Position numbers and translations under genes: made by a program. From assembly GCA_044868005.1 (NCBI GenBank), contig JBIOVX010000017.1:9377-73376 (forward strand): DNA of 64,000 nucleotides, given 5' to 3'. Within the stretch, counting starts at the first letter, position 1. Each line of letters starts with the position of its first letter. The notes beneath the pieces are model-generated. The model ran no database searches and was not told the DNA's origin. It was given only the letters and a program-made list of their open reading frames with translations. Shown here one piece after another: positions 1 to 64,000 of the stretch. Source of the stretch: Thermoanaerobaculia bacterium. GTDB lineage: Bacteria > Acidobacteriota > Thermoanaerobaculia > Multivoradales > UBA5704.

Positions 1-1178
1 GCTCGCTGGCCGCGCAACTGGGGATCGGGCCCTACGACTCGACCCCCCTCCTCAACTTCACCCAGGGCGCCGACGTCAACCCGCAGGTGCGGGTGATCAT
101 CGAGTCGCCGTCGATCGACGGCCGGCAGTCGAGCGCCGTCTTCACCGTGGCCGGCGTCTTCACCTCCGGGTCCCCTCGCATCCGCGTCTACCGGAGCTTG
201 AATTCCAGCGACAAGAACAGCGGCCAGTTCAAGCTGTTCAAGGATGCGGCCCCTCAGGACGTGGACCTCACCAAAACCTTCCCCACCGGCGACATCCGCG
301 ACGTCTATGCGCGGGTCCTGATCAGCCCGGCGAGCACCAGCACGGTGGAGGAGAACGGCGTCGCCACCGAGGATGAGCACTACTGCGAGCCGGACGCCAA
401 CGGCGGCAACGGCTTCGTCGAGCGGGCCGTCATCGACGACGACAAGCGCTTCGCCCTGCTGGTGCCCCACGGCGGCGACATCGAGGTGAAGACCAGCGAT
501 CAGATCGATCCCATCCTCCTCAAGCTCGACGCCGACTCGGACGTGAAGGCCAACCTCTGGGAGAGCCGCGGCACCTGGGGGCTGGTCCAGACCTACTGGC
601 GCTGGCACGTCACCGGGTCGGCCATCATGCCCGAGACCTTCCCCGCCCTGGAGGAGCTGTTGAGCCGGAACGACTTCGCGCTTGGCGTGCCCTTCCAGTA
701 CGCCGTGGCCCTCCACGGCTACGACTCGAGCCAGAAGGGGATCATCATCGGCGGCCGGGCCGACCGCGAGGAGAAGTGCCTGGTGGTGCGGCGCATCCAG
801 GACGAGCTGCTGGCCTCGCGGGGAACCGAAAACGAGCAGGAGATCGGTTTCTTTATCCACGACATGGAGGGGAACATCGCGATCGCCGACGCGGACAGCC
901 AGACCCCGACCAACAGCCCCTCCTACTCCGCCCAGGACGAGGACGAGCTCGTCAACCGCCTGTCGCCCAACGCCCTGGGCGTGCCGGGCCGGGGCGGCAT
1001 CCAGCTCGAGCAGTCGAGCGCGGTGCGCACCGATGAGACCGACGGCCAGGGCGGCAGCGGTACCGCCGTCATCGACGACTGGCTGCGCTTCGTCGTAGCC
1101 CGCGGCGTGGCCCAGGCCGCGGGCGAGCTGATCGCCGGCACCGCCCCCGCCAACGTCTGCAACCAGTACCTGCCGTAA
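1..1178 (+). CDS. Poly-gamma-glutamate hydrolase-like (DUF867/PghP/YjqB) domain protein, 5'-partial
   Basis: Frame is open from the window start. Motifs VPHGGDIE, WHVT, ALHG and GGIQLEQ match this zinc hydrolase family (PHGGxIE...H(I/V)T...xHG...GxQLE). Confidence 0.75.
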   Translation, partial: SLAAQLGIGPYDSTPLLNFTQGADVNPQVRVIIESPSIDGRQSSAVFTVAGVFTSGSPRIRVYRSLNSSDKNSGQFKLFKDAAPQDVDLTKTFPTGDIRDVYARVLISPASTSTVEENGVATEDEHYCEPDANGGNGFVERAVIDDDKRFALLVPHGGDIEVKTSDQIDPILLKLDADSDVKANLWESRGTWGLVQTYWRWHVTGSAIMPETFPALEELLSRNDFALGVPFQYAVALHGYDSSQKGIIIGGRADREEKCLVVRRIQDELLASRGTENEQEIGFFIHDMEGNIAIADADSQTPTNSPSYSAQDEDELVNRLSPNALGVPGRGGIQLEQSSAVRTDETDGQGGSGTAVIDDWLRFVVARGVAQAAGELIAGTAPANVCNQYLP

Positions 1179-1197
1179 CTGTCGTCTCTCTCTTCAT

Positions 1198-1227
1198 CCC
1201 GCCGCGGGAGGTCCCTCCCGCGGCGGG
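1198..1227. terminator. GC-rich hairpin between convergent genes
   Basis: cccgccgcgggag-gtcc-ctcccgcggcggg, a perfect 13-bp stem. Confidence 0.6.
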
Positions 1228-1232
1228 CTCGC

Positions 1233-1706
1233 TCAGAGCCCGATCTCATCAACCAACTCGGAGCTGACCAGCACACGGATGCCATGGCGAAGCAGAGGGG
1301 TGAAATGGCGGCGGTTTTCGGTGGCAATGAGACGCGCGCCCGCCTGTCTTGCGATCTCGGCGATGTGTGCATCGTAGATCCTGCCGCCTGTCGTTCCATC
1401 TCCTGCGGCAGAAACCAGGAACTCCTCGCGGAGCGCTGCTTGGAGGTCGTGGACCGAGAAGCGCGGAAAGATCTCTTCCCGGAGAAGCCGCAAGGCAGTC
1501 TCCGGTTCGAGGCGGTATTCCTCCGGCAGACGCGTTGTCACCGAGTAGAACTCGAGGCAGCAGTGCCAAGCCGTCAGCGGGCGCTCGATTCGGCCATCCG
1601 CCACCGCATCCATCAGCAGCAAGGCGTGGTGCGAGCTGCGGCCAAAATCAATCGTTCCGGCAATGAGCACACTGGTGTCGAAGAAGGTGCCCGTCAGGCC
1701 GGCCAC
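1233..1706 (-). CDS. vapC: PIN-domain toxin (VapC family)
   Basis: FFDTSVL, E(FYSV), YDAHIA and TEN..HF PIN motifs; overlaps the upstream antitoxin. Confidence 0.85.
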   Translation of the reverse strand: MAGLTGTFFDTSVLIAGTIDFGRSSHHALLLMDAVADGRIERPLTAWHCCLEFYSVTTRLPEEYRLEPETALRLLREEIFPRFSVHDLQAALREEFLVSAAGDGTTGGRIYDAHIAEIARQAGARLIATENRRHFTPLLRHGIRVLVSSELVDEIGL

Positions 1707-1951
1707 CGGTCCCTCTCCTCTTCGATCAACTGTGCCACATCGATCTCGGTGCGCTGTCCCTCTGCGGCCCGGGGGCGGACAATCAGACGCTCGCCACGCC
1801 GGACAAGCTGAGGACCGGCCACCGCCCGAACGAGGCGGAGGGAGAAGCCATCGATCACCATCTCTAGCTCTGTTCCAGCAGTAAGACCGAGCCGCTTTCG
1901 CACCTCGGCAGGGATAACCACGCGCCCTGCCTTATCAATGGTAGCCGTCAT
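1694..1951 (-). CDS. vapB: AbrB/MazE/SpoVT-family antitoxin
   Basis: MTATIDKAGRVVIPAEVRKRLGL AbrB signature; TATGCT 6 nt before the ATG suggests a leaderless start. Confidence 0.85.
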   Translation of the reverse strand: MTATIDKAGRVVIPAEVRKRLGLTAGTELEMVIDGFSLRLVRAVAGPQLVRRGERLIVRPRAAEGQRTEIDVAQLIEEERDRWPA

Positions 1952-2127
1952 GGACACAGCATACCATGCCGTTCCCATTCCCCTCTCCATCTTGACGGCA
2001 GGTCAAGGAGCGGATTCACCCGCTCTCCAACCGCCAAGCTCCAGGCTTGGACCTCCCACAGCCGGAGCCACTCCGCAATCTCAGAGTCCCGAGGGGGCGA
2101 CGGGCAATTTCTCCGCCACGCTGAGCT

Positions 2128-2168
2128 GCAACGTGGGGTCGTAGGTTCGAATCTCTTCTGCTCCACCA
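2128..2168 (+). pseudogene. Degenerate 3' fragment of tRNA-Ala (att-like remnant)
   Basis: gcaacgtggggtcgtaggttcgaatctcttctgctccacca has a T-loop GTTCGAAT and an Ala-type CTCCACCA end; no 5' half; near-direct repeat of 4155-4196. Confidence 0.7.
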
Positions 2169-2193
2169 GGAGCTCAAACAACAAAACCTCAGC

Positions 2194-2222
2194 TTGACGT
2201 TCAGCGTTCGATATGCTAACCT
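2194..2222 (+). promoter_or_regulatory. Putative sigma70 promoter of the XRE-IrrE/PIN operon
   Basis: TTGACG-N17-TAACCT with an extended TG. Confidence 0.5.
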
Positions 2223-2291
2223 ACAATCGTCGAGGAAGTAGCCCGACCGGACCTTGAAGAGTCTCAGTTCGACCCAACGAGGAGGCGGCGG

Positions 2292-3548
2292 ATGGCCATC
2301 ACTCAAGAAGAGCTCGGCCGTCGGATTCGCAGTGCACGAGAGGCCTGCCGACTGACCCAGGAGCAGGTTGCGGAGCACCTTGGCGCATCCCGCCCAACCA
2401 TCGCTCAGATCGAAGCCGGCAACCGTGCAGTATCGAGCCTCGAGTTGGACAGGCTCGCTCATCTCTTGGGCAAGGACATCCGCGAGTTCGTAGCCGAGGC
2501 TTTCGACGAGGCCGACTCGCTGGCGGCCCTGTTTCGTGCGCAGCCAGAGGTATTGTCCGATCCCGCAGTGGCGGGCGCCCTCCGGGATTGCGTTGCGCTG
2601 GGTCGCGAGATCACCAGTCTCGAACGCCTGATCGGCGTCGAGGGCGGAACGGCTGCGCCGGCTGCCTATCCTTTACCGATACCCGGCAATCGTTGGGAGG
2701 CGATACAGCAAGGAGAGCGCCTCGCCAGCGAGGAACGACGGCGCCTTGGGCTTGGCGATACTGCGCTCTCCGATCTTACCGAGTTGCTCGAAGCGCAGGG
2801 TATTCGGACGGGCGTCGTCAGCCTGCCCATGGATGTATCGGGCCTGACTCTGAACGATCGCAGGGTGGGACTCTTCGTGGTCGCCAACCGCGACCATCAC
2901 GTACTTCGCCGTCGCTTCTCGTTCGCTCATGAATATGCGCACGTGCTCGCTGATCGAGACCGCTTCGGGCTGGTGAGCCGCTCCTCGGAACGAGACAACC
3001 TCACCGAGGTGAGGGCCAATGCGTTCGCGGCGGCCTTTCTAATGCCCGACGACGGAGTCCGACGATTCGTTGCTGGTCTGGGCAAGGGAAAACCGAGCCG
3101 TGTCTACACGGATGTCTTCGACGAAGTCGAGAGCCTCGATGTCGAAGGTCGCACGATGCCTGGGAGCCAAACCGTGCAGCTCTACGACGTCGTACAGCTA
3201 GCGCACCACTTTGAAGTCAGCCGTATCGCCGCGCTATACCGCATGCGTAACCTACGGCTGATCTCCAAAGGCGACTTTGACCGCTTGAAGGAGCTCGACG
3301 ACGCAGGCCGCGGCAGGCAGATCGGGGAACACCTGGGCTTGCCGGAGCCTGATCATACGGAGGTCCGCGACAGGTTCCAGCATCGAGTCCTTGGGTTGGC
3401 TCTCGAGGCCTATCGCCGAGAGGAGATCTCACGCGGCAAGCTCGATGAGCTCGCGTCCATGCTAGGCCTTGATCGCCATCGCGTCGGCAAGCTCCTCGAG
3501 GACTCTGGCCTCGAAGACGAGTCAGTTGCCGCGGAACTTGAACGGTGA
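2292..3548 (+). CDS. XRE HTH + ImmA/IrrE (peptidase M78) metallopeptidase
   Basis: N-terminal HTH (LTQEQVAEHLGASRPTIAQIEAG); RRRFSFAHEYAH and E..ANAFAAAFLMP; GGAGG RBS. Confidence 0.9.
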   Translation: MAITQEELGRRIRSAREACRLTQEQVAEHLGASRPTIAQIEAGNRAVSSLELDRLAHLLGKDIREFVAEAFDEADSLAALFRAQPEVLSDPAVAGALRDCVALGREITSLERLIGVEGGTAAPAAYPLPIPGNRWEAIQQGERLASEERRRLGLGDTALSDLTELLEAQGIRTGVVSLPMDVSGLTLNDRRVGLFVVANRDHHVLRRRFSFAHEYAHVLADRDRFGLVSRSSERDNLTEVRANAFAAAFLMPDDGVRRFVAGLGKGKPSRVYTDVFDEVESLDVEGRTMPGSQTVQLYDVVQLAHHFEVSRIAALYRMRNLRLISKGDFDRLKELDDAGRGRQIGEHLGLPEPDHTEVRDRFQHRVLGLALEAYRREEISRGKLDELASMLGLDRHRVGKLLEDSGLEDESVAAELER

Positions 3549-4069
3549 CAGACCCGCTACTCACGATCGTCGTCTCTGACGCCAACGTCTTGATCAATCT
3601 GATGCACGTGGCTCGCTTGGATCTTTGCACTCGCCTGCCGGGTCTCGAGTTCGTCGTTCCCGATCACGTCCGAGACGAGATCACAGGAGCGAACCAACGA
3701 TCGATGCTCGATAGGGCAGTAGCCGAGGGACATCTGAGCATCGCGACCATTACCGATCCGGATGGCATTACCTTGTTCGCGGAGCTCATACGCCGTCTCG
3801 GCCGGGGCGAAGCGGCTTGCCTGGTGCTCGCTGTAAAGAACGGCTGGACCGTGGCATCCGATGAGAAGAGACGATTCCAGCGCGAAGCGGCCGCCCGAAT
3901 TGGGAAGGACCGGATTATTGGCACAGCGGACATCTTCATGGTCGCGATCCGTGCCGGCCTACTCACCCTCGACGAGGCGGACGCGGACAAGGAAAAGCTC
4001 GAGAAGCAACGGTTCAAGATGCCCTTCGGCTCATTCCGCGAGGTAATAGGAGGCGCGTCCAGAAGATGA
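3545..4069 (+). CDS. PIN-domain protein (DUF3368-like), partner of the IrrE gene
   Basis: VVSDANVLI, LGRGEAACL and ASDE PIN motifs; GTGA overlap with the upstream gene. Confidence 0.8.
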   Translation: MTDPLLTIVVSDANVLINLMHVARLDLCTRLPGLEFVVPDHVRDEITGANQRSMLDRAVAEGHLSIATITDPDGITLFAELIRRLGRGEAACLVLAVKNGWTVASDEKRRFQREAAARIGKDRIIGTADIFMVAIRAGLLTLDEADADKEKLEKQRFKMPFGSFREVIGGASRR

Positions 4070-4141
4070 ACCAACGGGCGCTCTTCCTTCCATTGCCATA
4101 CCGTCGTCAAGCAGCAGTCGGCAATGCTCAAGCGGTTGAAC

Positions 4142-4196
4142 GAGCACCACGTTCGCAACGTGGGGACCGAGGGTTCGAATCCCTTCTGCTCCACCA
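4142..4196 (+). pseudogene. Degenerate 3' part of tRNA-Ala(CGC) (att-like remnant)
   Basis: Anticodon arm CCACG-TT-CGC-AA-CGTGG, T arm gagggTTCGAATccctt, CTCCACCA end; the 5' acceptor strand is missing. Confidence 0.75.
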
Positions 4197-4225
4197 ATCT
4201 CCTCCTCTCAAAAGGCGAAGTAACC

Positions 4226-7200
4226 GTGCCTAATGAACATCGAACCGGGGGCCCTGCCAACCTAAGCGGCATCCATTATCAGCTTCTTCATTCGCTCTTC
4301 CATGCGGGTCGTATTCTTGACTTGAGCTTTGACGATTCTGACGAACCGAAATGGTACAAGCTGGTGCTCGAACCTCCAGACGGAGGAGACCTCCAACTTG
4401 AGGCTCCCGACGTAATCCATGTAGAACAGATGAAGGTCCGTTCACACGGCGCATGGCCTCTCTACGAAGTCATCCACGAGGTTCTACCTAACCTTTACAG
4501 GGCCTTTGCCGATCGGGACCCACACCGCCCCGTCCGCGAGGCTCGTTTTGGGACTAATGCAAGGCGCGGCAATTGGTGGGCGATCGAGGAATTCTTCCGA
4601 ACACTGGGACCCTGCGGATCTGACCCTGAGCCGCCTTCCGTACACCTGGACGACTCAGATCAGCTCCGGATCAACACCTCTGGACTCAAGGCGAAGATGG
4701 CGGAGGCCGGACTACACTTCACAAAGCGAGGACTATTCCGCTACATAGCTCAGATCCTCACTAAGTCCCCAAACCCCAGCCCCGAGGAGGAACGTCGGGT
4801 CTGGGAGCTGTTGAGGGCCTTTCGGTTCGAGCGGATGGCTGGCGATAGTGTTAGGGCAGCCGTTCTCGCCCACGTTCGGGGTCGAGTTCTTACAGCAGAA
4901 AACACCGAGCTTGTTCTCCTGCAGCTACTTGGAGACTTCCTCGAAAAGGGGAAGGACAGCTCAGGAATCAACCCCCGAGACCTGCTTACGCGCCATGGCT
5001 TGGCCGACATCGCCCTCAAGGATCGCGAGATGCTGCTGGAGCGTGGGCGAAGCCTACTCGAACGGAGGCTTGACCAGCGTCGCTACGCTGCCGACCAGGA
5101 CGTACGTGCTTCGCGCTGGGCTGCAGTACTAGAGCCGCCCGCCGCAGAGGTAAAACCTCTGGTCTTTTTTGGTGAGAGCGGAAAAGGAAAGTCATGGGCT
5201 CTCTATGCACGTGCCCTCAGCCTGGCAGAACAAGGCCGACTGGTACTTCTCGTAGATGCAGCCGCAGATCGCAGCACAACCTGCGAGCGAGCGGCGGCAG
5301 TCTTCTGTCACGAAGTCTGGGGGCACGACGGACACATCCCCCTCGAACGCTTGCACGAGAGGCTCAAGACCGCCGATCCAGGACATGCTGCAGACTGGCT
5401 CGAACTCTTAGTTGATGGAGTCCAGAGCCTCGACTTGGCCGAGCAGCTAGCTTCGTACGATTGGAGCAGTTATGGGATCCGACTCAGCTTCTCGCTTACA
5501 ACCGGCGGCACCGACTTGCCGGACTCGCTTCATCGAATCTGCCAAGAAAAGAACGTCGCCGACTTTTCCACGCGCGAGCTGCACGACTATCTCCGCCGGC
5601 GACTCGACAATCGAGCTTTGCAGGTGCCTTACTCCGAAGGCTCGATCCTGCACCAACCGCTGATGGCCAGTATCTTCTGCGATCTGGTTGGCGACGAAAC
5701 GGCACCCGTCCTACCGACAAGCGAGTTTCCCCTTCTGGCGAGCTACTGGTACAGATTCGCACGAATTCGACCACTGGCCGTTACAGCCATCGCCGAGTTA
5801 GCGGCCCAGCCGCCGGCCGGGCGGGCGTATCCGTGGACAATGCGAACTTTAAGGGAATCGGGAATCGAGGAGGTAGCGGTCCTTTTCCTGATCGAGAAGG
5901 GTCTGCTACGACATAGCGCAGATGGTCGGGCAGTAGGGCTTTGGCATGATCGACTCCTGAGCTGGGCGGCCGCCGAGGGTTTGGTCGCCTTGATTCGCGA
6001 CGGGCAGATGACGTCAGAAGGGATTGTCGAATACTTGAGAGGGCTCCGCAATCCAAGCATTCCCGAAGCACGTTGGGGGCGGCGATGGATGGGCGATGCA
6101 GTTCTTGATGTTCTTTGGCTCTTACTCGAGCCCGGAACGGGGTTCAGCCAACTCGTAGAACAAATCCTACCAGAACTTGAGGATGAGCTGAGACCCGAGG
6201 CGCTCACTCTCCTCGGCGATCGGGTCGTATCGGTCCTGATTCGGCGTATCCGGAAGGAGCCGAATGACGGCTATTACGAGATTCAGGCTCTCAAAGCGAT
6301 TCCGTCTTCGGAGATCTCCGCGCAGTCCGTTGATTTGCTCGGGGCCGCCGACATGGATACCCGCCTCGCCGCGGCCCAGATCTTGATAGGCCAGCCAACG
6401 CCGGATGCACTCGATGCCCTCTGGTCCCTGCGCTGCGAGTTGGAACGACAGGAACCCCAAGATCTCAACGCTATTCACGTTATTGCCGACAAAGCCCTAT
6501 CCTCGTGCGCGAGGCGGGCGGACGATTGGGTACGGCACGCGATCCGACATGCCGATCCAGCCTCAGAGCCAGTCCATGCTTTGGTGTACTTGCTTCCACA
6601 AATGGAAAATGGCCGACATCTGTGGTTCGAACTCAAGGAGATTATCTTCGTCAAGGTCTCTAAAAAGCAGGAGCGGTGCATAGTAGTCTGCCTTGAGGAG
6701 TTTCACGACGCTGGCCACTTGGACTGGCTGAAGGCCCACGCCCGAAGAAACGACCTTATTGGAGCAGCAGCCCGACGTGCTCTCTTCATACTTGAGCCTG
6801 GACGGCAGCCCGATCCAATAGAAGGCGAAGCGAGGTTGTTGGGTGTCGGCCGGGGGTGGTGGCTATTACCACACGTCAACGCGGACCCCGCCCTCGCGGA
6901 ATCGTTTATCGCCAGAACAGTACAAAGCTCCGAGGATCCATGGAACGTAGCTTGGTCCCTTTTGTCTGGCTTTGAGAGTCGAATTGCACCGGAAACTTTG
7001 GACCGTTTACTCGATACCACGGCCGAGCTTCTGGCCAATGAGATTTCTGCACCGTCCCCCGATAACAGAGATCCACTTTGGGCGCCGTTTCTTTTCCTGG
7101 GTAATGTCAGAAGTTTGCGACTGATCGAGCGATTTGAGGCTCGGCGAGGCAGCGACTTCGAGCTTAAGCTGGGCCAATGGCTATGCCCACTTAATCCTAA

Positions 7201-8767
7201 CAGCGAGCATTACAACCAATACCGCGAAGAAAGAGCCGTACGCACACTCGAACGGACCGGCGGCGAGACACTGACCCAGGTGGCATACTGTTGGCTGCGT
7301 GACAGCCGCACATTCTGGGCTCTTGAGAAGGCGATTGAACTCGCCCTTCTGCGGCCTGACGAGCGCACGGCTGAGTTGTTATTCGAGATCGCGATACGCG
7401 AAGAAGTGGAAGGGGCCGACTACTACCCTTTCGCCCAGAGGACAGCAATAGGCGCACTTCTGGCTATCGGACGCACTGATCTGGCTGTGCGTGGGGCGAT
7501 GAAGTGGGCTCTCAAGTTTTCCTGGGAAGTAATCGACCTGTTCAAGGAGTATCGGCCAACCGAAGCTGACCTTCAGCCAGCCCGACAAGTCCTCATGGAG
7601 AACGATGAACCGATTCCCAATGTCGTCCTGACGATCGGATTAGGTCGTAGAGTGGAAGATATACCCATCATTTGCCAACTCCTTGAGAGGGCACCGCAAG
7701 GATCGGATCTAGCCTTTGCCTGCCTACTCGCCCTCTATGCTATCGGAGATCACTCGGACGATACTGTGCGCGCATTCCTGACCCATTTGAACTCGCCTAA
7801 GACGGAGCACATCTGCACCCTCGGCCTTCTAAAGATCCGCACTCCGCACGCACTCGCCAAGCTAAAAGCTCGGCTTGCCGGCCTTAAAAAGGAGCCACTG
7901 AGCTCTTCAGACAACGCGGTGTTTATCGCAGTGAATCTTTTGCGAATCAAGGAAGCCCGGCGGGAAGTAGCAGCAATCCTATGGGAGGAGCTTGATCGTC
8001 ATCGCATCCTATTCGTCGTGCAGGGCAATCTATCGGCCTTCGCTGAACTCGAACGCTCTGATGTGGATGACTGGCTTTATGGGTTAGCCTTTGACGACGA
8101 GGATTATCTCGACTTCGGCACTAAAGCTGGTGCCATTCGTGCATTGGCCCACCGAGATACAGTTCGCCCTTTCGACGCCGCGCTCCGACTCATGGAACTA
8201 GATGGCGCCAATCGGGAGGAAGCGCCCAGGCTGCTCCTCGACATCGATCCCACCCGTGCGCTCCCGTTACTTCGCGAGCGGCTAGAACTGGAGGATGAAG
8301 TCTTAGTGATGGCGGCAATCGGCGAGAATCTCTACGCAATAGGTCAGAGCGCAATTCTTTTGGGTTGGCTTAGAGACCCGTCGTCGAAAGTTCGTGAAGG
8401 AGCCTGTATAGCCGCAGAAGTTCTTCCATGGGCTGATGATCTTGCGTGTACCTTGCGGGATCTCCTCTACGATGTGGATTGGTATGTTCGCAATGCTGCA
8501 AACCAGGCTCTCGACCGCCTCTGGCACGCCCGTGAGATCGACCGTTTGGTCGACGCGTTTCTAGCAGAAGCCGACGCGACACGTCGTTTGTGCCTACTGG
8601 ATATCGTACTCGAAGGAGGGCACCCAGGCCTGTGGCAACGGCAGCCCTGGGTTGCTAAGCTATGGGAACATTTTCCCCTAGCCATTCTCCAACGTGCAGC
8701 TAAGCGACTGGTTAAAAGGCGCAAGGAAGTCCGAGACGAGCTAAAGAAGCGTAAGCGTCGAGACTAG
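4226..8767 (+). CDS. Large PD-(D/E)xK-like nuclease + STAND NTPase + HEAT/ARM-like repeat protein (Avs-like defence candidate)
   Basis: N-terminal GGPANLSGIHYQ...GGDL...VEQMK; Walker A GESGKGKS; Walker B LLVDG; WHDRLLSWAAA; long Leu-rich helical C-terminus. GTG start chosen just after the tRNA remnant. GC is visibly lower than the flanking core genes. Confidence 0.7.
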   Translation: MPNEHRTGGPANLSGIHYQLLHSLFHAGRILDLSFDDSDEPKWYKLVLEPPDGGDLQLEAPDVIHVEQMKVRSHGAWPLYEVIHEVLPNLYRAFADRDPHRPVREARFGTNARRGNWWAIEEFFRTLGPCGSDPEPPSVHLDDSDQLRINTSGLKAKMAEAGLHFTKRGLFRYIAQILTKSPNPSPEEERRVWELLRAFRFERMAGDSVRAAVLAHVRGRVLTAENTELVLLQLLGDFLEKGKDSSGINPRDLLTRHGLADIALKDREMLLERGRSLLERRLDQRRYAADQDVRASRWAAVLEPPAAEVKPLVFFGESGKGKSWALYARALSLAEQGRLVLLVDAAADRSTTCERAAAVFCHEVWGHDGHIPLERLHERLKTADPGHAADWLELLVDGVQSLDLAEQLASYDWSSYGIRLSFSLTTGGTDLPDSLHRICQEKNVADFSTRELHDYLRRRLDNRALQVPYSEGSILHQPLMASIFCDLVGDETAPVLPTSEFPLLASYWYRFARIRPLAVTAIAELAAQPPAGRAYPWTMRTLRESGIEEVAVLFLIEKGLLRHSADGRAVGLWHDRLLSWAAAEGLVALIRDGQMTSEGIVEYLRGLRNPSIPEARWGRRWMGDAVLDVLWLLLEPGTGFSQLVEQILPELEDELRPEALTLLGDRVVSVLIRRIRKEPNDGYYEIQALKAIPSSEISAQSVDLLGAADMDTRLAAAQILIGQPTPDALDALWSLRCELERQEPQDLNAIHVIADKALSSCARRADDWVRHAIRHADPASEPVHALVYLLPQMENGRHLWFELKEIIFVKVSKKQERCIVVCLEEFHDAGHLDWLKAHARRNDLIGAAARRALFILEPGRQPDPIEGEARLLGVGRGWWLLPHVNADPALAESFIARTVQSSEDPWNVAWSLLSGFESRIAPETLDRLLDTTAELLANEISAPSPDNRDPLWAPFLFLGNVRSLRLIERFEARRGSDFELKLGQWLCPLNPNSEHYNQYREERAVRTLERTGGETLTQVAYCWLRDSRTFWALEKAIELALLRPDERTAELLFEIAIREEVEGADYYPFAQRTAIGALLAIGRTDLAVRGAMKWALKFSWEVIDLFKEYRPTEADLQPARQVLMENDEPIPNVVLTIGLGRRVEDIPIICQLLERAPQGSDLAFACLLALYAIGDHSDDTVRAFLTHLNSPKTEHICTLGLLKIRTPHALAKLKARLAGLKKEPLSSSDNAVFIAVNLLRIKEARREVAAILWEELDRHRILFVVQGNLSAFAELERSDVDDWLYGLAFDDEDYLDFGTKAGAIRALAHRDTVRPFDAALRLMELDGANREEAPRLLLDIDPTRALPLLRERLELEDEVLVMAAIGENLYAIGQSAILLGWLRDPSSKVREGACIAAEVLPWADDLACTLRDLLYDVDWYVRNAANQALDRLWHAREIDRLVDAFLAEADATRRLCLLDIVLEGGHPGLWQRQPWVAKLWEHFPLAILQRAAKRLVKRRKEVRDELKKRKRRD

Positions 8768-8819
8768 GCGGCAACGACTCCCTGAATCGTTCCATCGTAA
8801 GCGCCTGCGATGTGCACCG

Positions 8820-9146
8820 TCAAGCAACCGACACTGAGACAACACCCGACGAGTGCCCCTTGGCCTTCGGCCGGATGACGATCTCGACGTCACGATCGAG
8901 GAGAGTCACGAAGCGCAGCAGCCGTTCGGAGGAGAAGCGGCTCAGCTTGTAGTTCTTGAGCTCGGAAACGTGTGGCTGTGGAATGCCGAACAACTGAGCC
9001 GCACGCGCCTGGCTCAGACGGCGGGCGGCGATCAGCTCGTTCAGCCGCATTGGGAGCTGTACACGCAGCTTCCGCTCACCGGCATCTGCGAAGCCAAGAT
9101 CGACAAGAACGTCGCCGGTCCCGGCATCGACGAGTCGCTTGGCCAT
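8820..9146 (-). CDS. XRE/HigA-like HTH antitoxin (orphan, probably chimeric 5' end)
   Basis: GDVLVDLGFADA...LSQARAAQLFGIPQPHVSEL...FSSERL..F..LD.DVEI family pattern. Confidence 0.75.
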   Translation of the reverse strand: MAKRLVDAGTGDVLVDLGFADAGERKLRVQLPMRLNELIAARRLSQARAAQLFGIPQPHVSELKNYKLSRFSSERLLRFVTLLDRDVEIVIRPKAKGHSSGVVSVSVA

Positions 9147-9196
9147 AGGGTTAGTATATCCATATCGGCAACCGCGCCGACGCGAAAGAGAAACAG

Positions 9197-9415
9197 ATGA
9201 CGATGCAGGTCTGGGATCAATTTTCCTATCGGGTCTTCTGGTCGCCTGAGGACCATGAGTACGTTGGGGCCTGCGTCGAGATGCCAGGATTGAGCTGGCT
9301 GGCGAAAACCCCCGAGGCAGCGTTGCTGGGCATCCGACGCGTGACCCGCGAGGGAATCCGGATTCTGGAACAGGACGGCGATCCGGTGCCGAAGCCGATC
9401 GCGGCCCATAGCTGA
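9197..9415 (+). CDS. HicB-like antitoxin (short, orphan)
   Basis: YRVFWSPEDHEYVGACVEMPGLSWLAKTPEAAL...DPVPKP, a HicB RNase H-like fold pattern. Confidence 0.75.
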   Translation: MTMQVWDQFSYRVFWSPEDHEYVGACVEMPGLSWLAKTPEAALLGIRRVTREGIRILEQDGDPVPKPIAAHS

Positions 9416-9493
9416 ACGGCCTGTGCCAGCACGATCAGCCGCTCCCCCACGAGATCCTGGCGGGCGCGAGCACCGACCGACGAGGTAGCGCAT
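9410..9493 (-). pseudogene. Truncated, frameshifted vapC remnant
   Basis: 3 nt after the vapB-like stop: MRYLV, then in shifted frames SVLA and VGERLIVLAQAVQL, resembling a PIN N-terminus (MRYLVDxSVLAR). Confidence 0.5.
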
Positions 9494-9496
9494 GGC

Positions 9497-9709
9497 TCAG
9501 CGAGCGGTGCGCGGACGACGAGCTTCCTCGACCCTCGCCGGGTCGAGCGCCCCCGCGCCCCTCAGCCGCTCGATGTGTCGAACCACCTTCTCGTCATCCG
9601 CGAGCCGCTGTAGCGCGACGTTCACGGTTTCCTTGATCGTGCCGGTGCCAGCGATGCTCCGGGCTCGCTCCAGGAGATCGTCATCAATGTCGACGAGTCG
9701 CTTGGCCAT
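9497..9709 (-). CDS. VapB-family (RHH) antitoxin
   Basis: MAKRLVDIDDDLLERAR...GTGTIKETVNVAL pattern. Confidence 0.8.
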   Translation of the reverse strand: MAKRLVDIDDDLLERARSIAGTGTIKETVNVALQRLADDEKVVRHIERLRGAGALDPARVEEARRPRTAR

Positions 9710-9748
9710 AGGGGGCAGTATATGAGGAAGAGACCGGCCGCATCGCTG

Positions 9749-10180
9749 TCACCTCTTCTCTTGCTGCGGATTGGCTACGTTCGTCACCTGCGAGGAGGTA
9801 AGGCGCCAACCATCCTCCGAGCGCACCCAGACATGAGTGAAGGCGAAGGCGCCCGTGATCTCCTTGTCGTTCACGAGGATGGTGCGGTCCACCCGGCCCG
9901 TGACCACGGCGGCGGTGCCGAGCGGCTTCACGGTGACGTTGGACGGCTGATACTTGATGTATCGCCAGGCCCCCCGCTTGAAGAAATCCATGTAGGTTTC
10001 CTTGCCGGCGATCTGCCCTTCGAAGCCGATGTGGACGAGGTTGTCCGCCATCAGGCGGTCGAACGCCGCGGCGTCCCTGGCGAGGAGCGCCGAGGTGAAG
10101 CGTTGCTCAAGGGCGGTCACATCATCCTGACCGGCGCCGAGAGAGCCGAGGAGCACGAGGATCGCGGTCAAGTAGAGCAT
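9749..10180 (-). CDS. Secreted NTF2-like / DUF4440 protein
   Basis: Signal peptide MLYLTAILVLLGSLGA; D.AAFDRLMAD...AVVTG...FTHVWVR...WRL; GGA RBS. The longer ORF call upstream is repeat-derived. Confidence 0.8.
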   Translation of the reverse strand: MLYLTAILVLLGSLGAGQDDVTALEQRFTSALLARDAAAFDRLMADNLVHIGFEGQIAGKETYMDFFKRGAWRYIKYQPSNVTVKPLGTAAVVTGRVDRTILVNDKEITGAFAFTHVWVRSEDGWRLTSSQVTNVANPQQEKR

Positions 10181-10242
10181 GTTGGGTCCTCCGCAAGCGA
10201 GCGGGCGCCAGAGTCCCAGGTGGAAGCGCCTTAGTCCCGCCC

Positions 10243-10527
10243 GGACCGTCTTATTTAAGCGTGCGACCACGCCTTGGTCGACGTTAATCTCGTCATGGTC
10301 TACGTTGATCACGTCATGGTCTACGTTGATCACGTCATGGTCGACGTTGATCTCGTCTTGGTCGACGTTGATCTCGTCGTGGTCTACGTTAACCGCGTCG
10401 TGGTCCACGTTGATCACGTCATGGTCGACGTTGATCTCGTCGTGGTCTACGTTAACCACGTCATGGTCGACGTTAACCACGTCGTGGTCCACGTTGACCA
10501 CGTCATGGTCGACGTTGATCTCGTCGT
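10243..10527. repeat. Left part of a 21-bp palindromic tandem array (12 units) with a terminal inverted repeat
   Basis: Unit TGGTC(G/T/C)ACGTT(G/A)A(T/C)C(A/T/G)CGTC(A/G); left end ggaccgtcttatttaagcgtgcgacc at 10243-10268. Confidence 0.9.
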
Positions 10528-10536
10528 GGTAGTGTC

Positions 10537-11415
10537 CTAGTTTGAATTTCCCTTCCGGTACGGACCCCGTTTTTGCCCCTTCGCGGTCGGCAACAGGGCC
10601 ACTAGATCCTCGATTTCCCATACCGTCTTCGTGACTCCCGCCGCCATGGCCGGGGTGATTCTCAGGCTCCGGTGAATCCGGCAGAAGTTGTAATGGGCGT
10701 GGAACAGGCCGATGGCGGCGGCATGGTTCACCAGCTTCTTAGAGAACGCATTGGTTAGGCGGGTGAACCGGCGCAGGCTCATGCGGATGGTGAGATTCGA
10801 GCGCTCCACGTAGGACGTAGAAACATGCTTTGGGTCCGGCTCGCCGATGATGGCCTTCTTCTCGCATCCGATGCACTCGGCGGGGCTGTAGCGCGTCTCA
10901 GGGCCGCTCGGCTGCGCCGCATAGATCTTGTTGAGCATGGCGTAGTCGATCTCGCCCACGAAGGCGTCCAGGACCGCGGACAGGTACATCTTGTGACCGT
11001 CCGTCGTGAGCTGGACGCGGTTCACAAGGCGCCGCGCTAGATCCTGCATAAACTCCGTGGCGCACCCGGCATCCCGCGAGCCGACCAGGAAGGAAGGCAT
11101 CAGCTTCGTCTCGGCGTCAATCGCCGTGAACGTCCAGACATCCCCAAAGCCGAAGGTGTCCCGCTTCTCGACGGGGACGTTCTTCTGCTTCGCGTAGACA
11201 AAGCTCCAAATCTCGTCTACCTGGAGACGCTTGCAGGGGAGGTTCACCAGCGCGCCGTCCATGTACCGGACGCACGCCTCTCCGATCTCCCGCCACAGCT
11301 TCATGACGGTGTCCTTTGAAACGTCGGCCATGCGGGCGGTAGCTCGGATGCCGACACCCTCCACCAGGGCGGACACGATCTGGACTCGCTTCGCGGTGCT
11401 GAGCACGTTTGCCAT
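10537..11415 (-). CDS. IS1-family DDE transposase
   Basis: N-terminal HTH (LVEGVGIRATAR), QVDEIWSFV, LTTDG, TSYVERSNLTIRM..RRFTRLTNAFSKK. Confidence 0.92.
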   Translation of the reverse strand: MANVLSTAKRVQIVSALVEGVGIRATARMADVSKDTVMKLWREIGEACVRYMDGALVNLPCKRLQVDEIWSFVYAKQKNVPVEKRDTFGFGDVWTFTAIDAETKLMPSFLVGSRDAGCATEFMQDLARRLVNRVQLTTDGHKMYLSAVLDAFVGEIDYAMLNKIYAAQPSGPETRYSPAECIGCEKKAIIGEPDPKHVSTSYVERSNLTIRMSLRRFTRLTNAFSKKLVNHAAAIGLFHAHYNFCRIHRSLRITPAMAAGVTKTVWEIEDLVALLPTAKGQKRGPYRKGNSN

Positions 11416-11422
11416 GGGTTGA

Positions 11423-11494
11423 ATCGTATCGGGGATCGACCTAAAAGTCAAGCACAAGATCTAGTTTGCTATTTTGCGCAAACTGGTTTAGTCT
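11423..11494. promoter_or_regulatory. Back-to-back sigma70 promoters (transposase and HTH-IrrE), both apparently leaderless
   Basis: Minus strand TTGACT-N17-TACGAT-N7-ATG; plus strand TTGCTA-N17-TAGTCT-N6-ATG. Confidence 0.6.
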
Positions 11495-11500
11495 AGGTTC

Positions 11501-12646
11501 ATGACTGCTGATCTTGAAGCTTGTCGAACCCCGGGGCAGCTCCTCAGGGGGCTTTTGGAGGTCAACGGCTGGAGTCTGCGGACTTTAGCTCTCATCGTCG
11601 GGATGGGCGAGACGGTCGTGAACAAGATCGCTTCGGATAAACAGCCGGTGACTGCCCAACTGGCGCTCGTCTTTTCCGAGGTGTTCGGCGTACCAGCCGA
11701 GAAATTCCTAGAACTTCAGAAATCATACGATTTAGCCATGGCTCGCATCGTCGCTCGCCCCGATCCTGGACGCGCAACTCGCGCTCATCTCTTCGGCGGC
11801 TTACCAGTATCTGAAATGATCTCCCGCGGCTGGCTCCAGGCGGAGACCGTTCTCGACGTGCCCAGAGTTGAGGCGGAGCTGGCGCGCTTCTTCAGTGTTC
11901 CCTCGGTAAACGAGATTGAGATTCTCCCCCATGCCGCGAAGAAAACCCATCTGACTTCAGCGGCGAGCCCTGCCCAGTTGGCCTGGCTCTATCGCGTGAA
12001 GCAGATCGCCAGCGATACGCTCGTTCCCCGCTACTCCCCTGCGGCTGTGAGGGAAGCAATCAAGAGGCTTTCGTCCCTGCTCTCGGCGCCCGAAGAAGCT
12101 AGGAAAGTGCCCCGCATTCTAAATGAGAGCGGAATCCGTTACGTGATTGTCGAGACTCTTCCGTCAGCTAACATCGACGGAGTCTGCTTCTGGCTGGACG
12201 ACCAATCCCCCGTGATAGGGATGTCGCTGCGGTACGACCGCATAGACAACTTCTGGTTTGTGCTTCGGCACGAGTTGGAGCATGTTCTTCGCCTGCACGG
12301 TCGCACCGCCGTAGCTCTGGACTACGAGCTTGAAGGTGAAAACGCGGGGATCGGCGCAGGCATACCAGAAGAGGAGCGAGTTGCTAATGAAGCCGCCGCG
12401 GCGTTCTGCGTTCCACCGGACAAGATGGAGCGCTTTATTGCGCGTAAGGCCCCGATATTCGCCGAGCGCGACATCATAGGATTTGCGCGCACAATAGGAG
12501 TGCACCCTGGACTTGTAGCTGGTCAGCTTCAGCGCCGAACGGGTCGCTATGAGCTGTTCAGGCAGCACCTAGTCAAGATCCGCTCCTCTGTAGCACCTAG
12601 CGCCATCGTTGACGGATGGGGCGACGTTGCCCCAGTGGGACCATAG
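11501..12646 (+). CDS. HigA-type HTH + ImmA/IrrE metallopeptidase
   Basis: TPGQLL...HTH...LQKSYDL; DG.CFW, LRYDRIDNFWFVLRHELEH, E..AN..A. Confidence 0.9.
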   Translation: MTADLEACRTPGQLLRGLLEVNGWSLRTLALIVGMGETVVNKIASDKQPVTAQLALVFSEVFGVPAEKFLELQKSYDLAMARIVARPDPGRATRAHLFGGLPVSEMISRGWLQAETVLDVPRVEAELARFFSVPSVNEIEILPHAAKKTHLTSAASPAQLAWLYRVKQIASDTLVPRYSPAAVREAIKRLSSLLSAPEEARKVPRILNESGIRYVIVETLPSANIDGVCFWLDDQSPVIGMSLRYDRIDNFWFVLRHELEHVLRLHGRTAVALDYELEGENAGIGAGIPEEERVANEAAAAFCVPPDKMERFIARKAPIFAERDIIGFARTIGVHPGLVAGQLQRRTGRYELFRQHLVKIRSSVAPSAIVDGWGDVAPVGP

Positions 12647-12664
12647 AAAGGAGAAGGAAACACC

Positions 12665-13141
12665 GTGGCAAGCAAGCATCATCAAATGCAGGCGATCATT
12701 AGGCAGTACCGTGACCAAAGCGGCGAGGCTGACGTGGACATGGAGAAGGTGGCGTTATTCGCCACCCAGATGGGATGGCCGCTGTCGCTTCCGACCGACC
12801 CTATTAAGCTTCTGGCAAAGGAGTTTGCGCGCGCCGCACGAGAAGAGATCAAACGCGACCAAGTGACAGGCAAGCCGTACCGGGTCAACCATGCTTACCA
12901 CCCGGATGGCAGCCAAATGCCACTGTACTTCGATATAGATCAGGCGCCTAGGTACAAGATGCTAAAGTCGCTTATCAATAGGCGTGAGCAGATGGTGGGC
13001 GACGGGCTTCAGCTTAGCTTCGATGCCGATCACTGGAACAGCATCAATCCCAACGAGGAGCCAATTCAGATTCCGCTTGATTTGACAGACGATGTGGAAT
13101 GGAGAAAGAACGCACCCGACGAAGACGAACTCGCCAGTTAA
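12665..13141 (+). CDS. Hypothetical protein co-transcribed with HTH-IrrE
   Basis: 158-aa ORF with AAGGAGAAGGA RBS, 18 bp after the upstream stop. Confidence 0.75.
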   Translation: MASKHHQMQAIIRQYRDQSGEADVDMEKVALFATQMGWPLSLPTDPIKLLAKEFARAAREEIKRDQVTGKPYRVNHAYHPDGSQMPLYFDIDQAPRYKMLKSLINRREQMVGDGLQLSFDADHWNSINPNEEPIQIPLDLTDDVEWRKNAPDEDELAS

Positions 13142-13374
13142 TGGCCAGACTTCTTCCAGCGAGCCGCAGCGGCCACTCTTGCTATTTCTGAGCGCTCTGC
13201 AGGAGTAAGTTTCGTCGCCCTAGCCTTGGCGCCTTTAGCACCGCCGAGCCGCTGCTTTGCCCTTCCCGCAGATTCGGGTTCTGGGGCGAACCTTGGGGCT
13301 TCCCCGATAGCTTCCTGGAACACCTGAAAGGCCAGCTCGTTCGGATCGCGGGGCCTACGTGGGCGCTTAGGCAT
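13138..13374 (-). CDS. Small basic protein typical of IS passenger regions
   Basis: MPKRPRRPRDPNELA...GGAKGAKARATKLTPAERSEIARVAAAARW. Confidence 0.75.
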   Translation of the reverse strand: MPKRPRRPRDPNELAFQVFQEAIGEAPRFAPEPESAGRAKQRLGGAKGAKARATKLTPAERSEIARVAAAARWKKSGH

Positions 13375-13390
13375 GGCATCCATGGTAACA

Positions 13391-13422
13391 CGGGCGGCCG
13401 GAGGGAAGATTCCGGCCGCCCG
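13391..13422. terminator. Hairpin after the passenger operon
   Basis: cgggcggccgga-gggaagat-tccggccgcccg, a 12-bp stem. Confidence 0.55.
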
Positions 13423-13428
13423 TGCCTG

Positions 13429-13959
13429 CTACCTGCGGTTGTAGTTGTCGGGGTGGTACTTCTGGAACAGCTCTGCCGCCTTGGGTTGCTCGGGAGAACC
13501 GAGCAGCACCTTCTCCGGGTCCTCTTGATCCCAATTGATCCAGAGGTAGACCAGCTCGGCAGCGAAGGACTTGCAAGCGCGTTGCGAGATGAGATGCGCG
13601 AGGATTCGCCGCGTTGGGAGGTGCGTCAAGGCGTAGGCGTGGTCGTTCCCTTCCCTTGGACCGTAGACGCTCCCCCGGAAGATCCCAAACCGGCCCGAGA
13701 CGATGCCCTGCACATCGACCTCCCGATACTGCCAGGGGTGGATCATCATGTCGTAGATGCGCGCCTTGAACGCCCCCTTGCCCCAGGCGAGGGGGAGACG
13801 CTTTCCAGACTTCGCCATCTTTTCGAGGTAGGCGTCCGCCGACTGCGCGAGCCATGCGCCTACGGACATGCGCCCGTGCGCGACGGCGGCGGCTTCCCAC
13901 CGTTCCCGCTGATGGTCTGAGGCGTGGACCGTGTAGGAAAACGTCTTCATGTCGCTCAT
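13429..13959 (-). CDS. Hypothetical protein, possible N-terminal ribbon-helix-helix
   Basis: FSYTVHAS..QRERWEAAA..HGRMSVGAWLAQSAD beta-alpha-alpha pattern; ATGA overlap with the upstream gene. Confidence 0.65.
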   Translation of the reverse strand: MSDMKTFSYTVHASDHQRERWEAAAVAHGRMSVGAWLAQSADAYLEKMAKSGKRLPLAWGKGAFKARIYDMMIHPWQYREVDVQGIVSGRFGIFRGSVYGPREGNDHAYALTHLPTRRILAHLISQRACKSFAAELVYLWINWDQEDPEKVLLGSPEQPKAAELFQKYHPDNYNRR

Positions 13960-14369
13960 GAGGACGCCTCTTTCGCCAGCTTGCGCTCGATTCCGTTGGC
14001 GATCTGATTCAGGGTGCGGGCCGTGTCTGCGGCGAATTTGGACAGCTTCGCGTCCGCCTCGGATAGAGCCGACTTCTTTCGCTCCAAGCCGATAGAAGCG
14101 AGGAAGCCGGTGAGGTGCCGCAGATCGGCCACGGCGGCGCGCAGCTCGGTTCTAGTGCTGCTTTCCGCCCATTCCGGCCAGTCGCCGTAGGACTCCAGGA
14201 GCATGCCGTAGAACATCTCCCCGGCCACTCGCACGGCGGCATTGAACCGAGGTTCGGAGATGTACAGCAAGGCCGATTCTCTGAAGAGCGGAAAGCTCTC
14301 CCATTCGGCGGGATCGATGGAAGGGGGGACGGCGGGCGGGCTGGTAGAATCCTGCGTCAGCTCGGGCAT
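13956..14369 (-). CDS. Hypothetical protein (IS passenger)
   Basis: 137-aa ORF with GGGAG RBS, coupled to the next gene. Confidence 0.65.
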   Translation of the reverse strand: MPELTQDSTSPPAVPPSIDPAEWESFPLFRESALLYISEPRFNAAVRVAGEMFYGMLLESYGDWPEWAESSTRTELRAAVADLRHLTGFLASIGLERKKSALSEADAKLSKFAADTARTLNQIANGIERKLAKEASS

Positions 14370-14535
14370 AGGTGCTCCCTGTGCTCGGGTTAGGTCCGGG
14401 CGGGACGTGCTCGCGCTCCGCTCGGGCCGCTTGTTGTTTATGGGGAGGGCGATCCTCCCACCTGGAGAGGACGCTAGCGCAACTCAGGCAGGAAAGGCCG
14501 TGTCAAGAGGCCATATTTCAAAAAGGGACACTACC

Positions 14536-14653
14536 CTCGTCGTGGTCTACGTTGACCGCGTCGTGGTCTATATAGACCGCGTCGAGATTTATATAGACCA
14601 CATCGTGGTCTACGTAGACCACGACGCGGTCGCGCGCTTAAATAAGCCGGTCC
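14536..14653. repeat. Right part of the 21-bp array (4 units) with a terminal inverted repeat
   Basis: Units such as tggtctacgtagacca; 14628-14653 is the reverse complement of 10243-10268 (24/26 match). Confidence 0.85.
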
Positions 14654-14799
14654 ACGCCGCCCGCGGCAAGGGTAAGTCCTTGTTTTGCCGGCGTATAGGG
14701 CGCCGCGCCACGGTTTCCGAGGCTCATCCCCCGGTCCGCGCGGCCCTCAGCCCGTCAGAGGACCTTGATCTTGAGCATCCCCGGGATTCCCGCGCGGCC

Positions 14800-15882
14800 T
14801 CAAGGCACAGTCAGACACTGCCGCTGGTGCAGGCTGCGCAGGAAGTCCGTCGTCGCCTGGATCTCCTGGGCGGCCCGGGGGCGAATGGTCACCTGGCCCG
14901 GCCGGTTCATGCCCTGGAGGGCTGCCGTGAACCTCGTCGTGTCGAGGGTGTCGAACCTGCGCCCTTCCAACTCGGTCACCCGCGCCTTCAGAGCGGTGAT
15001 CTCCGTCTGCCTGGAGGCGAGCGTCTGCTCGAGATCCTGGACCCGCGTCGTCAGAACGGCCTTCTCGTCTGTGCACGCCCTCGCCTGAGCCTGGCTGGTG
15101 GTGAGCGCGGCGCGGATCGGTTTCGTAAACGCCAGACAGGCCTCCCCATCGACCGGCGGGCACTCCGGCGGGGTACCAGGCGGCGGTTCGCCGGGCTCGG
15201 GGGGCGGCTCGCCAGGCCCTCCCTCGACGACGACATTGCGGAGCCGGCAGCCGATGCGGCCGCCTTGCGGCGTTTGCACGGGTTCCGTCCATTCCTCTCC
15301 GTCCTTGCGGCCGGCCTCATTCCGTAAGGTACAGGGGAGCGTCGAAGGGCAGCAGCCGGGAGGATCGTTCGGCTGAAGCCTCAGCTTGGAACCGCCGCCT
15401 CCGCCACCGGGCTCGATGTCCTGGCAGCCGGGTCGCGCATGGCCGGTGTACTGGAGGAAATCCGAGCACGTGAAGAGCGCCCGTCCCCCGCCGTTGGCGA
15501 TCATCCAGTCGTACGCCTCCTGCAGGCTGGGATCGCGCGTCAATCCCGACTGGCGAAAAAGCTCCTGGAGAATCGCGAAGCCTTCACCGCCGCCATGCTC
15601 GGAGGTGACAAAGGGAACGATCTGCCGGCCCACTACGGTTTGGTCACACTCGGCATACCGGCAGAGGAACCCCGCAACATCGCCGAGGCTGGTGAAGAGA
15701 ACCGCGGGATCGAGCCGCTTGGTGACATCCGACTGGCCGGCGATCCGCCAGGTGACGGTGACGCCGGGGGGAGGAAAGTACCCTTGGGACGTGATGCTGC
15801 CGAAAAACGCGGCGCCCACGGGAGCGGCACGGAGAACCAGGACGCAGAGAACGGCAACAGCGGAAACGACGATGCGTTTCAT
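14800..15882 (-). CDS. Secreted Cys/Pro-rich hypothetical protein with a C-terminal coiled coil
   Basis: Signal peptide MKRIVVSAVAVLCVLVL...VGA; TAAGGAG RBS; TGGTATAAT extended -10 upstream. Confidence 0.75.
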   Translation of the reverse strand: MKRIVVSAVAVLCVLVLRAAPVGAAFFGSITSQGYFPPPGVTVTWRIAGQSDVTKRLDPAVLFTSLGDVAGFLCRYAECDQTVVGRQIVPFVTSEHGGGEGFAILQELFRQSGLTRDPSLQEAYDWMIANGGGRALFTCSDFLQYTGHARPGCQDIEPGGGGGGSKLRLQPNDPPGCCPSTLPCTLRNEAGRKDGEEWTEPVQTPQGGRIGCRLRNVVVEGGPGEPPPEPGEPPPGTPPECPPVDGEACLAFTKPIRAALTTSQAQARACTDEKAVLTTRVQDLEQTLASRQTEITALKARVTELEGRRFDTLDTTRFTAALQGMNRPGQVTIRPRAAQEIQATTDFLRSLHQRQCLTVP

Positions 15883-16053
15883 GATGGTCTCCTTACGGAA
15901 GCTTCTCCGCAATTATACCAGGGCGCCGGCTGCTGCCACCCCCAGCATTCCTGGAGAAACAAATCGCTTCCATTGAGCACTCAGGAGTGGTAAAAATGAG
16001 GCTAACCCATACGCGAGTGACCTGGAAGTCGCTGTTCGCCGCGAGGAATTTCC

Positions 16054-18099
16054 GTGAGCGCTGTGCAATCAACATCTTCCATGATCGTCCTCAGCGATCT
16101 TCAGCATCCCATTGGTGGCAAGTACCGGCTGAAGGAGCGCCTCGATGAAGGGGCTCTCGGCGTCGTCTACCGCGCCATCCACCTCGGCCTGGAGAAGTCC
16201 TTCGCGCTCAAGCTGCTCAAAAAGTCCGGAGCGCCGGCCGCCCTGGCGCGCTTCCGCCGGGAGGCGGTGGCGCTCGGGCGTCTCCAGCATCCCAACATCG
16301 TCGTCGTCACGGACTCCGGAATCGACGAGCTCTCCGGCGCGCCGTACCTGGTCATGGAGCTCCTCGACGGGAAACCGCTCTCGGACTTCTGCCGCGAGCA
16401 CGGCCCCCTGCCGCTCGCCCGGGCGCTTCCCCTCCTGGAGCAGATCGCCGAGGCCGTCGATGCGGCGCATGGCGCGGGCGTGCTCCATCGCGACCTCAAG
16501 CCCGGCAATATCTTCGTCGATGGGAGCGCCGATCAGCCGCGCGTCAAGGTACTGGATTTCGGGCTCGCCGAGCTGCTCGCGACGCCCGCGGAGACCGCGG
16601 CCTCTTCGCACCTCGGCGAGGAGGATCTCCCCAGCCTGACCTCGACGGACGCTCTCCACGGCACGCCGCTCTACGCCGCGCCGGAGCTGATCCGGCACGG
16701 CGAGGCCAGCCGGGCCTCGGACGTCTACTCCCTCGGCGTGATCGCCTACGAGATCCTCGGCGGTCAACCACCGTTCCGCGGCTCGATGGGCGAGGTTCTC
16801 ATGGGCCATCTCGAAGCGGAGCCTCCCCCGCTCCCCCTGCCCTCCCCGGTCTGGCGCGCCCTGCGGAACGCGCTGCAAAAAGATCCTGCCCTGCGGCCCC
16901 GCACCGCCGGCGACGTCGTGCGCGGGCTGCGGAGCGCGGTGCTGGAGGCGGAGCGGGAGCGTTGGAGAGCCGACGAAATACCACGCCGGCTGCGCCTCGC
17001 GGCTTTCCTCGCGGCATCGCTGGCCGCACTGGGTTTCTTTCTTCCGTGGCCGCCGGTGCCGCCGGCCGAGCGCTGGCTCGGCGATCTGCGCGTCCGCACC
17101 TCGCCGGCGAGGCAGCCGGACCCGCGCATCCTGCTGGTCACCCTGGACGAGGCGAGCCTCGACAGCAGCCCACTTTCCCTGGCCGAGCGGGCGGACGAGA
17201 TCGGGCGCACACTCTCACGGATCCTCGAGGCGGGAGCGCGCGGCGTAGCGGTCGATCTCCTGCCGCACGCGCGGTGGAGCGCGTCGCCGGGCTTCTCGGA
17301 CCTGCTCCTGCGGCACGCGGACCGCCTGACGCTCGCCGTGTTCTCCAATCCCGACGGCAAGGTCGTCGGCACCGAGTGCGTGGACGCTCTGACGGCGGCG
17401 GCCCTCGGCCCGCAACGCCTCGCCGGGACCTTCGGCTTCGCCAACATGGATGAAGACCGGGACGGCGTCGTCCGCCAGGGAAGGCTGTGGTTTCGCGACC
17501 GCGAAAGAGGCGAACAGCCGTCGTGGGCCGCGCAGGCGGCGCGGCGCCTCGGCTCCGGCAAGGCTCGGGAGGACGAAGTGTCCCGAAGATTCTGGGTCGA
17601 CACACGGATCGATTGGACTCGCTATGCACGCATCTCCTGGCGCCAGCTCCCCGCCGCTCTCGAGCGGAATCCCGGGCTGTTCCGGGGCCGGCTCGTGCTC
17701 GTCGGCGGGGACTTCCGCGGCTCCGGGGACGACATTTACCGCATCGCTCATCGCTCCAGCACGGTCTTGTCCGGGCTCGCGCTGCAGGCTTTGATGGTGG
17801 ACACGATCGGCGCCGGTCTGCCCGTTCGCGATCCGCACCGGATCTTCGTGCTCGCCACCGCGGCCCTGGCAGCCCTCCTCGCCGCGGCCGGGGCCCTCTG
17901 CGCGCCGCGGGCGGGCCGAGTCGCTCTCGGGCTCGCCGCGGCGGCGAGCCTCTACATGATCCTGTCGTTCCCGGTTTTCTGGTGGACGGGCCTGGGGCTG
18001 CCGATCACGGCTCCCGCGCTCCTCGTCCTGCTCGGCTTCCTCGTTGCATACGTTCTGCGGCGGAACCTTCCTTCACCGCCGGAGGTCTTAGAATCATGA
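16054..18099 (+). CDS. Hanks-type Ser/Thr kinase - TM - CHASE2 - TM fusion
   Basis: ALKLL, HRDLKPGN, DFG, GTPLYAAPE, SDVYSLG; then DPRILLVTLDE, GARGVAVDL, GFAN..D.DGVVR, FRGRLVLVG (CHASE2) and three C-terminal TM helices. Confidence 0.88.
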   Translation: MSAVQSTSSMIVLSDLQHPIGGKYRLKERLDEGALGVVYRAIHLGLEKSFALKLLKKSGAPAALARFRREAVALGRLQHPNIVVVTDSGIDELSGAPYLVMELLDGKPLSDFCREHGPLPLARALPLLEQIAEAVDAAHGAGVLHRDLKPGNIFVDGSADQPRVKVLDFGLAELLATPAETAASSHLGEEDLPSLTSTDALHGTPLYAAPELIRHGEASRASDVYSLGVIAYEILGGQPPFRGSMGEVLMGHLEAEPPPLPLPSPVWRALRNALQKDPALRPRTAGDVVRGLRSAVLEAERERWRADEIPRRLRLAAFLAASLAALGFFLPWPPVPPAERWLGDLRVRTSPARQPDPRILLVTLDEASLDSSPLSLAERADEIGRTLSRILEAGARGVAVDLLPHARWSASPGFSDLLLRHADRLTLAVFSNPDGKVVGTECVDALTAAALGPQRLAGTFGFANMDEDRDGVVRQGRLWFRDRERGEQPSWAAQAARRLGSGKAREDEVSRRFWVDTRIDWTRYARISWRQLPAALERNPGLFRGRLVLVGGDFRGSGDDIYRIAHRSSTVLSGLALQALMVDTIGAGLPVRDPHRIFVLATAALAALLAAAGALCAPRAGRVALGLAAAASLYMILSFPVFWWTGLGLPITAPALLVLLGFLVAYVLRRNLPSPPEVLES

Positions 18100-18983
18100 G
18101 CGTCCTGAGCAGGAGAAGATTCGGCGCCCTCGCCGCGCTGTCGTGCGGTCTCATGGTGATGGGGACGGCCGCGGCGAACGCACCCGTCGCCATCGTCTAT
18201 TCGCTGGCCGGCGAGGCCTCGCTCGCCGCTCCCCATGCGGCCCGCCGGCCGCTGCGGCTCTTCGATCGTCTGGGGGCCGGAACGACCGTGCAGGTCGGCC
18301 CGGGCGCTCGCCTGGCACTGGCGTTCGTGACCGGACGCCGCTACGAGCTGGGCGAACGTTCCCGGGTGACGCTCGGTGCGAAGGACCTCGCCACTCGCAG
18401 CGGGCCCGTGCGCGCGCTCCCCCGCGTTCCTCCACTGCCCCGCATTTCACCGATCGCGGCGAAGGACCGCCCGGGGGCAAAGGCCGGAGCTGTGAGGATT
18501 CGGGCGGAAAGCCTCACCGACCTTTATCCGGACCGCGGCGCGACGGCGTTGGCGGAGAAGACCGTCCTCCGCTTTCAACCGGTGGCGGCCACCCGCGGGT
18601 ACCGTATCGAGGTGCAGGATGATCGGGGTCGCAGCGTCTTCGCAACCGAAACGGCCGACTCTACGGTGCGTCTCCCGGCAGGGATCCTGCAGCCGGGCCG
18701 GCGCTACCGCTGGTGGGTCTCCACGGTGGAGCGCGCAGGCCCCGTGGCGCGCGGGGAAGCGGAGCTCGTGACCTTGCCGCAACGCACGGCGGAAGCGAGA
18801 GAGGCCCTGCGCCAGGCTGTCGAAGCGGCGGCAGACGGCTCTCTCCTCGCGCTGTTGGCCGAAGTCGATCGCAGTCTCGGCCTGCTGGCCGAAGCCAGGG
18901 AAGAATTCCGGGCGGCGCTCCAGGAATCCCCAGGGGACACCACTCTGGCCGAAACGCTCGGCCGGCGCCCAGACCCGCCATGA
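18096..18983 (+). CDS. Exported hypothetical protein (FecR-like N-terminus, DUF928-like C-terminus)
   Basis: ATGA overlap with the kinase; SRRRF plus hydrophobic signal; LQPGRRYRWWV motif, TPR-like tail. Family assignment is tentative. Confidence 0.6.
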   Translation: MSVLSRRRFGALAALSCGLMVMGTAAANAPVAIVYSLAGEASLAAPHAARRPLRLFDRLGAGTTVQVGPGARLALAFVTGRRYELGERSRVTLGAKDLATRSGPVRALPRVPPLPRISPIAAKDRPGAKAGAVRIRAESLTDLYPDRGATALAEKTVLRFQPVAATRGYRIEVQDDRGRSVFATETADSTVRLPAGILQPGRRYRWWVSTVERAGPVARGEAELVTLPQRTAEAREALRQAVEAAADGSLLALLAEVDRSLGLLAEAREEFRAALQESPGDTTLAETLGRRPDPP

Positions 18984-21900
18984 GGAAGCCCCATCCCGCG
19001 ATCTGGCTCAGCCTTGGGCTGGTGGTGGCCTGCACCGCCGCCGGCGTCCGGGGGCCTCATGAGGAGAACGTTGCGCGAGCCCCCGGCGTTCTCGTCGAGG
19101 AGGTGGCCGCGGAATCGCTGGGGGCTCGCGCGGGCCTGCAGGCCGGCGATCTCCTGGTCTCCTGGTGCAGGGCGGCCTCGCCGGATGGACCCTGCCTCGC
19201 CGCGGGGAGATTCGAGACCCCCTTCGATTTCGAAGCGATGGAGCTCGAAGAGGCGCCGCGAGGCGGCGTCAGGATCCTGGGAAAACGCGCCGCGGTCGGC
19301 ACCGCCTGGGTTCTTCTTCCGGGCTCCCAGTCGATCAAGGTCCGTCCCGTCCTCACAGAGGATCTCCTGGCGCTCTATGAGGAAGGCCGGAGCCTCGCCG
19401 GAGCGGAGCAGTTGGATATGGCGGTCGAGCGCTGGCGTTCGGCAGCGCGCGCAGCCGGGCATGCCGGTGACGGCCGGCTCGCCGTCTGGTTCCTGTTGCG
19501 GGCCGCCTGCGCCCTGGCCGAAGCGAGGAAATGGCCGTCGGCCGACGCACTCTTCAGTGAGGCAGCGGAGCAGGCACGCCTTCCCGGCGCGGCGAAGCTG
19601 GACGCCTGGATCGCGAAGGTCTGGGGAAAGGCCTTTCAGCGGCGCGGCTCCTGGCAGGAGGCGGAAGACCTCCTCCGCCGGTCGCTGGACCTCGACCGGA
19701 AAGCCGACCCGCAAGGCCTGGCCGTGTCCTGGGACCTCCACACCCTCGGCACCATGGCGGCCCAGCACAGCGATCTGAAAGCGGCCGAAGAGCATCTCCG
19801 GCAGGCGTTGGCCATCCGGGAAAGATTGGCCCCGCGCAGCCTCAGTCTCGCCGCGACCCTGATGAATCTGGGCAACGTGATACAGCTCCGGGGAGACTTG
19901 GCCTCCGCGGAGGACACGCTGCGACGAGCCTTGTCGATCCAGGAGGATCTGGCTCCCGGAAGCGCGGAAATCGCGGGCACTCTGCTCAACCTGGGCAGCC
20001 TCGTCGGCGCTCGCGGGAATTTCGCGGAATCGGAGGAGCTCCTCCGCCGCGCCAAGGCCATCTACGAGAGGACCAGGCCCGAGAGCCTCGAGCTGGCCAA
20101 GGCCCTGAAGAACCTCAGCGACCTCGCCGCCGACTCGTACGATACGGAAACCTCGGAGTATTTTCTGCAGCGAGCCCTGGCGATCGAAGAGAAGCGCGAC
20201 CCCAGCGGCGCGGGCCTGGCGATCACCCTGGAAAACCTGGGGCTCCAGGCACTGGACCGCGGGAACCTGGAGAGGGCCGAGGAGTATCTCCGGCGTGCCT
20301 TGAGCCTGGAGGAGAAATTGGAGCCGGAAGGCCTCGCCTTCGCGCGCGGGCTCAAGAACCTCGGCGTCGTCGCTCTCCGGCGGCAGGATTGCGCCACGGC
20401 CGAGACCCATCTCCAACGTGCCTTCGCCATCCAGCAGCGGCTGAGCCCCGGCAGCCTCAGCGACGCCCAGACCCTGGAAGCTCTCGGCGACATAGGCCTG
20501 GAGTGCGGAGACCTGGCGGAGGCGGAAGCTCGCTACCGGCAGGCGCTGGCCATCCGGGAAAAGCTGGCCCCAGGCACAGCAGGCGCCTCATTGCACAGCC
20601 TGGGCTTGACACTCCGGCGCCAGGGCCACCCGCTCGATGCCATGGAGGCTCTCTGCCGGGCCATCGACGTTTCCGAAACCCCATGGGAGCGCAGCGACAG
20701 GAAGGAAACGCAAGAGGCGAGCCTCTTCACCGACTGCCTCGCGGCGCGGGTCGAGCTCGGCCAGGTGGCGGAGGCTTTCCACGTCCTCGAGCGGGGGCGT
20801 GCCCGCGCCTTCCTCAAGCAGCTCGCCGAGCGCGACCTGCTGTTCGCCGCCAATCTTCCGCCGGAGATCGCCCGCAGGAAAACGGAGCTCAACCAGGATC
20901 TCGAGTCCGCCCAAGGGGCTCTGGCTCGCCTCAACCCGGCTCAGGACGCGGCCGAAATCGAACGCCTCCTCAACCGCCTGCGGGAAATTCAGGACCGGCA
21001 GCGGGAGCTGACCGCGCAAATCCGCAAGAGCTCTCCCCGCCTCGCCTCTCTGCAATATCCCGAGCCGCTCGACCTCGCCGGCGCGCGCCGCATCCTGGAT
21101 CCGGAGACGGTGCTGCTCTCCTACGCGGTCGGCGAGGAAGAGAGCTATCTGTTCGTGGTGCAGCCGCCCGAGCTCGCGGGCCCCGGCCTCGCGGTCTTCC
21201 GCATTCCGGTCGGCGCCAAGCCATTGCGGGAAGCGATCGCCTCGCTCGACAACCTCTTGCAGGACGCCCGCTCCGATCGCGCGGCGTTGACTGCCCAGTC
21301 CAGGAAGCTCTACGCCTTGTTGATCGGACCTGCCGAGGCTCAGATTGCCGCCGCGAAGCGTCTCCTCGTCTCGCCGAGCGGTCCCCTCCACACGCTGCCC
21401 TTCGCCACGCTGATGCGCAAGGACCGCTACCTCGTCGAGTGGAAACCGGTTCATTTCGTCCTCTCGGCGACCGTGTACGCGGAGCTGAAGAAAGCGCGGC
21501 GCGCGCCCGCAGACCTTACGCGAGGCCAGGTCGTCGCCTTCGGCGACCCGGTCTATCCGCCGCTGCCCAAGGACAGGAATGCGGCTCCGGCGGCGACGCT
21601 CGAGATCCTCACGGCGGCCAGCCGCGGCCTCTCTCTCGAGCCCATCCCGGCCACCCGGCGGGAGGTGGAAGGAATCGCCAGCCTCTATCCGCAGGCAGAG
21701 ACCTATCTCGGCGGCGAGGCCACGGAGGAGAAGGCGAAATCTCTCGGCGCCGAGGCGCGCCTCGTCCATTTTGCCTGCCACGGCCTGCTCGACGAGCGTT
21801 TTCCGCTCAACTCCGCGCTGGCGCTGACCATTCCCGAGCATCCGGCGCCGGGGCGGGACAACGGCCTGCTCCAGGCCTGGGAGATCCTGGAGAGCGTGCG

Positions 21901-22210
21901 CCTGAACGCCGACCTGGTGACCCTCTCGGCCTGCGACACGGCGTTGGGAAGGGAGATGGGCGGCGAAGGCCTCGTCGGGCTCACGCGCGCCTTCCAGTAT
22001 GCCGGCGCCCGCACCGTCCTCGCCTCGCTGTGGAGCATCTCCGACCTCTCCACCTCCCGCATCATGCAGCGCTTCTACGGCTATCTCCGCGACGGCAAGT
22101 CAAAAGACGAGGCCTTGCGGGCGGCGCAGATCGATCAGATCCGCGGCAAGTCCGGCTCTTCCCATCCCTTCCACTGGGCGGCTTTCGAGCTGTTCGGCGA
22201 TTGGCGGTAA
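18980..22210 (+). CDS. Secreted PDZ-TPR-CHAT (caspase-like) protein 1
   Basis: Signal-like N-terminus, GVLVEEV...AGLQAGD (PDZ), many TPRs (ALAIRERLAP), CHAT dyad HFACHG / LSACDT, HPFHWAAF. Confidence 0.9.
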   Translation: MRKPHPAIWLSLGLVVACTAAGVRGPHEENVARAPGVLVEEVAAESLGARAGLQAGDLLVSWCRAASPDGPCLAAGRFETPFDFEAMELEEAPRGGVRILGKRAAVGTAWVLLPGSQSIKVRPVLTEDLLALYEEGRSLAGAEQLDMAVERWRSAARAAGHAGDGRLAVWFLLRAACALAEARKWPSADALFSEAAEQARLPGAAKLDAWIAKVWGKAFQRRGSWQEAEDLLRRSLDLDRKADPQGLAVSWDLHTLGTMAAQHSDLKAAEEHLRQALAIRERLAPRSLSLAATLMNLGNVIQLRGDLASAEDTLRRALSIQEDLAPGSAEIAGTLLNLGSLVGARGNFAESEELLRRAKAIYERTRPESLELAKALKNLSDLAADSYDTETSEYFLQRALAIEEKRDPSGAGLAITLENLGLQALDRGNLERAEEYLRRALSLEEKLEPEGLAFARGLKNLGVVALRRQDCATAETHLQRAFAIQQRLSPGSLSDAQTLEALGDIGLECGDLAEAEARYRQALAIREKLAPGTAGASLHSLGLTLRRQGHPLDAMEALCRAIDVSETPWERSDRKETQEASLFTDCLAARVELGQVAEAFHVLERGRARAFLKQLAERDLLFAANLPPEIARRKTELNQDLESAQGALARLNPAQDAAEIERLLNRLREIQDRQRELTAQIRKSSPRLASLQYPEPLDLAGARRILDPETVLLSYAVGEEESYLFVVQPPELAGPGLAVFRIPVGAKPLREAIASLDNLLQDARSDRAALTAQSRKLYALLIGPAEAQIAAAKRLLVSPSGPLHTLPFATLMRKDRYLVEWKPVHFVLSATVYAELKKARRAPADLTRGQVVAFGDPVYPPLPKDRNAAPAATLEILTAASRGLSLEPIPATRREVEGIASLYPQAETYLGGEATEEKAKSLGAEARLVHFACHGLLDERFPLNSALALTIPEHPAPGRDNGLLQAWEILESVRLNADLVTLSACDTALGREMGGEGLVGLTRAFQYAGARTVLASLWSISDLSTSRIMQRFYGYLRDGKSKDEALRAAQIDQIRGKSGSSHPFHWAAFELFGDWR

Positions 22211-22253
22211 GGGTAGGCTTGCCGTTTCATTTTTGGGACGGGAGAGCTCCGCG

Positions 22254-23678
22254 ATGGGTTCAGAATTGAGACGCCTGCCTGATCATCGACCTTTGACCTG
22301 CGGGATCCTCGTCGCGCTCTCCTGCTGCTTCAGCACCGCGATCCTCCTGGCGGAAGAGCCAGAGGAAGGAGCCGTCGTGGAAGAGGTGGCTCCGGGCTCG
22401 GCGGCCGCGAGGGCGGGCCTGCAACCGGGGGACGCGATCCTCTCCTGGTCGCGAGGGGACGGGCTGAGCGGCCCGGTGCGATCTCCTTTCGAGCTCCCTC
22501 CGGTCGAGATCGAGCAGGCTCCCCGCGGCGCGGTCGTCCTCCGAGGTGCGAGGGAGGGTGCGAGCGCGGAATGGACCCTGCCGCCAGGCTCCTGGGGAAT
22601 CAAGGCGAGGCCCACCTTCCCGGAGCCGCTCCTCGCGGTCTACCGGCAGGGCCGGGACCGCATCGCCGCCGGAGACCTCGCGGAGGGAATCGGAGACTGG
22701 CGCTCCGCCGTGGAAGCCGCCGACCGCCGGCAGGATTCCCTCCGCGCCGCCTGGCTGCAGAGCCGTCTGGCGCGGGAGCTCGCCGGCGCCGCCCGCTGGG
22801 CCGAGGCGGACGAGGCTTGGGAGCGCGCCGTCGCGCGGCTGGAGCCGCCCGGGCCCGCGGCGGCGCAACTGCTGCGGCAGTGGGGCGAGTCGTTCCAACG
22901 GCGCAACCTCTGGGACCGTGCCGAAGAGTGTTACCGCCGGGCGCTGGCGCTCGACGCCGCGGAGAGCCTGGCGGCCGCCTGGGACCTCAACGCTCTGTCG
23001 CGGCCAAGGTCCGCCAGGCCTCGCCGCGGACCTCCGTCGCCGGCCGGCGAGCCGGGCGCGGCCCAGCCCGAGGTCCGCGCAGCGGTAGCCCGCGGCCTCT
23101 CTCTCACGCCGCTCCCTTCCGCTCGCGCAGAGATCCTCGAGATCGCCGGCCTCTACCCTGGGGCGCGGACCTTCCTGGGCGCCGAGGCGACCGAAGAACG
23201 GGCCAAGTCCATGGGCAAGGACGCGCGCTATCTCCATTTCGCCTGCCACGGGCTGCTCGACGAGCGATTCCCTCTCAATTCGGCCCTGGCCCTCAGCATC
23301 CCCGAGCGTCCCGCCGAAGGCCAGGAGAACGGCCTGCTCCAGGCCTGGGAAGTCATCGAGAGCGTGCGCCTCGACGCCGACCTGGTCACCCTCTCCGCGT
23401 GCGATACGGCGCTGGGAAAGGAGATGGGCGGCGAAGGCCTCGTCGGGCTGACCCGCGCCTTCCAGTTCGCCGGCGCCCGCACCGTCCTGGCGTCGCTGTG
23501 GAGCATCTCCGACGATTCCACCGCTGGCTTCATGAAGCGCTTCTACGGCTACCTCCGCAGCGGCAAGCCGAAGGACGAGGCGTTGCGGGCGGCGCAGATC
23601 GATCAGATCCGCGACAGGTCCGGCTCGTCGCATCCCTTCCACTGGGCGGCGTTCGAGCTGTTCGGCGACTGGCGATGA
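22254..23678 (+). CDS. PDZ-(short TPR)-CHAT protein 2, internally deleted
   Basis: Same N- and C-termini as the paralogues, but most TPRs and the first half of CHAT are missing; dyad HFACHG / LSACDT retained. Confidence 0.7.
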   Translation: MGSELRRLPDHRPLTCGILVALSCCFSTAILLAEEPEEGAVVEEVAPGSAAARAGLQPGDAILSWSRGDGLSGPVRSPFELPPVEIEQAPRGAVVLRGAREGASAEWTLPPGSWGIKARPTFPEPLLAVYRQGRDRIAAGDLAEGIGDWRSAVEAADRRQDSLRAAWLQSRLARELAGAARWAEADEAWERAVARLEPPGPAAAQLLRQWGESFQRRNLWDRAEECYRRALALDAAESLAAAWDLNALSRPRSARPRRGPPSPAGEPGAAQPEVRAAVARGLSLTPLPSARAEILEIAGLYPGARTFLGAEATEERAKSMGKDARYLHFACHGLLDERFPLNSALALSIPERPAEGQENGLLQAWEVIESVRLDADLVTLSACDTALGKEMGGEGLVGLTRAFQFAGARTVLASLWSISDDSTAGFMKRFYGYLRSGKPKDEALRAAQIDQIRDRSGSSHPFHWAAFELFGDWR

Positions 23679-26600
23679 GCCTCGCCAGGACGCTGACCGC
23701 CGTCTGCATGCTCCTCTTCCCTGCTGCTTACGCCGCAGAGATCATCCCCACCCTCGAACCCGACCTCCTCGCGCTCTACGAGCAGGGGCGGCAACGGATC
23801 GCGTCCGGGGACCTCGACGCGGGCGCGGCGCTCTGGCGGTCGGCCATCGAATCCCTGGAGCGGCAGGCCGCGTTGCAGCAAGCCTCCTGGCTGGAAGGCC
23901 AGTTGGCGAAGGCGTTCGCCGCGGCCGGGCGGTGGCCCGAGGCGGACGCGGCCTGGGAGCGGGCGGCGCTCCGAGTCGAGCCGCAATGGGCGCCGGCTGC
24001 GGTGCAGATCCTGCGCGCGTGGGGAGAGGCGCTGCAACAGCGCAGCGCCTGGGATCGCGCCGAGGCGTGTTACCGCCGGGCTCTCCGCCTGGAGCCGGAG
24101 GACAGCCTCGAGGCGGCGCGGGAGCTCAGCGCCCTGGGCTACATCGCGCGCCGCCGAGGCGACTTTGCGGACGCCGAGGGTCTCTTCCATCAGGCCTATG
24201 CCATCCGCGACAAGCTGGCTCCCGGGAGCCTCGACCTGGCGTCGAGCAGGAGCGAGCTCGGGATCCTGGCGGCGATCCGCGGCGAACCGGCAGCCGCGGA
24301 CGAGCTCTTCTCGCAGGCGTTGGAGGTGCAGCAGCGGCTCGCGGCGGACAGCATCCTGGTGGCCGGGACCATCATCAACCTGGGAAACACCGCCTTGGCG
24401 CGGGGCGACCTGGTTGCCGCCGAGGAGCGCTACCGGCGCGCGATCGCCCTGATCGAGCGGCAGAATCCGCAAGACCCCGAGCTCACGCGCGCCCTCAATA
24501 ATCTTGGCGAGGTCGAGGCGAATCGCGGTGAGCTCGCCTTGGCAGAGGAGCACTACCGGCGTGCGTTGGCCATCCAGCAAAAGCTGGCGCCCGAGAGTCT
24601 CCGCATCGCGGGAAGCCTTACGAAGCTGGGCAACCTGGCCGAGCAACGGGGGGATTTCGCGGCGGCCGAGGATCTCCTCCGCCGCGCCGTCGAAATGAGC
24701 GAGAAGATCTCCCCTCACTCCCTGGAGTTTGCCGGCAACCTCGCCAGCCTGGGTCGCTGCCAGCGCCGCAAGGGGGACCTGGCGAAAGCCGACGATTCCT
24801 TGCGGCGCGCGCTGGAGATCTTTGACCAGCGCTCGGCGGAGAGCGGGACCACCGCGATGATGCGCATCGAGCGAGCTACGATCGCCGTGGAGCGGGGCGA
24901 CCTGGCTCTGGCCGAGGAGCTCTACGGCCGCGCGCTCGCGTTTCTGGAAAAGCAACAGCAGGGGAGCCTCTCCGTCGCCGACAGCCTGGGGGGCCTGGGG
25001 ACCATCGCCCTCGCGCGCGGAGACCTGCCGAAAGCCGAGGAGCTCTTTCGGCGCGCGCTGGCCACCCGCGAGAAGGTGGCGCCGGGCAGCGCTCCAGTAG
25101 GGCTGTCCTTGAACGACCTGGGGCAGGTTTACCGCCGGTCGGGCGGGCGCGAGAAGGCGGCGGACCACTTCTGCCGCGCCACCGAGGTGTTCGACCAGCA
25201 GCGGAAGAAGCTCGGCGGGACCGCCGAGGAGAGGTCCGCCTTCGGCAGCACGACCGCGGAGTCCTACCGCGATTGCCTCGGTGCCCTCGTCGACGTCGGC
25301 CAGCCGGAAAGGGCCTTTCAGGTTCTGGAGCGCGGACGTGCCCGCTCGTTCCTCGACCTGCTGGCGGAGCGCGATCTGACGTGGACGGCCGATCTGCCGC
25401 CCGAGCTCGCCCGCGAGCGAAAGCTCACGCATGCCGAGTACGACCGCACGCAGGCGGCCCTCGCCCGTCTGAGCGCTGAGCGCGATCCGGCAGAGGTGAG
25501 CCGCCTGATCGTTCAGCTCCGGGAGATCCGGTCCCGGCAGGAAAAGATCGCGGCAACGATCCGCCAGATCTCGCCACGGACCTCCGCGCTGCAAGACCCG
25601 CGGCCGCTCGACCTGGAGGGCGTTCGGGCCGCGCTCGATCCCGGCACCGTGCTCCTCGCGTGGTCCGTCGGCAAGGAGAGATCTTTCCTCTTCGTCGTCC
25701 GGCCGGCAGGAGCGCCCGGCTCAGGCCTCGAGGTCTTTTCTCTTGCCCTTGGCGATCGGGCCCTGCGGGAGCGAGTGGCGTCTTTCCGCAACCTTCTGCA
25801 GCGCAGAGGATCGGACTCGAAAACGATCGCCGCACAGGCGAAGGAGATCTACGACGTCCTGCTGCGGCCCGCCGACGCGCGCATCGCCGCGGCCTCGCGG
25901 CTCCTCATCTCTCCTGACGGCCCGCTCCACACCCTGCCTTTCGCCGCCCTGGTCCGCAAGCGCCGTTTCCTGGTCGAGGAGAAGCCTGTCCACACCGTCA
26001 TTTCCGCCACCGTCTACGCCGAGCTCAAGCGTGCGCGTCCGGACACGTCCGGTCCCGGCGAGGAGAGCCTCGCGGCTTTCGGCGATCCGGTCTATCCGAA
26101 ATCCACTCCGGACGTCCCGGCCGACCTCGAGCTCCGGGAGGTCTTGCGGCGCGGTGCCGTGCTGAAGCCTCTTCCCGCCACGCGGGCGGAGGTGGAGAGC
26201 ATCGCCGCCCTCTATCCTGGGGCACGGTCCTACCTCGGCCGCGACGCCACGGAGGAGAAGGCCAAAGCCATCGGTCCCGGGTCGCGCCTCGTTCACTTCG
26301 CCTGTCATGGCCTGCTCGACGAGCGCTTTCCGCTCAACTCCGCGCTGGCGCTTTCCTTGCCCGAGCATCCAGCCGAAGGTCAGGACAACGGCCTGCTCCA
26401 GGCGTGGGAGATCTTCGAGAGCGTGCGCCTCGACGCCGACCTGGTGACCCTCTCCGCTTGCGACACGGCGTTGGGCAAGGAGATGGGCGGCGAAGGCCTC
26501 GTCGGGCTCACCCGCGCCTTTCAATACGCCGGCGCCCGCACCGTCCTCGCCTCGCTATGGAGCATCTCCGACGTCTCCACCGAACGCTTCATGAAGCGCT

Positions 26601-26737
26601 TTTATCGCTACCTCCGCAATGGCAAGTCGAAAGACGAGGCCCTGCGGGCGGCGCAGATCGACCAGATCCGCGGCAAGGCCGGCTCCTCCCATCCCTTCCA
26701 CTGGGCGGCGTTCGAGCTGTTCGGCGATTGGCGGTGA
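23675..26737 (+). CDS. Secreted TPR-CHAT protein 3 (no PDZ)
   Basis: ATGA overlap; signal peptide MSLARTLTAVCMLLFPAAYA; TPRs; HFACHG / LSACDT. Confidence 0.9.
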   Translation: MSLARTLTAVCMLLFPAAYAAEIIPTLEPDLLALYEQGRQRIASGDLDAGAALWRSAIESLERQAALQQASWLEGQLAKAFAAAGRWPEADAAWERAALRVEPQWAPAAVQILRAWGEALQQRSAWDRAEACYRRALRLEPEDSLEAARELSALGYIARRRGDFADAEGLFHQAYAIRDKLAPGSLDLASSRSELGILAAIRGEPAAADELFSQALEVQQRLAADSILVAGTIINLGNTALARGDLVAAEERYRRAIALIERQNPQDPELTRALNNLGEVEANRGELALAEEHYRRALAIQQKLAPESLRIAGSLTKLGNLAEQRGDFAAAEDLLRRAVEMSEKISPHSLEFAGNLASLGRCQRRKGDLAKADDSLRRALEIFDQRSAESGTTAMMRIERATIAVERGDLALAEELYGRALAFLEKQQQGSLSVADSLGGLGTIALARGDLPKAEELFRRALATREKVAPGSAPVGLSLNDLGQVYRRSGGREKAADHFCRATEVFDQQRKKLGGTAEERSAFGSTTAESYRDCLGALVDVGQPERAFQVLERGRARSFLDLLAERDLTWTADLPPELARERKLTHAEYDRTQAALARLSAERDPAEVSRLIVQLREIRSRQEKIAATIRQISPRTSALQDPRPLDLEGVRAALDPGTVLLAWSVGKERSFLFVVRPAGAPGSGLEVFSLALGDRALRERVASFRNLLQRRGSDSKTIAAQAKEIYDVLLRPADARIAAASRLLISPDGPLHTLPFAALVRKRRFLVEEKPVHTVISATVYAELKRARPDTSGPGEESLAAFGDPVYPKSTPDVPADLELREVLRRGAVLKPLPATRAEVESIAALYPGARSYLGRDATEEKAKAIGPGSRLVHFACHGLLDERFPLNSALALSLPEHPAEGQDNGLLQAWEIFESVRLDADLVTLSACDTALGKEMGGEGLVGLTRAFQYAGARTVLASLWSISDVSTERFMKRFYRYLRNGKSKDEALRAAQIDQIRGKAGSSHPFHWAAFELFGDWR

Positions 26738-26761
26738 GCGCGTCTCTCGAGAGCCGCAAGC

Positions 26762-26889
26762 GGTTCAAATCTGAGACGGATCCCGCTCCGCGAGGTCTCA
26801 CAAATGAAACCTTGCGCCAAGGCCTTGCAAAGCTGTCCGTTTACTTCGAGTCACTTAAGCCTCTTCCCTCACCTGGTCCGACTTCTGCA
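26762..26889 (+). promoter_or_regulatory. Putative enhancer palindromes plus sigma54 promoter of the RTX gene
   Basis: GGTTCA-N4-TGAGAC (26762-26777), GTCTCA-N4-TGAAAC (26795-26810), TGGtccgacttcTGCA with GG-N10-GC (26874-26889). Confidence 0.55.
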
Positions 26890-26978
26890 CCCTCTCGACC
26901 AAGCCGGCAGGGATGACAGGCGATCAGATATCTGAGCTTCGTTATCGAGAGAGGGCACGACTACGAAAGGAGAAAAGG

Positions 26979-27461
26979 ATGATTCGGTTGAACAAAGCGC
27001 TTTTCTTTGCGGGTATCGCGGCGATGGTGCTGATGCTCAGCGCCGCGCCGGCCTCGGCGTGCGTCAACTACTTCTACGGCACGTCGGGCGACGACGTCAT
27101 CAATGGGACGACCCAGGAGGATTGCATCTTCGGCGGCGGGGGACATGACAACCTTTGGGGGTCCAGCGCCGATGACTACATCAACGGCGGTGACGGGCCC
27201 GACCTGGTGTACGGCGCTGTCGGCTCAGACGAGCTCGACGGCGCGGCGGGCACCGATTACATGGAAGGCGGTTCAAACGTCGATTACATGGAGGGCCGGC
27301 ATGGAGACGACACCCTCTATGGCGACGAGGGGAACGACTACGTTTACGGCGGCGGCGAAAACGATTACCTGGACGGCGGCAGCGGCTGGGACACGCTCGA
27401 CGGCATGACCGGCACGGATACCTGCGTCGCGGGAGAATCGCTCACGAGCTGCGAGTTTTAG
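26979..27461 (+). CDS. Small secreted RTX/hemolysin-type Ca-binding repeat protein
   Basis: AAGGAG RBS; signal peptide ending APASA; about 12 GGxGxDxLx-type nonapeptides; terminal Cys residues. Confidence 0.88.
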   Translation: MIRLNKALFFAGIAAMVLMLSAAPASACVNYFYGTSGDDVINGTTQEDCIFGGGGHDNLWGSSADDYINGGDGPDLVYGAVGSDELDGAAGTDYMEGGSNVDYMEGRHGDDTLYGDEGNDYVYGGGENDYLDGGSGWDTLDGMTGTDTCVAGESLTSCEF

Positions 27462-27529
27462 GTCTTCCTTCGGCCAACCAACGGGAGCGCCTCTGCGGAG
27501 GTGCTCCCGCGTTCTCGATTGAGGATCCC

Positions 27530-30500
27530 ATGCCGGCAAACTCTGTGCGCAGCAGATGCTGCCTCGCTCTCCTGATCGCTCTCTCCGCAGCGCCCCTGGC
27601 GGCTGAGACTGCCGTCACGGGCACGGTCTTCGGACCTGCGGGCCAACCCCTCGCCGGTGCTCGCGTCGAGCTCGTTCCGGTGCTGAGCAACTTCGAGGCA
27701 GGGCGATTGCGCCTCGCCGGGCAGCAGGATCCCCGTCCCGTCGCCCAAGGCAAGAGCGACGCCGCGGGCCGCTATGCCCTGCAGGCCCCCGCTGCCGGCG
27801 TATTCAAGGTCGTCGTCCGCGACCTAGGCCGGCTACCGATGCAGTACTCGCCGCTCCTGCTGGTGCAGGATGAGGAGCTCCCACCGGTCTCGCTGACCGC
27901 CGATGCCGGCGCCCGAGCGGTCATCCAGGACGCCGCCGGCCGGCCTCAGGCCAGGGCCTGGGTGTTCGCCGCGAGCAGCGACGAAGGAAGGACGCAAGGC
28001 CGCGCCGTCGCCGGCTGGCGGGCGGACTTCCGGCTCGGCCTGACCGGCGAGGACGGCACCGTTTCACTTCCCAGGCGGGAGGGAGAGCGGCTGGACGTCA
28101 GCGTCTTTCCTCCGGGAGGCGCCGAGCTGCAGCAGCTCGACTGGGCCGGAGGAACGATGACCGTCAAGGCGGGTGAAGCGGCCGTCCACCGCGTGCGGGT
28201 GCTCTCCACCAAGGGCGAACCCGCGGGCGGCGTCCTGGTCCGCGCCGGCGGCCTGGCCTGGCCCGTCGGGCTCACGGATGGCGACGGCCGGCTGCAGATT
28301 CCTCGTGCGCCGGGACAATCCGGGAAGCTCCGGCTGGTGGCTGCAGACGGCCGGCAGCAGAGCGTGGATCTGCCTGCCGAAACGGCGGATTCCGAGGTGG
28401 TCGTCACCCTCGCCGAGCCCGCCCTGGTAGCGGGCCGCATCACCCAACAGGAGACCGGGCAACCGCTGGCCGGCGCGCTCGTCAGTCCGGGTCTCGATCC
28501 CGGAGCGTTCGTGCTTGCGGGCGCGGATGGAGGCTATCGGCTGGTGGCCCCCGATCCCCAGGGATTTCCGTTGCGGGTGCAGGCCCTCCTCCGCCTGCCC
28601 AAGTCTCTCCGCATCACCCCGCCCCACGTGCGAGCGGGGCGGATTCCCACGGTAGCCTTGACGCGGGCCTCGGCGCTCCGCGGCCTGGTGGTCGATGCCC
28701 GGGGGTTGCCCCTCGCCGGCGCCGCCGTTCTCGCCTCCCCCGAGCGGAGCACGGAGCCCGGTGCCGCGGCGGCCCTGGAACGCAGCGCGACCGACGGCTC
28801 CGGCCGCTTCGAGCTCCGGCGGCTGCGTGCCGGAACCTCCTATGAGATCAGGACGGTCCGTCCGGGCTATCTGCCGGCTTCCACCAGGATGCCGGCGCCG
28901 TCCGGGGACGCGCCGGCCCTGAAGATCGTCCTCGCCGCCGCCCGCGCGGCCCACGGCAGGGTCCGGGATGCTGCCGGCAGACCCGTCTCGGGAGCCGAGA
29001 TCCGCCTCGAGCCGGCGCTCGCTCCCGGCGTCCGGCGTCCGGCGAAGGAGGCCGACGAGGCGAGCGATCCCTTCGCCGCCCGCACGGACGGGGAAGGCCG
29101 CTTCCGGCTCGACGGGGTCCCGGCGGAGCGGGTGGACCTCACGGCCCGCCAACCCGGCTACGCCACCGGACACGTTCGCGGCATCCGCATCCCTCCGGGA
29201 GAGGGACCCGCGGATCTGGGCACCGTCATCCTGAAGCCCGGAGCCCGCCTCCCGGGGCGCGTCGTCGACCGCCGGGGCGCTCCTGTAGCGGGGGCCGCTG
29301 TCCACCTCGTAGAGAGCCTCGACCATCTGGAGCGGGAGAGCGCGCGGCTCGCGGCCGAGACCCCGGATGCCATGACCGGAGCCGACGGCTCCTTTCTCAT
29401 CGAGGATCTCCCCCAGGCGACCCCGCTGCATCTCCTGGTGCGCGCTTCCGGCCACCTGCCGGCCGGTGTGGCAGGCGTGCGCGCCCCGGTATCGCAGCCC
29501 TTGATCGTCCGCCTCGAGCCGGCCGCGATGCTGCGCGGCCGCGTCGTCGACGAGCAGGGGGCGCCTGTAGGCGGCGCCCGGGTGATGCTTACCTGGCATC
29601 CGACCGCACCTGAAAATCCGGACCGGCCGGCCGGATCTCCCGTCAATCGCTCGGACATCGCCGGCCGCGACGGCTCGTTCGAGATCCGGGATGCTCCCGC
29701 CGGCCCCGTGCGCCTCGCCGTTTCCGCCCCGGGCTTCGTGTCGATCGAAGGTTTCGAAACCGCGGTCCCCTGGCGCGATGCGGACCGCGAGCTGACGCTC
29801 ACCCTGAAGAGAGGGGCGATGCTCAGCGGCCGCATCGCCACCACCGCGGGCCAGCCGGTCTCGGGAGCCCGCATCTCGGCCCAGGACGCCGCCGACGTAT
29901 CCGACGACGAAGGCGCCTACACCGTGCAAGGGGTCCCCCTGGGGCGCACCGAGGTCCAGGTCTTTCACCCCTCCTACAAGCTGTTCCGGCGCGTGATCGA
30001 GATCCAGCCGGGCACCAATCCGCTGGACGTCACCTTCGAAGCAGGGCTGGAGGTCTCGGGCCGGGTGAGAGACGGCCGGGGAGCGCCCGTGGCGGGAGCC
30101 CAGGTCGTCCTCCTCCGGCAGGCGCGAAGGGACTGGGGAGCCTATCGCGAGCGCACCGACGACGACGGGAGCTTCCGGTTCGCGGCGGTCGCCCGGGGCC
30201 ACTACCGCCTGACCGCGGGCGGCGAGAGCTACGCCGCGACGGAATGGAAGCAGCCCGTCGTCGTCGAGGACGAGCCCCTCGAGGGTCTGGAGGTCGTGCT
30301 CGAACGCGGCGGCACCGTCACCGGCCGGATCCTGGGCCTCGATGCGGAACAGCTCGCCCGCGTGGCAGTGGCAGCCGAGGGCGACGACGGCGAGTCCTTC
30401 CCGGCCATGGTGGACGCCGACGGCCGCTACGAGATCCGCCATCTTCCCCCCGGCGACTACCTGGTGCGGGCGGCCCTCGAATCAGGACAGCGGCAGGTGC

Positions 30501-31582
30501 AGGCCCGGGTGGCTTTGCCGCCGGGAGACGCGGAAGCCGTGCGCGATCTGCAGTTCGTTTCCCGCCTGACCCTCTCCGGTCAGGTGCTCTATCAGGAAGA
30601 GCCGCTCTCGGAAGCCAGGATCTCCATCCGCGGGAGCCGTCTGGCGATGGAGCGCTCGGTGGAGACCGACTACCAAGGAGGATTCCGCTTCGAAGACCTG
30701 GAGCCGGACACCTATCGGCTCGGCTTGAGCCATTCCCGCGAGCTTCTCGTCCACAACGACATCGTCGAGCTGTCCGCGGATCGCGAGATCACCATCCGGC
30801 TCCGGCCCTCCACCGTCAGCGGCTTCGTCACGGACGGGAAGAGCGGGCGTCCCATTCCTCACGCCCATCTCACCCTCCGCCACGTCGAAGGAGCGGAATT
30901 CCTCATCAGCGACAGCGCAGGGGAGGACGGCGCCTTCAGCGTCCACCGTGTTCCGGCGGGTTCCTATCTCTTGACCGCGCGTGCTTCCGGCTATTCTCCC
31001 GCGGAGCAAGACCTCGCCGTCTCGGCCGGGCAGGACGTGTCGGGCCTGGAGGTTGCCCTCGCGCCCACACGCGGTCTGGAGCTGATGGTCCGTCTGGCCT
31101 CGGGCCGCCTTCCCGATCGAGTCCACCTCCGGGTGGTGAGCCCGACCGGCGCCGTGGTCCTCACGGAGACCCGGCCGATCGATCCGTCCGGCAAGGTCGA
31201 TCTTGCGACCCTGCCCGAGGGGAGCTGGATCCTGCTTCTGAGCACGCCCGGCAGCGCCACCGCCGTGGTCCCGGTCACGGTTCCCGGAGAGCTTCTCCGC
31301 GTGACTCTCCCCGGGGCCGGCCAATTACATATCCGAGTCCCCGCCTTGGTCACTTCGGATCTCCGCGCCACGGTGACCTTGAGCGCGGCGGACCAGCCCT
31401 TCTGGGTCGTGGGTCCGGGAGGCAGCCTCCAGGACAGGTGGCCGCTCGTGGGCGGCAAGGCGTCGATCGAAGGCGTCCCGGCCGGCCGCTGGCAGATCCG
31501 GGTGGAGTCGCCGGACGGGCGGAGCTTGACAAGACCGATAACGACATCGGGACAGGGTGAGATGGAATTGATGGTGGAGTGA
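27530..31582 (+). CDS. Large secreted carboxypeptidase-regulatory-like (CarboxypepD_reg) repeat protein
   Basis: Signal peptide; repeated G.V.D..G.P..GA.V...TD..G.F...L..G.Y.L.A...GY units. Confidence 0.85.
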   Translation: MPANSVRSRCCLALLIALSAAPLAAETAVTGTVFGPAGQPLAGARVELVPVLSNFEAGRLRLAGQQDPRPVAQGKSDAAGRYALQAPAAGVFKVVVRDLGRLPMQYSPLLLVQDEELPPVSLTADAGARAVIQDAAGRPQARAWVFAASSDEGRTQGRAVAGWRADFRLGLTGEDGTVSLPRREGERLDVSVFPPGGAELQQLDWAGGTMTVKAGEAAVHRVRVLSTKGEPAGGVLVRAGGLAWPVGLTDGDGRLQIPRAPGQSGKLRLVAADGRQQSVDLPAETADSEVVVTLAEPALVAGRITQQETGQPLAGALVSPGLDPGAFVLAGADGGYRLVAPDPQGFPLRVQALLRLPKSLRITPPHVRAGRIPTVALTRASALRGLVVDARGLPLAGAAVLASPERSTEPGAAAALERSATDGSGRFELRRLRAGTSYEIRTVRPGYLPASTRMPAPSGDAPALKIVLAAARAAHGRVRDAAGRPVSGAEIRLEPALAPGVRRPAKEADEASDPFAARTDGEGRFRLDGVPAERVDLTARQPGYATGHVRGIRIPPGEGPADLGTVILKPGARLPGRVVDRRGAPVAGAAVHLVESLDHLERESARLAAETPDAMTGADGSFLIEDLPQATPLHLLVRASGHLPAGVAGVRAPVSQPLIVRLEPAAMLRGRVVDEQGAPVGGARVMLTWHPTAPENPDRPAGSPVNRSDIAGRDGSFEIRDAPAGPVRLAVSAPGFVSIEGFETAVPWRDADRELTLTLKRGAMLSGRIATTAGQPVSGARISAQDAADVSDDEGAYTVQGVPLGRTEVQVFHPSYKLFRRVIEIQPGTNPLDVTFEAGLEVSGRVRDGRGAPVAGAQVVLLRQARRDWGAYRERTDDDGSFRFAAVARGHYRLTAGGESYAATEWKQPVVVEDEPLEGLEVVLERGGTVTGRILGLDAEQLARVAVAAEGDDGESFPAMVDADGRYEIRHLPPGDYLVRAALESGQRQVQARVALPPGDAEAVRDLQFVSRLTLSGQVLYQEEPLSEARISIRGSRLAMERSVETDYQGGFRFEDLEPDTYRLGLSHSRELLVHNDIVELSADREITIRLRPSTVSGFVTDGKSGRPIPHAHLTLRHVEGAEFLISDSAGEDGAFSVHRVPAGSYLLTARASGYSPAEQDLAVSAGQDVSGLEVALAPTRGLELMVRLASGRLPDRVHLRVVSPTGAVVLTETRPIDPSGKVDLATLPEGSWILLLSTPGSATAVVPVTVPGELLRVTLPGAGQLHIRVPALVTSDLRATVTLSAADQPFWVVGPGGSLQDRWPLVGGKASIEGVPAGRWQIRVESPDGRSLTRPITTSGQGEMELMVE

Positions 31583-31597
31583 GATGGTCCCGGAAAT

Positions 31598-31632
31598 AAG
31601 TCCGGCTCGCCCCACCCCTTCCACTGGGCGGC
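31598..31632 (+). pseudogene. Vestige of a CHAT gene 3' end
   Basis: aagtccggctcgccccaccccttccactgggcggc (KSGSPHPFHWA) closely matches 22148-22182. Confidence 0.65.
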
Positions 31633-31657
31633 CCCCCGCGAACGCGATCGCTCGGTT

Positions 31658-31702
31658 TTTCAACGACTTGTGAGCACCGTTGTGCCAGGTGCCGAAATTG
31701 CT
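31658..31702 (+). promoter_or_regulatory. IHF-like site plus sigma54-like promoter of the small peptide gene
   Basis: TTTCAAcgacTTG (close to WATCAAnnnnTTR); aGGtgccgaaaTTGCt with GG-N10-GC. Confidence 0.45.
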
Positions 31703-31750
31703 CTCCGTGGCAGCGAGCGGAAGAAAAACTATCGAAAGGAGGTGATCTCA

Positions 31751-31807
31751 ATGCGCGTCGCGACACACGTCAAAGCAGGAGCCAGGGCCGTAATCATCGA
31801 TTTGTAA
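31751..31807 (+). CDS. 18-aa small peptide MRVATHVKAGARAVIIDL
   Basis: Perfect SD GAAAGGAGGTGA ending 5 nt before the ATG; followed by a hairpin; too short for the ORF track. Confidence 0.75.
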   Translation: MRVATHVKAGARAVIIDL

Positions 31808-31825
31808 CCGACCCCGGTTGACGAG

Positions 31826-31854
31826 TCCGGCCGGATCTTCGCGATCCGGCCGGA
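31826..31854. terminator. Hairpin between the peptide gene and the sigma54 activator
   Basis: tccggccggatc-ttcgc-gatccggccgga. Confidence 0.65.
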
Positions 31855-33453
31855 TCAGTCGTCCGCTCCGCCGCCCGCGGCCGAGATCCCCAGACTCTTC
31901 ATATACCGGTGAAAGGTCGCCTTGGTGAGCCCCAGGCTCTCCCGGGCGGCCTTGACGTTGCCGCCGTGAAGCTCCAGACGCGACTGGATGAGCTCGCGCT
32001 GGAAGTCGCGCAGAGCGTCGCGCATCGAGCCGTCGCCCAGCAGGGGAGCGGCCTTGGGGTTGGGTTCTCCACGCACGACTTCAGGCAGGCAGCTTTCGAT
32101 CAGCGCCGGATCGATCCGGGCGCCGGGCCGCGCGTGGATCACGAACAGCGAGCAGGCGCGCGCCACCTCCCGCACGTTGCCCGGCCAACCGTAGGAGACG
32201 AGCGCGCGCACCGCCTCGCGGGTGAAGCCGAGCGTCCGCTTGCGGTGCTTGCTCTCGTGGTGCCGCCGGAAGTGCTCCAGCAGCAGCGGGATGTCCCGCG
32301 GCCGCTCGCGCAACGGCAGGAGCCGGATGGCGAGCGAGCGGAAGCGGTCGTAGAAGTCCGCCCGCAGGGTTCCCTTGCGGACCGCCTCGGCAAGATCGCG
32401 GTTGGTGGCCAGCACGACCGCCACGTCGACCGGGATCTCCCGCGTCTGCCCGACGGGGACGACGCGATGGTTCTCGAGCACCCGCAGCAGATGGGCCTGC
32501 GCCCGCAGCGTGAGATCGGCCACCTCGTCGAGGAAGAGGATGCCGCCGTTGGCCGCGCGGAAGAAACCGGGCTCGTCGGTGATGGCGCCGGTGTAGGAAC
32601 CCTTCTTGTGGCCGAAGAAGCGGGAGGCCGCGAGCTCCTCCGTGATCTCGGCGCAGTTGACCACCACCAGGGGTTTGCGGCTGCGCGAGCTGTAGGCGTG
32701 CAGGTAGCGCGCGACGAGGTCCTTGCCCGTGCCTCGCTCTCCCAGGATCAGGATGGGCTCGGGATTCTCCGTGTCCAGGGCAGGGATGTACGTCTCGTGC
32801 AGCGCGTGCCGCAGCGCCTCGGTGGCCGCCGAGTCGCCCAGGATCTCCGGCGCGTCGGCGCTCTCATCCGCGGCGGCGAGGAGATCGCGCAGCTCGCGCG
32901 CCTGCCGCTCCTGGCGGAAGTAGAAGCCGCAGGTCCGGCCCACCGCCGCCGCGTATCTCGCCAGCCAGGCGCGGTCCTCCTCTCGATAGGCCTCGGTGAG
33001 GCCGCGGTTCTGGAAGTAGACCACGGCGAGCACCGCGTCGCGGACCGGATCGCGGATCGGCGCGCAGAGCACGCTGAAAGGACCGTCCTCCAGCGAGGGT
33101 GTGCGCGAGACGTCGGCGCGCAGCCGCGGATCCTCGATCAGCTCCGGCTCGCCGGTCGCGATGACGCGTTGGATCAGAGAGGGGCTCACCCCCGGGACGG
33201 ACTCGCCTCTCTCGCACGCCGCGATCTGTTCCGGGGTGAGCCTGCCGACGGTCTCGATGTTGCGCAGGCGCAAGGGCTCGCGCTCCTCCACCAGCAGGAG
33301 CAGGGCCTTGCGGGCGCCGAACCCCCGCGCCGCGGCGGTGAACGAGGCGCGCAGAGCCGCCTCCTCGCCGGCCTCGCTCGCCAGCACCGCCAGGAGCTCG
33401 TTCATCGCCTCCAGGAGCTGAGCGTAGTCGCGGCCTTCGGGGGAGGTCGTCAT
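31855..33453 (-). CDS. GAF + sigma54-interacting AAA+ + Fis-HTH transcriptional activator
   Basis: GERGTGKDL, VNCA, FGHKKGSYTGA, LFLDEV, WPGNVRE, C-terminal HTH; N-terminal GAF (SVLCAPI). Start may be at 33504. Confidence 0.9.
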   Translation of the reverse strand: MTTSPEGRDYAQLLEAMNELLAVLASEAGEEAALRASFTAAARGFGARKALLLLVEEREPLRLRNIETVGRLTPEQIAACERGESVPGVSPSLIQRVIATGEPELIEDPRLRADVSRTPSLEDGPFSVLCAPIRDPVRDAVLAVVYFQNRGLTEAYREEDRAWLARYAAAVGRTCGFYFRQERQARELRDLLAAADESADAPEILGDSAATEALRHALHETYIPALDTENPEPILILGERGTGKDLVARYLHAYSSRSRKPLVVVNCAEITEELAASRFFGHKKGSYTGAITDEPGFFRAANGGILFLDEVADLTLRAQAHLLRVLENHRVVPVGQTREIPVDVAVVLATNRDLAEAVRKGTLRADFYDRFRSLAIRLLPLRERPRDIPLLLEHFRRHHESKHRKRTLGFTREAVRALVSYGWPGNVREVARACSLFVIHARPGARIDPALIESCLPEVVRGEPNPKAAPLLGDGSMRDALRDFQRELIQSRLELHGGNVKAARESLGLTKATFHRYMKSLGISAAGGGADD

Positions 33454-33494
33454 CTCGCCGGCCTCGATGATATGCGATCGAGCTCGGCTCGGCG

Positions 33495-35348
33495 TCATTC
33501 GCACGTCAGCCGCAGCCGCCGCTTGTTGGTGCGCGACTCGGCGAGGGCGATCTCCTTGAGGGTGGGGAAGGCCGCGGGATCGATCCAGCGCTGGCGCAGC
33601 TCGGTGCCCCGCTCGAGGACCAGCACCCTGCCCTTGACGGCGAGCTGCTGGCGGAAGGCGCCGAGATCGTTCTGCACCGTCACGTCCTGCCCTTCGACCT
33701 TGCAGGCGTCCCTGGGCAGGGTGACGCGCCAGGCGACGCGGCTGGCAAAGGGGCGAAGCACCAAGGGCACGGAGCGGCCGTCGAGCAGCCCGGAGGCGGG
33801 CATATCCACCATGTATGGCAAGGGAATCGCCGGCAGGGCGCTTTCCCCGGCGGACACCCCCAGGGACGGCACGCGCACCTTCGCTTCCAGCCTCACGGCG
33901 GGCACGCCACCGGCGACCGGTTGCAGGCGGATGCCGTCCACCGTGGCGCCGGCGGGCAGGAAGGCGGCGAAGACTTCGCGCACCACCCGGTCGACGTCCT
34001 GCGGCCTGCCGTCGGCGTGCAGCCGGAGAAAGTCGGCGCCGGCCTCGCCGGAGAGGTCCAGGCGCACGGCGCCGCTCGCTTCGCCGCTCGCCGCCAGGTC
34101 GAGATCCGCTTCCAGCCGGCGCCCTTCCTCGCCGCTGCGGATCGGCGTCCGCACCAGCTCGGCACGGCCGCCGCGCATCACCAGAGCCTCCTGATCCTGC
34201 ACGGCCGGCTGCAGCCAGCCGAGCCCGCCGGTCTCCTGCGTGGCGTCGAGGAAGAGGTAGCCGCCGGAGACCGGCGCCTGCTCACCCAGAGCGAGACCGG
34301 CGGCGGGCACGGCGACGATCATGTGGTTGAACTGATAGGGCGACGCGAACTCGCGGTCCACCCGGCCTTTCGGATCGAGCCGGATGAGGGCCGGGTAGGC
34401 CTCGACGCCGGCCTCGCGCAGCAGGTCGATGAGCAGCAGGGCCTTGTCCTTGCAGTCGCCCCAGAGCCGCCCGACGACCTGCTCCGGCGGGGCGGGACGG
34501 AAACCGCCGATGCCGATCTCGACGGCGACATATCGCACCTGCCGGCGCGCGAAGTCGGTAAGGATCTCCATCTGCCGCTCGCGGCCGGCGACGCCGGCGA
34601 TCAGCTCGCGCGCCTTGTGCCGCACCGGCTCGGCGCCGCGGGGAATCTGCGCGGTCAGCCCTTCGAACCACCGGGCCACGGCTTCCCATCCCGCCGAATC
34701 GCCCCAGGCATAGCGCAGCACGGCGCCGTCGTAGGCGATGCCGGGTGCGCGCTCCGGCGGCGCCAGGCGCGGCAGATGGGACGCCGCGACGGTGACCCCG
34801 CCCGCCGACTCCTGGACGTCGAGCCCGGGGAGCTCACCGTCGATCCGCCAGCGCCAGCCGGCGCCGCCGCCGTGCACCGAGACGCGCAGCGACTCGACGG
34901 GATCCGTGGAGCCGAGGTCCAGGTGGCCCGCCGGGAAGTAGGGCCGCTCGCGCACCTCGAAGTCCACGCTCAGCACCGAGCCCACGGGCACGGCCGGGAA
35001 GCTGACGGTGCGCAGCCGCAGCGACGAGTGCAGCTCGCCGGCGCCCGTCACCTGCTGGGTGTCGAGGTCCCGGCGAGACACTTTGAGGACCCTGCCGTCC
35101 GGCCGGGTGGCGGTCGCCGTGAGGTCCACCAGCTCGCGGTTCTCGTCGAGCGCCACGGGGTAGGGAGACCAGAGCGAGAAGTCGCCGGGCTCGTCGAGCC
35201 TCACCCGCAGGCGCCTGCGCTCGGCGACCGAGCCGTCGGGCCGGATCTCGACGTCGATTGCCCGCTCGAGCACCGTGGCGCCGCGCGCCGGCGCGGCGAG
35301 AGCGAGGAGCAGGAGGCTAGCGGCGGACCAGCAGCAGCTTCTGGGCAT
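33495..35348 (-). CDS. DUF3857 + transglutaminase-like protein (catalytic triad intact)
   Basis: VRYVAVEIGIGG, GDCKDKA, FNHMIV, FLDAT; signal peptide. Confidence 0.88.
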   Translation of the reverse strand: MPRSCCWSAASLLLLALAAPARGATVLERAIDVEIRPDGSVAERRRLRVRLDEPGDFSLWSPYPVALDENRELVDLTATATRPDGRVLKVSRRDLDTQQVTGAGELHSSLRLRTVSFPAVPVGSVLSVDFEVRERPYFPAGHLDLGSTDPVESLRVSVHGGGAGWRWRIDGELPGLDVQESAGGVTVAASHLPRLAPPERAPGIAYDGAVLRYAWGDSAGWEAVARWFEGLTAQIPRGAEPVRHKARELIAGVAGRERQMEILTDFARRQVRYVAVEIGIGGFRPAPPEQVVGRLWGDCKDKALLLIDLLREAGVEAYPALIRLDPKGRVDREFASPYQFNHMIVAVPAAGLALGEQAPVSGGYLFLDATQETGGLGWLQPAVQDQEALVMRGGRAELVRTPIRSGEEGRRLEADLDLAASGEASGAVRLDLSGEAGADFLRLHADGRPQDVDRVVREVFAAFLPAGATVDGIRLQPVAGGVPAVRLEAKVRVPSLGVSAGESALPAIPLPYMVDMPASGLLDGRSVPLVLRPFASRVAWRVTLPRDACKVEGQDVTVQNDLGAFRQQLAVKGRVLVLERGTELRQRWIDPAAFPTLKEIALAESRTNKRRLRLTCE

Positions 35349-37266
35349 CGCTCTTCTCCGTCTGGGCGAACAACGAGCGGATGGCCTCGTACTCCTGCGA
35401 GGTCGCGAGGGTCTTGCGGGTGACGTCGAGGCGCCGCTTGACCACCACCGAGCGCTCTCCCTGCTGCACCTCCACCGCCAGCGTGCCGGCGGCGTTGGTG
35501 ACCGCGGCCTCCCGCGGCTTGCCCTCGACGTTCCATCCCTCGGGCCAGCTCAGGCGCAGCTCGACCTCGTCGCGGTCCGGGTAGTTGAACATCACGGCGC
35601 TGCGCCGGCTGGTGACGGGCTGCACCAGGGGCTGGACCATCGGTCCCAGCGGCGCGCTGGGCACCACCTCGGCCTCGTCGCCCAGCACCTCCTCCTCCCG
35701 TTGCGCCATTGCCCAAGTGACGGTGACCTGGTTCTCGTCAGGCGACTCCAGGGCCTTGATCTCCGAGATCTGGAAGTCGCGGTAGCTCCCGGCGAGCCAG
35801 TCTCCCCAGGCCTTGAGGGTCGCCGCCTCATCCTCCCGCCAGTCGATCTTCTCCCAGGCATGATGGCCGGTCAGGCGCAGGGTGCCCGTGCCCCCCAAGC
35901 GGCCTTTCTCGTCCAGCGCCAGCACGACCTCGGCGCGCCGCAGGTTCTGGTCGGCCGACGACTCGGGCAGCGAGATCCTCTCCGGCTTCTTGGCGTCGAA
36001 GAGCAGCGCCGGCGTGCCGTCGTAGCCGGAGCGCAGCCGGCCGAAGGCCAGGGCGCGGTCGGAGGGATCGAGGAACACGCGCTTGCCGTCGAGGTCCACC
36101 GCCACGAACACGGCATCGAACCACTCGGGGTTCGGCAGCTCCAGATCCACGGCGCCGCGGTTGCGGTCCGCGGCCCACACCAGGCGCGAGTCGATCTTGA
36201 CCGCCGCTAGCATGGCCTGGAGGAGCAGAGCCTTCTCGGCGCTGTCGCCCTTGCCTTCGCGCAGGACCTTGGCCAGGGAGGAGCCTTCTCTCAGGTCGAC
36301 GCCGGTGGCGGGATCGGTCTCGATCTCATCGCGGACGAAGCGATAGAGGCCGAGGGCCTTCTCCCGCGGCGTACCGGCGGCGGCGATCTCGCGCGCCCGC
36401 TTGGCCACACCGCCGTCCTTGTGGCGGGCGGGATCGTAGGAGTACTCGAAGATCAGCTCGCAGACTTTGGCCCAGCTCTCCAGCAGCGGCTCGCGCCCGT
36501 AGGCGCCCCCTCCCATGGCGGTCGGCAGCAGCAGCATCTGCGCCGCCAGATCCCGGAAGGGCGGGCCATAGAGGTCGTCCGGCACGGAGGGCAGGTTCTC
36601 CGCCCACACCCGGGTCTCGGTGCCGCTGACGTTTCTCTTGGTCTCATTCTGCATCTGCACCTGCTCCGGGGTGCGCCCCCAGGCCCTCGCCTCGAGATTG
36701 GAAGGCGCCTTGAAGACGACCTCGGCGTAGCGCACCGGGACCTCTTCGGAGAAGAACCAGGGCTCCAGATAGAAGATCGAGTCGAACCCCAGCGTGTACT
36801 GGTAATCGAGGATCGCTCCCACCTGGACGGAGGGAAACGCCACCGCGGTGACGAAGCTCTTGCGGGAGCGGGAGGCCTTGCGCACGAACTTGGCGTCGGA
36901 GGGCACGGGGACCACCCGGCCGTCCGGCAGCACGGTGCGCGCCTGAAAGCCGTGGAGCCGGTAGGCGTCGTTGTGCGCGATGGCGATCTCGCCATTGGCC
37001 TTGCCTTCCTCGGTGAGGATCTTCATGCGCACCTGCACGCGCAGCGACGAGGCGAGGCTGCCCTGCTGCACCCCGTAACCCGCCAGCAGGAACTCGCCTT
37101 TCTTGAACAGCACCACCGCCGGCGCATTCGGCTCGCCCGGCACGGCCGTCAGCGTACGCTCCGCCTCGGTGACGGGAGGGAAATCCGCCGCGGCCGCGGC
37201 GTGGAAGCCGCCCGCCAACGGGGCCAGACAAGCTGGGATGAGAAGAAGGCGAAGTACACTTTTCAT
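35317..37266 (-). CDS. DUF3857 + transglutaminase-like protein (catalytic Cys replaced)
   Basis: FP.VQVGAILDY (DUF3857), GDSAEKA, WFDAVF, FLDPS; signal peptide. Confidence 0.85.
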   Translation of the reverse strand: MKSVLRLLLIPACLAPLAGGFHAAAAADFPPVTEAERTLTAVPGEPNAPAVVLFKKGEFLLAGYGVQQGSLASSLRVQVRMKILTEEGKANGEIAIAHNDAYRLHGFQARTVLPDGRVVPVPSDAKFVRKASRSRKSFVTAVAFPSVQVGAILDYQYTLGFDSIFYLEPWFFSEEVPVRYAEVVFKAPSNLEARAWGRTPEQVQMQNETKRNVSGTETRVWAENLPSVPDDLYGPPFRDLAAQMLLLPTAMGGGAYGREPLLESWAKVCELIFEYSYDPARHKDGGVAKRAREIAAAGTPREKALGLYRFVRDEIETDPATGVDLREGSSLAKVLREGKGDSAEKALLLQAMLAAVKIDSRLVWAADRNRGAVDLELPNPEWFDAVFVAVDLDGKRVFLDPSDRALAFGRLRSGYDGTPALLFDAKKPERISLPESSADQNLRRAEVVLALDEKGRLGGTGTLRLTGHHAWEKIDWREDEAATLKAWGDWLAGSYRDFQISEIKALESPDENQVTVTWAMAQREEEVLGDEAEVVPSAPLGPMVQPLVQPVTSRRSAVMFNYPDRDEVELRLSWPEGWNVEGKPREAAVTNAAGTLAVEVQQGERSVVVKRRLDVTRKTLATSQEYEAIRSLFAQTEKSDAQKLLLVRR

Positions 37267-37372
37267 AGGGGCGCTCCCTGCATCATCGACTACGAATGGC
37301 GAATCGTCTGCAAACGTTTCGTGCCGTTACAGCATACCTCAAGCGTTGATCATCGAGGCTCGCGGCGGCGTT

Positions 37373-38041
37373 CCCCAGGATGGGGGAGCCGCATCTGAGA
37401 TGAGGGCGGCATTCCCCAAGATGGGGGAGCCATATCTGAGATGAGGGCGGTGCGCCACAAGCTCAGAAATCCCGCCGCAAGCTCGGGGCAGCGTTCCGTC
37501 AACTGAGATGCGACGCCCCAAGATGAGGGTGCCGCTCCCCGGGCTCAGAAATCGCGCCGCAAGGTTGGGGCGGCGCTCCGCAGGATCAGAAGGCGTTCCC
37601 CCGGATGAGGCCGGCGCGCCACAAGCTCAGAAATCCCGCCGCAAGCTCGGGGCGGCGTTCCGTCAACTTAGATGCGACGCCCCAAGATGAGAGCGCCGCT
37701 CCCCAAGCTCAGAAATCGCGCCACAAGCTCGGGGCGGCGCTCCGCAGGATCAGAAGGCGTTCCCCCGGATGGAGGCGCCGCGCCGCAAGGTCAGAAGGCG
37801 CGCCGCAAGCTCGGGGCGGCGTTCCGTCATCTAAGATGCGGCGCCCCAAGATGAGGGAGGCGCGCCGCAAGATCAGAAGGCGCTCCCCCAGATGAGGGCG
37901 CCGCGCCCCAAGCTCAGAAATCCCGCCGCAGGATGGGGGCGGCGCTCCCCGATCTCAGAAATCGCGCCGCAAGGTTGGGGCGGCGCTCCCTCATCTGAGA
38001 TACGGCGCCGCAAGCTCAGATGCGGCTCCCCCATCCTGGGG
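37373..38041. repeat. Satellite-like array (alternating 20/21-bp units, 164-bp higher-order repeat) bounded by a perfect 27-bp inverted repeat
   Basis: ccccaggatgggggagccgcatctgag at 37373-37399 and its reverse complement at 38015-38041; the block at 37452 recurs at 37616. Confidence 0.88.
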
Positions 38042-38211
38042 CGTGAGTCCGCGAGCCTGGAGGCGTCGCGCTCGCAGCCGAAGAGCTCCGACTCCAGCAA
38101 CGGCATGGCACGCCTCTTGAAACTGAATCAAGACGAGGCGGGAGGGCGGCGCGATGGAAACAGCAGGGGTGCTCTCTTGACGCCGCCCACCGTTCTCGGA
38201 TGGTAGACCTG

Positions 38212-38239
38212 GTAGGGGCGCAGCTCGCTGCGCCCCTAC
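38212..38239. repeat. GTAG-type REP-like hairpin / terminator
   Basis: GTAGGGGCGCAGC-tc-GCTGCGCCCCTAC. Confidence 0.6.
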
Positions 38240-38267
38240 TCCTTTGTGGGGAAATAACGGCTCTCGT

Positions 38268-39689
38268 CTACCGGGAGTCGGATTCGAGCTCCAGCTCCAG
38301 CTTGATCTCCTCACCCGCTTCCACCTCGAAGCTCCGCTCCTCGGCCTTGCGGCCAGGCCGCACCACCGCTAGAAGGTGCTCGCCAGGGCTGACCGGCAAG
38401 CCGCTGCGCATCATCGTGAGCTCGGTACCCGTACCGACGAAATGGCCGTCGAGGTAGACCGAGGCATCCTGGGGATAGACTTCCAGGCGCAGGCGGCCCT
38501 TCTGCTCCGCGATCTCTTCCGCCTCGTCCTCCTCATCGCGGTCGTCGGGCCGGTATCCGCGCTCGCGGCGGACGCGGTCCTGCCAATCCTCTTCGTCGTC
38601 GTCTCCCGGCTCGCCGCGCTCCAGGCGCTCTCGCCGCTCACGCTCGTAGCTCAGCCGCTCGTCGCGCCGTTCGTGCGACTTCGAGGCGAGATCCTCCGGC
38701 CGCACCGAGTCGCCGGGCTCCATCCGGTCATCGAGACTGATCACCGAGCCGGGGTAGACCGAGATCTGGCGGGCGATGGTCTTGAAGCCGTCGAGGTAGA
38801 GGACGACGTCGTAGGTCCCCTTCGGCAGCCAGAGGTAGCGCGGCCAGCCGTCGAAGCCGTCCACCTTGCCGACGTATTGGCCGTCGAGGTAGATCTCCGT
38901 GCGCGCGGGAGAGACGTCGAAGTCGAGGGCGCCGACTTCGCCGTGGCCGTAGTACCCGGGCTGCCCGTACCCGTATCCATAGGGGGGATAGTACGGATAG
39001 CCATAGCCCCACCACCCTCCCCACCACCAGGAGGAGAAGGGCCAGAAGCCGTAGCCATAGTAGCCGTAGGGATAGTAGTAGCCGCCATGGTAGCCGCCGC
39101 CGTAATAGCCGCCGCCGTGATGGCCGCCGCCATGATGATCGCCGCTGCTGCCGCGGGAGGGCGGCTGGCGGTGCGGCCCGTTGTCGCCGGGACCTACCGG
39201 ACGGGCCGTACGCCCCGAATCCGAGCCCGAAGACGAGGACGAGCCGCCGCTCGAGCCGCTCGACGACGACACGTGGGAGCCGATCTCGTGGGCGGTCCGG
39301 CCGGCGTCGCTGCTGTCGCTCGGCCGGGAACGCTCCTGGGCGAGGCGAATCGGCGGCGAGAGCTCCTCTGTGCTCGGCACGCTCGGCTCGGCCGCTCCGC
39401 CGGTCTCGCTCGGCACGTTCGGTGCGCTCGCTTCGCTCGGCGCGCTGGGTTCGGCTGGAGCGCTGGGCTCGCTCGACACGCTCGGCATGCTCGGCTCGCT
39501 GGGAGCGCTCGGGGAGTCGAAGCTGCCGAAATCCACCTCGGGAGCGGTCCGGCCGAAGTCACTGCTGTCGTCCGGCCGGGAGAATTCCTGGCCGGCGAGA
39601 AGGGGCAGGCTCGCGAGCAGGAGGGCGGCGGCCGCGAGAGGAAACGCCTTACGCGGGAGCCGCATGACGGCGGGACTCTGGGTGATCAT
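38268..39689 (-). CDS. Secreted PEGA-domain protein with Ser/Pro- and Gly/Tyr-rich segments
   Basis: Two V.P..A/T.(V/I)YLDG..VG PEGA units; signal peptide; AAGGAGAG RBS. Confidence 0.8.
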   Translation of the reverse strand: MITQSPAVMRLPRKAFPLAAAALLLASLPLLAGQEFSRPDDSSDFGRTAPEVDFGSFDSPSAPSEPSMPSVSSEPSAPAEPSAPSEASAPNVPSETGGAAEPSVPSTEELSPPIRLAQERSRPSDSSDAGRTAHEIGSHVSSSSGSSGGSSSSSGSDSGRTARPVGPGDNGPHRQPPSRGSSGDHHGGGHHGGGYYGGGYHGGYYYPYGYYGYGFWPFSSWWWGGWWGYGYPYYPPYGYGYGQPGYYGHGEVGALDFDVSPARTEIYLDGQYVGKVDGFDGWPRYLWLPKGTYDVVLYLDGFKTIARQISVYPGSVISLDDRMEPGDSVRPEDLASKSHERRDERLSYERERRERLERGEPGDDDEEDWQDRVRRERGYRPDDRDEEDEAEEIAEQKGRLRLEVYPQDASVYLDGHFVGTGTELTMMRSGLPVSPGEHLLAVVRPGRKAEERSFEVEAGEEIKLELELESDSR

Positions 39690-40626
39690 GGGTGCTCTCC
39701 TTTTCCATCTCCGCGCCGAGGTCGGACCAGGCGCGGTGAAGACCTCGGATGTAGTGGAACCTCAGTACATCTTCCCATAACTTTGGGGTTCCTATCGGCA
39801 GTTTTTGCAAGGCGCGGACCAGGAGCTCCTTGCGCTTCTGAGGAGCCACGGGCGGCAGCGGCGGCGGGCCGCCGGGACCGAGCCCCAGGAAAGACCCGAG
39901 CTCCGGATGGAGGCGGTAGAACACCACGGCGCAGTAGCCGGCCTTCTCCTGGCGCGCGGCGAAGCGCGCCAGGTCCGTCGGATGATCGTGCGCCACCGCG
40001 GCCCTGGGCTCGTAGACGAGCCGCAACCCGCGCCGTTTCAATCGATAGGAGAGCTCGATGTCCTCCCAGGCCGGGTAGGGAAAGCGCAGGTCGAAAGGCT
40101 CCGCCAGCAGCAGATCGCGCCCCAGCGAGAGGTTGGAGGTGTATAGGAAATTGAACGGTACGTCTTCTTTATCGCGGATCAGCGCGTAGCCGAACTGCAG
40201 TCCCTGCTCGTTGATGTAGCGCAGGAATGGATTGACGCGCATGCGCCGGTGCCAGCCGGTGTAGCCGAGGACAGCTACGTGAGGATCGTCGCCGCGCTGC
40301 CGGTGGGCCGTGCGATGGGCGGCGAGCCATCCTGGCGATGGGACGGTGTCGTCCCCAAGAAAGGCCACCCAGCGGCCGGAGGCGGCGGCGACGCCCGTGT
40401 TCCGCGCCGCCGCCGGGCCGTGGTTCTCCTGCACGATGGCGCGCAACGGCATCTGGAACGTCCGGCTGCGCAGCCAGTCGCCGGTGCCGTCCGTCGAGCC
40501 GTCATCGACCACCACCACCTCGAAGGCGGGCGCGGCATACTGGAACTCCAACGCCTGCAGGACCTCGGCGAGGACCTCCAGGCGGTTGTGGGTGGGGATG
40601 ACGACGGAGACTTCGGGTGAAACCAT
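39649..40626 (-). CDS. Glycosyltransferase family 2
   Basis: VSVVIPTHN, VVVVDDGSTD, GPAAARNTG, FLGDD, WEDIEL. Confidence 0.9.
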   Translation of the reverse strand: MVSPEVSVVIPTHNRLEVLAEVLQALEFQYAAPAFEVVVVDDGSTDGTGDWLRSRTFQMPLRAIVQENHGPAAARNTGVAAASGRWVAFLGDDTVPSPGWLAAHRTAHRQRGDDPHVAVLGYTGWHRRMRVNPFLRYINEQGLQFGYALIRDKEDVPFNFLYTSNLSLGRDLLLAEPFDLRFPYPAWEDIELSYRLKRRGLRLVYEPRAAVAHDHPTDLARFAARQEKAGYCAVVFYRLHPELGSFLGLGPGGPPPLPPVAPQKRKELLVRALQKLPIGTPKLWEDVLRFHYIRGLHRAWSDLGAEMEKESTHDHPESRRHAAPA

Positions 40627-40707
40627 GGAGAGAGATTACTCCAGGCGGCAGGATCAACGGGCCTTCCGATCCCGGATACGGCCGCGGACGGATGGTATGA
40701 TAGAGAT

Positions 40708-41049
40708 ATGGACACCGCTCCTACAGCTTTCCAGGCCGTAATCTTCTTTGATCGGGGGTGGTGGGTTGCTCAGTGCCTCGAGGTAGACATCTGCGTCGCT
40801 TCACGGAAAAAGAACGACTTGCCGAAGAAGATCGCGCGCCAGTTGCGTGGGCAGGCGGTTTTGGACATCTCCCGTGGAAAGCGCCCATTCGAGACCTTCC
40901 CCAAGTCTCCCGAGAAATTCTGGCGGATGTACTCTGAGGCGCAGCAGGTGAGCGTCGCGGAACTCAAGGAATCCTGGTTCTCTCGCCTCCTCAATGCCGT
41001 CAGGGGAATTCCGGAGCTTCGGGCGAAGCTTACCCTCGCGACCGTCTAG
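40708..41049 (+). CDS. Small HicB-like-fold hypothetical protein
   Basis: WWVAQCLEVDICV pattern; TGGTATGAT 6 nt before the ATG (leaderless). Confidence 0.6.
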   Translation: MDTAPTAFQAVIFFDRGWWVAQCLEVDICVASRKKNDLPKKIARQLRGQAVLDISRGKRPFETFPKSPEKFWRMYSEAQQVSVAELKESWFSRLLNAVRGIPELRAKLTLATV

Positions 41050-41303
41050 TCCGGGTTGGCTAATCCCAGTAAAACCAGCCAGTCCGGGCGATTCAAGCCG
41101 CGGCAAATCGCCTCCTGTTGCGCGGGCGCCAGCATCTTCCAGCGGTTGATCCAACCCAGCCTGTAGGTGTTGCCCGTACTCACGTCCTCCAGGTACATCC
41201 CCGTACCGGCGAGCAAATCCCATTTGATCTTCAAATCCTCAACGTCCGTCTCCACCCATATCTCCCTTACAAATTCCAGGACGCTACGGTCGCGGGGCTG
41301 CAT
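41046..41303 (-). CDS. Small hypothetical protein
   Basis: 85-aa ORF beginning 9 bp after the GT2 stop; overlaps the convergent gene's stop. Confidence 0.5.
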   Translation of the reverse strand: MQPRDRSVLEFVREIWVETDVEDLKIKWDLLAGTGMYLEDVSTGNTYRLGWINRWKMLAPAQQEAICRGLNRPDWLVLLGLANPD

Positions 41304-41312
41304 GGGCCGGTC

Positions 41313-42617
41313 TCACCCCATCTCCATGATCTCGTCGAGACTCGCCTTCACGATCGGGACATCCTCCGGCAGCCATGCTTGAAACCCGGGACTCGCGAAG
41401 AGAGTCTGATCCCCCGGGTACGTGGGAACGAGATAGAGAGGAAATCGCTCGAAGATCTCGCGATCGGGACGTTTCCTACGGCCCTGCACGGCGGCGCGCG
41501 ACTTCGCTGCGCCTTCGAGGTTCCCGAGCAGCCAGTGAAGCGCGCGAAACTGCGCGACCGTGCGCTCGTCCGTGATCTGTGGCGGGGCGGAAGGCGCGGC
41601 CGCCGCGCCCATCCCCAGCTTGCGCAGACCGCGGCGCAGGAACTCCCGCGGCCCATACCCTTTCCAGCGGATCTTGAATCCTTCCCAGGTGGTCGCCGGA
41701 GGAATCTCGGCATCGTTGCCGCCCGTGTTGGCGATGTGGCCGGCGTAAGGATCGACGCGCAGGATCTCCGCTCCGGGATTGCTCTCCAGGAGCGCCTGGG
41801 TGCGGGAGGTCAGGGTGAGCATCACCGCCGGCATCAACCGCTCCCAGAGGCCCGGCTCGTAGTTCTTGTAGGCGGTGAGGAAGGCGTTGCGCTCGAAGAG
41901 GAAGCCGCGGTTGAAGAGGCCGAGGAGGTCGCTCGTGGCGCTGGAGCGGTGGCGCACGGCGGCTTCCGGAGCGAAGACGATGCGCTCGCCGCCGGACCAC
42001 AGGCGCCAGCCGAGGTCGACGTCCTCCAGGTAGGCGAAGTAGGACTCGTCGAAGCCGCCGGCGGCGAGGAACGAGGCGCGGCGCACGAGCATGTTGCCGC
42101 CGCAGGCGAAGGGCAGCTCCTCGCCCGCCGCCGGCAGGCGCGCCGCGGCGAGCGGCCGGCGGAAGTCGAGCTGGAAGGCGTGGCCGTCGAAGGTCATCAC
42201 GCCGCGGCCGAAGTCGAGCCGCTCGCCGTTCCAGTCGACGATCTTGCCGGAGACGGCGGCCACGTCGGCGGGGGAGGCGGCCAGCGCTTCGACGAGCGCG
42301 CCGAGCCAGCCCGGCTCCGGACGGGTGTCGTTGTTGAGGAAGGCCACGGCGTCGCCGTCCGCCTCGGCCGCCAGCCGGTTGTTGCCGGCGCAGAAGCCGA
42401 GGTTGACTGGGCTCTCGACGAGCCGCACGCGGCGATCCCGGCCCCAGCGCTCGCGCATCCAGGCGGCGGTGCCGTCCGTCGAGCCGTTGTCGAGGACGAG
42501 CACCTCCCAATCCACTTGGCGGACCTGCTGGGCGGCGAGGGCTTCCAGACAGGTCTCCAGATGCTGCCGGCCGTTCCAGGAGAGGACGGCCACCGAGACC
42601 TTGCGAAGGGGAGTCAA
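41313..42617 (-). CDS. Glycosyltransferase family 2
   Basis: VSVAVLSWNG, VLDNGSTD, NLGFCAGNN, FLNNDT, YFAYLEDVDLGWR; TTG start overlapping the upstream stop. Confidence 0.88.
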   Translation of the reverse strand: MTPLRKVSVAVLSWNGRQHLETCLEALAAQQVRQVDWEVLVLDNGSTDGTAAWMRERWGRDRRVRLVESPVNLGFCAGNNRLAAEADGDAVAFLNNDTRPEPGWLGALVEALAASPADVAAVSGKIVDWNGERLDFGRGVMTFDGHAFQLDFRRPLAAARLPAAGEELPFACGGNMLVRRASFLAAGGFDESYFAYLEDVDLGWRLWSGGERIVFAPEAAVRHRSSATSDLLGLFNRGFLFERNAFLTAYKNYEPGLWERLMPAVMLTLTSRTQALLESNPGAEILRVDPYAGHIANTGGNDAEIPPATTWEGFKIRWKGYGPREFLRRGLRKLGMGAAAAPSAPPQITDERTVAQFRALHWLLGNLEGAAKSRAAVQGRRKRPDREIFERFPLYLVPTYPGDQTLFASPGFQAWLPEDVPIVKASLDEIMEMG

Positions 42618-43870
42618 GCGGTCCCTTTCCAGACGCGAAGCTTGCGGCGCAACCGGAAGGAGAGAGGGTCCGGCGGCGCCACGGTGGCCGGCCGCGCGGC
42701 GAAGCGCTCCTTGGTGGCGTCGACGGCCGGGGCGCGGCAGAAGCGGACGAGAGGCGCCAGCGCACGGTCCCAACGGAAGGCGGCGGCGAGCTCGCGCGCG
42801 CCGGCGCTCCGGGAGCCCGGCTCGTCGAGCGCCTCGGCCATGGCCCGCGCCAGCGCCGAGGCATCGCCGGGCGGCACCACCCAGCCGGCGCGGTGCTCGG
42901 CGAGGAGGCGGCTCATGGCGCCGCCATCGCTGGTCACCACCGGGCAGCCGGCGGCGATGGCGTCGAGGAAGCGAGTGCGCAGCGAGAGGCGAGCCTCGAG
43001 GCTCGGCCGGTGGGGCGCGACGAGGAGGTCCACGTCCCGCAGCAGGTCGTACCGCCGCTCGGCCGGTACCCAGTCGAGGACCTGGACGCGGCTCCCCCAC
43101 CAGCCGAGCGCGCGGCAGCGGGCCTCGACCTCGGCGAAGAGGCGCTGCGGCGTGCCTTCCGGATTCGGATTGCGGATCAGCAGCAGCGTCCAGACGGGCC
43201 GGTCCAAGGCGGCGAGGGCGTCGAGCAGCGTCCAGGGGTCGTACCAGTCGTAGAGGCCGCCGAAGAGCAGCCGCGCCTCGCCCGGCGCGCGGGGTGGCAA
43301 TACGGGCCGGTGAGGAGGCAGCTCGTCTGGCACGCCGAACGGAACCGGCGCGATCAGCGAAGCGAGGTCCGGATCCTGCGCGATCCGCTCCGGATTGACC
43401 CGGCCGAGCGCCGTGAGGAACCCCAGATAGAAACTCCGCTGTTCCTCCGAGGAACAGAGAAAAAAGTCGCCGCGCGACATCTGCAGCGTCCAGGTCGCGT
43501 GATCGTTGCGGTACGGATCGAGCCCGAGCGCTTCGAGGTAGGCGAAGTTCTCGATCAGCCAGGGATCGTAGAGATCGATGGCCACCGGCAGATCCGGAAG
43601 CTCCAGGAGGAGATCGTTGGCGAGCTGTCCCTGCGCCACGGCGCCGTCGCAGTCGGCGAGCAGGGCGGCCAACCGTCCTCGTTCGAAGGGCCGGATGGCG
43701 ACCTCGCCGAGCCCGCCCAGCGGCGCCGTCTCCTCCGGCGGCGCGGGCGAGACCAGGACGACGTCGATCCCCTCCCGCGGCAGCCGCCGGGCGAGCTCGA
43801 GATAACGGATGCCGATCCCCGCCATGCGAGGCCGCAGCGGCTCGCTGGAGAGGAGGGCGATGCGGGTCAT
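42614..43870 (-). CDS. Glycosyltransferase family 4 (GT-B)
   Basis: MAGIGIRY.ELA, LLFGGLYDWYDP, RTRFLDAIAAGCPVV. Confidence 0.82.
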   Translation of the reverse strand: MTRIALLSSEPLRPRMAGIGIRYLELARRLPREGIDVVLVSPAPPEETAPLGGLGEVAIRPFERGRLAALLADCDGAVAQGQLANDLLLELPDLPVAIDLYDPWLIENFAYLEALGLDPYRNDHATWTLQMSRGDFFLCSSEEQRSFYLGFLTALGRVNPERIAQDPDLASLIAPVPFGVPDELPPHRPVLPPRAPGEARLLFGGLYDWYDPWTLLDALAALDRPVWTLLLIRNPNPEGTPQRLFAEVEARCRALGWWGSRVQVLDWVPAERRYDLLRDVDLLVAPHRPSLEARLSLRTRFLDAIAAGCPVVTSDGGAMSRLLAEHRAGWVVPPGDASALARAMAEALDEPGSRSAGARELAAAFRWDRALAPLVRFCRAPAVDATKERFAARPATVAPPDPLSFRLRRKLRVWKGTA

Positions 43871-43886
43871 GGACGAGAATCCCCAG

Positions 43887-44065
43887 CCGGTATGCCCGCA
43901 GAGGCCTCACCCCCTGTCCCCCTCTCCCTGACGGGCGAGGGGGGACGCTCCACAACGGGCGTTGCCAATAGGAGCGTTCGGATTCGGCAAGACTCCTTCG
44001 CCTGCGTCCCCCCTCGCCCGTCAGGGAGAGGGGGACAGGGGGTGAGGCCTCCGCGGGCATACCGG
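43887..44065. repeat. Long intergenic inverted repeat (62-bp arms), REP/MITE-like
   Basis: 43887-43948 pairs with 44004-44065 with one mismatch; internal CCCTCTCCC/GGGAGAGGG motif. Confidence 0.85.
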
Positions 44066-44081
44066 TCATGCCAAGTGAACC

Positions 44082-45989
44082 TCACGATCTCCGTCTCCCC
44101 CACCATTCATGAATCCGCCACGCTCGCGTCGATTCCATCTCGCGGATCAGCCTGTTGAGCCGTTCGATCTCCGCATACGTGCGGCCGAGGTGCGCCGTCT
44201 GGTCATCGACGGCGGCGCGGAGCTTCTTTTCCTCGTCATGGAGACGTTGGATCTCCAGGTCGATGCGTCCGCGATCCTCCTTGTAGCGCTCCAGGTCGCC
44301 GCGCAGGGACACGGCCTCGCCGCTCGCCGCATGAAAACGCTCCTCCCAGAGGAAGCGCTCGCGAGAGAGGGCGTGATGATCCTGGACGAGACCGGCCAGG
44401 TCGGAGCGCAGCCGCTGGAGCTCTCGGCGGGCGCCGGCCCCTCCTTCCCGCTCGGCCACCAGCTCGGCGCGCAAGGTATCCACCGCCCGCGCCAGCGCCT
44501 CCGGCTGGAGACGGCCGGCGTGCTTGGCGAGCACCCGCGCCTTCACCGCCAGGAAGTCGGCGCGCTCGCGCGGCCGCTCGCCGAACACGTGATGGCCGCC
44601 GCCGCGGAAGTGGCGGTACTCGCAGGTGACGCGCGCCAGGTGATGGAACGCGGTGAGGGCGGAGAGGCGGATCAGGAAGTCCCAATCCTCGAAGAACGGC
44701 AGAGAAGGATCGAAAGGGCCGGCCTCGGCGAACAGCGGGCGCTCGACGAGCAGGGTGTTGAAGGGGATGTAGTTGTCGACCAGGAGGACGTCGGGATCGA
44801 AGTCGCGGCTGTAGGGGAGGCGCCGCTCGCGGCAGGTCCAGCCATCGCCGTCGAGCTCGTAGACGGCCACGGCGGCGTCGGTGTAGGCGACGCGCACCCC
44901 GGCGGCCGAGACCAGGCCGGCCAGGGTGGCGAGATGCTCGGGCGCCGCCAGGTCGTCGTCGTCGAGGAACGCCACATAGTCGCCGGTCGCGGCGGCGATG
45001 CCCGCCTCGGCGGCGGCGGCGCGCCCGCGGTTCTCGGCGAGATCCACGCGGACCACGGGCAGCGGATAGCCGTCCGGGACCGCGGGCGGCTCGCCGCCGT
45101 CGTTGACCAGCACGACCTCGGCGCGGCGGTACTCCCCGGCGGCGAGGCTGGCGAGCGCCTCGGCGAGGAGGCCGGGGCGGTCCCGCGTGCGCACGACGAC
45201 CGAGATGCGCGGTCCTTCCCGCACCTCGTGGATCTCGGGCCGGCCGCCCAGGTGACACACGAGCTGGGCCGGGCTGCGGGTGGTGAAGTCCCCGACCTGC
45301 AGGCGCCGGTAGCCTTCGGCCAGCTCCACGCCGGGGTCGAGCGTCAAGGTGCGGAAGCGGCGCAGACCGGAGGCGGCGTTCCAGTAGGGATGCCGCTCCT
45401 CCTGGCTGGCGTAGACGGCCATGGCCTCGGCGAGCCGGGGCGCCTCGGCGGAGACGTCCACCAGCAGATCGGGATGCGCGGGATGGTTGACCTCGTAGAG
45501 GAGAACGCGCAGGCTGCGCAGGAGCTCCTCCTCCGCATCGCCGGGACGCAGCGGGCTCAACAACCGATGAAGCGCGGCGAAGGCGGCGCGGTGATCGCGC
45601 GAGGTCTCCAGCGGCGAAGGTGCCAGCAACAGCTCGGGGCGCTGGCTGAGGAGGGCCCGGCGAATGCCTTGGACCGCTTCCTCGAGACGGCTGTCGAGCG
45701 CGCCGTCGGGCAGGCCCAGATGGTCGCAGCCGGCGAGGCCGAGGAGCTGGCAGACCCGGGCTCCCTCCTCGCGCCGGCGCCGGGCGTAGGCCTCGCGGTC
45801 GGCGATCTCCTCGCCGCCGCCGGCGCCGTCGGTCAGGAAGAGCACGCGCACCGCCGCACCCGCCGCCGCGAGCTGCGCCAGGAGGCCGCCGCAGCCGAGG
45901 ACCTCGTCGTCGTAATGGGGCGCCAGCACGAGGGCGCTGCCGGCGCGCACGCGCTCGGTCCAGCCGGGAGGTTGGAGTGTTCCGTTCAC
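44082..45989 (-). CDS. PIG-L deacetylase - GT2 - coiled-coil fusion
   Basis: APHYDDEVLGCGG (PIG-L); ISVVVRT, LVNDGG, FLDDDD, EDWDF (GT2); heptad C-terminus ending MESTRAWR. Confidence 0.88.
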   Translation of the reverse strand: MNGTLQPPGWTERVRAGSALVLAPHYDDEVLGCGGLLAQLAAAGAAVRVLFLTDGAGGGEEIADREAYARRRREEGARVCQLLGLAGCDHLGLPDGALDSRLEEAVQGIRRALLSQRPELLLAPSPLETSRDHRAAFAALHRLLSPLRPGDAEEELLRSLRVLLYEVNHPAHPDLLVDVSAEAPRLAEAMAVYASQEERHPYWNAASGLRRFRTLTLDPGVELAEGYRRLQVGDFTTRSPAQLVCHLGGRPEIHEVREGPRISVVVRTRDRPGLLAEALASLAAGEYRRAEVVLVNDGGEPPAVPDGYPLPVVRVDLAENRGRAAAAEAGIAAATGDYVAFLDDDDLAAPEHLATLAGLVSAAGVRVAYTDAAVAVYELDGDGWTCRERRLPYSRDFDPDVLLVDNYIPFNTLLVERPLFAEAGPFDPSLPFFEDWDFLIRLSALTAFHHLARVTCEYRHFRGGGHHVFGERPRERADFLAVKARVLAKHAGRLQPEALARAVDTLRAELVAEREGGAGARRELQRLRSDLAGLVQDHHALSRERFLWEERFHAASGEAVSLRGDLERYKEDRGRIDLEIQRLHDEEKKLRAAVDDQTAHLGRTYAEIERLNRLIREMESTRAWRIHEWWGRRRS

Positions 45990-48280
45990 TGGATATAACC
46001 GAGAGCGCGCAAGCCTCGCTCGGTCTCCGGCTGGGCTGCCATCCCGGCCGCGGGCACGCGGCGGTTTCCGGGCAGCCACAGGCGCAGCACCGGGCCGGCA
46101 GGAGCGGCGGCGGCCGAGGCGGTGAGGACGGCGATGCCCGCGGCACCTCCAGCATAGACCATGCCCCGGCCGATGCGGACGGCGACCGGCCGGCCGTCGT
46201 CGAGCCGCGCCTCGACGGACCGCACACCGGAAGCTTCCCCGTCGAGCAGAAAACCCTTCGCCAGCGCCTCCGCGCCGAGGTCGAAGCGTACACGGACGCC
46301 GTCGAGCTCGACGCGGTCCTCGTCGCCCAGGAAGTACGAGACCCAGCCGGACGGCGGCCGGTCGAGCACGATCGAGCCCCGCAGACGCGAAGCCGGCGGC
46401 AGACCGGAGGCGATGACGCGCAGCCCCGGCAACTGGCGGTCGAGCTGGCGGTCGATGATCGGTTGGAGGCGGCCGATCTCTTCGGGCGCGGCGGCGGCCC
46501 GGTTGCTCTTCTCGGCGGCGTCGCGCGCGAGCTCGTAGAGCTCGACGCGCCGCAGCCGCTCGAGATCGAGGCTCCAGAGATGGGCCTGGAGCGGATCCGA
46601 CGGCGCATAGGGGGTGCGCGGATTGAACAGGATGAGCTTGCGGCGGTCGAGCACGGCGGCGGCCCGCAGGGGACCGATCATCATGTGCTGGGCGAAGGCG
46701 GCCAGGCGCGGCAAGGGAGCGTTGCCGGTCAGCGCCGGCATCAGATCGACGCCCTCCCACGACGGGTCCGCCTCGCCGCCCGCCGCCCGCACGAGAGTGG
46801 GCGCGAGGTCGAGCAGCCGCACGGTGCCGCGCAGCCGCGAGCCGGCGGGAATGCGGCCGTCCCAGCGCGCCAGCAGCGGCACGTGGATCTGCTCCTCATA
46901 GAGAGTGAAGCCGTGCTTCCAGCCGCCGTGATCGCCGAGCTCCTCGCCGTGATCCGCCGCGAGCACCACCAGGGTGTTGGCCATCACCCGCGGCGGAATC
47001 GCGTCGAGCAACCGGCCGATGAAGCGGTCGGCATAATGGATCTCGCTGTCATAGAGGGCCTTGAGCTGCTCGGTGTCGCGCCGCGGGTGCGCGAGCGGAA
47101 CCTTCCCCGCGTAGACGCCGTGCACGTGGCCGCCGGTGATCTGGCCCCGGTAGTCCGGCAGGAAAGGCGAGCGTCCGTTCACGATCTCCGGATTGTCGTA
47201 CGGATCGTGAGGATCGACGTAATGGACGTAGAGGAAGAACGGCGCGTTGCGGTGCGCCTCCAACCACGGCTGCACCCGCGCCGTCAGGTCCGCGGCGTCC
47301 GGCTGCCCGACTCCTTGCCGGGCGGAGAGAGAAGGCGGGCTGTAGAAGGTGGCAAAACCGCGCGCGAACCCATTGCCCGCATGCAAGGTCTTGTTGGCGA
47401 AGAAGCCGCCGGTTTCATAGCCGAGCTTCGCCATCGCCTCCGGCAGCGCCTGGGTGCCTTCGGGAATGCCATAGGTTGTCGAATCGTGGCCGAGGATCTC
47501 GCCCGGATAGCGGCTGGTCATGAAGGAGACGACGGAGGGCAGGGTCCACGGCGCCTGCGAGTAGGCCTCCTCCACCACCGCGCCGGGCTGCGCCAGCGTC
47601 CGCGCGAGATTGGGCGAGGTCTCGCGGCGGTAACCGTACGGCGTCAGATGGTCGAAGCGCAGCGTATCGACGAGGATGAAGATGACGTTGGGCCGCTCCC
47701 GCTCGGCGGCGGCCGACATTGTCACCGGCCCCCAGGCGACCAGGTTGGAGTGCAGGTGCTCCGGGGGGAGGCCCTCCAGGACCGCATGGAACTCCAGGGT
47801 GACTTCACGCTCCGCCCAACGCGAGAGGTCGGCCGTGAAATCGAGCCACTGGGGATGCTGCCGCTCGGCGGTCCAGGCCACGTCGAGCACCTCGCGATCG
47901 CCGCCGCTTCTCGCTTCCACCCAGGCGCGCAAGCTGCGGATGACCTGCCAGGCTTCCGGGAGGAGCTGCACGCCGGCGTGCAGTTCCGCTCCGGCCGGGA
48001 TGCGCCCGCGCCACCGCCAGGTATCCTGCGCGGTGAGCACCGCCGTCCGGCGCTCGCCGTCGAAGGTGAAGGGGACGACCTCCGGAGGACGGCGGAACCA
48101 GAGGCCGGCATCCGCGGAGGCCTCCCCCAAGGAGAAGCTCCGGGCGTTGACGGTGTCGAGCAGCGAGAGCTGGCTCGGAAGCGCGCGGCCGGAGCAGCCG
48201 GATAATCCCAGGCCGCCCAAGCCGCTCAGGGCGAAGCAGCCGAGAGCCGCGAGGCGCTGGAGACGCGGACGCCGGATCAA
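45986..48280 (-). CDS. Sulfatase-like (alkaline phosphatase superfamily) lipoprotein
   Basis: PNVIFILVDTLRFD, APWTLPS, HYVDPHDPY, ADHGE, HG..LY.E..HVPL; lipobox-like LSGC. Confidence 0.85.
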   Translation of the reverse strand: MIRRPRLQRLAALGCFALSGLGGLGLSGCSGRALPSQLSLLDTVNARSFSLGEASADAGLWFRRPPEVVPFTFDGERRTAVLTAQDTWRWRGRIPAGAELHAGVQLLPEAWQVIRSLRAWVEARSGGDREVLDVAWTAERQHPQWLDFTADLSRWAEREVTLEFHAVLEGLPPEHLHSNLVAWGPVTMSAAAERERPNVIFILVDTLRFDHLTPYGYRRETSPNLARTLAQPGAVVEEAYSQAPWTLPSVVSFMTSRYPGEILGHDSTTYGIPEGTQALPEAMAKLGYETGGFFANKTLHAGNGFARGFATFYSPPSLSARQGVGQPDAADLTARVQPWLEAHRNAPFFLYVHYVDPHDPYDNPEIVNGRSPFLPDYRGQITGGHVHGVYAGKVPLAHPRRDTEQLKALYDSEIHYADRFIGRLLDAIPPRVMANTLVVLAADHGEELGDHGGWKHGFTLYEEQIHVPLLARWDGRIPAGSRLRGTVRLLDLAPTLVRAAGGEADPSWEGVDLMPALTGNAPLPRLAAFAQHMMIGPLRAAAVLDRRKLILFNPRTPYAPSDPLQAHLWSLDLERLRRVELYELARDAAEKSNRAAAAPEEIGRLQPIIDRQLDRQLPGLRVIASGLPPASRLRGSIVLDRPPSGWVSYFLGDEDRVELDGVRVRFDLGAEALAKGFLLDGEASGVRSVEARLDDGRPVAVRIGRGMVYAGGAAGIAVLTASAAAAPAGPVLRLWLPGNRRVPAAGMAAQPETERGLRALGYIQ

Positions 48281-49011
48281 GCTCGCTCCCCGTTGCCGGG
48301 ACGCCGGCGGCCCTGCCTCCAATGGCGCCAGCGCAGGGCCAGCACGTCCCGCAGCATGCGGAAGGAGTCGGTCAGCGGATCGACTCGCGAAGAGGGCGAG
48401 TCGGCCCAGCGCACCCCGACCTCGACCACGCGATAGCCGCGCCGGCGGGCGAGCCACACCAGCTCGACGTCGTAGGCGAAGCGCTCGATGGTGAGCTCGG
48501 AGAAGAGGCGGCGGGCCACGTCGCCGTCCAGCAGCTTGAAGCCGCACTGGGTATCGCGCAGGCCGCGCACGCCGGCGAGACGGACGATGAGGTTGAAGAT
48601 GCGGCCCATCATCTCGCGATAGTAGGGCTGGTGCTTGACGATCTCGGAACCGGCAACGGCGCGGCTGCCGAACACCAGCTCGGAGTCCGCCAGCCGGGGC
48701 CGCAGCTTTTCGAGCTCCTCGATGGGCGTCGAGAGATCGGCGTCCGTGAGCAGGACCTCTCGACCCTGGCTGGCGAGGACGCCGGCCTTGAGCACGGCGC
48801 CCTTGCCGCGATTCACCCCCTGGCGCAGGACGCGCACGCCTTCGCCGGAGAACCTCTCCGCCACCTCCGCCGTGGCGTCGGTGCTGCCGTCGTCGACCAC
48901 CAGCACCTCGTAGGCGGTGCCGTCCCGCCGCAGGTAGTCCACCACCTGCCGCAGCGTGGGATCGAGACGCGTCGCTTCGTTGTACGCTGGGATGACAATG
49001 GAGAGATCCAT
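48277..49011 (-). CDS. Polyprenol-phosphate glycosyltransferase (DPG-synthase-like GT2)
   Basis: LSIVIPAYNE, NRGKG, DADLS, DTQCGFK, FAYDVE. Confidence 0.9.
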   Translation of the reverse strand: MDLSIVIPAYNEATRLDPTLRQVVDYLRRDGTAYEVLVVDDGSTDATAEVAERFSGEGVRVLRQGVNRGKGAVLKAGVLASQGREVLLTDADLSTPIEELEKLRPRLADSELVFGSRAVAGSEIVKHQPYYREMMGRIFNLIVRLAGVRGLRDTQCGFKLLDGDVARRLFSELTIERFAYDVELVWLARRRGYRVVEVGVRWADSPSSRVDPLTDSFRMLRDVLALRWRHWRQGRRRPGNGERA

Positions 49012-49039
49012 GGCGGGCAGTGCGGGATTATATGGGGTC

Positions 49040-50254
49040 GTGATCCTCGACGGCCTCGACGCCGGCCAACTGGCCGGCACGCTCGCCGTGGCGCACCGGC
49101 TGCTGCGGGACGGGGGCAAGGTGCTGATCCCCGGACCGCCCGCGGATCTCGATCCCCGGCGACTCGTGATCGCCCTCTCGGAGGCTGGGTTCGTGATCCT
49201 GAAGCCGCCGCGGGGAGCGCCTCCCGAAGAAGCGTTCCTGGCCCGCCGCGACAGCTTCCTCGTCCGCGAGTACCGGCAGGGCGACGAGGCGCAGATCCTG
49301 CCGATGTTCCATCGCAGCTTCCACGTCGAGCGCAGCCTCGCGCGTTGGGACTGGGAGTATCGCGAGAACCCTTACGGCGGGCTCAAGATCAGCGAGGCGT
49401 TCAGCGAGGACGGACGGCTCGCCGCTCACTACGCCGGCTATCCCGTGCGCTTTCACCGCGAGATCGATGGCGAGCGCCGCACGTTCCAGGCCCTGCAGGT
49501 CGGCGACACCATGACCGAGCCGTCCTTTCGCCACGTGGGACGCGGACCGACCAGCCTGCTCGGCAGGACCGTCCGCCACTACTACGCCCGCTTCTGCGAG
49601 GCCCAAGTCGACTTCAACTACGGGTTCAACACCGGCAACATCCAGCGCTTCTCGCTGAGCTTCGTCGGCGCCCGCCGGCTGGAGGACCTGCCGTTCCACG
49701 TGCTGGACCTCGCCAGGCGGCCTCTTCCCGTTCCCAATGCGTTCCTCTCGCGGCTCGCCGGGTACAGAGTCGAGCGGATCACGCATTTCGACGAGCGTTG
49801 GGACGGGTTCTTCCGGCAGGTGAGCGGCGCCTACCGATTCTTGATCGAGCGCGACGCCCGCTACCTCGAATGGCGCTACGCCCGCTGCCCGGACATCGAG
49901 TACTTCCTCTACGCCCTCTTCCACCGCGGCAGGCTCGCGGGCTGGAGCGTCTTCCGGCGCAAGGGGGACCGCCTGCTGTGGGGCGACGCGCTGTTCGACC
50001 CCGGCCGTCCGGGCGCGGTCCGGCGGCTCCTCGCTGGAGCTCTCGCGGATCCGCAGCACCGCGAGGTGAAGACGGTCGAGGCCTGGATCACCGGCCGGCC
50101 CGCCTGGTGGCGCGAGCGCGCCGAGAGCCTGGGCTTCGAGAGCCGGCCGGAGCCGGAGGACCTGGGGTTCGTGTTCGTCCCCTTCAACGTAGACCCCGAG
50201 GAGGAGCTCCGCGCCCATCTCTACTACATGATGGGCGACAGCGATCTGTTCTGA
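49040..50254 (+). CDS. GNAT-family acyltransferase
   Basis: WEY.ENP.G, LAAHYA, DTMT.P.FR..G, YGF, RD..YL.WRY tandem-GNAT pattern; start uncertain. Confidence 0.75.
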   Translation: MILDGLDAGQLAGTLAVAHRLLRDGGKVLIPGPPADLDPRRLVIALSEAGFVILKPPRGAPPEEAFLARRDSFLVREYRQGDEAQILPMFHRSFHVERSLARWDWEYRENPYGGLKISEAFSEDGRLAAHYAGYPVRFHREIDGERRTFQALQVGDTMTEPSFRHVGRGPTSLLGRTVRHYYARFCEAQVDFNYGFNTGNIQRFSLSFVGARRLEDLPFHVLDLARRPLPVPNAFLSRLAGYRVERITHFDERWDGFFRQVSGAYRFLIERDARYLEWRYARCPDIEYFLYALFHRGRLAGWSVFRRKGDRLLWGDALFDPGRPGAVRRLLAGALADPQHREVKTVEAWITGRPAWWRERAESLGFESRPEPEDLGFVFVPFNVDPEEELRAHLYYMMGDSDLF

Positions 50255-50256
50255 CT

Positions 50257-52065
50257 TCAGTCCGCCAGGTGAAAGCGGCGCATGCGGCTGAATCCGGAGA
50301 CCGCGCCGGCCGCGTTTCGCGCCTCGATCCACCAGTAGTGCTCGTCCCGGCCGTAGAGGCGGTCCGAGGTAGTGAGGATCTCTGCCGAAAAGCTCGCCCT
50401 GAGGACGCCTCCCTGAACCGCTCCGGCGTCGAGATCGAAAACCGCGCCGTTGATCCTGGTGACGAGGATCATGCGGAACCGCACGTGCTCCCCGGAGGGC
50501 ACCGCGACTTCGGCGAAGTCCCGGCCCGGCTTCACGGCAGCTCCCTCCGCCGGACGAAGAACCTGGAATTCGGGGAGGGCCGGCGGCGGGGGGACGAAGC
50601 GCCGCAGCGCACCCTTCTGCCACTCATAGACCGGGCGCCCGGCCGCCGGCAGCAGCTCCGCGCCGGAGAGAGGAGGAAGGGGATAGAGGGAGACCCGCTC
50701 GCGGACGAACGGCGGATGGACGGAGTCCCAGAGGCCGTAATGGTAGACCTGCGCGATGGGCACCTGGGCCTGGTTCAGCAGGAAGTAGGGATAGCGCGTG
50801 ACGAACATCTCCTCGTGCCCGTGCGGCCGGCCGGCGCGCAGCAGCTCGCTCTGTATCCGCTGAGCGGTACGCCCCGCGGCGATGTAGGAGTCGACGTAGC
50901 CCGCGAGAAGAAGGCTCCAGAGGACGGCGAGGAGACCGGCCGCCGCGGGGGCCAGATGCCGCCACGGCGGGCGGGTGGCGGCGAAGGCCCCGCGCGCCAG
51001 GAAGGCCACGCTCATGGCGGCTCCCGCGGCGGCGAGATACCAGTACCTGCCGTTTCCGGGCACCGACGGGCGGAAGGCGAAGGGAGCCTGGGCGAGGAGG
51101 ATCCAGATCCAGGAGAACAGCCAGCGCCGAGCGTGGCCGCCGTCGAGCGAGCGACCGCGGAGGAGCCAGAAGGCGGCCGGCGCGGCCACCAGCACGGTGC
51201 ACGAGACGATGGCGGTCCAGGGTCCCGGCCATCCGTCGTACACCGGCAGGTGGAGCTGGTGAATGGAGGTCGCGAGATCGCCGGCGACCTGCCGCAGGTG
51301 CGGCGCGAGGAGCCGCTGACTGTACTCCTCGTAGCCGCCGACGAACACGCCGAAGATCACCTTTCTCAGCAGGAAGTAGAGTCCCAGGACGCCAAAAAAG
51401 GGTAGATATCCCAGAGGGCGGCGCGCCGTCTTCGTCCGCACCGCCCCGAGATGGTCGTACGCGGCGAGCAACACCGGCAGCACCGCCGCCGCCTCATAGG
51501 AGCCGAGGGCGAGGACGAAGAGCGCCAGGGCACCGCCCCACGCCGCGCTGGAGCCGTCCTCCCGGAAACGCTGATAGGCGAGCGTCGCGGCGAGCATGAA
51601 GAACGCTCCGAACAAGGTGGCGAAGCTGGCGCTGAACACCACGGCGTTGGGGTGGAGCGGATAGAGCGCGAAGAGCAGGGCGGCGGCGAACGGCGTCATC
51701 GTCTTCCCCGGCCCATCGAGCGTTCGGCTCAGCCGGCGGACGATCGCCCAGAGCAGCAGGGTGTTCGCCATGTGCGCCCACAGGTGGACGGCGTTGTAGC
51801 CGAAGGGCCGGCCGCCGAACGCCGCGATCTCGAGCCCGTAGAGGAGCGTCGAAACCGGCCGGTAGAACCTGACCACCGAGATCTCCAGCCACGGAGCCAT
51901 AAAAAGCGAACGGAGATCCTGCCACGGAGGGTTTTCGAACAGGAAACGGATGAGGAGATAGTCCTCGCTCGTGAACGGCCGGCTCAGCGCCCGCCCATAG
52001 AAGACCAGCACCGAAGCGCAGAGGACCGCCGGCGGCAGGAGCCTCTCCCACCGGCCGCCGGTCAT
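50257..52065 (-). CDS. Multi-pass membrane protein, GT-C-like glycosyltransferase
   Basis: FTSED, FYRP, H..N..L, LFALYPLH, SYE motifs; many TM helices. Confidence 0.7.
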   Translation of the reverse strand: MTGGRWERLLPPAVLCASVLVFYGRALSRPFTSEDYLLIRFLFENPPWQDLRSLFMAPWLEISVVRFYRPVSTLLYGLEIAAFGGRPFGYNAVHLWAHMANTLLLWAIVRRLSRTLDGPGKTMTPFAAALLFALYPLHPNAVVFSASFATLFGAFFMLAATLAYQRFREDGSSAAWGGALALFVLALGSYEAAAVLPVLLAAYDHLGAVRTKTARRPLGYLPFFGVLGLYFLLRKVIFGVFVGGYEEYSQRLLAPHLRQVAGDLATSIHQLHLPVYDGWPGPWTAIVSCTVLVAAPAAFWLLRGRSLDGGHARRWLFSWIWILLAQAPFAFRPSVPGNGRYWYLAAAGAAMSVAFLARGAFAATRPPWRHLAPAAAGLLAVLWSLLLAGYVDSYIAAGRTAQRIQSELLRAGRPHGHEEMFVTRYPYFLLNQAQVPIAQVYHYGLWDSVHPPFVRERVSLYPLPPLSGAELLPAAGRPVYEWQKGALRRFVPPPPALPEFQVLRPAEGAAVKPGRDFAEVAVPSGEHVRFRMILVTRINGAVFDLDAGAVQGGVLRASFSAEILTTSDRLYGRDEHYWWIEARNAAGAVSGFSRMRRFHLAD

Positions 52066-52077
52066 GCGTCCGGCCGC

Positions 52078-52776
52078 CTACCAGTCATGCTCGTGGGTCT
52101 TCTGGAAGATCGTGTCGTGCGGCGCGGACCGCTCCTCCTCGGGCCGGCCGTTCGTGTAGTAGTAGAAGGAGACCGACTTGCGGCTCGTCCCTTCCGGGCA
52201 GGCGAGCGGCGCGGGGTGGCCGTGGTAGGAGAAGTCCGTGGTGCTGAAGACCACCGTGCGGTTGAACACCGGCAGGATCTTCTGCTCGCAGCGCGTCATG
52301 TCGCGGTTCCACAGCTCGAGGTGCCCGCCGTACTCCTCTTGCCAGTCCTTGTTCAGGTAGACGAGCAGGTTGAGCCGGCGGTCGAGCTTGAGGAGCGGGT
52401 GCCAGTTGAAATCCACATGAACCTTGAGAAAGCCGCCGGGCAGGATCTGGTGCGGCCCCGCGCCGCCGTAGTAGGGGTCGGGGATGAGCCCTTCGATGCC
52501 GGTCAAGGCCTCGAGAAACCGCAGCACCGGCACGGAGTTCATCTCATAGAGGAAAAGCTGGAGGGCGGGGCGCAGCGCCGACTCGTGCCAGTAGCCGAGC
52601 TTCTTCTCCGTCGCGTTGTCGAACCGCCGCCACTCGATCTCCTCCGGCCGCGGGAATTCCGCGAGGATGGTCTCCAGGGTCTCGGCCGGGAACAGATTGT
52701 CGATCACCGCGTGCGGGAAGGGGCGCGCGGCGACGTAGCTCGCGTGCAACGCCTTCGGGTCGGCCAGGAGCTTCAT
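52078..52776 (-). CDS. 2OG-Fe(II) oxygenase
   Basis: PFPHAVIDN, HVDFN, LNLLVYLN..W..EYGG.LELW, SYHG, RKS. Confidence 0.9.
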   Translation of the reverse strand: MKLLADPKALHASYVAARPFPHAVIDNLFPAETLETILAEFPRPEEIEWRRFDNATEKKLGYWHESALRPALQLFLYEMNSVPVLRFLEALTGIEGLIPDPYYGGAGPHQILPGGFLKVHVDFNWHPLLKLDRRLNLLVYLNKDWQEEYGGHLELWNRDMTRCEQKILPVFNRTVVFSTTDFSYHGHPAPLACPEGTSRKSVSFYYYTNGRPEEERSAPHDTIFQKTHEHDW

Positions 52777-52787
52777 GAGCCTCAAGT

Positions 52788-53636
52788 CTAACGCGACAGG
52801 GAGCCCACGGCGGTCATCGCCGCGGCGTCGAGCTCGATCTCCAGCGCCCGCAGGTTCTCGGCGATATGAAGGGGATCGGTGCTGGAGGGCAGCGGCGCGA
52901 GGCCGCGCTGCACGTTCCAGCGCAGCACGATCTGTGCGGGGGAGCACCGATGCCGGTCCGCCAGCTCCGCGAGCAACGGCTCGGCCAGGAGCCCCGCCGC
53001 CGAGAGGGGCGAGTGGGCCATGAGGCGGACGCCCCGTTCGCCACACCAGCCCACGATCTCCGTGTTCGGCTGATAAGGCGAGCAGGCGATCTGGTTCGCG
53101 GCCGGCAGCTCGGGCCCCAGCGCCGCGATCTGCGCCGGCGCGAAGTTGCTCACCCCGACGTGGCCGGCGAGGCCTCGCCGTTCCAGGTCCCGCAGGGCCG
53201 CCCAGGTCTCCGCCGGCGGCACGTCGTCCGTCTCGATGTTCCCCTCCGCGTCGCGCGGCAGAGCCCGCCGCTCGAGCTCCTCCCAGCCGGTTTCCTCGGC
53301 ATCGACCAGCGGACCCCGATGCCGCCAGGCCTCGGGCGCGTGCAGGAGGTAGAGGTCGAAGGCAGCGAGGCCGAGGCGCAGCAGCGAGCTCTCGCACGCC
53401 TGCCGCAGCGCCGCCGGCCGAAAGTTGGTCCGCCAGACCTTGCCGACGATGAACAGCTCGGCGCGGGGAACGTGGCGCAAGGCCCGGCCCACCGCGCGCT
53501 CGTTGCCGTAGAGCTCCGCCAGGTCGAAAAGGCGGTAGCCGAGAGCCGCCGCCGTGTGCGCGGCGCCTTCCAGGTCGACGCGTTGCCCGTGCGCACGGAA
53601 CGGCGAGCAGCCGAAGCCGATGGGCGGCAGCTTCAT
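52788..53636 (-). CDS. Aldo/keto reductase
   Basis: GYRLFDLAELYGNE, DLYLLHAP, GVSNF, SPAQIVLRW. Confidence 0.9.
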   Translation of the reverse strand: MKLPPIGFGCSPFRAHGQRVDLEGAAHTAAALGYRLFDLAELYGNERAVGRALRHVPRAELFIVGKVWRTNFRPAALRQACESSLLRLGLAAFDLYLLHAPEAWRHRGPLVDAEETGWEELERRALPRDAEGNIETDDVPPAETWAALRDLERRGLAGHVGVSNFAPAQIAALGPELPAANQIACSPYQPNTEIVGWCGERGVRLMAHSPLSAAGLLAEPLLAELADRHRCSPAQIVLRWNVQRGLAPLPSSTDPLHIAENLRALEIELDAAAMTAVGSLSR

Positions 53637-54595
53637 GGCGCCGGAAGCCGCAGCCGGTCCGCAAAGAAGCGGGCGAGGGCCCGGGCCGTGACCTCCGGGC
53701 GGAAGGAGGCCGCCGTGCTGCGTCCGCCGGCGCGCAGGCGATCGAGAAGCTCGCTTTCCTCGTCGAACCGGTCCACCAGGTCGCAGACCCGCTCGACGAG
53801 CGCGTAGATCTCCTGGTTGGGAAAGACGATCGCGTTTTCGCCGTCGCGCAGGAAGTCGCGGCCGCCGAAGGCCTCATAACAGACGGGTATGCAACCCGCG
53901 GCCATGGCCTCGGGGACGGTGGTGTTGAAAGCTTCGTGCGAGTGGACATTGATCAGAAACGTGGAGGTCTGCATCAGCTCGGCGACCTCGCGGTGGGTCA
54001 TGCCGGTGAGCAGGACGAGCGGCCACTGCGGCCGCCGCGCGAGCTCCTTGGCGAGCAGGGCGCCGGCGATCTCCTCGTCGGGAACCGCGGCCAGGCGGTA
54101 GGCCTCCTTGACGGCGAGGAGGACCCGCCGCTCGCGGGGACGCGGATTCGCCTCGAAGAAATACGGCGCGATGAACGGCGGCACGACGTCGGCGGCCAGG
54201 CCGAAATGACGCTCGACGACGCCGGCCACGCGCGGCAGCACCGCCATCGCCGCCTCATAGCCCAAGGCGGCGTAGTCGACCCCGCCCGCGAGACCCCGCA
54301 CGACGAGGAAACCGCCCTGGACGAAGACCACCCGCCGCCAGGGATACCGCCGCACCGCCTCGCTGGCGGCGAGGACCTCGGGCACCACCACCACGTCGCT
54401 CGCCGAGGGCGCGAACCCAGGCTGGTCGAGGTAGTGGACCGGCACCTCCAGCTCGCGCCAGGCCGGCCGGTATGGCGCATGATGATGGAGCACGCACGCC
54501 TCGTGGCCATGCTCGCGCAACAGCCGTACGTGCTCGTAGAGCATCCCCGTGCCCCAGCTCGGCGCGGGATGGTCGGCGACCAGATAGTGGATCAT
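53633..54595 (-). CDS. GT-B glycosyltransferase
   Basis: EAFNTTVPEAMAAGC ExxxxxxxE motif; VVVPEV. Confidence 0.78.
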   Translation of the reverse strand: MIHYLVADHPAPSWGTGMLYEHVRLLREHGHEACVLHHHAPYRPAWRELEVPVHYLDQPGFAPSASDVVVVPEVLAASEAVRRYPWRRVVFVQGGFLVVRGLAGGVDYAALGYEAAMAVLPRVAGVVERHFGLAADVVPPFIAPYFFEANPRPRERRVLLAVKEAYRLAAVPDEEIAGALLAKELARRPQWPLVLLTGMTHREVAELMQTSTFLINVHSHEAFNTTVPEAMAAGCIPVCYEAFGGRDFLRDGENAIVFPNQEIYALVERVCDLVDRFDEESELLDRLRAGGRSTAASFRPEVTARALARFFADRLRLPAP

Positions 54596-54596
54596 G

Positions 54597-55715
54597 CTAG
54601 CTGGTGAGCGCGTAGATGCAATGGCGGCAGATGAAGTCCGCCGGCGCGGGCTCCATGCCGTAGACCCAGCGCCGCAGCAGCGACATGCGCGGGCCCGAGA
54701 GGATGGCGTCCAGCGGCTCCTCGTGGAGATCGCCGACGACGTAGCGGTCGTGGTAGTCCTGGCAGCAGAGGACGCACTGGCCCAGTGGATTGATGTGCAC
54801 CCACTGCACCGGCCGCGACCCGGTCTGCTCACAGCCGCACAGGCGCTGATGCCGGCCGAGGGGGTGCAGGCCGATAGGCACGGCGCCCGCGCGGTCCATG
54901 ACCTCGTAGAAGTGCACCTGGAAGCGGCTGCCGCCGAAGCGCTCGCGGATGGCTTCGAAGTCCTGGCGGTGAACCTCGTCGCCGGTGCCGAGCACCGCGA
55001 CGTCCATTTGCGGCGCCAGCGGCTTGTCCTTGAGGTAGTCGAGATGCCGCAGGACCAGGGGAAGGTGATCGCCGCCCCGATCGCGCCGGTACCGCTCGCG
55101 GTCGAGGGTCGAAAGATTGATCGAGAGATAGCAGAGCCCGCCCATCTCCAGGATGGCGTCCACCCGCGCCGGCGTCAGGCCCGTGGCATTGGTCAGCACG
55201 GCCGGAGGCAGGCCGTAGCGCTTGAGCACGCGCACCTGGTCGAGGAAGTGCTTGTCGGCCGTGGGCTCGTTGTAGTGGATCATCGAGACGCCCTCGATGG
55301 TCGCGCGGTGGGCCGCGAGCTGCGCCACGATCTGCTCGTAGAACTCCATGCTCATGAAGTGGTCCTCGCGGCGATCCACGGAGACCGGGCAGAAGTAGCA
55401 GGCCTGATTGCACACCGTGCTCGCTTCGAGCGACACGTACTTGAGCCGGAAGCGCGCGCCGAGATCGGCGGCGGATTCGACCAGCCACCCGGCGGCGAAC
55501 AGATCGGCGAGCAGATCGCCGGGCAGCTCGCCGGTTCTCTGGTGGCCGCTCCGCAGCTCGTGCAGCTCCCGGAACCCGGCATCGCCGCTGGCGAGGAAGC
55601 GCTCCGTCAGGATGTTGTAGATGCGGTCGGGGCCGAAATGGAGGAACGGCTCGACGACCAGCCGGTCCGCCGTGGGGACGAACCTTTCCGTCCTCCCTAT
55701 GAGCTGCTCGATCAT
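54597..55715 (-). CDS. Radical SAM / SPASM-twitch protein
   Basis: CNQACYFC, YNEP, TNA; C-terminal C...G.CVLCC.D......GD...C..C. Confidence 0.9.
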   Translation of the reverse strand: MIEQLIGRTERFVPTADRLVVEPFLHFGPDRIYNILTERFLASGDAGFRELHELRSGHQRTGELPGDLLADLFAAGWLVESAADLGARFRLKYVSLEASTVCNQACYFCPVSVDRREDHFMSMEFYEQIVAQLAAHRATIEGVSMIHYNEPTADKHFLDQVRVLKRYGLPPAVLTNATGLTPARVDAILEMGGLCYLSINLSTLDRERYRRDRGGDHLPLVLRHLDYLKDKPLAPQMDVAVLGTGDEVHRQDFEAIRERFGGSRFQVHFYEVMDRAGAVPIGLHPLGRHQRLCGCEQTGSRPVQWVHINPLGQCVLCCQDYHDRYVVGDLHEEPLDAILSGPRMSLLRRWVYGMEPAPADFICRHCIYALTS

Positions 55716-55716
55716 C

Positions 55717-56805
55717 TCAGTTGCCAATATACGGATCTCCGCCCCCGGCCGTCGCGACGAGACTATATCGCAGCAGCTCGCGCCCCGCCGCATCCACCAC
55801 CTGCAACGCCAGGGCTCCCGCGAGCCGCTCCGCGACCTCCGTGGGCAGCTTCCAAGGAGCCTTCAGAGGTGCGGTGAGCCGCTCCGCCGCAGCGGGAAAA
55901 CCGATCGGGTTGGGCGAGACCTCGACCCAGAGAGGAAAGGGGAGGCCGGCCAGGTCCACCTCGGCGCAGGCGACGCGCGGCACCGGCGCCCGCCGCGGCC
56001 GGCCGGCCAGCCTCTCCAGAAGAGCTGTGAACCAGCGGCTATAATGCCGCTGGCGAAACCGCCGGGCCGATTCCTCGAACCAACCGGCCGACCGCGGCTC
56101 CTGAATGGCGCTCTGCGCATAGAGGTGGATGGCCTCGGCGGCCGGCACGTAGCGGGCCGGCAGGCCGAGCCGGGCGGCCCGGCGCAGCCAGTCGGTCTCC
56201 TCGAAGTAGAGGCGGTAGCCTTCGTCGAAGGGTCCCGCCCGTTGCCAGGCGGCGCGCGTGAAGGCGAGCAGGCTGCCACTCAAAGCATGGCTGGCCACCG
56301 GCCGCGCCGCCTCCCAGTGCCGGCGGGCGTGACGGCGCCAGCGCCGGCGGGCGCGCACGGCCCACCGCTCACCGCGCGCCGCGAGCAGAGAGAGCAGCTC
56401 GGCGGTGCGGCTGCGCTCCTCGGCCGGCGGCAGCAGCATGCGGCGGGCTTCGTCCCAAAAGAACCGCGGCCCGGCGATCGCCGCGCCGGCGCTCAAGGCG
56501 TCCATCAGGGCGCCGAGGCAGCCGGGGAGGACCCGCACGTCCGGGTTCATCACCACGATCCGTTCCGCCCGCGAGCGGCTCACCCCGAGATTGACGCCGC
56601 CGGCGAAGCCGAGGTTGGCGCCGGGCTCGAGGCGCTCGAAGGAGAGGCTCGCGAGCCGCGCCCGGTCCGCGTCGTCGCTGCCGTTGTCGACGAGGATCCC
56701 CTCCAGCTCGAGGCCGCTCTGACCGGCATCGGCTCGCAACGCCTCCACCGCCGCCGCCGCCAGCTCCGGCGTGCGGTAGTGGACCAGGATGACGGCGATG
56801 CGCAT
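55717..56805 (-). CDS. Glycosyltransferase family 2
   Basis: LVDNGS, NLGFAGGVN, MNPD, FDEGY.LYFEETD. Confidence 0.88.
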   Translation of the reverse strand: MRIAVILVHYRTPELAAAAVEALRADAGQSGLELEGILVDNGSDDADRARLASLSFERLEPGANLGFAGGVNLGVSRSRAERIVVMNPDVRVLPGCLGALMDALSAGAAIAGPRFFWDEARRMLLPPAEERSRTAELLSLLAARGERWAVRARRRWRRHARRHWEAARPVASHALSGSLLAFTRAAWQRAGPFDEGYRLYFEETDWLRRAARLGLPARYVPAAEAIHLYAQSAIQEPRSAGWFEESARRFRQRHYSRWFTALLERLAGRPRRAPVPRVACAEVDLAGLPFPLWVEVSPNPIGFPAAAERLTAPLKAPWKLPTEVAERLAGALALQVVDAAGRELLRYSLVATAGGGDPYIGN

Positions 56806-56812
56806 GCGCCGT

Positions 56813-58039
<1,227 letters not shown>

Positions 58040-58079
58040 CGCCCCGATTGTACCTCCCCGCCAGGCTGGCGACGGACGC

Positions 58080-59429
58080 TCAGCCCTGGAACGGGAAATC
58101 CGGCGGCAGCCGCACCATCTCGAACAGCGAAGCGACCAGCTCACCATTCTCCCCTGCGCGATGCGGATTGTAGAACTCCCAGACGGTGCGGCCGTCCGGG
58201 GTCACCTCGAGCGCGCGCCCGTTCTCGGACTCGGTGATCAGAGTGTTGCCATTCGGCAGCCGCTGCGAGGAGCCCAGGGTCCGCGAGAAGAGGTCCACCT
58301 CGGGCGTGCCGCCGTACTGCCAGACGATCCTGCCGCTCACGGGCTCCATCTCGATCACCCGCGACCGTTCGCGGCTGGCGCCGGTGTTGTCGAACACCAG
58401 CAGATGGCCGTTGTCCAGGAAGGTCGGCTGGTGCTGGTGCCGCCAGCCGCCGGCCTTCGCCCATACCACCGTCCGGCGGTCCGGATCGAGGACCGCGACG
58501 GTGTTGAGCATGAACACCGAGATCAGCAGGTTCCCCTTGCGGAAGGCCGGGTGGAGACCGACGAAACGGCCGTCCAGGACCTCGAGGGTGTTGGTGTGGA
58601 AGATGTCCCCCTGGCGTTTCCGCATGGTCTGCACCAGGTTGGCGTACGGCGAGCTTTCGAAGCACTCCAGGATGGAGATCCGCCGCAGCAACCGTCCCTT
58701 GGGGCTGAGCACGGTCACGAAGTCCTCCAGCACTCCCCGCTTCCGATTGATGCGGGGAATGACCTTGCCTTCCCGATCGAGGACGTAGATGAGGCCTTCC
58801 TCCGTCACGAAGAGATCGTGATGGATGCCGCCACGGTAGGCCCAGCGGACGCGGGAGCGGGCGTCCAGCTTGACGAGCCCCTGCCCCTCATAGATGGCCA
58901 GGAGATCGCCGTTGGGATAGAGATAGGCGCGCCGGAAGTACTCCAGCTTCGCCATCTCGGGATCCTTGGCGAGGTCCGGCCAGAGCCGGCGGAGGGGATA
59001 CCGCCAGCGGTGGAGGGTCTTCCCTGCCATGTCCATGAGCACGGCCTCCGCCGCATGGCCGGAGACGTAGAGGTTCAGTCCCCGATAGGCGGCGCCGGCA
59101 TCGCGCTCGGCCACCACCGGGCGATCCTCAGCCGTTTTGTAGCCCTGGAGATAAGGGAGCGCCTGGACGTCGGCGGCAGCGTCGGAGGGCGGTGCACCGG
59201 AGGCCGATCCGCGGGCGACGCTCCACTTTCCCTGCTCCGGAGCGGCGGCCGGTTCGGGCTGAGAGGTTGCAGAATCGTCCGCGGCGGGCGCCGGCGTGAC
59301 GGACGGTTGAGGTTCGCGGCAGGCGGCGAGCAAGGCAAGCCCGGCGAGGAGCGCCGCCCTGACCCAAGCCCCGCTTCTCTTCCCGGGCACGGAAAGGGCC
59401 GCCGGCTGATCGACCGGCGGCCCCGTCAC
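58080..59429 (-). CDS. Arylsulfotransferase (ASST)-family beta-propeller lipoprotein
   Basis: LQALPYL-like N-terminus, HHD, D.FHTN, HQH.P, LLVFDN, QRLPNGNTLITES; lipobox LAAC; start uncertain. Confidence 0.8.
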   Translation of the reverse strand: MTGPPVDQPAALSVPGKRSGAWVRAALLAGLALLAACREPQPSVTPAPAADDSATSQPEPAAAPEQGKWSVARGSASGAPPSDAAADVQALPYLQGYKTAEDRPVVAERDAGAAYRGLNLYVSGHAAEAVLMDMAGKTLHRWRYPLRRLWPDLAKDPEMAKLEYFRRAYLYPNGDLLAIYEGQGLVKLDARSRVRWAYRGGIHHDLFVTEEGLIYVLDREGKVIPRINRKRGVLEDFVTVLSPKGRLLRRISILECFESSPYANLVQTMRKRQGDIFHTNTLEVLDGRFVGLHPAFRKGNLLISVFMLNTVAVLDPDRRTVVWAKAGGWRHQHQPTFLDNGHLLVFDNTGASRERSRVIEMEPVSGRIVWQYGGTPEVDLFSRTLGSSQRLPNGNTLITESENGRALEVTPDGRTVWEFYNPHRAGENGELVASLFEMVRLPPDFPFQG

Positions 59430-59457
59430 CGCAACCCGGGAAGAGCGAGCCCTCCGG

Positions 59458-62400
59458 CTACCGCACCTCACCCTGGATGTAGGCCGGATCGTTGGTGAGG
59501 TTGTTGATCACCTGGGCCGAGCTCAGCACCTTGCCGCTCTTGACCTGGATCTGCACCGTGAAGCCGTCGGCGACGCCGCCGGCGGGCAGCGGGTGCTGAC
59601 CCGGGCTGAACTGGCGCAGCTTGCCGGCGCCCAGCCGGACGTTCACCGGGTCGCCCAGCGGCGTGCCGTCGAGGCGGCGATAGATGACGTCGTACTCGGC
59701 CGTCCCGGTGCCGTTGTTGTAGACCCAGAAGGTCGTGCGGTTCTCGGCGTTCTGACGCAGGCCGACCAGGTACTGCCCCTGGCCGGCGCTCGCCGCGTTG
59801 GCCTCGCTGACGGCCATCATCGACTGGCCGTAGCGCTTCGTCGGGTCCGTGTTGTCGTAGCTCTCGCCCTGGACGATCGGGAAAGCGCCGCTGGAGATGG
59901 TGCTGATCGTCAACACGCCGATGGCGTTGTTGATTCCCCACCGGCCGGCGATGACGTTCTCCAGCCGCTCGGTCTGGCCGGGGGTGAGCGTCAAGCGGAA
60001 CGGCGCCGTCGTCGTGCCGTTGAGGCCGACGCCGGTGAACGTCAGGTCCGCGATCACCGGCTCACCGCTGGGGTTCGACAGCAGCGCGTCGGTCTGCCAC
60101 AGGCTGTTGTTGAGGCCCGGCGCGCTGAGGGCGCCGATCAGGTAGACCTTGGCGGCCCGCGAAGCGCCCGCCAGGATGAACGAAGGATCTTCGGAGGCCA
60201 GCCGCAGGTTCGAGGCGTAAGGCACGAGGTGGCCGCCCGCCTTGGTCTCGATCTCCACCCGGTAGTCGGCCACGTTCGAGACGCCGAAGTCGTCGGAGAT
60301 CTCCTTCGACTGGAACTGCTTCTGGCCGAAGCGGGAGAGGATGAAGTCCTGGCTGTCGCTGCCGATCTGCCGGCCGGTCTTGTCGAAGAAACGCAGCTTG
60401 TAGGTAGTCGGCTGATCGCTCGGGTTGCTGAGGCCGAAGTAGGCCAGGCGCTCGCTGTTGCTGACCAGGCCGACGAGGTTCTGGAACTTGTCCTCGGCGC
60501 CGCTCGTGCCGCTGGTCATCGGTACACCGCCCACCGTCTGGCCGAACTCCTTGCCGCTGTTGTCGAAGGTGGTGTTGAACGAGGTGATGACCGGCGCCAC
60601 ACCCTGCTCCACCGTCAGCGAGATGAAGCCGGCGATGTTCTCCTTGTTGAAGAGTTCCTTGAGCACGTCCGCCACGTAGAGCGTCGCCCCCGGCTGGATG
60701 GTCTTCGTGGACTTCGGCGGATTGGTCTCCGGTGCGCCCTTCTTGCGGAACTCCAGCGTCACGTTCATCGCCGACGTCCCGGGGTTGTGGATGTAGAGAT
60801 CGCTGGTCTGCTCGAGCAGGCCGCGGGTCTGCGCGATCCAGGGGAGCACCACCGACTTGGTGGCGGCCGCCTGTGCGCCCACCTGGACGTTCTTGGTCAC
60901 CGAGGCGAGGCAGACGCCGATGGGCGGGCACTCGGTGGCGGGGGCCAGCTTGCTGATCTCCAAGCTGACCGCGTGGGTGCCGGCGGTGCCGAAGGTGAAT
61001 TTCACGGTCTGGCCGTTCTTGATCACGCCGCCCGGCAGGGTCCAGGTGAAGCCGGTCGGGGAACCCTGCGAGGGGCCGGCGTCGAGGGTGACCTCATCGC
61101 CCACCTTGGGGCTCGCCGGTGTGGTGGTGAAGTCGGGCACCAGCGGGGTGCCCGTGCCACCGCCACCGCCACCCACGGTAATGGGCTTGGTCACGGACGC
61201 CGTGCAGATGCCGAAACTGCAACCGGCGCCCGTCCCTGCCTTGCTGACCTCCAGCGTCACCGGGAAGGTGCCGGCGGAGGAGAAAGTGACCGTCGTCGTC
61301 TGGCCGGTTCGGGTCTCGCCACCGGGAAGCAGCCAGGTATAGCCTGTCGGGCTCCCCGTCGATGAGCCGCCGTCCAAGGTCACCTGCTGTCCGACATTCG
61401 GGCTCGCTGGCGAGACGGTGAAGTTGGCGCCCAAGCCATTATTGGGATTGCCGGTGCCGATCTGCACGTTCTTCGTGCCCGTGGCCCCGGAGCAGCCGGA
61501 GTTGGTGACGCTGACCGTCTTGCTGCCGTCGCTCGCCCAGGTGATGCTCACCGAGCTGCCGGTGCCGGTGACCACACCGCCGCCCGTGGCGCTCCAGCTC
61601 CACGTCGCCGCCGGAGTGCAATTATTGGCCGAGGCGGAGAAGCCGAGCGACTGGTTCGCCTGCCCGGTGCTCGGACCACCGATCGTGATCTGCGGGGGCG
61701 GCGGGGGCGGCGGTGGGCTCCCGTCGATGATGATGCCGATATGGGTCGCGGTGATGTAAGGCTCGGCATTGCGCCTCACCCGCAGCTTCGGGTTGTAGGC
61801 GCCTGCCTGTCCGTAGCTGTGGGTCAGGGTGTTGTTCTGCGGGGTCACCGTGGCCCAGGTCGAGCCGTCGCCGTTCCAGTTGGCCTCGTAGAGGGTTGCC
61901 CCACCGCTGACCTGCACGTTGAAGGTGATGGTCTGGTTCACCCCGAAGCTGCAGAACCCGAACAGGCAGCCCTGAGCCAGGAACTGATCGATCGTCACCG
62001 GCTGCACCTGGTTGATGGTGACGTTCAGGTCGGCGCTCGTGAGCTCGCCGCCGCAGTTCTTGATCTTCGCCTTGATGGTCTTCGCGCCGGTCGCGGTGTA
62101 ACTGCAGCTGACGGTGGCGCTGTTGAACTGGCTGTTGCCGTCGTTGTAGCCGTGGAACCCGGTGCCGTCGCCGCAGTCCCAGGCGTAGTCGGTGGCACCG
62201 CTCGCCGTGACGTTGAGGTTCGCGACTCCCGAGGGAGGCGCACCGCTGGTGCAGTTGGTGCAGACGGGCGCCCCGCCGAACGACAGCGCGGGCGGGCTCA
62301 AGACGCTGAAGCTCTCCGTCGCCAGGGCCTCGGGGCCGGCGCCGTTGCTGGCCCTCGCCTCGGCGGTATACGTGCCCGCCGGCAGCGTGCTCCCCGGCAC

Positions 62401-64000
62401 GTTGAGCGGGTTGCCGGTCGCCTGGCCGGCCGCCGGATAGACCTGGGTCGGGCCGTTCATGATCACCCAGGAGACCGCCGGCCCGGGGTTGCCGGTGACG
62501 TTGTTGGCGGTGAATGTCACCGCCTGGCAGGTCTGCGGCGAGGCCGGAACATGGGTGACGCTGCCGATGCTCGGGGCCGGATCGAGCACCGTGACCGTCT
62601 TCGTCTCTTCGTCGAATCCGACGAGGTTGTCGACCCGCAAGGTGACCTGCTTGGCCCCGGTCGAGGTGAACGTCGCCGTGGTGGGGGTCGTCGCGGTGTT
62701 GGATACCGTGGTGCCGGCCGGGAACGTCCAGAGGCGCGAGGTGACGACCCCGGCCGACGTATCGTTGAAGGTCGTCGGAGTATTGGCGTAGACCGGGTCC
62801 GTCCAACTGAAATTGGCCGTGGGCGGCGTGGGTATCGCCTGCGTCCAGACGTGGGTGTCGAAAACGGTATAGGCGGCACGGTAGAGCACCGGGCCGTTGA
62901 ACTTGGCCACCATCGGCATGACGCGGCTGTAGCCGTGTTTCGGATTCGGAACGTTATTGCTGTGATTGCCGGCGTAATACCATCCCCAGTAGTCGATCGT
63001 CTTGCCATCGAGGGTCATCGTGCCGTTCGGGGTGATCTCGTCCGGGCTCGACGGGTTGGAAACGTCGAAGACGAACTCGCGCTGGAGTCCGCCGCTGCAC
63101 TGGTCGTTGGAGCCGAAGTAGAGGAACGGCGTCGTTCCGGAGCGGCTGAAGGTGACGAGGAGACGGGTGGCACTGCCGGGCGCCGTTCCGTAGGTCGACC
63201 AGTTGCCGGTCCAGGTGGGTGCGGGAAGCGAGGAACAACCGCTGGCCAGGCAGCTCGTCACGTTGTAGATCCGGCCCTGCCCGGAGACGTGGACAGCCAG
63301 GTACTGGCTCCCCCCCTGCTCCCACATCGCCATGCCGTAGATCACCTCGTTGCTGAGGAAGCGCGAGCCGCCGGTGTGGACGTTCTGCGGCGCCAGCGGA
63401 TTGCCGACGTCCCAGATGCGCAAGCCGAACTCATAGGTCAGCGAAGAGGTGGCGACGAAGTGGCGGCCGCCTGCGGTCGCCAGGCCGTCGACGAAGATGA
63501 CGGGAGTGGCGGGGCCGATGCGGGGCTTCTTGACGCCGGAGCAGAGCCCGGAGCTCTGCAAGCACTTGTTCAAGCTGCGGGCGGACGTCATGTCGTAAAG
63601 CTGCAGACCGTCCTGGGCGCCGAAGAACGCATACTCCCTGCCACCGATGACGTCGGCATGGACCTGGCTCCCGTCCGGCGCGGAGCTCCCGGTATCGCTG
63701 TCCTGGTAGAGCAGCCGGGGGGTGCCTTTGTCCGCGGTATTGACGATGGCCATGCCCACCGGCTGCAGACCGGCGACGGCGAGAATGTCGTCCTTGCCGG
63801 CGGGCGCGTCGAGGCCGTAAATGAAATGCCGCACCTCCGTGCACTCGGGGACGACCGCCCAGAAGGCCGTGTTCGGCGTGCAGCCGCCGCTCCGCAGATC
63901 GGCGCCGCCGACCTTCACCGGCTTTTCGGCATTGGCCCCGCTGGCATTCCAGACCTGAAAGCCGGTGACCGAGGAGGTGAAGACCCAGTCGTTCTCGATA
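59458..64000 (-). CDS. Large PKD-repeat surface protein, 5'-partial
   Basis: PTANF.W, multiple F....G...VTL.V PKD units, Thr/Gly-rich, repeated C-terminal beta modules; frame is open to the window end. Confidence 0.82.
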   Translation of the reverse strand, partial: IENDWVFTSSVTGFQVWNASGANAEKPVKVGGADLRSGGCTPNTAFWAVVPECTEVRHFIYGLDAPAGKDDILAVAGLQPVGMAIVNTADKGTPRLLYQDSDTGSSAPDGSQVHADVIGGREYAFFGAQDGLQLYDMTSARSLNKCLQSSGLCSGVKKPRIGPATPVIFVDGLATAGGRHFVATSSLTYEFGLRIWDVGNPLAPQNVHTGGSRFLSNEVIYGMAMWEQGGSQYLAVHVSGQGRIYNVTSCLASGCSSLPAPTWTGNWSTYGTAPGSATRLLVTFSRSGTTPFLYFGSNDQCSGGLQREFVFDVSNPSSPDEITPNGTMTLDGKTIDYWGWYYAGNHSNNVPNPKHGYSRVMPMVAKFNGPVLYRAAYTVFDTHVWTQAIPTPPTANFSWTDPVYANTPTTFNDTSAGVVTSRLWTFPAGTTVSNTATTPTTATFTSTGAKQVTLRVDNLVGFDEETKTVTVLDPAPSIGSVTHVPASPQTCQAVTFTANNVTGNPGPAVSWVIMNGPTQVYPAAGQATGNPLNVPGSTLPAGTYTAEARASNGAGPEALATESFSVLSPPALSFGGAPVCTNCTSGAPPSGVANLNVTASGATDYAWDCGDGTGFHGYNDGNSQFNSATVSCSYTATGAKTIKAKIKNCGGELTSADLNVTINQVQPVTIDQFLAQGCLFGFCSFGVNQTITFNVQVSGGATLYEANWNGDGSTWATVTPQNNTLTHSYGQAGAYNPKLRVRRNAEPYITATHIGIIIDGSPPPPPPPPQITIGGPSTGQANQSLGFSASANNCTPAATWSWSATGGGVVTGTGSSVSITWASDGSKTVSVTNSGCSGATGTKNVQIGTGNPNNGLGANFTVSPASPNVGQQVTLDGGSSTGSPTGYTWLLPGGETRTGQTTTVTFSSAGTFPVTLEVSKAGTGAGCSFGICTASVTKPITVGGGGGGTGTPLVPDFTTTPASPKVGDEVTLDAGPSQGSPTGFTWTLPGGVIKNGQTVKFTFGTAGTHAVSLEISKLAPATECPPIGVCLASVTKNVQVGAQAAATKSVVLPWIAQTRGLLEQTSDLYIHNPGTSAMNVTLEFRKKGAPETNPPKSTKTIQPGATLYVADVLKELFNKENIAGFISLTVEQGVAPVITSFNTTFDNSGKEFGQTVGGVPMTSGTSGAEDKFQNLVGLVSNSERLAYFGLSNPSDQPTTYKLRFFDKTGRQIGSDSQDFILSRFGQKQFQSKEISDDFGVSNVADYRVEIETKAGGHLVPYASNLRLASEDPSFILAGASRAAKVYLIGALSAPGLNNSLWQTDALLSNPSGEPVIADLTFTGVGLNGTTTAPFRLTLTPGQTERLENVIAGRWGINNAIGVLTISTISSGAFPIVQGESYDNTDPTKRYGQSMMAVSEANAASAGQGQYLVGLRQNAENRTTFWVYNNGTGTAEYDVIYRRLDGTPLGDPVNVRLGAGKLRQFSPGQHPLPAGGVADGFTVQIQVKSGKVLSSAQVINNLTNDPAYIQGEVR

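What the first reader, a model, noticed from the sequence alone, without database searches (positions are those of the whole stretch)
16054..33504. Candidate undescribed signalling system: kinase-CHASE2 + three secreted TPR-CHAT proteases + micro-peptide + sigma54 activator
Seen: the kinase-CHASE2, accessory and CHAT-1 genes overlap by ATGA, as do CHAT-2 and CHAT-3. They are followed on the same strand by an RTX protein, a large repeat protein and an 18-aa peptide gene. A GAF-AAA+-Fis activator converges on the block, and sigma54-like promoters sit before the RTX and peptide genes. Known: CHASE2 is an extracellular sensor domain; CHAT domains are caspase-fold His/Cys proteases; CHASE2, CHAT and DUF928 genes co-occur in cyanobacteria. 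Inference: exported CHAT proteases generate or destroy a ligand (peptide, RTX or accessory protein) that CHASE2 senses, and the kinase and activator relay this to sigma54 transcription, giving a proteolysis-gated cell-cell signalling circuit.
Basis: partly seen in the sequence, partly recalled or inferred. Interest (0 to 1): 0.85.

Follow-up and report, generated by a model that had tools for sequence, protein, structure and literature searches.

The report
Receptor kinase with tethered periplasmic protease
A soil acidobacterium carries a conserved sensing module in which a membrane kinase, a small adaptor protein and caspase-like proteases outside the cell membrane are inherited together with a gene activator next to exported-protein genes, which gives a testable idea of how the long-unexplained CHASE2 sensor domain receives its signal.

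Summary

Comparison across the genus (Thermoanaerobaculia, soil MAGs) separates a core from variable cargo.

Core:
- Ser/Thr kinase-CHASE2, accessory protein (ACC) and a PDZ-TPR-CHAT protease lie together in 16 of 16 loci.
- The sigma54 activator is co-inherited with them: 29 genomes have both, 9 neither, 3 are discordant, of 41.
- ACC is fused in-frame to the CHAT protease in 9 of 16 loci.
- ACC is fused to kinase-CHASE2 in four database proteins.
- All parts form one 1816-aa chain in P0182.
- A complex model places ACC on the CHASE2 domain (0.75; best control 0.00).
- ACC resembles MtxA, which is likewise encoded next to a CHASE2 receptor.

Variable cargo:
- RTX-like proteins, the repeat protein, glycosidases and the micro-peptide differ between loci.
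- Many are preceded by conserved -24/-12 elements and a rare palindrome.

The micro-peptide is real, but its THVKAG subtype occurs in only 3 of the 41 genus genomes.

The proteolysis-gating mechanism and the kinase-to-activator step remain inference.

The parts
16054..18099 (+). Receptor Ser/Thr kinase: N-terminal Hanks-type kinase, one membrane helix, periplasmic CHASE2 domain, C-terminal hydrophobic helices
   Evidence: Pfam Pkinase 150.7 bits (res 24-248) and CHASE2 70.1 bits (res 330-598). HRDLKPGN, DFG and APE motifs are visible in the translation (the motif names are recalled). It is the only CHASE2 match in the 7.07 Mb genome. Orthologues at 51-72% identity occur in 29 of 40 other genomes of the genus.
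18096..18983 (+). ACC: exported adaptor, consisting of an N-terminal beta domain, a conserved Pro-rich linker, an Ig/FN3-like domain and a TPR-like helical end
   Evidence: ATGA overlap at both ends. AF2 model with pLDDT 70. Best solved-structure match is the MtxA C-terminal domain, E 2e-5. Predicted to bind the CHASE2 domain through residues 30-35, 56-58, 76-82 and 111-138. Fused to the CHAT protease in 9 of 16 loci.
18980..22210 (+). CHAT-1: PDZ-TPR-CHAT caspase-fold protease with a lipoprotein-like signal (LVVAC)
   Evidence: CHAT 234 bits, TPR_12 in 8 stretches, PDZ_6 20.5 bits. HFACHG and SACDT motifs in the translation. Orthologue at 82% identity in G345.
22254..23678 (+). CHAT-2: short paralogue with PDZ, a few helices and the C-terminal part of CHAT only
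   Evidence: CHAT profile positions 60-289 only; PDZ_6 26.4 bits. The PDZ plus TPR fold was modelled at pLDDT 83.7, and the best matches are RseP PDZ domains.
23675..26737 (+). CHAT-3: TPR-CHAT paralogue with its own signal peptide and no PDZ
   Evidence: ATGA overlap. CHAT 246 bits. 70-82% nucleotide identity to the other two copies in the CHAT domain.
26766..26810 (.). Candidate activator binding sites: half-site CAAATCTGAGAC (26766-26777) and palindrome GTCTCACAAATGAAAC (26795-26810)
   Evidence: The palindrome pattern GTYTCA-N2-6-TGARAC occurs 5 times in about 366 kb of these loci: four in the CHAT-to-activator interval, and one (G345 20314) not placed more closely than 2.1 kb beyond the activator's 3' end. 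The whole 7.07 Mb genome holds 2, one of them this site. The half-site also occurs in L001, L002, L005 and L008.
26874..26889 (+). -24/-12 (sigma54-type) element before the RTX-like gene
   Evidence: TGGTCCGACTTCTGCA, 9 of 12. Equivalent elements precede RTX-like genes in L002 (10 of 12), L005 and L008 (9 of 12) and G345 (8 of 12).
26979..27461 (+). Small exported RTX-repeat (beta-roll) protein; variable cargo
   Evidence: HemolysinCabind 75 bits. N-terminal hydrophobic signal-like stretch. Relatives found in 6 of 18 loci.
27530..31582 (+). Large exported CarboxypepD_reg-repeat protein; variable cargo
   Evidence: 10 stretches, 409 bits. Relatives only in L009, L012 and G345.
31600..31633 (+). 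Footprint of a CHAT gene 3' end
   Evidence: Aligns with the last codons of CHAT-1/2/3 and then diverges. It also explains the apparent joint 22208>31913 in the contigs.
31687..31702 (+). -24/-12 element before the micro-peptide gene
   Evidence: GG-N10-GC with TTGCT is kept in all three loci that have the peptide: AGGTGCCGAAATTGCT, CGGCCTCGGAATTGCT, CGGCTCCAAAGTTGCT.
31751..31807 (+). Micro-peptide MRVATHVKAGARAVIIDL
   Evidence: Strong RBS. 4 tandem copies in L001 and 1 in G345. Family pattern found at 23 sites in 8 of 41 genus genomes, 0 for the reversed control. A paralogous array of 5 lies next to a C39-peptidase ABC exporter.
31855..33504 (-). GAF-AAA+-HTH sigma54 activator (start more likely at 33453)
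   Evidence: Sigma54_activat 182.6 bits, GAF_2 35.2 bits, HTH_8 21.2 bits (below its 22-bit cut-off). GSYTGA loop in the translation. 73-91% identity in relatives. rpoN is present in the genome.

Best explanation
WHAT IT IS
A conserved trans-envelope signalling module of one Thermoanaerobaculia genus.

PARTS
- A membrane Ser/Thr kinase exposes a CHASE2 domain in the periplasm.
- An exported adaptor (ACC) is MtxA-like. It has a beta domain, a conserved Pro-rich linker, an Ig-like domain and a TPR-like end.
- ACC docks on CHASE2 through its beta domain and linker.
- ACC carries, or is encoded beside, a PDZ-TPR-CHAT caspase-fold protease. The protease is therefore held at the receptor.

MOST LIKELY MECHANISM (inferred)
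1. The PDZ and TPR parts recognise an extracytoplasmic protein or peptide cue.
2. CHAT cleavage, of the cue or of the adaptor linker, changes what occupies CHASE2.
3. This switches the cytoplasmic kinase.
4. The co-inherited GAF-type sigma54 activator then drives -24/-12 promoters carrying a palindromic upstream site.
5. These promoters stand in front of a species-specific set of exported cargo genes. Here the cargo is an RTX-like beta-roll protein, a CarboxypepD_reg repeat protein and a double-glycine-type micro-peptide.

WHAT IS SHOWN AND WHAT IS NOT
- Shown by computation: gene content, conservation, fusions, folds, the predicted ACC-CHASE2 interface, and the conserved promoter and palindrome motifs.
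- Inferred: export, protease activity, what is cleaved, kinase to activator coupling, and activator binding to the palindrome.
For: CORE CONSERVED
- Kinase-CHASE2, ACC and CHAT are adjacent in 16 of 16 loci. The activator lies 1.2-8.2 kb away in 13 of the 13 loci where it could be seen.
- Flanking genes differ between subsets of loci.

PHYLETIC PATTERN
- In 41 genus genomes: 29 have both the CHASE2 part and the activator's GAF part, 9 have neither, 2 have the activator only, and 1 has CHASE2 only.
- The one CHASE2-only genome is 77% complete and the gene sits at a contig edge.
- Both genes lie on one contig in 22 of the 29.

FUSIONS
- ACC is in one frame with PDZ-TPR-CHAT in 9 of 16 loci.
- 55 of 63 longer ACC-bearing database proteins carry CHAT.
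- Four cluster representatives are Pkinase-CHASE2 with ACC at the C-terminus.
- P0182 (1816 aa) is kinase-CHASE2-ACC-TPR-CHAT in one chain.

COMPLEX MODEL
- Score 0.75 in three runs (0.74, 0.75, 0.75), best of 3 controls 0.00. The mark was reached by 58 of 80 solved complexes and 2 of 110 mismatched pairs.
- The runs agree in at least 86% of contacts; partner pLDDT is at least 83.
- My own alignments of 14 and 11 rows were used.
- The interface uses the ACC linker 111-138, whose residues 118-137 are below pLDDT 50 in the monomer model and which holds eight of the alignment's invariant columns.
- No solved relative of this CHASE2 domain was found by sequence.

PRECEDENT
- ACC's best structural match is MtxA. 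The passages I read of PMC4439547 say mtxA is followed by a CHASE2-adenylate cyclase gene.
- A FecR-domain gene is adjacent to CHASE2 in 3 of 5 other Acidobacteriota loci and in Burkholderia (PMC5192318, passages).

PDZ
- The PDZ fold is most like the RseP PDZ.

PROMOTERS
- -24/-12 matches of 9 or more of 12 lie within 150 nt upstream of cargo gene starts in the window, L001, L002, L005, L008, L010 and L011.
- The background rate is 28 such matches in 128 kb of strand.
- The palindrome is enriched about a hundredfold over the genome.
- The genome encodes sigma54.
Against: - No expression or biochemical data exist.
- By consensus alone the sigma54 sites are weak (8-10 of 12) and no more frequent in the window than in shuffles.
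- The activator has a GAF input domain and no receiver or FHA domain. Nothing shows that the kinase acts on it.
- G005 keeps the activator without the CHASE2 gene.
- In the window the activator starts 42 nt after a DUF3857 gene on its own strand, so it may be read with that gene.
- CHAT lies next to CHASE2 in only 1 of 40 other Acidobacteriota CHASE2 loci. The protease is therefore not a general part of CHASE2 signalling.
- CHAT-2 lacks the first part of the CHAT domain and may be inactive.
- Export signals were judged by eye.
- The complex score is a model's confidence, obtained with shallow alignments of close relatives.
- P0178, another apparent fusion, looks like a frameshift artefact. Single fused records need care.
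Confidence: 0.55

Rival explanations
1. Two unrelated units lie side by side. The kinase-CHASE2/ACC/CHAT genes form one system whose output is something other than transcription from this locus. The GAF-type sigma54 activator senses its own small-molecule ligand and controls the neighbouring exported-protein genes independently.
For: The activator has its own GAF input domain. G005 has the activator without the CHASE2 gene. In the window the activator follows a DUF3857 gene on its own strand by 42 nt. No palindrome was found near the 5' ends of the kinase genes.
Against: The phyletic pattern is 29 both and 9 neither of 41, with both on the same contig in 22 of 29. The block keeps together while flanking genes change.
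Confidence: 0.2
2. The exported micro-peptide (or RTX protein) is the ligand. It is made under sigma54 control, processed by the CHAT proteases and sensed by CHASE2, giving an autoinducing cell-cell signal.
For: The peptide is real and sits between CHAT and the activator, with a conserved -24/-12 element, in all three loci that have it. A paralogous array lies beside a C39-peptidase ABC exporter, so the family is probably exported. The genome has two such exporters.
Against: The THVKAG subtype was found in 3 of 41 genus genomes, while the core is in about 30. RTX-like genes were found in 6 of 18 loci. ACC, not the peptide, is the component predicted to occupy CHASE2. No link between the peptide and CHAT cleavage was tested.
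Confidence: 0.12
3. An envelope quality-control or maturation system. The periplasmic PDZ-TPR-CHAT proteases process or degrade exported proteins such as the neighbouring cargo, and the kinase only tunes this.
For: The cargo genes beside the proteases all encode proteins with signal-like N-termini: RTX-like, Ig-like, glycosidases and repeat proteins. PDZ proteases often act on exported proteins (established knowledge).
Against: This does not explain why the adaptor that docks on CHASE2 is fused to the protease, nor the all-in-one kinase-CHASE2-ACC-TPR-CHAT chain. The genome has 21 CHAT matches, but only these lie beside CHASE2.
Confidence: 0.08
4. A conflict or anti-phage system of the TPR-CHAT plus kinase kind that kills or arrests the cell.
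For: TPR-CHAT and Ser/Thr kinases occur in defence systems. PADLOC models match the kinase domain (PD-T4-6, mad6) and the TPR region.
Against: The PADLOC hits are generic domain hits, with none for ACC or the CHAT domains. The proteases carry export signals and the sensor is periplasmic. The Csx29 model scores 21.5 bits against a cut-off of 300.
Confidence: 0.03

Closest known systems
MtxA and the adjacent CHASE2-adenylate cyclase gene of magnetotactic bacteria (PMC4439547; passages read)
   Same: MtxA is an exported protein of about 300 aa with an Ig-like domain and a TPR-like end, encoded next to a CHASE2 receptor. It is the best structural match of ACC (4z29, E 2e-5, 152 columns). The Atlas lists an MtxA_C/MtxA_IG-like/DUF7354 cluster among ACC's nearest (0.94).
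   Different: No Pfam MtxA family matched ACC or its 10 relatives, even at E up to 10. The output there is a cyclase, not a kinase. There is no CHAT protease and no sigma54 activator. A physical MtxA-CHASE2 contact has not been reported in what I read.
FecR(+LysM) protein, CHASE2 histidine kinase and response regulator: the 'BiofilmReg' operon of Burkholderia (PMC5192318; passages read)
   Same: A periplasmic beta-rich partner protein is encoded beside a CHASE2 sensor. The same pairing was seen in 3 of 5 Acidobacteriota loci.
   Different: ACC is not demonstrably FecR: 1 of 11 members at E 0.076, and hhalign probability 0.7%. That system is a two-component output with no protease.
DUF928 with CHASE2 gene clusters of cyanobacteria (PMC5587647; one passage read).
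   Same: A small exported protein sits beside a CHASE2 sensor. The Atlas lists DUF928/TPR clusters of about 327 aa among ACC's nearest (0.94).
   Different: DUF928 matched 1 of 11 ACC members at E 0.085. The paper's supplementary table could not be seen.
DegS/RseP-type regulated proteolysis of the envelope stress response (established knowledge)
   Same: A periplasmic PDZ-bearing protease gates a signal across the inner membrane. The PDZ modelled here is most like RseP PDZ domains.
   Different: Here the protease is a caspase-fold Cys/His enzyme with a TPR array. The transducer is a Ser/Thr kinase and the output is sigma54, not an anti-sigma factor.
Csx29 (TPR-CHAT of type III-E CRISPR, 'Craspase')
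   Same: TPR array followed by a CHAT domain with the His and Cys motifs.
   Different: Csx29 is cytoplasmic and RNA-guided. The NCBIfam model scores 21.5 bits against a cut-off of 300.
Double-glycine leader peptides exported by C39-peptidase ABC transporters
   Same: The peptide family has ...KAGG or ...KAGA after about 11 residues, followed by a short variable tail. One array of five lies directly beside HlyD, a C39-ABC and a second ABC gene.
   Different: The leader is far shorter than classical ones. No NCBIfam family matched the two 21-aa members tested. The window copy has no exporter nearby.

Membership tests
CHASE2 sensor domain (PF05226) | Profile match over the curated cut-off, flanked by membrane helices | tested here: met
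   70.1 bits against a cut-off of 26.3, res 330-598. Hydrophobic stretches before and after it are visible in the translation. The score is low beside the 130-216 bits of most other Acidobacteriota CHASE2 domains, so it belongs to a divergent branch.
Hanks-type Ser/Thr kinase | Pkinase profile and catalytic motifs | tested here: met
   Pkinase 150.7 bits. HRDLKPGN, DFG and APE are present in the translation. Which residues are catalytic is recalled, not tested.
CHAT caspase-fold protease (PF12770) | Full CHAT profile with the His and Cys motifs | tested here: met
   CHAT-1 scores 234 bits and CHAT-3 246 bits over profile positions 3-289. HFACHG and SACDT are present in all three. CHAT-2 covers only positions 60-289, so for that copy the full-domain feature is not met.
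PDZ domain | Pfam cut-off; PDZ fold | tested here: inconclusive
   Sequence scores fall below the 27-bit cut-off: 20.5 bits for CHAT-1 and 26.4 bits for CHAT-2. The fold test is met: in the model (pLDDT 83.7) residues 40-120 match RseP PDZ2 (3id4, TM-score 0.70 on the target) and Aquifex S2P PDZ domains.
Sigma54 enhancer-binding protein | Sigma54_activat AAA+ domain, GAFTGA-type loop, C-terminal HTH, and sigma54 in the genome | tested here: met
   Sigma54_activat 182.6 bits and HTH_8 21.2 bits (below its 22-bit cut-off). The loop reads GSYTGA, a variant (the motif is recalled). rpoN matches at 220.8 bits on C277. No NCBIfam equivalog reached its cut-off; the best was NorR at 273 against 476.
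MtxA family (Pfam MtxA_C, MtxA_IG-like, DUF7354) | Sequence match to the family models | tested here: not met
   None of the three families appears for any of the 11 ACC sequences at E up to 10. The likeness rests on fold, on the Atlas and on the shared position beside a CHASE2 gene.
FecR domain (PF04773) | Profile match | tested here: inconclusive
   1 of 11 members at E 0.076. hhalign against three genuine CHASE2-adjacent FecR proteins gave probability 0.7% and E 0.082, although it aligned the expected strand region.
DUF928 (PF06051) | Profile match | tested here: inconclusive
   1 of 11 members at E 0.085. The Atlas lists DUF928/TPR clusters at 0.94.
RTX toxin / type I secretion substrate | Nonapeptide repeats plus a C-terminal secretion signal and T1SS genes | tested here: inconclusive
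   Repeats are met (75 bits). All RTX toxin models score far below cut-off, for example 69.7 against 1000. The protein is 160 aa with an N-terminal signal-like stretch. No T1SS genes were seen in the locus. I file it as a small beta-roll protein, not a toxin.
Sigma54 promoter | GG and GC 10 nt apart with TGGCAC/TTGC context, conserved and upstream of a gene | tested here: met
   The spacing is met at 26874 and 31687. The element is conserved in three peptide loci and in five RTX loci. Function was not tested.
Double-glycine leader peptide | GG or GA cleavage site and a cognate C39-ABC exporter | tested here: inconclusive
   The KAGG/KAGA motif is present. The exporter is adjacent only for the C124 array. 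The classical leader consensus is not evident. Cleavage was not tested.

The most novel reading that the evidence does not exclude
CHASE2 does not bind a free ligand. It reads the state of a dedicated periplasmic adaptor of the MtxA/DUF928/FecR-like kind, whose conserved linker lies in a CHASE2 groove. In this lineage the adaptor is the leash of a caspase-like protease. The whole would then be a bacterial protease-activated receptor kinase: cleavage outside the membrane is converted into Ser/Thr phosphorylation and sigma54 transcription inside. In three species a secreted micro-peptide under the same promoters closes the loop. The peptide's KAGA-RAVII stretch faintly resembles the linker's AKAGAVRIR. 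That likeness is not above chance and is offered only as a lead.
Probability: 0.2. Interest if true: 0.85.

Novelty: new variant of a known kind. Interest (0 to 1): 0.64.

Why it matters
From recall, CHASE2 was defined in 2003. In the passages I read, what most CHASE2 domains sense is still called unknown, and the one studied case points to a cue of protein nature (PMC13001267).

This locus offers a concrete and testable picture. An adjacent exported adaptor docks on CHASE2, and here it brings a caspase-fold protease to the receptor. Natural fusions of every pair of parts support this.

If it holds, three things follow:
- MtxA, DUF928 and FecR neighbours of CHASE2 receptors in many phyla would have an explanation.
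- It would describe a periplasmic signalling role for CHAT proteases. I found no paper holding both 'CHASE2' and 'CHAT domain'.
- It would link Ser/Thr receptor kinases to sigma54 control of secreted proteins in soil Acidobacteriota.

Tried and rejected

LITERATURE
- 'CHASE2' with 'CHAT domain' gave 0 papers.
- 'CHASE2' with 'CHAT' as whole words gave 3 papers, none on such a system.
- 'DUF928' gave 1 paper.
- 'MtxA' with 'FecR' gave 0 papers.
- The library lacks most subscription journals, and supplements were closed. Supplementary Table S4 of PMC5587647 was not seen.

SIGMA54 CONSENSUS SCAN
- It is not enriched in the window: 1 match against 5.25 in shuffles at 10 or more of 12; 28 against 39.5 at 9 or more; 138 against 177.6 at 8 or more.
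- Consensus alone was therefore rejected as evidence, and conservation was used instead.

ACC FAMILY ASSIGNMENT
- Pfam gave only weak TPR, Ig, fn3, FecR and DUF928 hits.
- The PDB profile search gave only designed FN3 proteins.
- NCBIfam gave a weak retention_LapA hit, 20.8 bits against 50.
- hhalign to FecR neighbours was inconclusive.

OTHER NEGATIVE OR UNINFORMATIVE RESULTS
- No NCBIfam family matched the two 21-aa peptide paralogues.
- The peptide was not found in 13 other CHAT-to-activator intervals.
- PADLOC gave only generic domain hits.
- No RNA holder was listed for the stretch, so expression could not be examined.
- The laid runs are contigs that may come from the source sample. They break in the CHAT repeats, and their depths were not used.
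- P0178 and P0180 were set aside as fusion evidence. P0178 has an Arg-rich wrong-frame stretch, and P0180 lacks CHASE2 on a short contig.
- The rough GC3-based gene calls include wrong-strand shadows. They were used only to see that the flanks differ.
- The tally includes two genomes flagged unpublished (G088, G189). Nothing was fetched from them, and only that tally (117 of 301) touches them.

Full report
WHAT IS IN THE WINDOW

- Kinase-CHASE2, 16054..18099: Pkinase 150.7 bits and CHASE2 70.1 bits.
- Accessory protein (ACC), 18096..18983: its ATG lies in an ATGA over the kinase stop.
- CHAT-1, 18980..22210: behind a second ATGA.
- CHAT-2, 22254..23678, and CHAT-3, 23675..26737: joined by a third ATGA.
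- A 160-aa RTX-repeat protein, 26979..27461.
- A 1350-aa CarboxypepD_reg repeat protein, 27530..31582.
- An 18-aa ORF, 31751..31807, behind GGAGGTGA.
- A convergent GAF-AAA+-HTH activator, 31855..33504. It more likely starts at 33453, 42 nt after a DUF3857 gene on its strand.

The kinase has the usual catalytic motifs. All three CHAT proteins keep the HFACHG and SACDT motifs.

CHAT-2 is a short form covering only profile positions 60-289, and CHAT-3 lacks the PDZ. The PDZ is sub-threshold in Pfam. A model of the CHAT-2 N-terminus (pLDDT 83.7) nevertheless matches RseP PDZ domains first and TPR proteins next.

N-terminal hydrophobic stretches suggest export of ACC, the three CHAT proteins, the RTX-like protein and the repeat protein. 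I judged this by eye only.

The genome (7.07 Mb, 304 contigs) has one CHASE2 match and 21 CHAT matches. Names that sources give to close ACC relatives place the organism in Thermoanaerobaculia, Acidobacteriota. The DNA is held by soil metagenome runs.

CORE AND CARGO

I fetched 16 loci around orthologues of the kinase-CHASE2 gene from other species of the genus.

- All 16 have kinase-CHASE2, ACC and a PDZ-TPR-CHAT gene together. As a rule there is one CHAT gene, and it is inverted in two loci.
- The activator (73-83% identical) converges 1.2-8.2 kb beyond in the 13 loci where it was seen. Two loci end too early. In one genome the activator lies on another contig.
- A closer relative, G345, has two CHAT genes. 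The three genes here are therefore a local tandem expansion.
- A 34-nt footprint of a CHAT 3' end at 31600-31633 records further rearrangement.
- Flanking genes differ between subsets of loci.

Across the 41 genomes of the genus, 29 have both the CHASE2 part and the activator's GAF part, 9 have neither, 2 have only the activator (one of them as a fragment), and 1 incomplete genome has only CHASE2. In 22 of the 29 the two genes are on one contig, within 35 kb. These genomes are kin, so the counts overstate independence.

Outside the genus the full-length kinase-CHASE2 was not found in 16 genomes of other families of the order.

What lies between CHAT and the activator varies:
- RTX-like proteins in 6 of 18 loci.
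- The repeat protein in the window, L009, L012 and G345.
- Ig-like DUF1573/HYDIN proteins.
- A GH5 cellulase and an apiosidase-like enzyme.
- Proteins with no family.

THE ACCESSORY PROTEIN IS THE HINGE

In 9 of 16 loci the frame that holds ACC runs on into PDZ-TPR-CHAT, so adaptor and protease are one exported protein.

Among 63 longer database proteins that contain ACC, 55 carry CHAT. In the exhaustive search the ACC profile found 4298 cluster representatives at E up to 0.001, and 348 at E up to 1e-30. Four of these, of about 1000 aa, have ACC at the C-terminus, and Pfam shows them to be Pkinase-CHASE2 proteins.

P0182 (1816 aa) is kinase-CHASE2-ACC-TPR-CHAT in one chain. In it the former ACC signal sequence sits where a further membrane helix would put ACC back outside.

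ACC has no Pfam family. Its model shows a beta domain (30-108), a low-confidence stretch at 118-137, an Ig/FN3-like domain (157-226) and a helical end. The best solved match is the MtxA C-terminal domain (E 2e-5).

The MtxA paper states that mtxA is followed by a conserved CHASE2-adenylate cyclase gene, and that MtxA is exported and made of Big and TPR folds (PMC4439547, passages). Related pairings are FecR/LysM proteins with CHASE2 histidine kinases in Burkholderia (PMC5192318) and DUF928 with CHASE2 in Nostoc (PMC5587647). I found a FecR gene adjacent to CHASE2 in 3 of 5 other Acidobacteriota loci.

The complex model of the CHASE2 domain with ACC passed. The score was 0.75 and the best of 3 controls 0.00. 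The mark was reached by 58 of 80 solved complexes and 2 of 110 mismatched pairs. The runs agreed in at least 86% of contacts, and partner pLDDT was at least 83. My own alignments were used.

The interface uses the beta domain and the linker 111-138. That linker holds eight of the invariant columns of the ACC alignment. It is kept even in the short fused forms that lack the Ig-like domain. No solved relative of this CHASE2 domain exists by sequence.

THE PROTEASE IS A LINEAGE ADDITION

Of 40 CHASE2 loci taken from other Acidobacteriota by score and context, only one had CHAT within about 9.5 kb. That one is a CHASE2-cyclase followed by TPR-CHAT in a genome of the same class. Five of the 40 had a kinase near CHASE2, and six had an AAA+ activator.

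PROMOTERS

Consensus scanning alone is worthless here. Conservation is what counts.

- The three loci with the peptide keep GG-N10-GC with TTGCT at the same place, although the surrounding sequence has diverged.
- RTX-like genes in the window, L002, L005, L008 and G345 each have a -24/-12 element 70-110 nt upstream of the start.
- So do the cargo genes of L001, L010 and L011.
- The palindrome GTYTCA-N2-6-TGARAC occurs five times in about 366 kb of these loci.
- Four of those copies lie between CHAT and the activator; the fifth (G345 20314) was not placed more closely than 2.1 kb beyond the activator's 3' end. Where a -24/-12 element was mapped beside a copy (window, L002, L008, G345 20617), the copy lies about 70-110 nt upstream of it.
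- It occurs only twice in the whole 7.07 Mb genome.
- The genome has rpoN.

I infer that the palindrome is the activator's site. This is not shown.

THE MICRO-PEPTIDE

It is a member of a real family. The degenerate pattern finds 23 sites in 8 of 41 genus genomes and none when reversed.

On contig C124 five tandem copies (MRVKTTVKAGG plus five variable residues) lie directly beside HlyD, a C39-peptidase ABC transporter and a second ABC gene. This points to export with cleavage after GG or GA.

The THVKAG subtype occurs only in the window, in L001 (four copies) and in G345. In each case it lies between CHAT and the activator. It is therefore cargo of one subclade, not a core ligand.

HOW IT MOST LIKELY WORKS

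Shown by computation:
- A conserved, co-inherited set of kinase-CHASE2, adaptor, protease and activator.
- Natural fusions of the first three.
- A predicted adaptor-CHASE2 interface.
- Conserved sigma54-type promoters with a private palindrome before exported cargo.

Inferred:
- The PDZ and TPR parts of the tethered protease sense a protein or peptide outside the membrane.
- CHAT cleavage alters the adaptor-CHASE2 contact.
- The kinase responds.
- The activator turns on the cargo.

The weakest link is kinase to activator. The activator has a GAF input and no known phospho-acceptor domain, and one genome keeps it without the receptor.

RIVALS

Four rivals are weighed in their own sections: two independent units, a peptide autoinducer loop, envelope proteolysis, and defence. 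PADLOC gave only generic domain hits.

VERDICT

I found no description of such a system in the searchable literature.

Noticed in passing
own genome contig C124, locus L017 9712-10233 (-), outside the window: An array of five micro-peptide genes (MRVKTTVKAGG plus 5 variable residues) lies directly beside HlyD, a Peptidase_C39-ABC transporter and a second ABC gene. Single paralogues lie on C72, C107 and C211. The set looks like an undescribed family of very short double-glycine-type exported peptides.
   Followed up: partly
window 31600-31633: A 34-nt footprint of a CHAT gene 3' end lies just after the repeat-protein gene. L015 9132-9299 holds a longer 56-codon CHAT C-terminal remnant. Both are signs of repeated recombination in the cargo interval.
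   Followed up: partly
G345 contig C137 (L062+L061) 10255-16352: In this close relative the RTX-like and repeat-protein genes lie beyond the activator. They are preceded by a second activator copy lacking the GAF part (residues 218-541, 81% identical) and followed by a 55-codon activator fragment. The cargo cassette seems to move together with pieces of the activator gene.
   Followed up: no
L058 (G291:C23) 9352-16116: A genome of the same class has a CHASE2-adenylate/guanylate cyclase followed by a TPR-CHAT gene. It is the only other CHASE2-CHAT neighbourhood among 40 Acidobacteriota loci. The C-terminal extension of the cyclase protein weakly matches the ACC beta domain (E 0.0016).
   Followed up: partly
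window 4000-14000: A stretch of lower G+C (56-60% against about 70%) holds a weak IS1-transposase-like match (10537-11460, 28.9 bits) just upstream of the module. It may be mobile or foreign DNA.
   Followed up: no
window 33495-37266 (-): Two DUF3857 proteins (one also with DUF3858 and a transglutaminase core) lie directly upstream of the activator on its strand, 42 nt from its likely start. They have no counterpart next to the activator in the other loci.
   Followed up: partly
window 38268-63999: A polysaccharide-type cluster: glycosyltransferases of families 1 and 2, a Wzt-type ABC ATPase, a PEGA protein, a radical SAM-SPASM enzyme (54597-55862) and a PKD-domain protein of more than 1500 aa that runs off the window.
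   Followed up: no
window 26700-31540 in runs X1-X4: The contigs carrying the RTX-like and repeat-protein genes have somewhat lower word depth than the neighbouring contigs in three of four runs (for example 19 against 25 in X1). Contig depths are too coarse to say whether part of the population lacks the cassette.
   Followed up: no

What the first reader, a model, noticed from the sequence alone, without database searches (positions are those of the whole stretch)
31734..31854. Unannotated 18-aa peptide gene MRVATHVKAG-ARAVIIDL as its own transcription unit
Seen: perfect SD (GAAAGGAGGTGA), an upstream IHF-like site and GG-N10-GC motif, and a downstream hairpin. The ORF is missed by the ORF track. 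Inference: the peptide divides into a leader ending in KAG (reminiscent of double-glycine-type cleavage sites; I recall similar MKxKTxVKAG-type small proteins but cannot verify this here) and a short hydrophobic core. The C-terminal IDL resembles a PDZ-binding end, and two neighbouring CHAT proteins carry PDZ domains, so it could be their ligand or substrate.
Basis: partly seen in the sequence, partly recalled or inferred. Interest (0 to 1): 0.85.

Follow-up and report, generated by a model that had tools for sequence, protein, structure and literature searches.

The report
Tiny exported-peptide gene, new family
This is a real 18-codon gene from a large, unnamed family of tiny peptides that bacteria most likely trim and export, here placed in a locus of secreted products switched on by a dedicated regulator, so it may be a signalling peptide.

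Summary
The ORF exists, at window 31751..31807 (MRVATHVKAGARAVIIDL). The Shine-Dalgarno site, IHF-like site, GG-N10-GC motif and downstream hairpin are all present.

It is not a chance ORF. Five homologous copies lie in the syntenic locus of two genomes of the same genus. Their variation falls mainly on third codon positions (4/3/10 variable sites). A metatranscriptome contig carries a variant with synonymous or conservative changes.

It is a divergent member (Gly-Ala instead of Gly-Gly) of a widespread family with no Pfam or NCBIfam model. The family reads M-[KR]-[VI]-K-T-x-V-K-A-G-[GA] followed by a hypervariable 5-8 residue core. Members often form tandem arrays, typically right behind HlyD / C39-peptidase ABC exporter genes. 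The window's own genome has such an array of five.

In this genus the subfamily occupies a "cargo slot": CHASE2 Ser/Thr kinase, PDZ-TPR-CHAT lipoproteins, a sigma-54 promoter cassette, a variable secreted product, then a GAF-type enhancer-binding protein.

Best reading (about 0.55): a peptide trimmed after Gly10-Ala11 and exported in trans, releasing RAVIIDL as an extracytoplasmic signal or ligand.

The PDZ domains are plausibly real. The PDZ-ligand idea is not supported, because orthologues end in -TG or -IG. In this genome the promoter has lost its paired enhancer sites.

The parts
31751..31807 (+). 18-codon peptide gene, MRVATHVKAGARAVIIDL plus stop. The predicted leader is codons 1-11 (31751-31783). 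The predicted core RAVIIDL is codons 12-18 (31784-31804).
   Evidence: Sequence. Paralogues in the same genome. Orthologous copies with third-position-biased variation. A variant in an RNA-library contig.
31734..31745 (+). Shine-Dalgarno site GAAAGGAGGTGA
   Evidence: The same AAGGAGGTGATC block is invariant in the three-genome alignment and recurs before paralogues.
31688..31702 (+). Sigma-54-type core promoter (GG-N10-GC, with TTGCT at -12)
   Evidence: Conserved in G004 (two promoters), G051 and G013. rpoN is present in the genome.
31659..31670 (+). IHF-like site TTCAACGACTTG
   Evidence: TTTCAAnGnnTT is conserved at the same distance from the GG in four orthologous promoters. No binding was tested.
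31598..31636 (+). Remnant of the 3' end of a CHAT gene (..KSGSPHPFHWAA). It is joined by a deletion to the promoter, at the place where orthologues carry the paired enhancer sites.
   Evidence: The intact version lies on contig C125 of the same genome.
31825..31855 (.). GC-rich hairpin between the convergent peptide and regulator genes
   Evidence: -36.7 kcal/mol, z = -4.45. There is no U-tract. A different GC-rich hairpin followed by TTT sits after the G051 copy.
31855..33504 (-). Sigma-54 enhancer-binding protein (GAF, AAA+, HTH), convergent with the peptide gene
   Evidence: Pfam and NCBIfam. Orthologues at 73-91% identity in genomes of the same genus.
16054..18099 (+). Ser/Thr protein kinase with a CHASE2 sensor domain
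   Evidence: 70% identical to the G004 counterpart in the same position.
18980..22210 (+). Lipoprotein CHAT-A: lipobox, PDZ-like domain, TPR repeats, CHAT domain
22266..23678 (+). Short signal-peptide PDZ-CHAT protein. It looks like a deletion or recombinant form.
23675..26737 (+). CHAT-B: signal peptide, TPR, CHAT, with no PDZ. Its start overlaps the previous stop codon by 4 nt.
26762..26889 (+). Paired 16-mer enhancer-like sites (26762-26777 and 26795-26810, 33 nt apart) and a sigma-54-like core TGGTCCGACTTCTGCA (26874-26889), upstream of the RTX-repeat gene
26913..31582 (+). RTX-repeat protein (26913-27461) and a 1350-aa protein with ten CarboxypepD_reg repeats (27530-31582). These secreted-type cargo genes lie directly upstream of the peptide gene.
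   Evidence: Homologues lie in the G051 locus.

Best explanation
The ORF is a genuine 18-codon gene. It is a divergent member of a large unnamed family of leader-core peptides. The family has an 11-residue leader, M-[KR]-[VI]-K-T-x-V-K-A-G-[GA], followed by a hypervariable core, usually 5-8 residues.

Proposed mechanism, step by step:
1. Shown from sequence and conservation: the gene sits behind a sigma-54 core promoter with an IHF-like site. That promoter belongs to the regulon of the adjacent GAF-AAA+-HTH enhancer-binding protein.
2. Inferred: because this copy has lost its enhancer sites, it is probably also, or mainly, transcribed by read-through from the enhancer-equipped RTX / CarboxypepD_reg operon upstream.
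3. Inferred from the family's gene neighbourhoods: the precursor is recognised by a C39-peptidase ABC exporter (PCAT) with a HlyD adaptor, encoded elsewhere in the genome (contig C124). It is cut after Gly10-Ala11 and exported.
4. Speculative: the released heptapeptide RAVIIDL acts outside the cytoplasm as a signal or ligand for the extracytoplasmic sensors encoded in the same locus. Candidates are the TPR or PDZ domains of the CHAT lipoproteins and the CHASE2 domain of the kinase. This would feed back on the regulon.
For: Coding and conserved:
- There are 6 homologous copies in 3 genomes of the genus: G000 has 1, G004 has 4, G051 has 1.
- Over 17 codons the variable sites fall 4/3/10 by codon position; in the leader alone 1/2/7.
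- A metagenome contig carries an array of at least 4 more copies.
- A 151-nt contig from an RNA library covers 31724-31865. It has 5 changes in the ORF: His synonymous, Leu18 TTG to CTA, A11G and R12K.

Family:
- The own genome has 7 members, including a tandem array of 5 directly downstream of HlyD, a C39-ABC protein (1003 aa) and a second ABC protein (734 aa).
- The C39 domain keeps the Cys/His/Asp residues aligned to PCAT1, PDB 4ry2.
- Of 106 loci with Shine-Dalgarno-bearing members, 31 have an ABC nucleotide-binding-domain ORF, 24 a HlyD ORF and 19 a C39 ORF within the 8-kb chunk held. The ABC gene often lies 50-470 nt from the peptides.
- Position 11 is Gly in 93 and Ala in 24 of 117 short members, sometimes within the same core type.

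Locus:
- The order kinase-CHASE2, PDZ-TPR-CHAT, promoter, peptide(s), regulator is shared by G000, G004 and G051.
- The promoter blocks are conserved.
- The same slot in G020 holds a 67-aa peptide with a canonical GG-type leader. In G013, G041 and G015 it holds proteins with signal peptides, so the slot encodes exported products.
- rpoN is present.
- The CHAT proteins are lipoproteins or signal-peptide proteins, so their PDZ and TPR domains are extracytoplasmic.
Against: - No PCAT lies in cis. The nearest C39 genes are on other contigs.
- The leader does not fit the classical double-glycine consensus. It is 11 residues long and basic, with hydrophobic residues at -5 and -9 rather than -4 and -7 (the consensus is recalled).
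- No cleavage, export or translation has been shown.
- The RNA-library contig may be contaminating DNA, and it comes from a relative rather than this strain.
- The enhancer pair is deleted in this genome.
- The C-terminus differs from all orthologues, apparently through a 6-nt indel. This copy could therefore be drifting.
- The subfamily was found in only 3 of 41 genus genomes and 3 of 401 class genomes searched.
- Thirteen genomes have a near-full-length orthologue of the flanking CHAT gene at 61% identity or more. I read the downstream slot in nine that lack the peptide: four hold another secreted product and five show no cargo in what was read. The CHAT link may be only positional.
Confidence: 0.55

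Rival explanations
1. PDZ ligand. The peptide's free C-terminus (..IDL) docks into the PDZ domain of the neighbouring CHAT lipoproteins and activates or targets the caspase-like protease, as outer-membrane-protein C-termini activate DegS.
For: - Two neighbouring CHAT proteins have a PDZ-like N-terminal domain. The AlphaFold model has pLDDT 75.8. Its best fold matches are RseP, MucP, DegS, DegQ and DegP PDZ domains, several solved with bound C-terminal peptides.
- These proteins are exported, so an exported peptide could meet them.
- The terminal Leu codon differs by two synonymous changes in the RNA-library variant.
Against: - Orthologous peptides end in -ETG, -DTG, -EIG, -TTG or -ET, not in a hydrophobic residue.
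- Family-wide the last residue is Gly in 46 and Asp in 25 of 117 members.
- The CHAT gene that directly precedes the peptide in G004 and G051 survives at this locus only as a 3' remnant. The intact copy lies on another contig.
- The same slot holds unrelated cargo in other genomes.
- The PDZ assignment itself is near threshold.
Confidence: 0.1
2. RiPP precursor. The conserved 11-residue N-terminus is a recognition sequence for a modifying enzyme, and the short core is turned into a modified natural product before export.
For: - The leader-core architecture, tandem arrays of diverse cores and PCAT/HlyD linkage are typical of RiPP loci.
- Long relatives repeat the leader-like unit with an NHNQT core many times, like multi-core precursors.
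Against: - Clustering all ORFs of 100 aa or more in 119 loci gave no recurrent recognisable modifying enzyme. The recurrent partners are ABC/C39, HlyD, TPR kinases, ECF sigma factors and a few unnamed proteins.
- None lies in the three CHAT-type loci.
- The cores lack the usual Cys/Ser/Thr patterns.
Confidence: 0.1
3. A decaying copy. The gene family is real, but this particular copy is a remnant left by a rearrangement and is no longer functional or regulated.
For: - The enhancer pair is deleted and a CHAT gene stump abuts the promoter.
- It is a single copy, against 4 in G004.
- It carries Thr4Ala and an altered, shorter C-terminus.
- The locus is visibly recombination-prone.
Against: - The start codon, Shine-Dalgarno site, IHF-like site and -24/-12 elements are all intact.
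- An identical sequence is present in a soil sample from another study (X5, 0 differences over 31486-31857).
- A 94%-identical relative in an RNA library keeps the frame, the stop and the -IIDL end, with synonymous changes.
Confidence: 0.12
4. Small bacteriocin or antagonistic peptide: one of several interchangeable secreted weapons in an inducible locus.
For: - The slot holds a GG-leader Cys-rich peptide in G020 and a Cys-rich secreted protein in G015.
- PCAT/HlyD systems classically export bacteriocins (PMC10986499 and PMC7018657, abstracts seen).
Against: - A linear, unmodified 7-mer is very short for a bacteriocin.
- No immunity-like gene is adjacent.
- No modifying enzymes were found.
Confidence: 0.05

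Closest known systems
Double-glycine (GG) leader peptides exported by peptidase-containing ABC transporters (PCAT/AMS): class II bacteriocins, competence pheromones, NHLP/Nif11-type precursors
   Same: - The leader ends in Gly-Gly or Gly-Ala and is followed by a hypervariable core.
- Genes occur in tandem arrays.
- The family sits directly beside a C39-ABC gene, a second ABC gene and HlyD.
- The C39 catalytic residues are present.
   Different: - The leader is only 11 residues, is basic, and lacks the LSxxELxxIxGG-type pattern (recalled).
- Cores are 5-8 residues.
- No Pfam or NCBIfam model hits any member of 20 aa or more that I scanned.
- This copy is not linked to an exporter. It sits in a sigma-54 / CHAT / kinase locus.
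PatS-type morphogen peptides with the HetC exporter and the HetF protease in heterocyst-forming cyanobacteria
   Same: - A gene of under 20 codons whose active part is a short C-terminal peptide (recalled).
- A roughly 1000-aa PCAT proposed to export a still unknown signalling peptide in a Gram-negative bacterium (PMC10986499, abstract read).
- A caspase-like CHAT-type protease in the same developmental pathway (recalled).
   Different: - There is no sequence similarity and no RGSGR motif.
- The lineage is different (Acidobacteriota).
- The link between peptide, exporter and protease here rests on gene neighbourhood only.
PDZ-protease activation by C-terminal peptides (DegS, RseP/MucP, tail-specific proteases)
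   Same: - Exported proteases with an N-terminal PDZ-like domain.
- The closest solved folds are PDZ domains of exactly these proteins.
   Different: - The protease is a CHAT (caspase-like) domain preceded by TPR repeats, not an HtrA or site-2 protease.
- Orthologous peptides do not end in a hydrophobic residue.
Short peptide pheromones sensed by TPR receptors (RRNPP systems of Firmicutes)
   Same: - The predicted mature peptides are 5-8 residues.
- TPR-containing signalling proteins recur next to family members. A TPR cluster occurs in 34 loci and Ser/Thr kinases in 14 of 106 loci.
   Different: - RRNPP receptors are cytoplasmic and need peptide import (recalled).
- Here the TPR regions lie behind one predicted membrane segment of a kinase or on lipoproteins, so they would face outward.
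- The phyla and the export route are different.

Membership tests
KAGG/KAGA-leader tiny peptide family (unnamed; defined here) | N-terminal M-[KR]-[VI]-x-T-x-V-K-A-G-[GA], followed by a short variable core and a stop; a strong Shine-Dalgarno site | tested here: met
   MRVATHVKAGA + RAVIIDL, preceded by GAAAGGAGGTGA. Position 4 is Ala here, Thr in the subfamily and Lys in 88 of 117 members. Positions 1, 5 and 7-10 were fixed by my search pattern, so their invariance in the survey is by construction.
Double-glycine leader / PCAT substrates | The leader ends in Gly-Gly, Gly-Ala or Gly-Ser | tested here: met
   Gly10-Ala11 here. Gly-Gly in 93 and Gly-Ala in 24 of 117 family members.
Double-glycine leader / PCAT substrates | A 15-30 residue leader with conserved hydrophobic positions at -4, -7, -12 and -15 (consensus recalled) | tested here: not met
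   The leader has 11 residues. Val is at -5 and -9, and Lys/Arg are at -4, -8 and -10.
Double-glycine leader / PCAT substrates | Genetic linkage to a C39-peptidase ABC transporter | tested here: inconclusive
   Met for the family: C39 in 19, ABC domain in 31 and HlyD in 24 of 106 loci, plus the own-genome array on C124. Not met for this gene or its two orthologous loci. C39 genes lie on contigs C124 and C148.
Double-glycine leader / PCAT substrates | Cleavage by the C39 domain and export | not testable with these tools
   The complex predictor asks for chains of 30 residues or more, so no job was sent.
Sigma-54-dependent transcription unit | -24 GG and -12 GC spaced by 10 nt; rpoN in the genome; a cognate enhancer-binding protein | tested here: met
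   GG 31688-89 and GC 31700-01. Conserved in G004, G051 and G013 promoters. rpoN on C277. The enhancer-binding protein is adjacent.
Sigma-54-dependent transcription unit | Upstream enhancer (activator-binding) sites | tested here: not met
   Paired 16-mers 33 nt apart precede six promoters or genes in G004 and G051 and two places in this window, but not this gene. A deletion joins a CHAT gene stump to the promoter.
PDZ-binding C-terminal ligand | A conserved hydrophobic C-terminal residue | tested here: not met
   Leu here and in the RNA-library variant. Gly or Thr in all 8 other subfamily copies read.
PDZ domain in the neighbouring CHAT proteins | Match to PDZ profiles, or a PDZ fold | tested here: inconclusive
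   PF00595 scores 24.8 bits against a cut-off of 23.2 in 22266..23678. PDZ_6 scores 20.5 bits against 27 in CHAT-A. Only the first ~25 profile positions matched. Foldseek top hits are PDZ domains, best E = 8.6e-3, TM 0.46-0.54, none at E <= 0.001.
RiPP precursor | A modifying enzyme encoded with the precursor | tested here: not met
   No recurrent recognisable enzyme family among neighbours in 119 loci or in the three CHAT-type loci. Several recurrent neighbours have no Pfam match, so this is not exhaustive.

The most novel reading that the evidence does not exclude
The KAGG-leader peptides are a widespread, unrecognised peptide-signalling system of diderm soil and water bacteria (Acidobacteriota, Planctomycetota, Myxococcota, Chloroflexota, some Proteobacteria). 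In this reading, 16-19-codon genes are trimmed and exported by PCAT/HlyD machines to give linear 5-8-residue peptides. Outward-facing TPR domains fused to Ser/Thr kinases (with ECF sigma factors) or to PDZ-CHAT proteases sense those peptides. In this genus one subfamily is wired into a sigma-54/EBP regulon of secreted proteins, giving an autoinducible circuit.
Probability: 0.2. Interest if true: 0.9.

Novelty: new variant of a known kind. Interest (0 to 1): 0.75.

Why it matters
- Genes this small are invisible to standard annotation. This one opens onto a family with hundreds of members across several phyla. No Pfam or NCBIfam model hit the members long enough to scan, and I found no mention in the searchable literature.
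- If the peptides are exported 5-8-mers, they would be a rare case of ribosomal short-peptide signals, or very small secreted effectors, in Gram-negative-type bacteria.
- Their sensors and exporters are encoded alongside, which makes the idea directly testable with synthetic peptides.
- The locus also exposes a modular sigma-54 promoter cassette (paired 16-mer enhancer, IHF-like site, -24/-12) that drives interchangeable secreted cargo next to PDZ-TPR-CHAT lipoproteins. The biology of those lipoproteins is unknown.

Tried and rejected
- Peptide in the flanks of regulator orthologues. A regex over the 1.5-kb flanks of 18 EBP orthologue loci found nothing. The flanks were too short: in G004 the array lies 3.6 kb away.
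- Family models. Pfam and NCBIfam gave no credible hit for the short (21 aa) or repeat-type members.
- Literature. Full-text string searches for VKAGG, VKAGA, NHNQT, NHNET and KTNVKAG returned only unrelated papers. "CHAT domain"/CHASE2/sigma-54 returned 0 papers. Supplements are closed and could hold such peptide lists.
- Sigma-54 control as a family-wide trait: rejected. 15 of 155 members have a GG-N8-NTGC-type match within 160 nt, against a background of 0.13 per 160 nt. One search used a wrong spacing and is void.
- Rfam: nothing near threshold.
- Transglutaminase-like and DUF3857 genes upstream of the regulator: not found in the G004 or G051 loci, so not counted as part of the system.
- RNA runs. 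X19 and X20 have no cover over 31000-31701 and X20 none over the ORF. This says nothing either way.
- Complex prediction: not used, because the peptide is under the 30 residues the tool asks for.
- Errors corrected. A frame error was fixed. An off-by-one was fixed. An earlier count gave the ORF as 31752..31808; the correct coordinates are 31751..31807.
Full report
**Observation.** The ORF is real at window 31751..31807: ATG, 17 further sense codons and TAA, encoding MRVATHVKAGARAVIIDL. GAAAGGAGGTGA lies at 31734-31745. A TTCAACGACTTG (IHF-like) site lies at 31659-31670. A GG-N10-GC motif ending in TTGCT lies at 31688-31702. A 13-bp GC-rich stem at about 31825-31855 folds at -36.7 kcal/mol, z = -4.45, with 0 of 200 shuffles as good. 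It has no U-tract, so the simple terminator scan scored it as nothing. The hairpin overlaps the stop codon of a convergent gene, 31855..33504 on the minus strand. That gene is a GAF / sigma-54-interaction / HTH enhancer-binding protein, EBP. No Rfam family comes near its threshold.

**The gene has paralogues in its own genome.** A six-frame regex for M[RK]xx[TS]xV[KR]AG over the 7.07-Mb, 67.7% GC assembly gave seven hits, all with strong Shine-Dalgarno sites.
- One is this gene.
- One is a singleton on contig C107 (MKVKTNVKAGGETQGPSNLTS).
- Five form a tandem array on contig C124: MRVKTTVKAGG-VVTGD, MRIKTTVKAGG-TISTT, MRVKTKVKAGG-TPLPA, MRVKTTVKAGG-VLIGD and MRVKTTVKAGG-VITGD.

The array lies directly downstream of a HlyD-family adaptor (388 aa), a 1003-aa Peptidase_C39 + ABC protein and a 734-aa ABC protein. 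The C39 domain aligns to PCAT1 (PDB 4ry2) with the catalytic Cys, His and Asp in place. The genome has one further C39 gene, on C148, and an rpoN gene.

**The family is large and unnamed.** I scanned one genome per prokaryotic species with a degenerate DNA pattern for M-[KRQHNS]-[VIM]-x-T-x-V-K-A-G-[GA].
- By their record titles the loci come mostly from Acidobacteriota (Thermoanaerobaculia, Blastocatellia, Pyrinomonadaceae, Bryobacteraceae, Holophagales). Others come from Pirellulaceae and other Planctomycetota, Myxococcota, Chloroflexota and some Gamma- and Betaproteobacteria.
- In 106 of the 119 loci at least one match has a Shine-Dalgarno site. Ten loci have only matches without one, which I take as chance hits. 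Three had no regex match.
- Among 117 short members, position 4 (free in the pattern) is Lys in 88 and position 11 is Gly in 93 and Ala in 24. The part after position 11 is 5-8 residues in 90. The last residue is Gly in 46, Asp in 25 and Leu in 2. Thirty of 105 loci have two or more copies.
- Positions 1, 5 and 7-10 were fixed by the pattern, so their invariance is by construction.
- Core types recur, for example x-[ST]-W-x-x, V-L-I-G-D, I-T-V-T-G-A-D, G-P-I-M-D-P-N-G and G-G-N-F-G-G.
- Long relatives repeat the unit (..VKAGG-xxx-NHNQT-xx-RGLKVKTx..) up to about ten times. One of them found 1276 database proteins at E <= 0.001. The 120 listed are unnamed or called "hypothetical protein", apart from one generic label. 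None of them has a Pfam family covering the repeat; three carry an unrelated precomputed Pfam entry.
- Neither Pfam nor NCBIfam has a model that hits short or long members.
- Full-text searches for the characteristic strings found nothing relevant. Supplementary files could not be searched.

**What the family keeps company with.** I clustered all ORFs of 100 aa or more from the loci and named the clusters with Pfam. I then counted domains with phmmer seeds.
- Of the 106 loci, 31 hold an ABC nucleotide-binding-domain ORF, 24 a HlyD ORF and 19 a C39 ORF within the 8-kb chunk held. One of the 31, L092, is a doubtful member.
- The usual order is HlyD, C39-ABC, ABC, peptides, with the last ABC gene 50-470 nt from the first peptide.
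- The chunks are arbitrary 8-kb slices and many peptides lie near an edge, so these are lower bounds.
- The second recurrent context is a Ser/Thr kinase with TPR repeats (14 loci), often with an ECF sigma factor (8 loci). In most of these kinases one hydrophobic segment separates the kinase from the TPR region, so the TPRs would face outward.
- Sigma-54 activators (3 loci) and CHAT proteins (2 loci) are rare partners.
- A sigma-54-type motif is not enriched upstream of family members in general: 15 of 155, against a background of 0.13 per 160 nt.

**This gene belongs to a narrow subfamily that is conserved in the homologous locus.** The pattern for T-H-V-K-A-G-[GA]-[RK]-A matched 3 of 41 genomes of the genus and the same 3 of 401 genomes sampled from the class.
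- G000 has 1 copy.
- G004 has 4 tandem copies: MRVTTHVKAGARAQVIETG, MRVTTHVKAGARASIIDTG, MRVTTHVKAGGRAVIIETG and MHVTTHVKAGARAVVIEIG.
- G051 has 1 copy: MRVTTHVKAGARAVIIETG.
- One JGI metagenome contig (L150) has at least four more, including copies ending -IITTG and -IIET.

Over the 17 alignable codons of the six genomic copies, variable sites fall 4/3/10 on codon positions 1/2/3, and 1/2/7 in the leader. This is the signature of a translated sequence under purifying selection.

Compared with G051, the end of our copy (GAT TTG TAA) looks like a 6-nt insertion into GAA ACC GGG TAA. That explains -DL in place of -ETG.

**RNA-library contig.** Logan contigs of a rhizosphere metatranscriptome run (X19) include one 151-nt contig, depth 4, covering 31724-31865 with 8 differences. 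The five inside the ORF are:
- His6 CAC to CAT (synonymous);
- Ala11 to Gly;
- Arg12 to Lys;
- Leu18 TTG to CTA (two changes, both synonymous).

So a relative carries MRVATHVKAGGKAVIIDL in an RNA library. The tool warns that DNA can be present in such libraries and that contigs cannot show transcript ends. I count this as weak evidence of transcription and better evidence that the -IIDL form is maintained. A soil DNA run from another study (X5) holds 31486-31857 without a difference, so the arrangement is not an assembly artefact.

**Synteny (domains).**
- Window: CHASE2 Ser/Thr kinase (16054..18099), CHAT-A (18980..22210), short PDZ-CHAT (22266..23678), CHAT-B (23675..26737), RTX-repeat protein (26913..27461), 1350-aa CarboxypepD_reg-repeat protein (27530..31582), peptide, then the EBP on the opposite strand.
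- G004: kinase-CHASE2, PDZ-TPR-CHAT, four peptides, an 852-aa Ig-like/Calx-beta protein, a 172-aa protein, then the EBP on the opposite strand (83% identical).
- G051: kinase, CHAT1, CHAT2, peptide, an Ig-like fragment, the EBP on the opposite strand (91% identical), an EBP paralogue, RTX, then the CarboxypepD_reg protein.

The CHAT proteins start with a lipobox or signal peptide.

**PDZ check.** The roughly 110 residues after the signal give weak PDZ profile matches. PF00595 scores 24.8 bits against a cut-off of 23.2 in the short one. PDZ_6 scores 20.5 bits against 27 in CHAT-A. Only the first ~25 profile positions match. An AlphaFold model from a 5-sequence alignment (mean pLDDT 75.8) finds almost only PDZ domains in the PDB, among them RseP PDZ2, MucP, DegS/DegQ/DegP, Nas2 and GRASP. 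The best E-value is 8.6e-3, TM is 0.46-0.54, and none reaches E <= 0.001. CHAT-B has none.

**The promoter is a conserved cassette, but here it has lost its enhancer.**
- In G004 (before the peptides and again before the Ig-like gene) and in G051, the TTTCAAnGnnTT site, the GG-N10-GC/TTGCT core and the AAGGAGGTGATC ribosome site align with ours. The spacer between promoter and ribosome site is full of indels.
- Upstream of those promoters lie two copies of a near-palindromic 16-mer (GTTYCAnnnnTGRRAC) exactly 33 nt apart. This is the expected look of activator binding sites.
- Such pairs occur at G004 13308/13341, 16126/16159 and 18581/18614, with one clear site at 12712. They occur at G051 8511/8544 and 8814/8847, and in this window at 22224/22257 and 26762/26795.
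- The 26762/26795 pair is followed by TGGTCCGACTTCTGCA at 26874-26889 and the RTX gene.
- A further full cassette lies on contig C246.
- Our peptide promoter has no such pair. The sequence upstream of the IHF-like site runs straight into a stump of a CHAT gene's 3' end (..KSGSPHPFHWAA, about 31598-31636).
- In G013 a nearly identical promoter still has the pair and drives a choice-of-anchor-D secreted protein.
- The intact CHAT gene matching the stump is on contig C125. There it is fused directly to a fragment of an EBP gene's 3' end. That junction also appears as a joint in the DNA run X1.
- The locus has therefore been reshuffled by recombination among its repeated CHAT-end and EBP-end segments.

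In this genome the peptide gene either depends on read-through from the RTX / CarboxypepD_reg operon or on activation from a distance. No terminator-like site was found in 31300-32100. "Its own transcription unit" is therefore only half true.

**The slot is a cargo slot.** Near-full-length orthologues of the CHAT gene that precedes the peptides in G004 and G051 occur at 61-78% identity in 13 other genomes of the genus. I read 12 such loci.
- 2 have the peptides (G004, G051).
- G000's own copy on C125 has the deletion junction.
- 4 have the enhancer / IHF-like / sigma-54 cassette driving something else:
  - a subtilase-like secreted protein in G041 (my reading of its motifs; no family hit);
  - the choice-of-anchor-D protein in G013;
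  - a Cys-rich 287-aa signal-peptide protein in G015;
  - in G020, a 67-aa peptide whose N-terminus ends ..LEARDMASVAGG and weakly matches GG-leader RiPP models (TIGR04149 at 20 bits against 25; lanthipeptide leader at 18.2 against 22).
- In 5 loci the stop was not found, too little sequence followed it, or no cassette or cargo was evident (G022, G054, G008, G046, G002).

So the position after this CHAT gene holds interchangeable exported products. One of them has a classical GG leader. This fits export of our peptide, but it also warns that the tie to CHAT may be positional.

**Mechanism.**
- Shown: the gene is coding and conserved. It belongs to the KAGG/KAGA family. That family is tied to PCAT/HlyD exporters with intact catalytic residues. 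This subfamily sits in an EBP/sigma-54 regulon beside exported PDZ-TPR-CHAT proteins and a CHASE2 kinase.
- Inferred: the 11-residue N-terminus is a leader removed after Gly10-Ala11 by the exporter encoded on C124, in trans. The GG and GA forms are interchangeable within core types, and the RNA-library variant has GG. This would yield RAVIIDL outside the cytoplasm.
- Speculative: the peptide is a ligand for the outward-facing TPR, PDZ or CHASE2 domains.
- The subfamily-specific basic residue right after the leader (Arg, or Lys in the variant) could also be a site for a caspase-like protease. I have no test of that.

**Against the model.**
- The leader is shorter and more basic than any classical double-glycine leader I know (recalled).
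- There is no exporter in cis.
- There is no direct evidence of translation, cleavage or export.
- The subfamily is rare.
- This copy has lost its enhancer and changed its C-terminus.

**Comparison and novelty.** The system works most like GG-leader peptides exported by PCATs. It fails one defining feature of that family, the leader consensus, and passes two at family level, the GG/GA end and the exporter linkage. I therefore file it as a new variant of that kind, not as a member of any named family.

The nearest biological analogy is the cyanobacterial PatS / HetC / HetF set. HetC is a roughly 1000-aa PCAT thought to export an unknown signalling peptide (PMC10986499, abstract read). PatS and the CHAT-like nature of HetF are recalled, not checked. 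The PDZ-ligand model is the DegS/RseP paradigm. It is not excluded, but the non-hydrophobic ends of the orthologues disfavour it.

**Verdict.** Interest is high because the finding exposes an unannotated, multi-phylum family of 16-19-codon genes with a testable export-and-sensing hypothesis.

Noticed in passing
window 26762-26889; 22224-22272; G000 contig C246 about 17010-17141: A modular promoter cassette: two near-palindromic 16-mers (GTTYCAnnnnTGRRAC) exactly 33 nt apart, an IHF-like site and a sigma-54 core. It recurs before the RTX-repeat gene, as a promoter-less pair overlapping the start of the short PDZ-CHAT gene, and on another contig. The same cassette precedes several genes in G004 and G051.
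   Followed up: partly
window 22266-23678 and 23675-26737: The 1388-aa ORF 22571..26737 is an over-extension. The real genes are a short signal-peptide PDZ-CHAT protein (an N-terminal part joined to a CHAT C-terminal part, with most of the TPR region missing) and CHAT-B, which starts at 23675 with an ATGA overlap and has no PDZ domain.
   Followed up: partly
G000 contig C125 about 12361-12450; window 31598-31636: On C125 a full CHAT gene ends and is joined directly to a fragment of the 3' end of an EBP gene on the opposite strand. The matching CHAT stump sits in front of the peptide promoter in the window. The two loci look like products of recombination between repeated CHAT-end and EBP-end segments.
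   Followed up: partly
L001 (G000:C124) 9412-9933, minus strand: A tandem array of five 16-codon KAGG-leader genes lies right after HlyD, C39-ABC (1003 aa) and ABC (734 aa) genes. It is followed by a Cys/Met-metabolism PLP enzyme, a glyoxalase-family protein and an ankyrin-repeat protein.
   Followed up: partly
L095 1050-1376, L118 2075-2695, L107 7452-7931 and others: Repeat proteins of 50-200 aa are built from units of the form leader-like KVKTxVKAGG + xxxNHNQT + spacer. They are often next to an ECF sigma factor and a kinase-TM-TPR protein. 1276 database relatives were found; those listed are unnamed or "hypothetical".
   Followed up: partly
L162 4894-5094 (G020): A 67-aa Cys-rich peptide with a canonical double-glycine-type leader (..ASVAGG) lies in the same sigma-54 cargo slot after the CHAT orthologue. 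It matches GG-leader RiPP models only below threshold.
   Followed up: partly
G000 contig C246 about 17280-17310: The C246 copy of the cassette is followed, after a Shine-Dalgarno-like AAGGAAG, by a 9-codon ORF (MIAKRTYLL) and then a reading frame that looks like a signal-peptide protein in another frame. This may be a frameshifted cargo gene.
   Followed up: no
window 33495-37266, minus strand: The EBP is the last gene of an overlapping three-gene unit with two DUF3857 / transglutaminase-core / DUF3858 proteins. These were not found in the G004 or G051 loci fetched.
   Followed up: partly
window 39649-46760 and 52078-53949: A run of family-2 glycosyltransferase genes, one fused to a PIG-L deacetylase domain, and a 623-aa protein with a C-terminal 2OG-Fe(II) oxygenase domain. 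Large ORFs at 4124..8767 (1547 aa) and 48322..51405 (1027 aa) have no Pfam match at E <= 1e-5.
   Followed up: no
L142 (G004) 13478-16036 and 16304-16822: In G004 the peptide array is followed by its own second cassette, which drives an 852-aa Ig-like/DUF1573/Calx-beta protein. A third enhancer pair then precedes a 172-aa protein with no family match.
   Followed up: no
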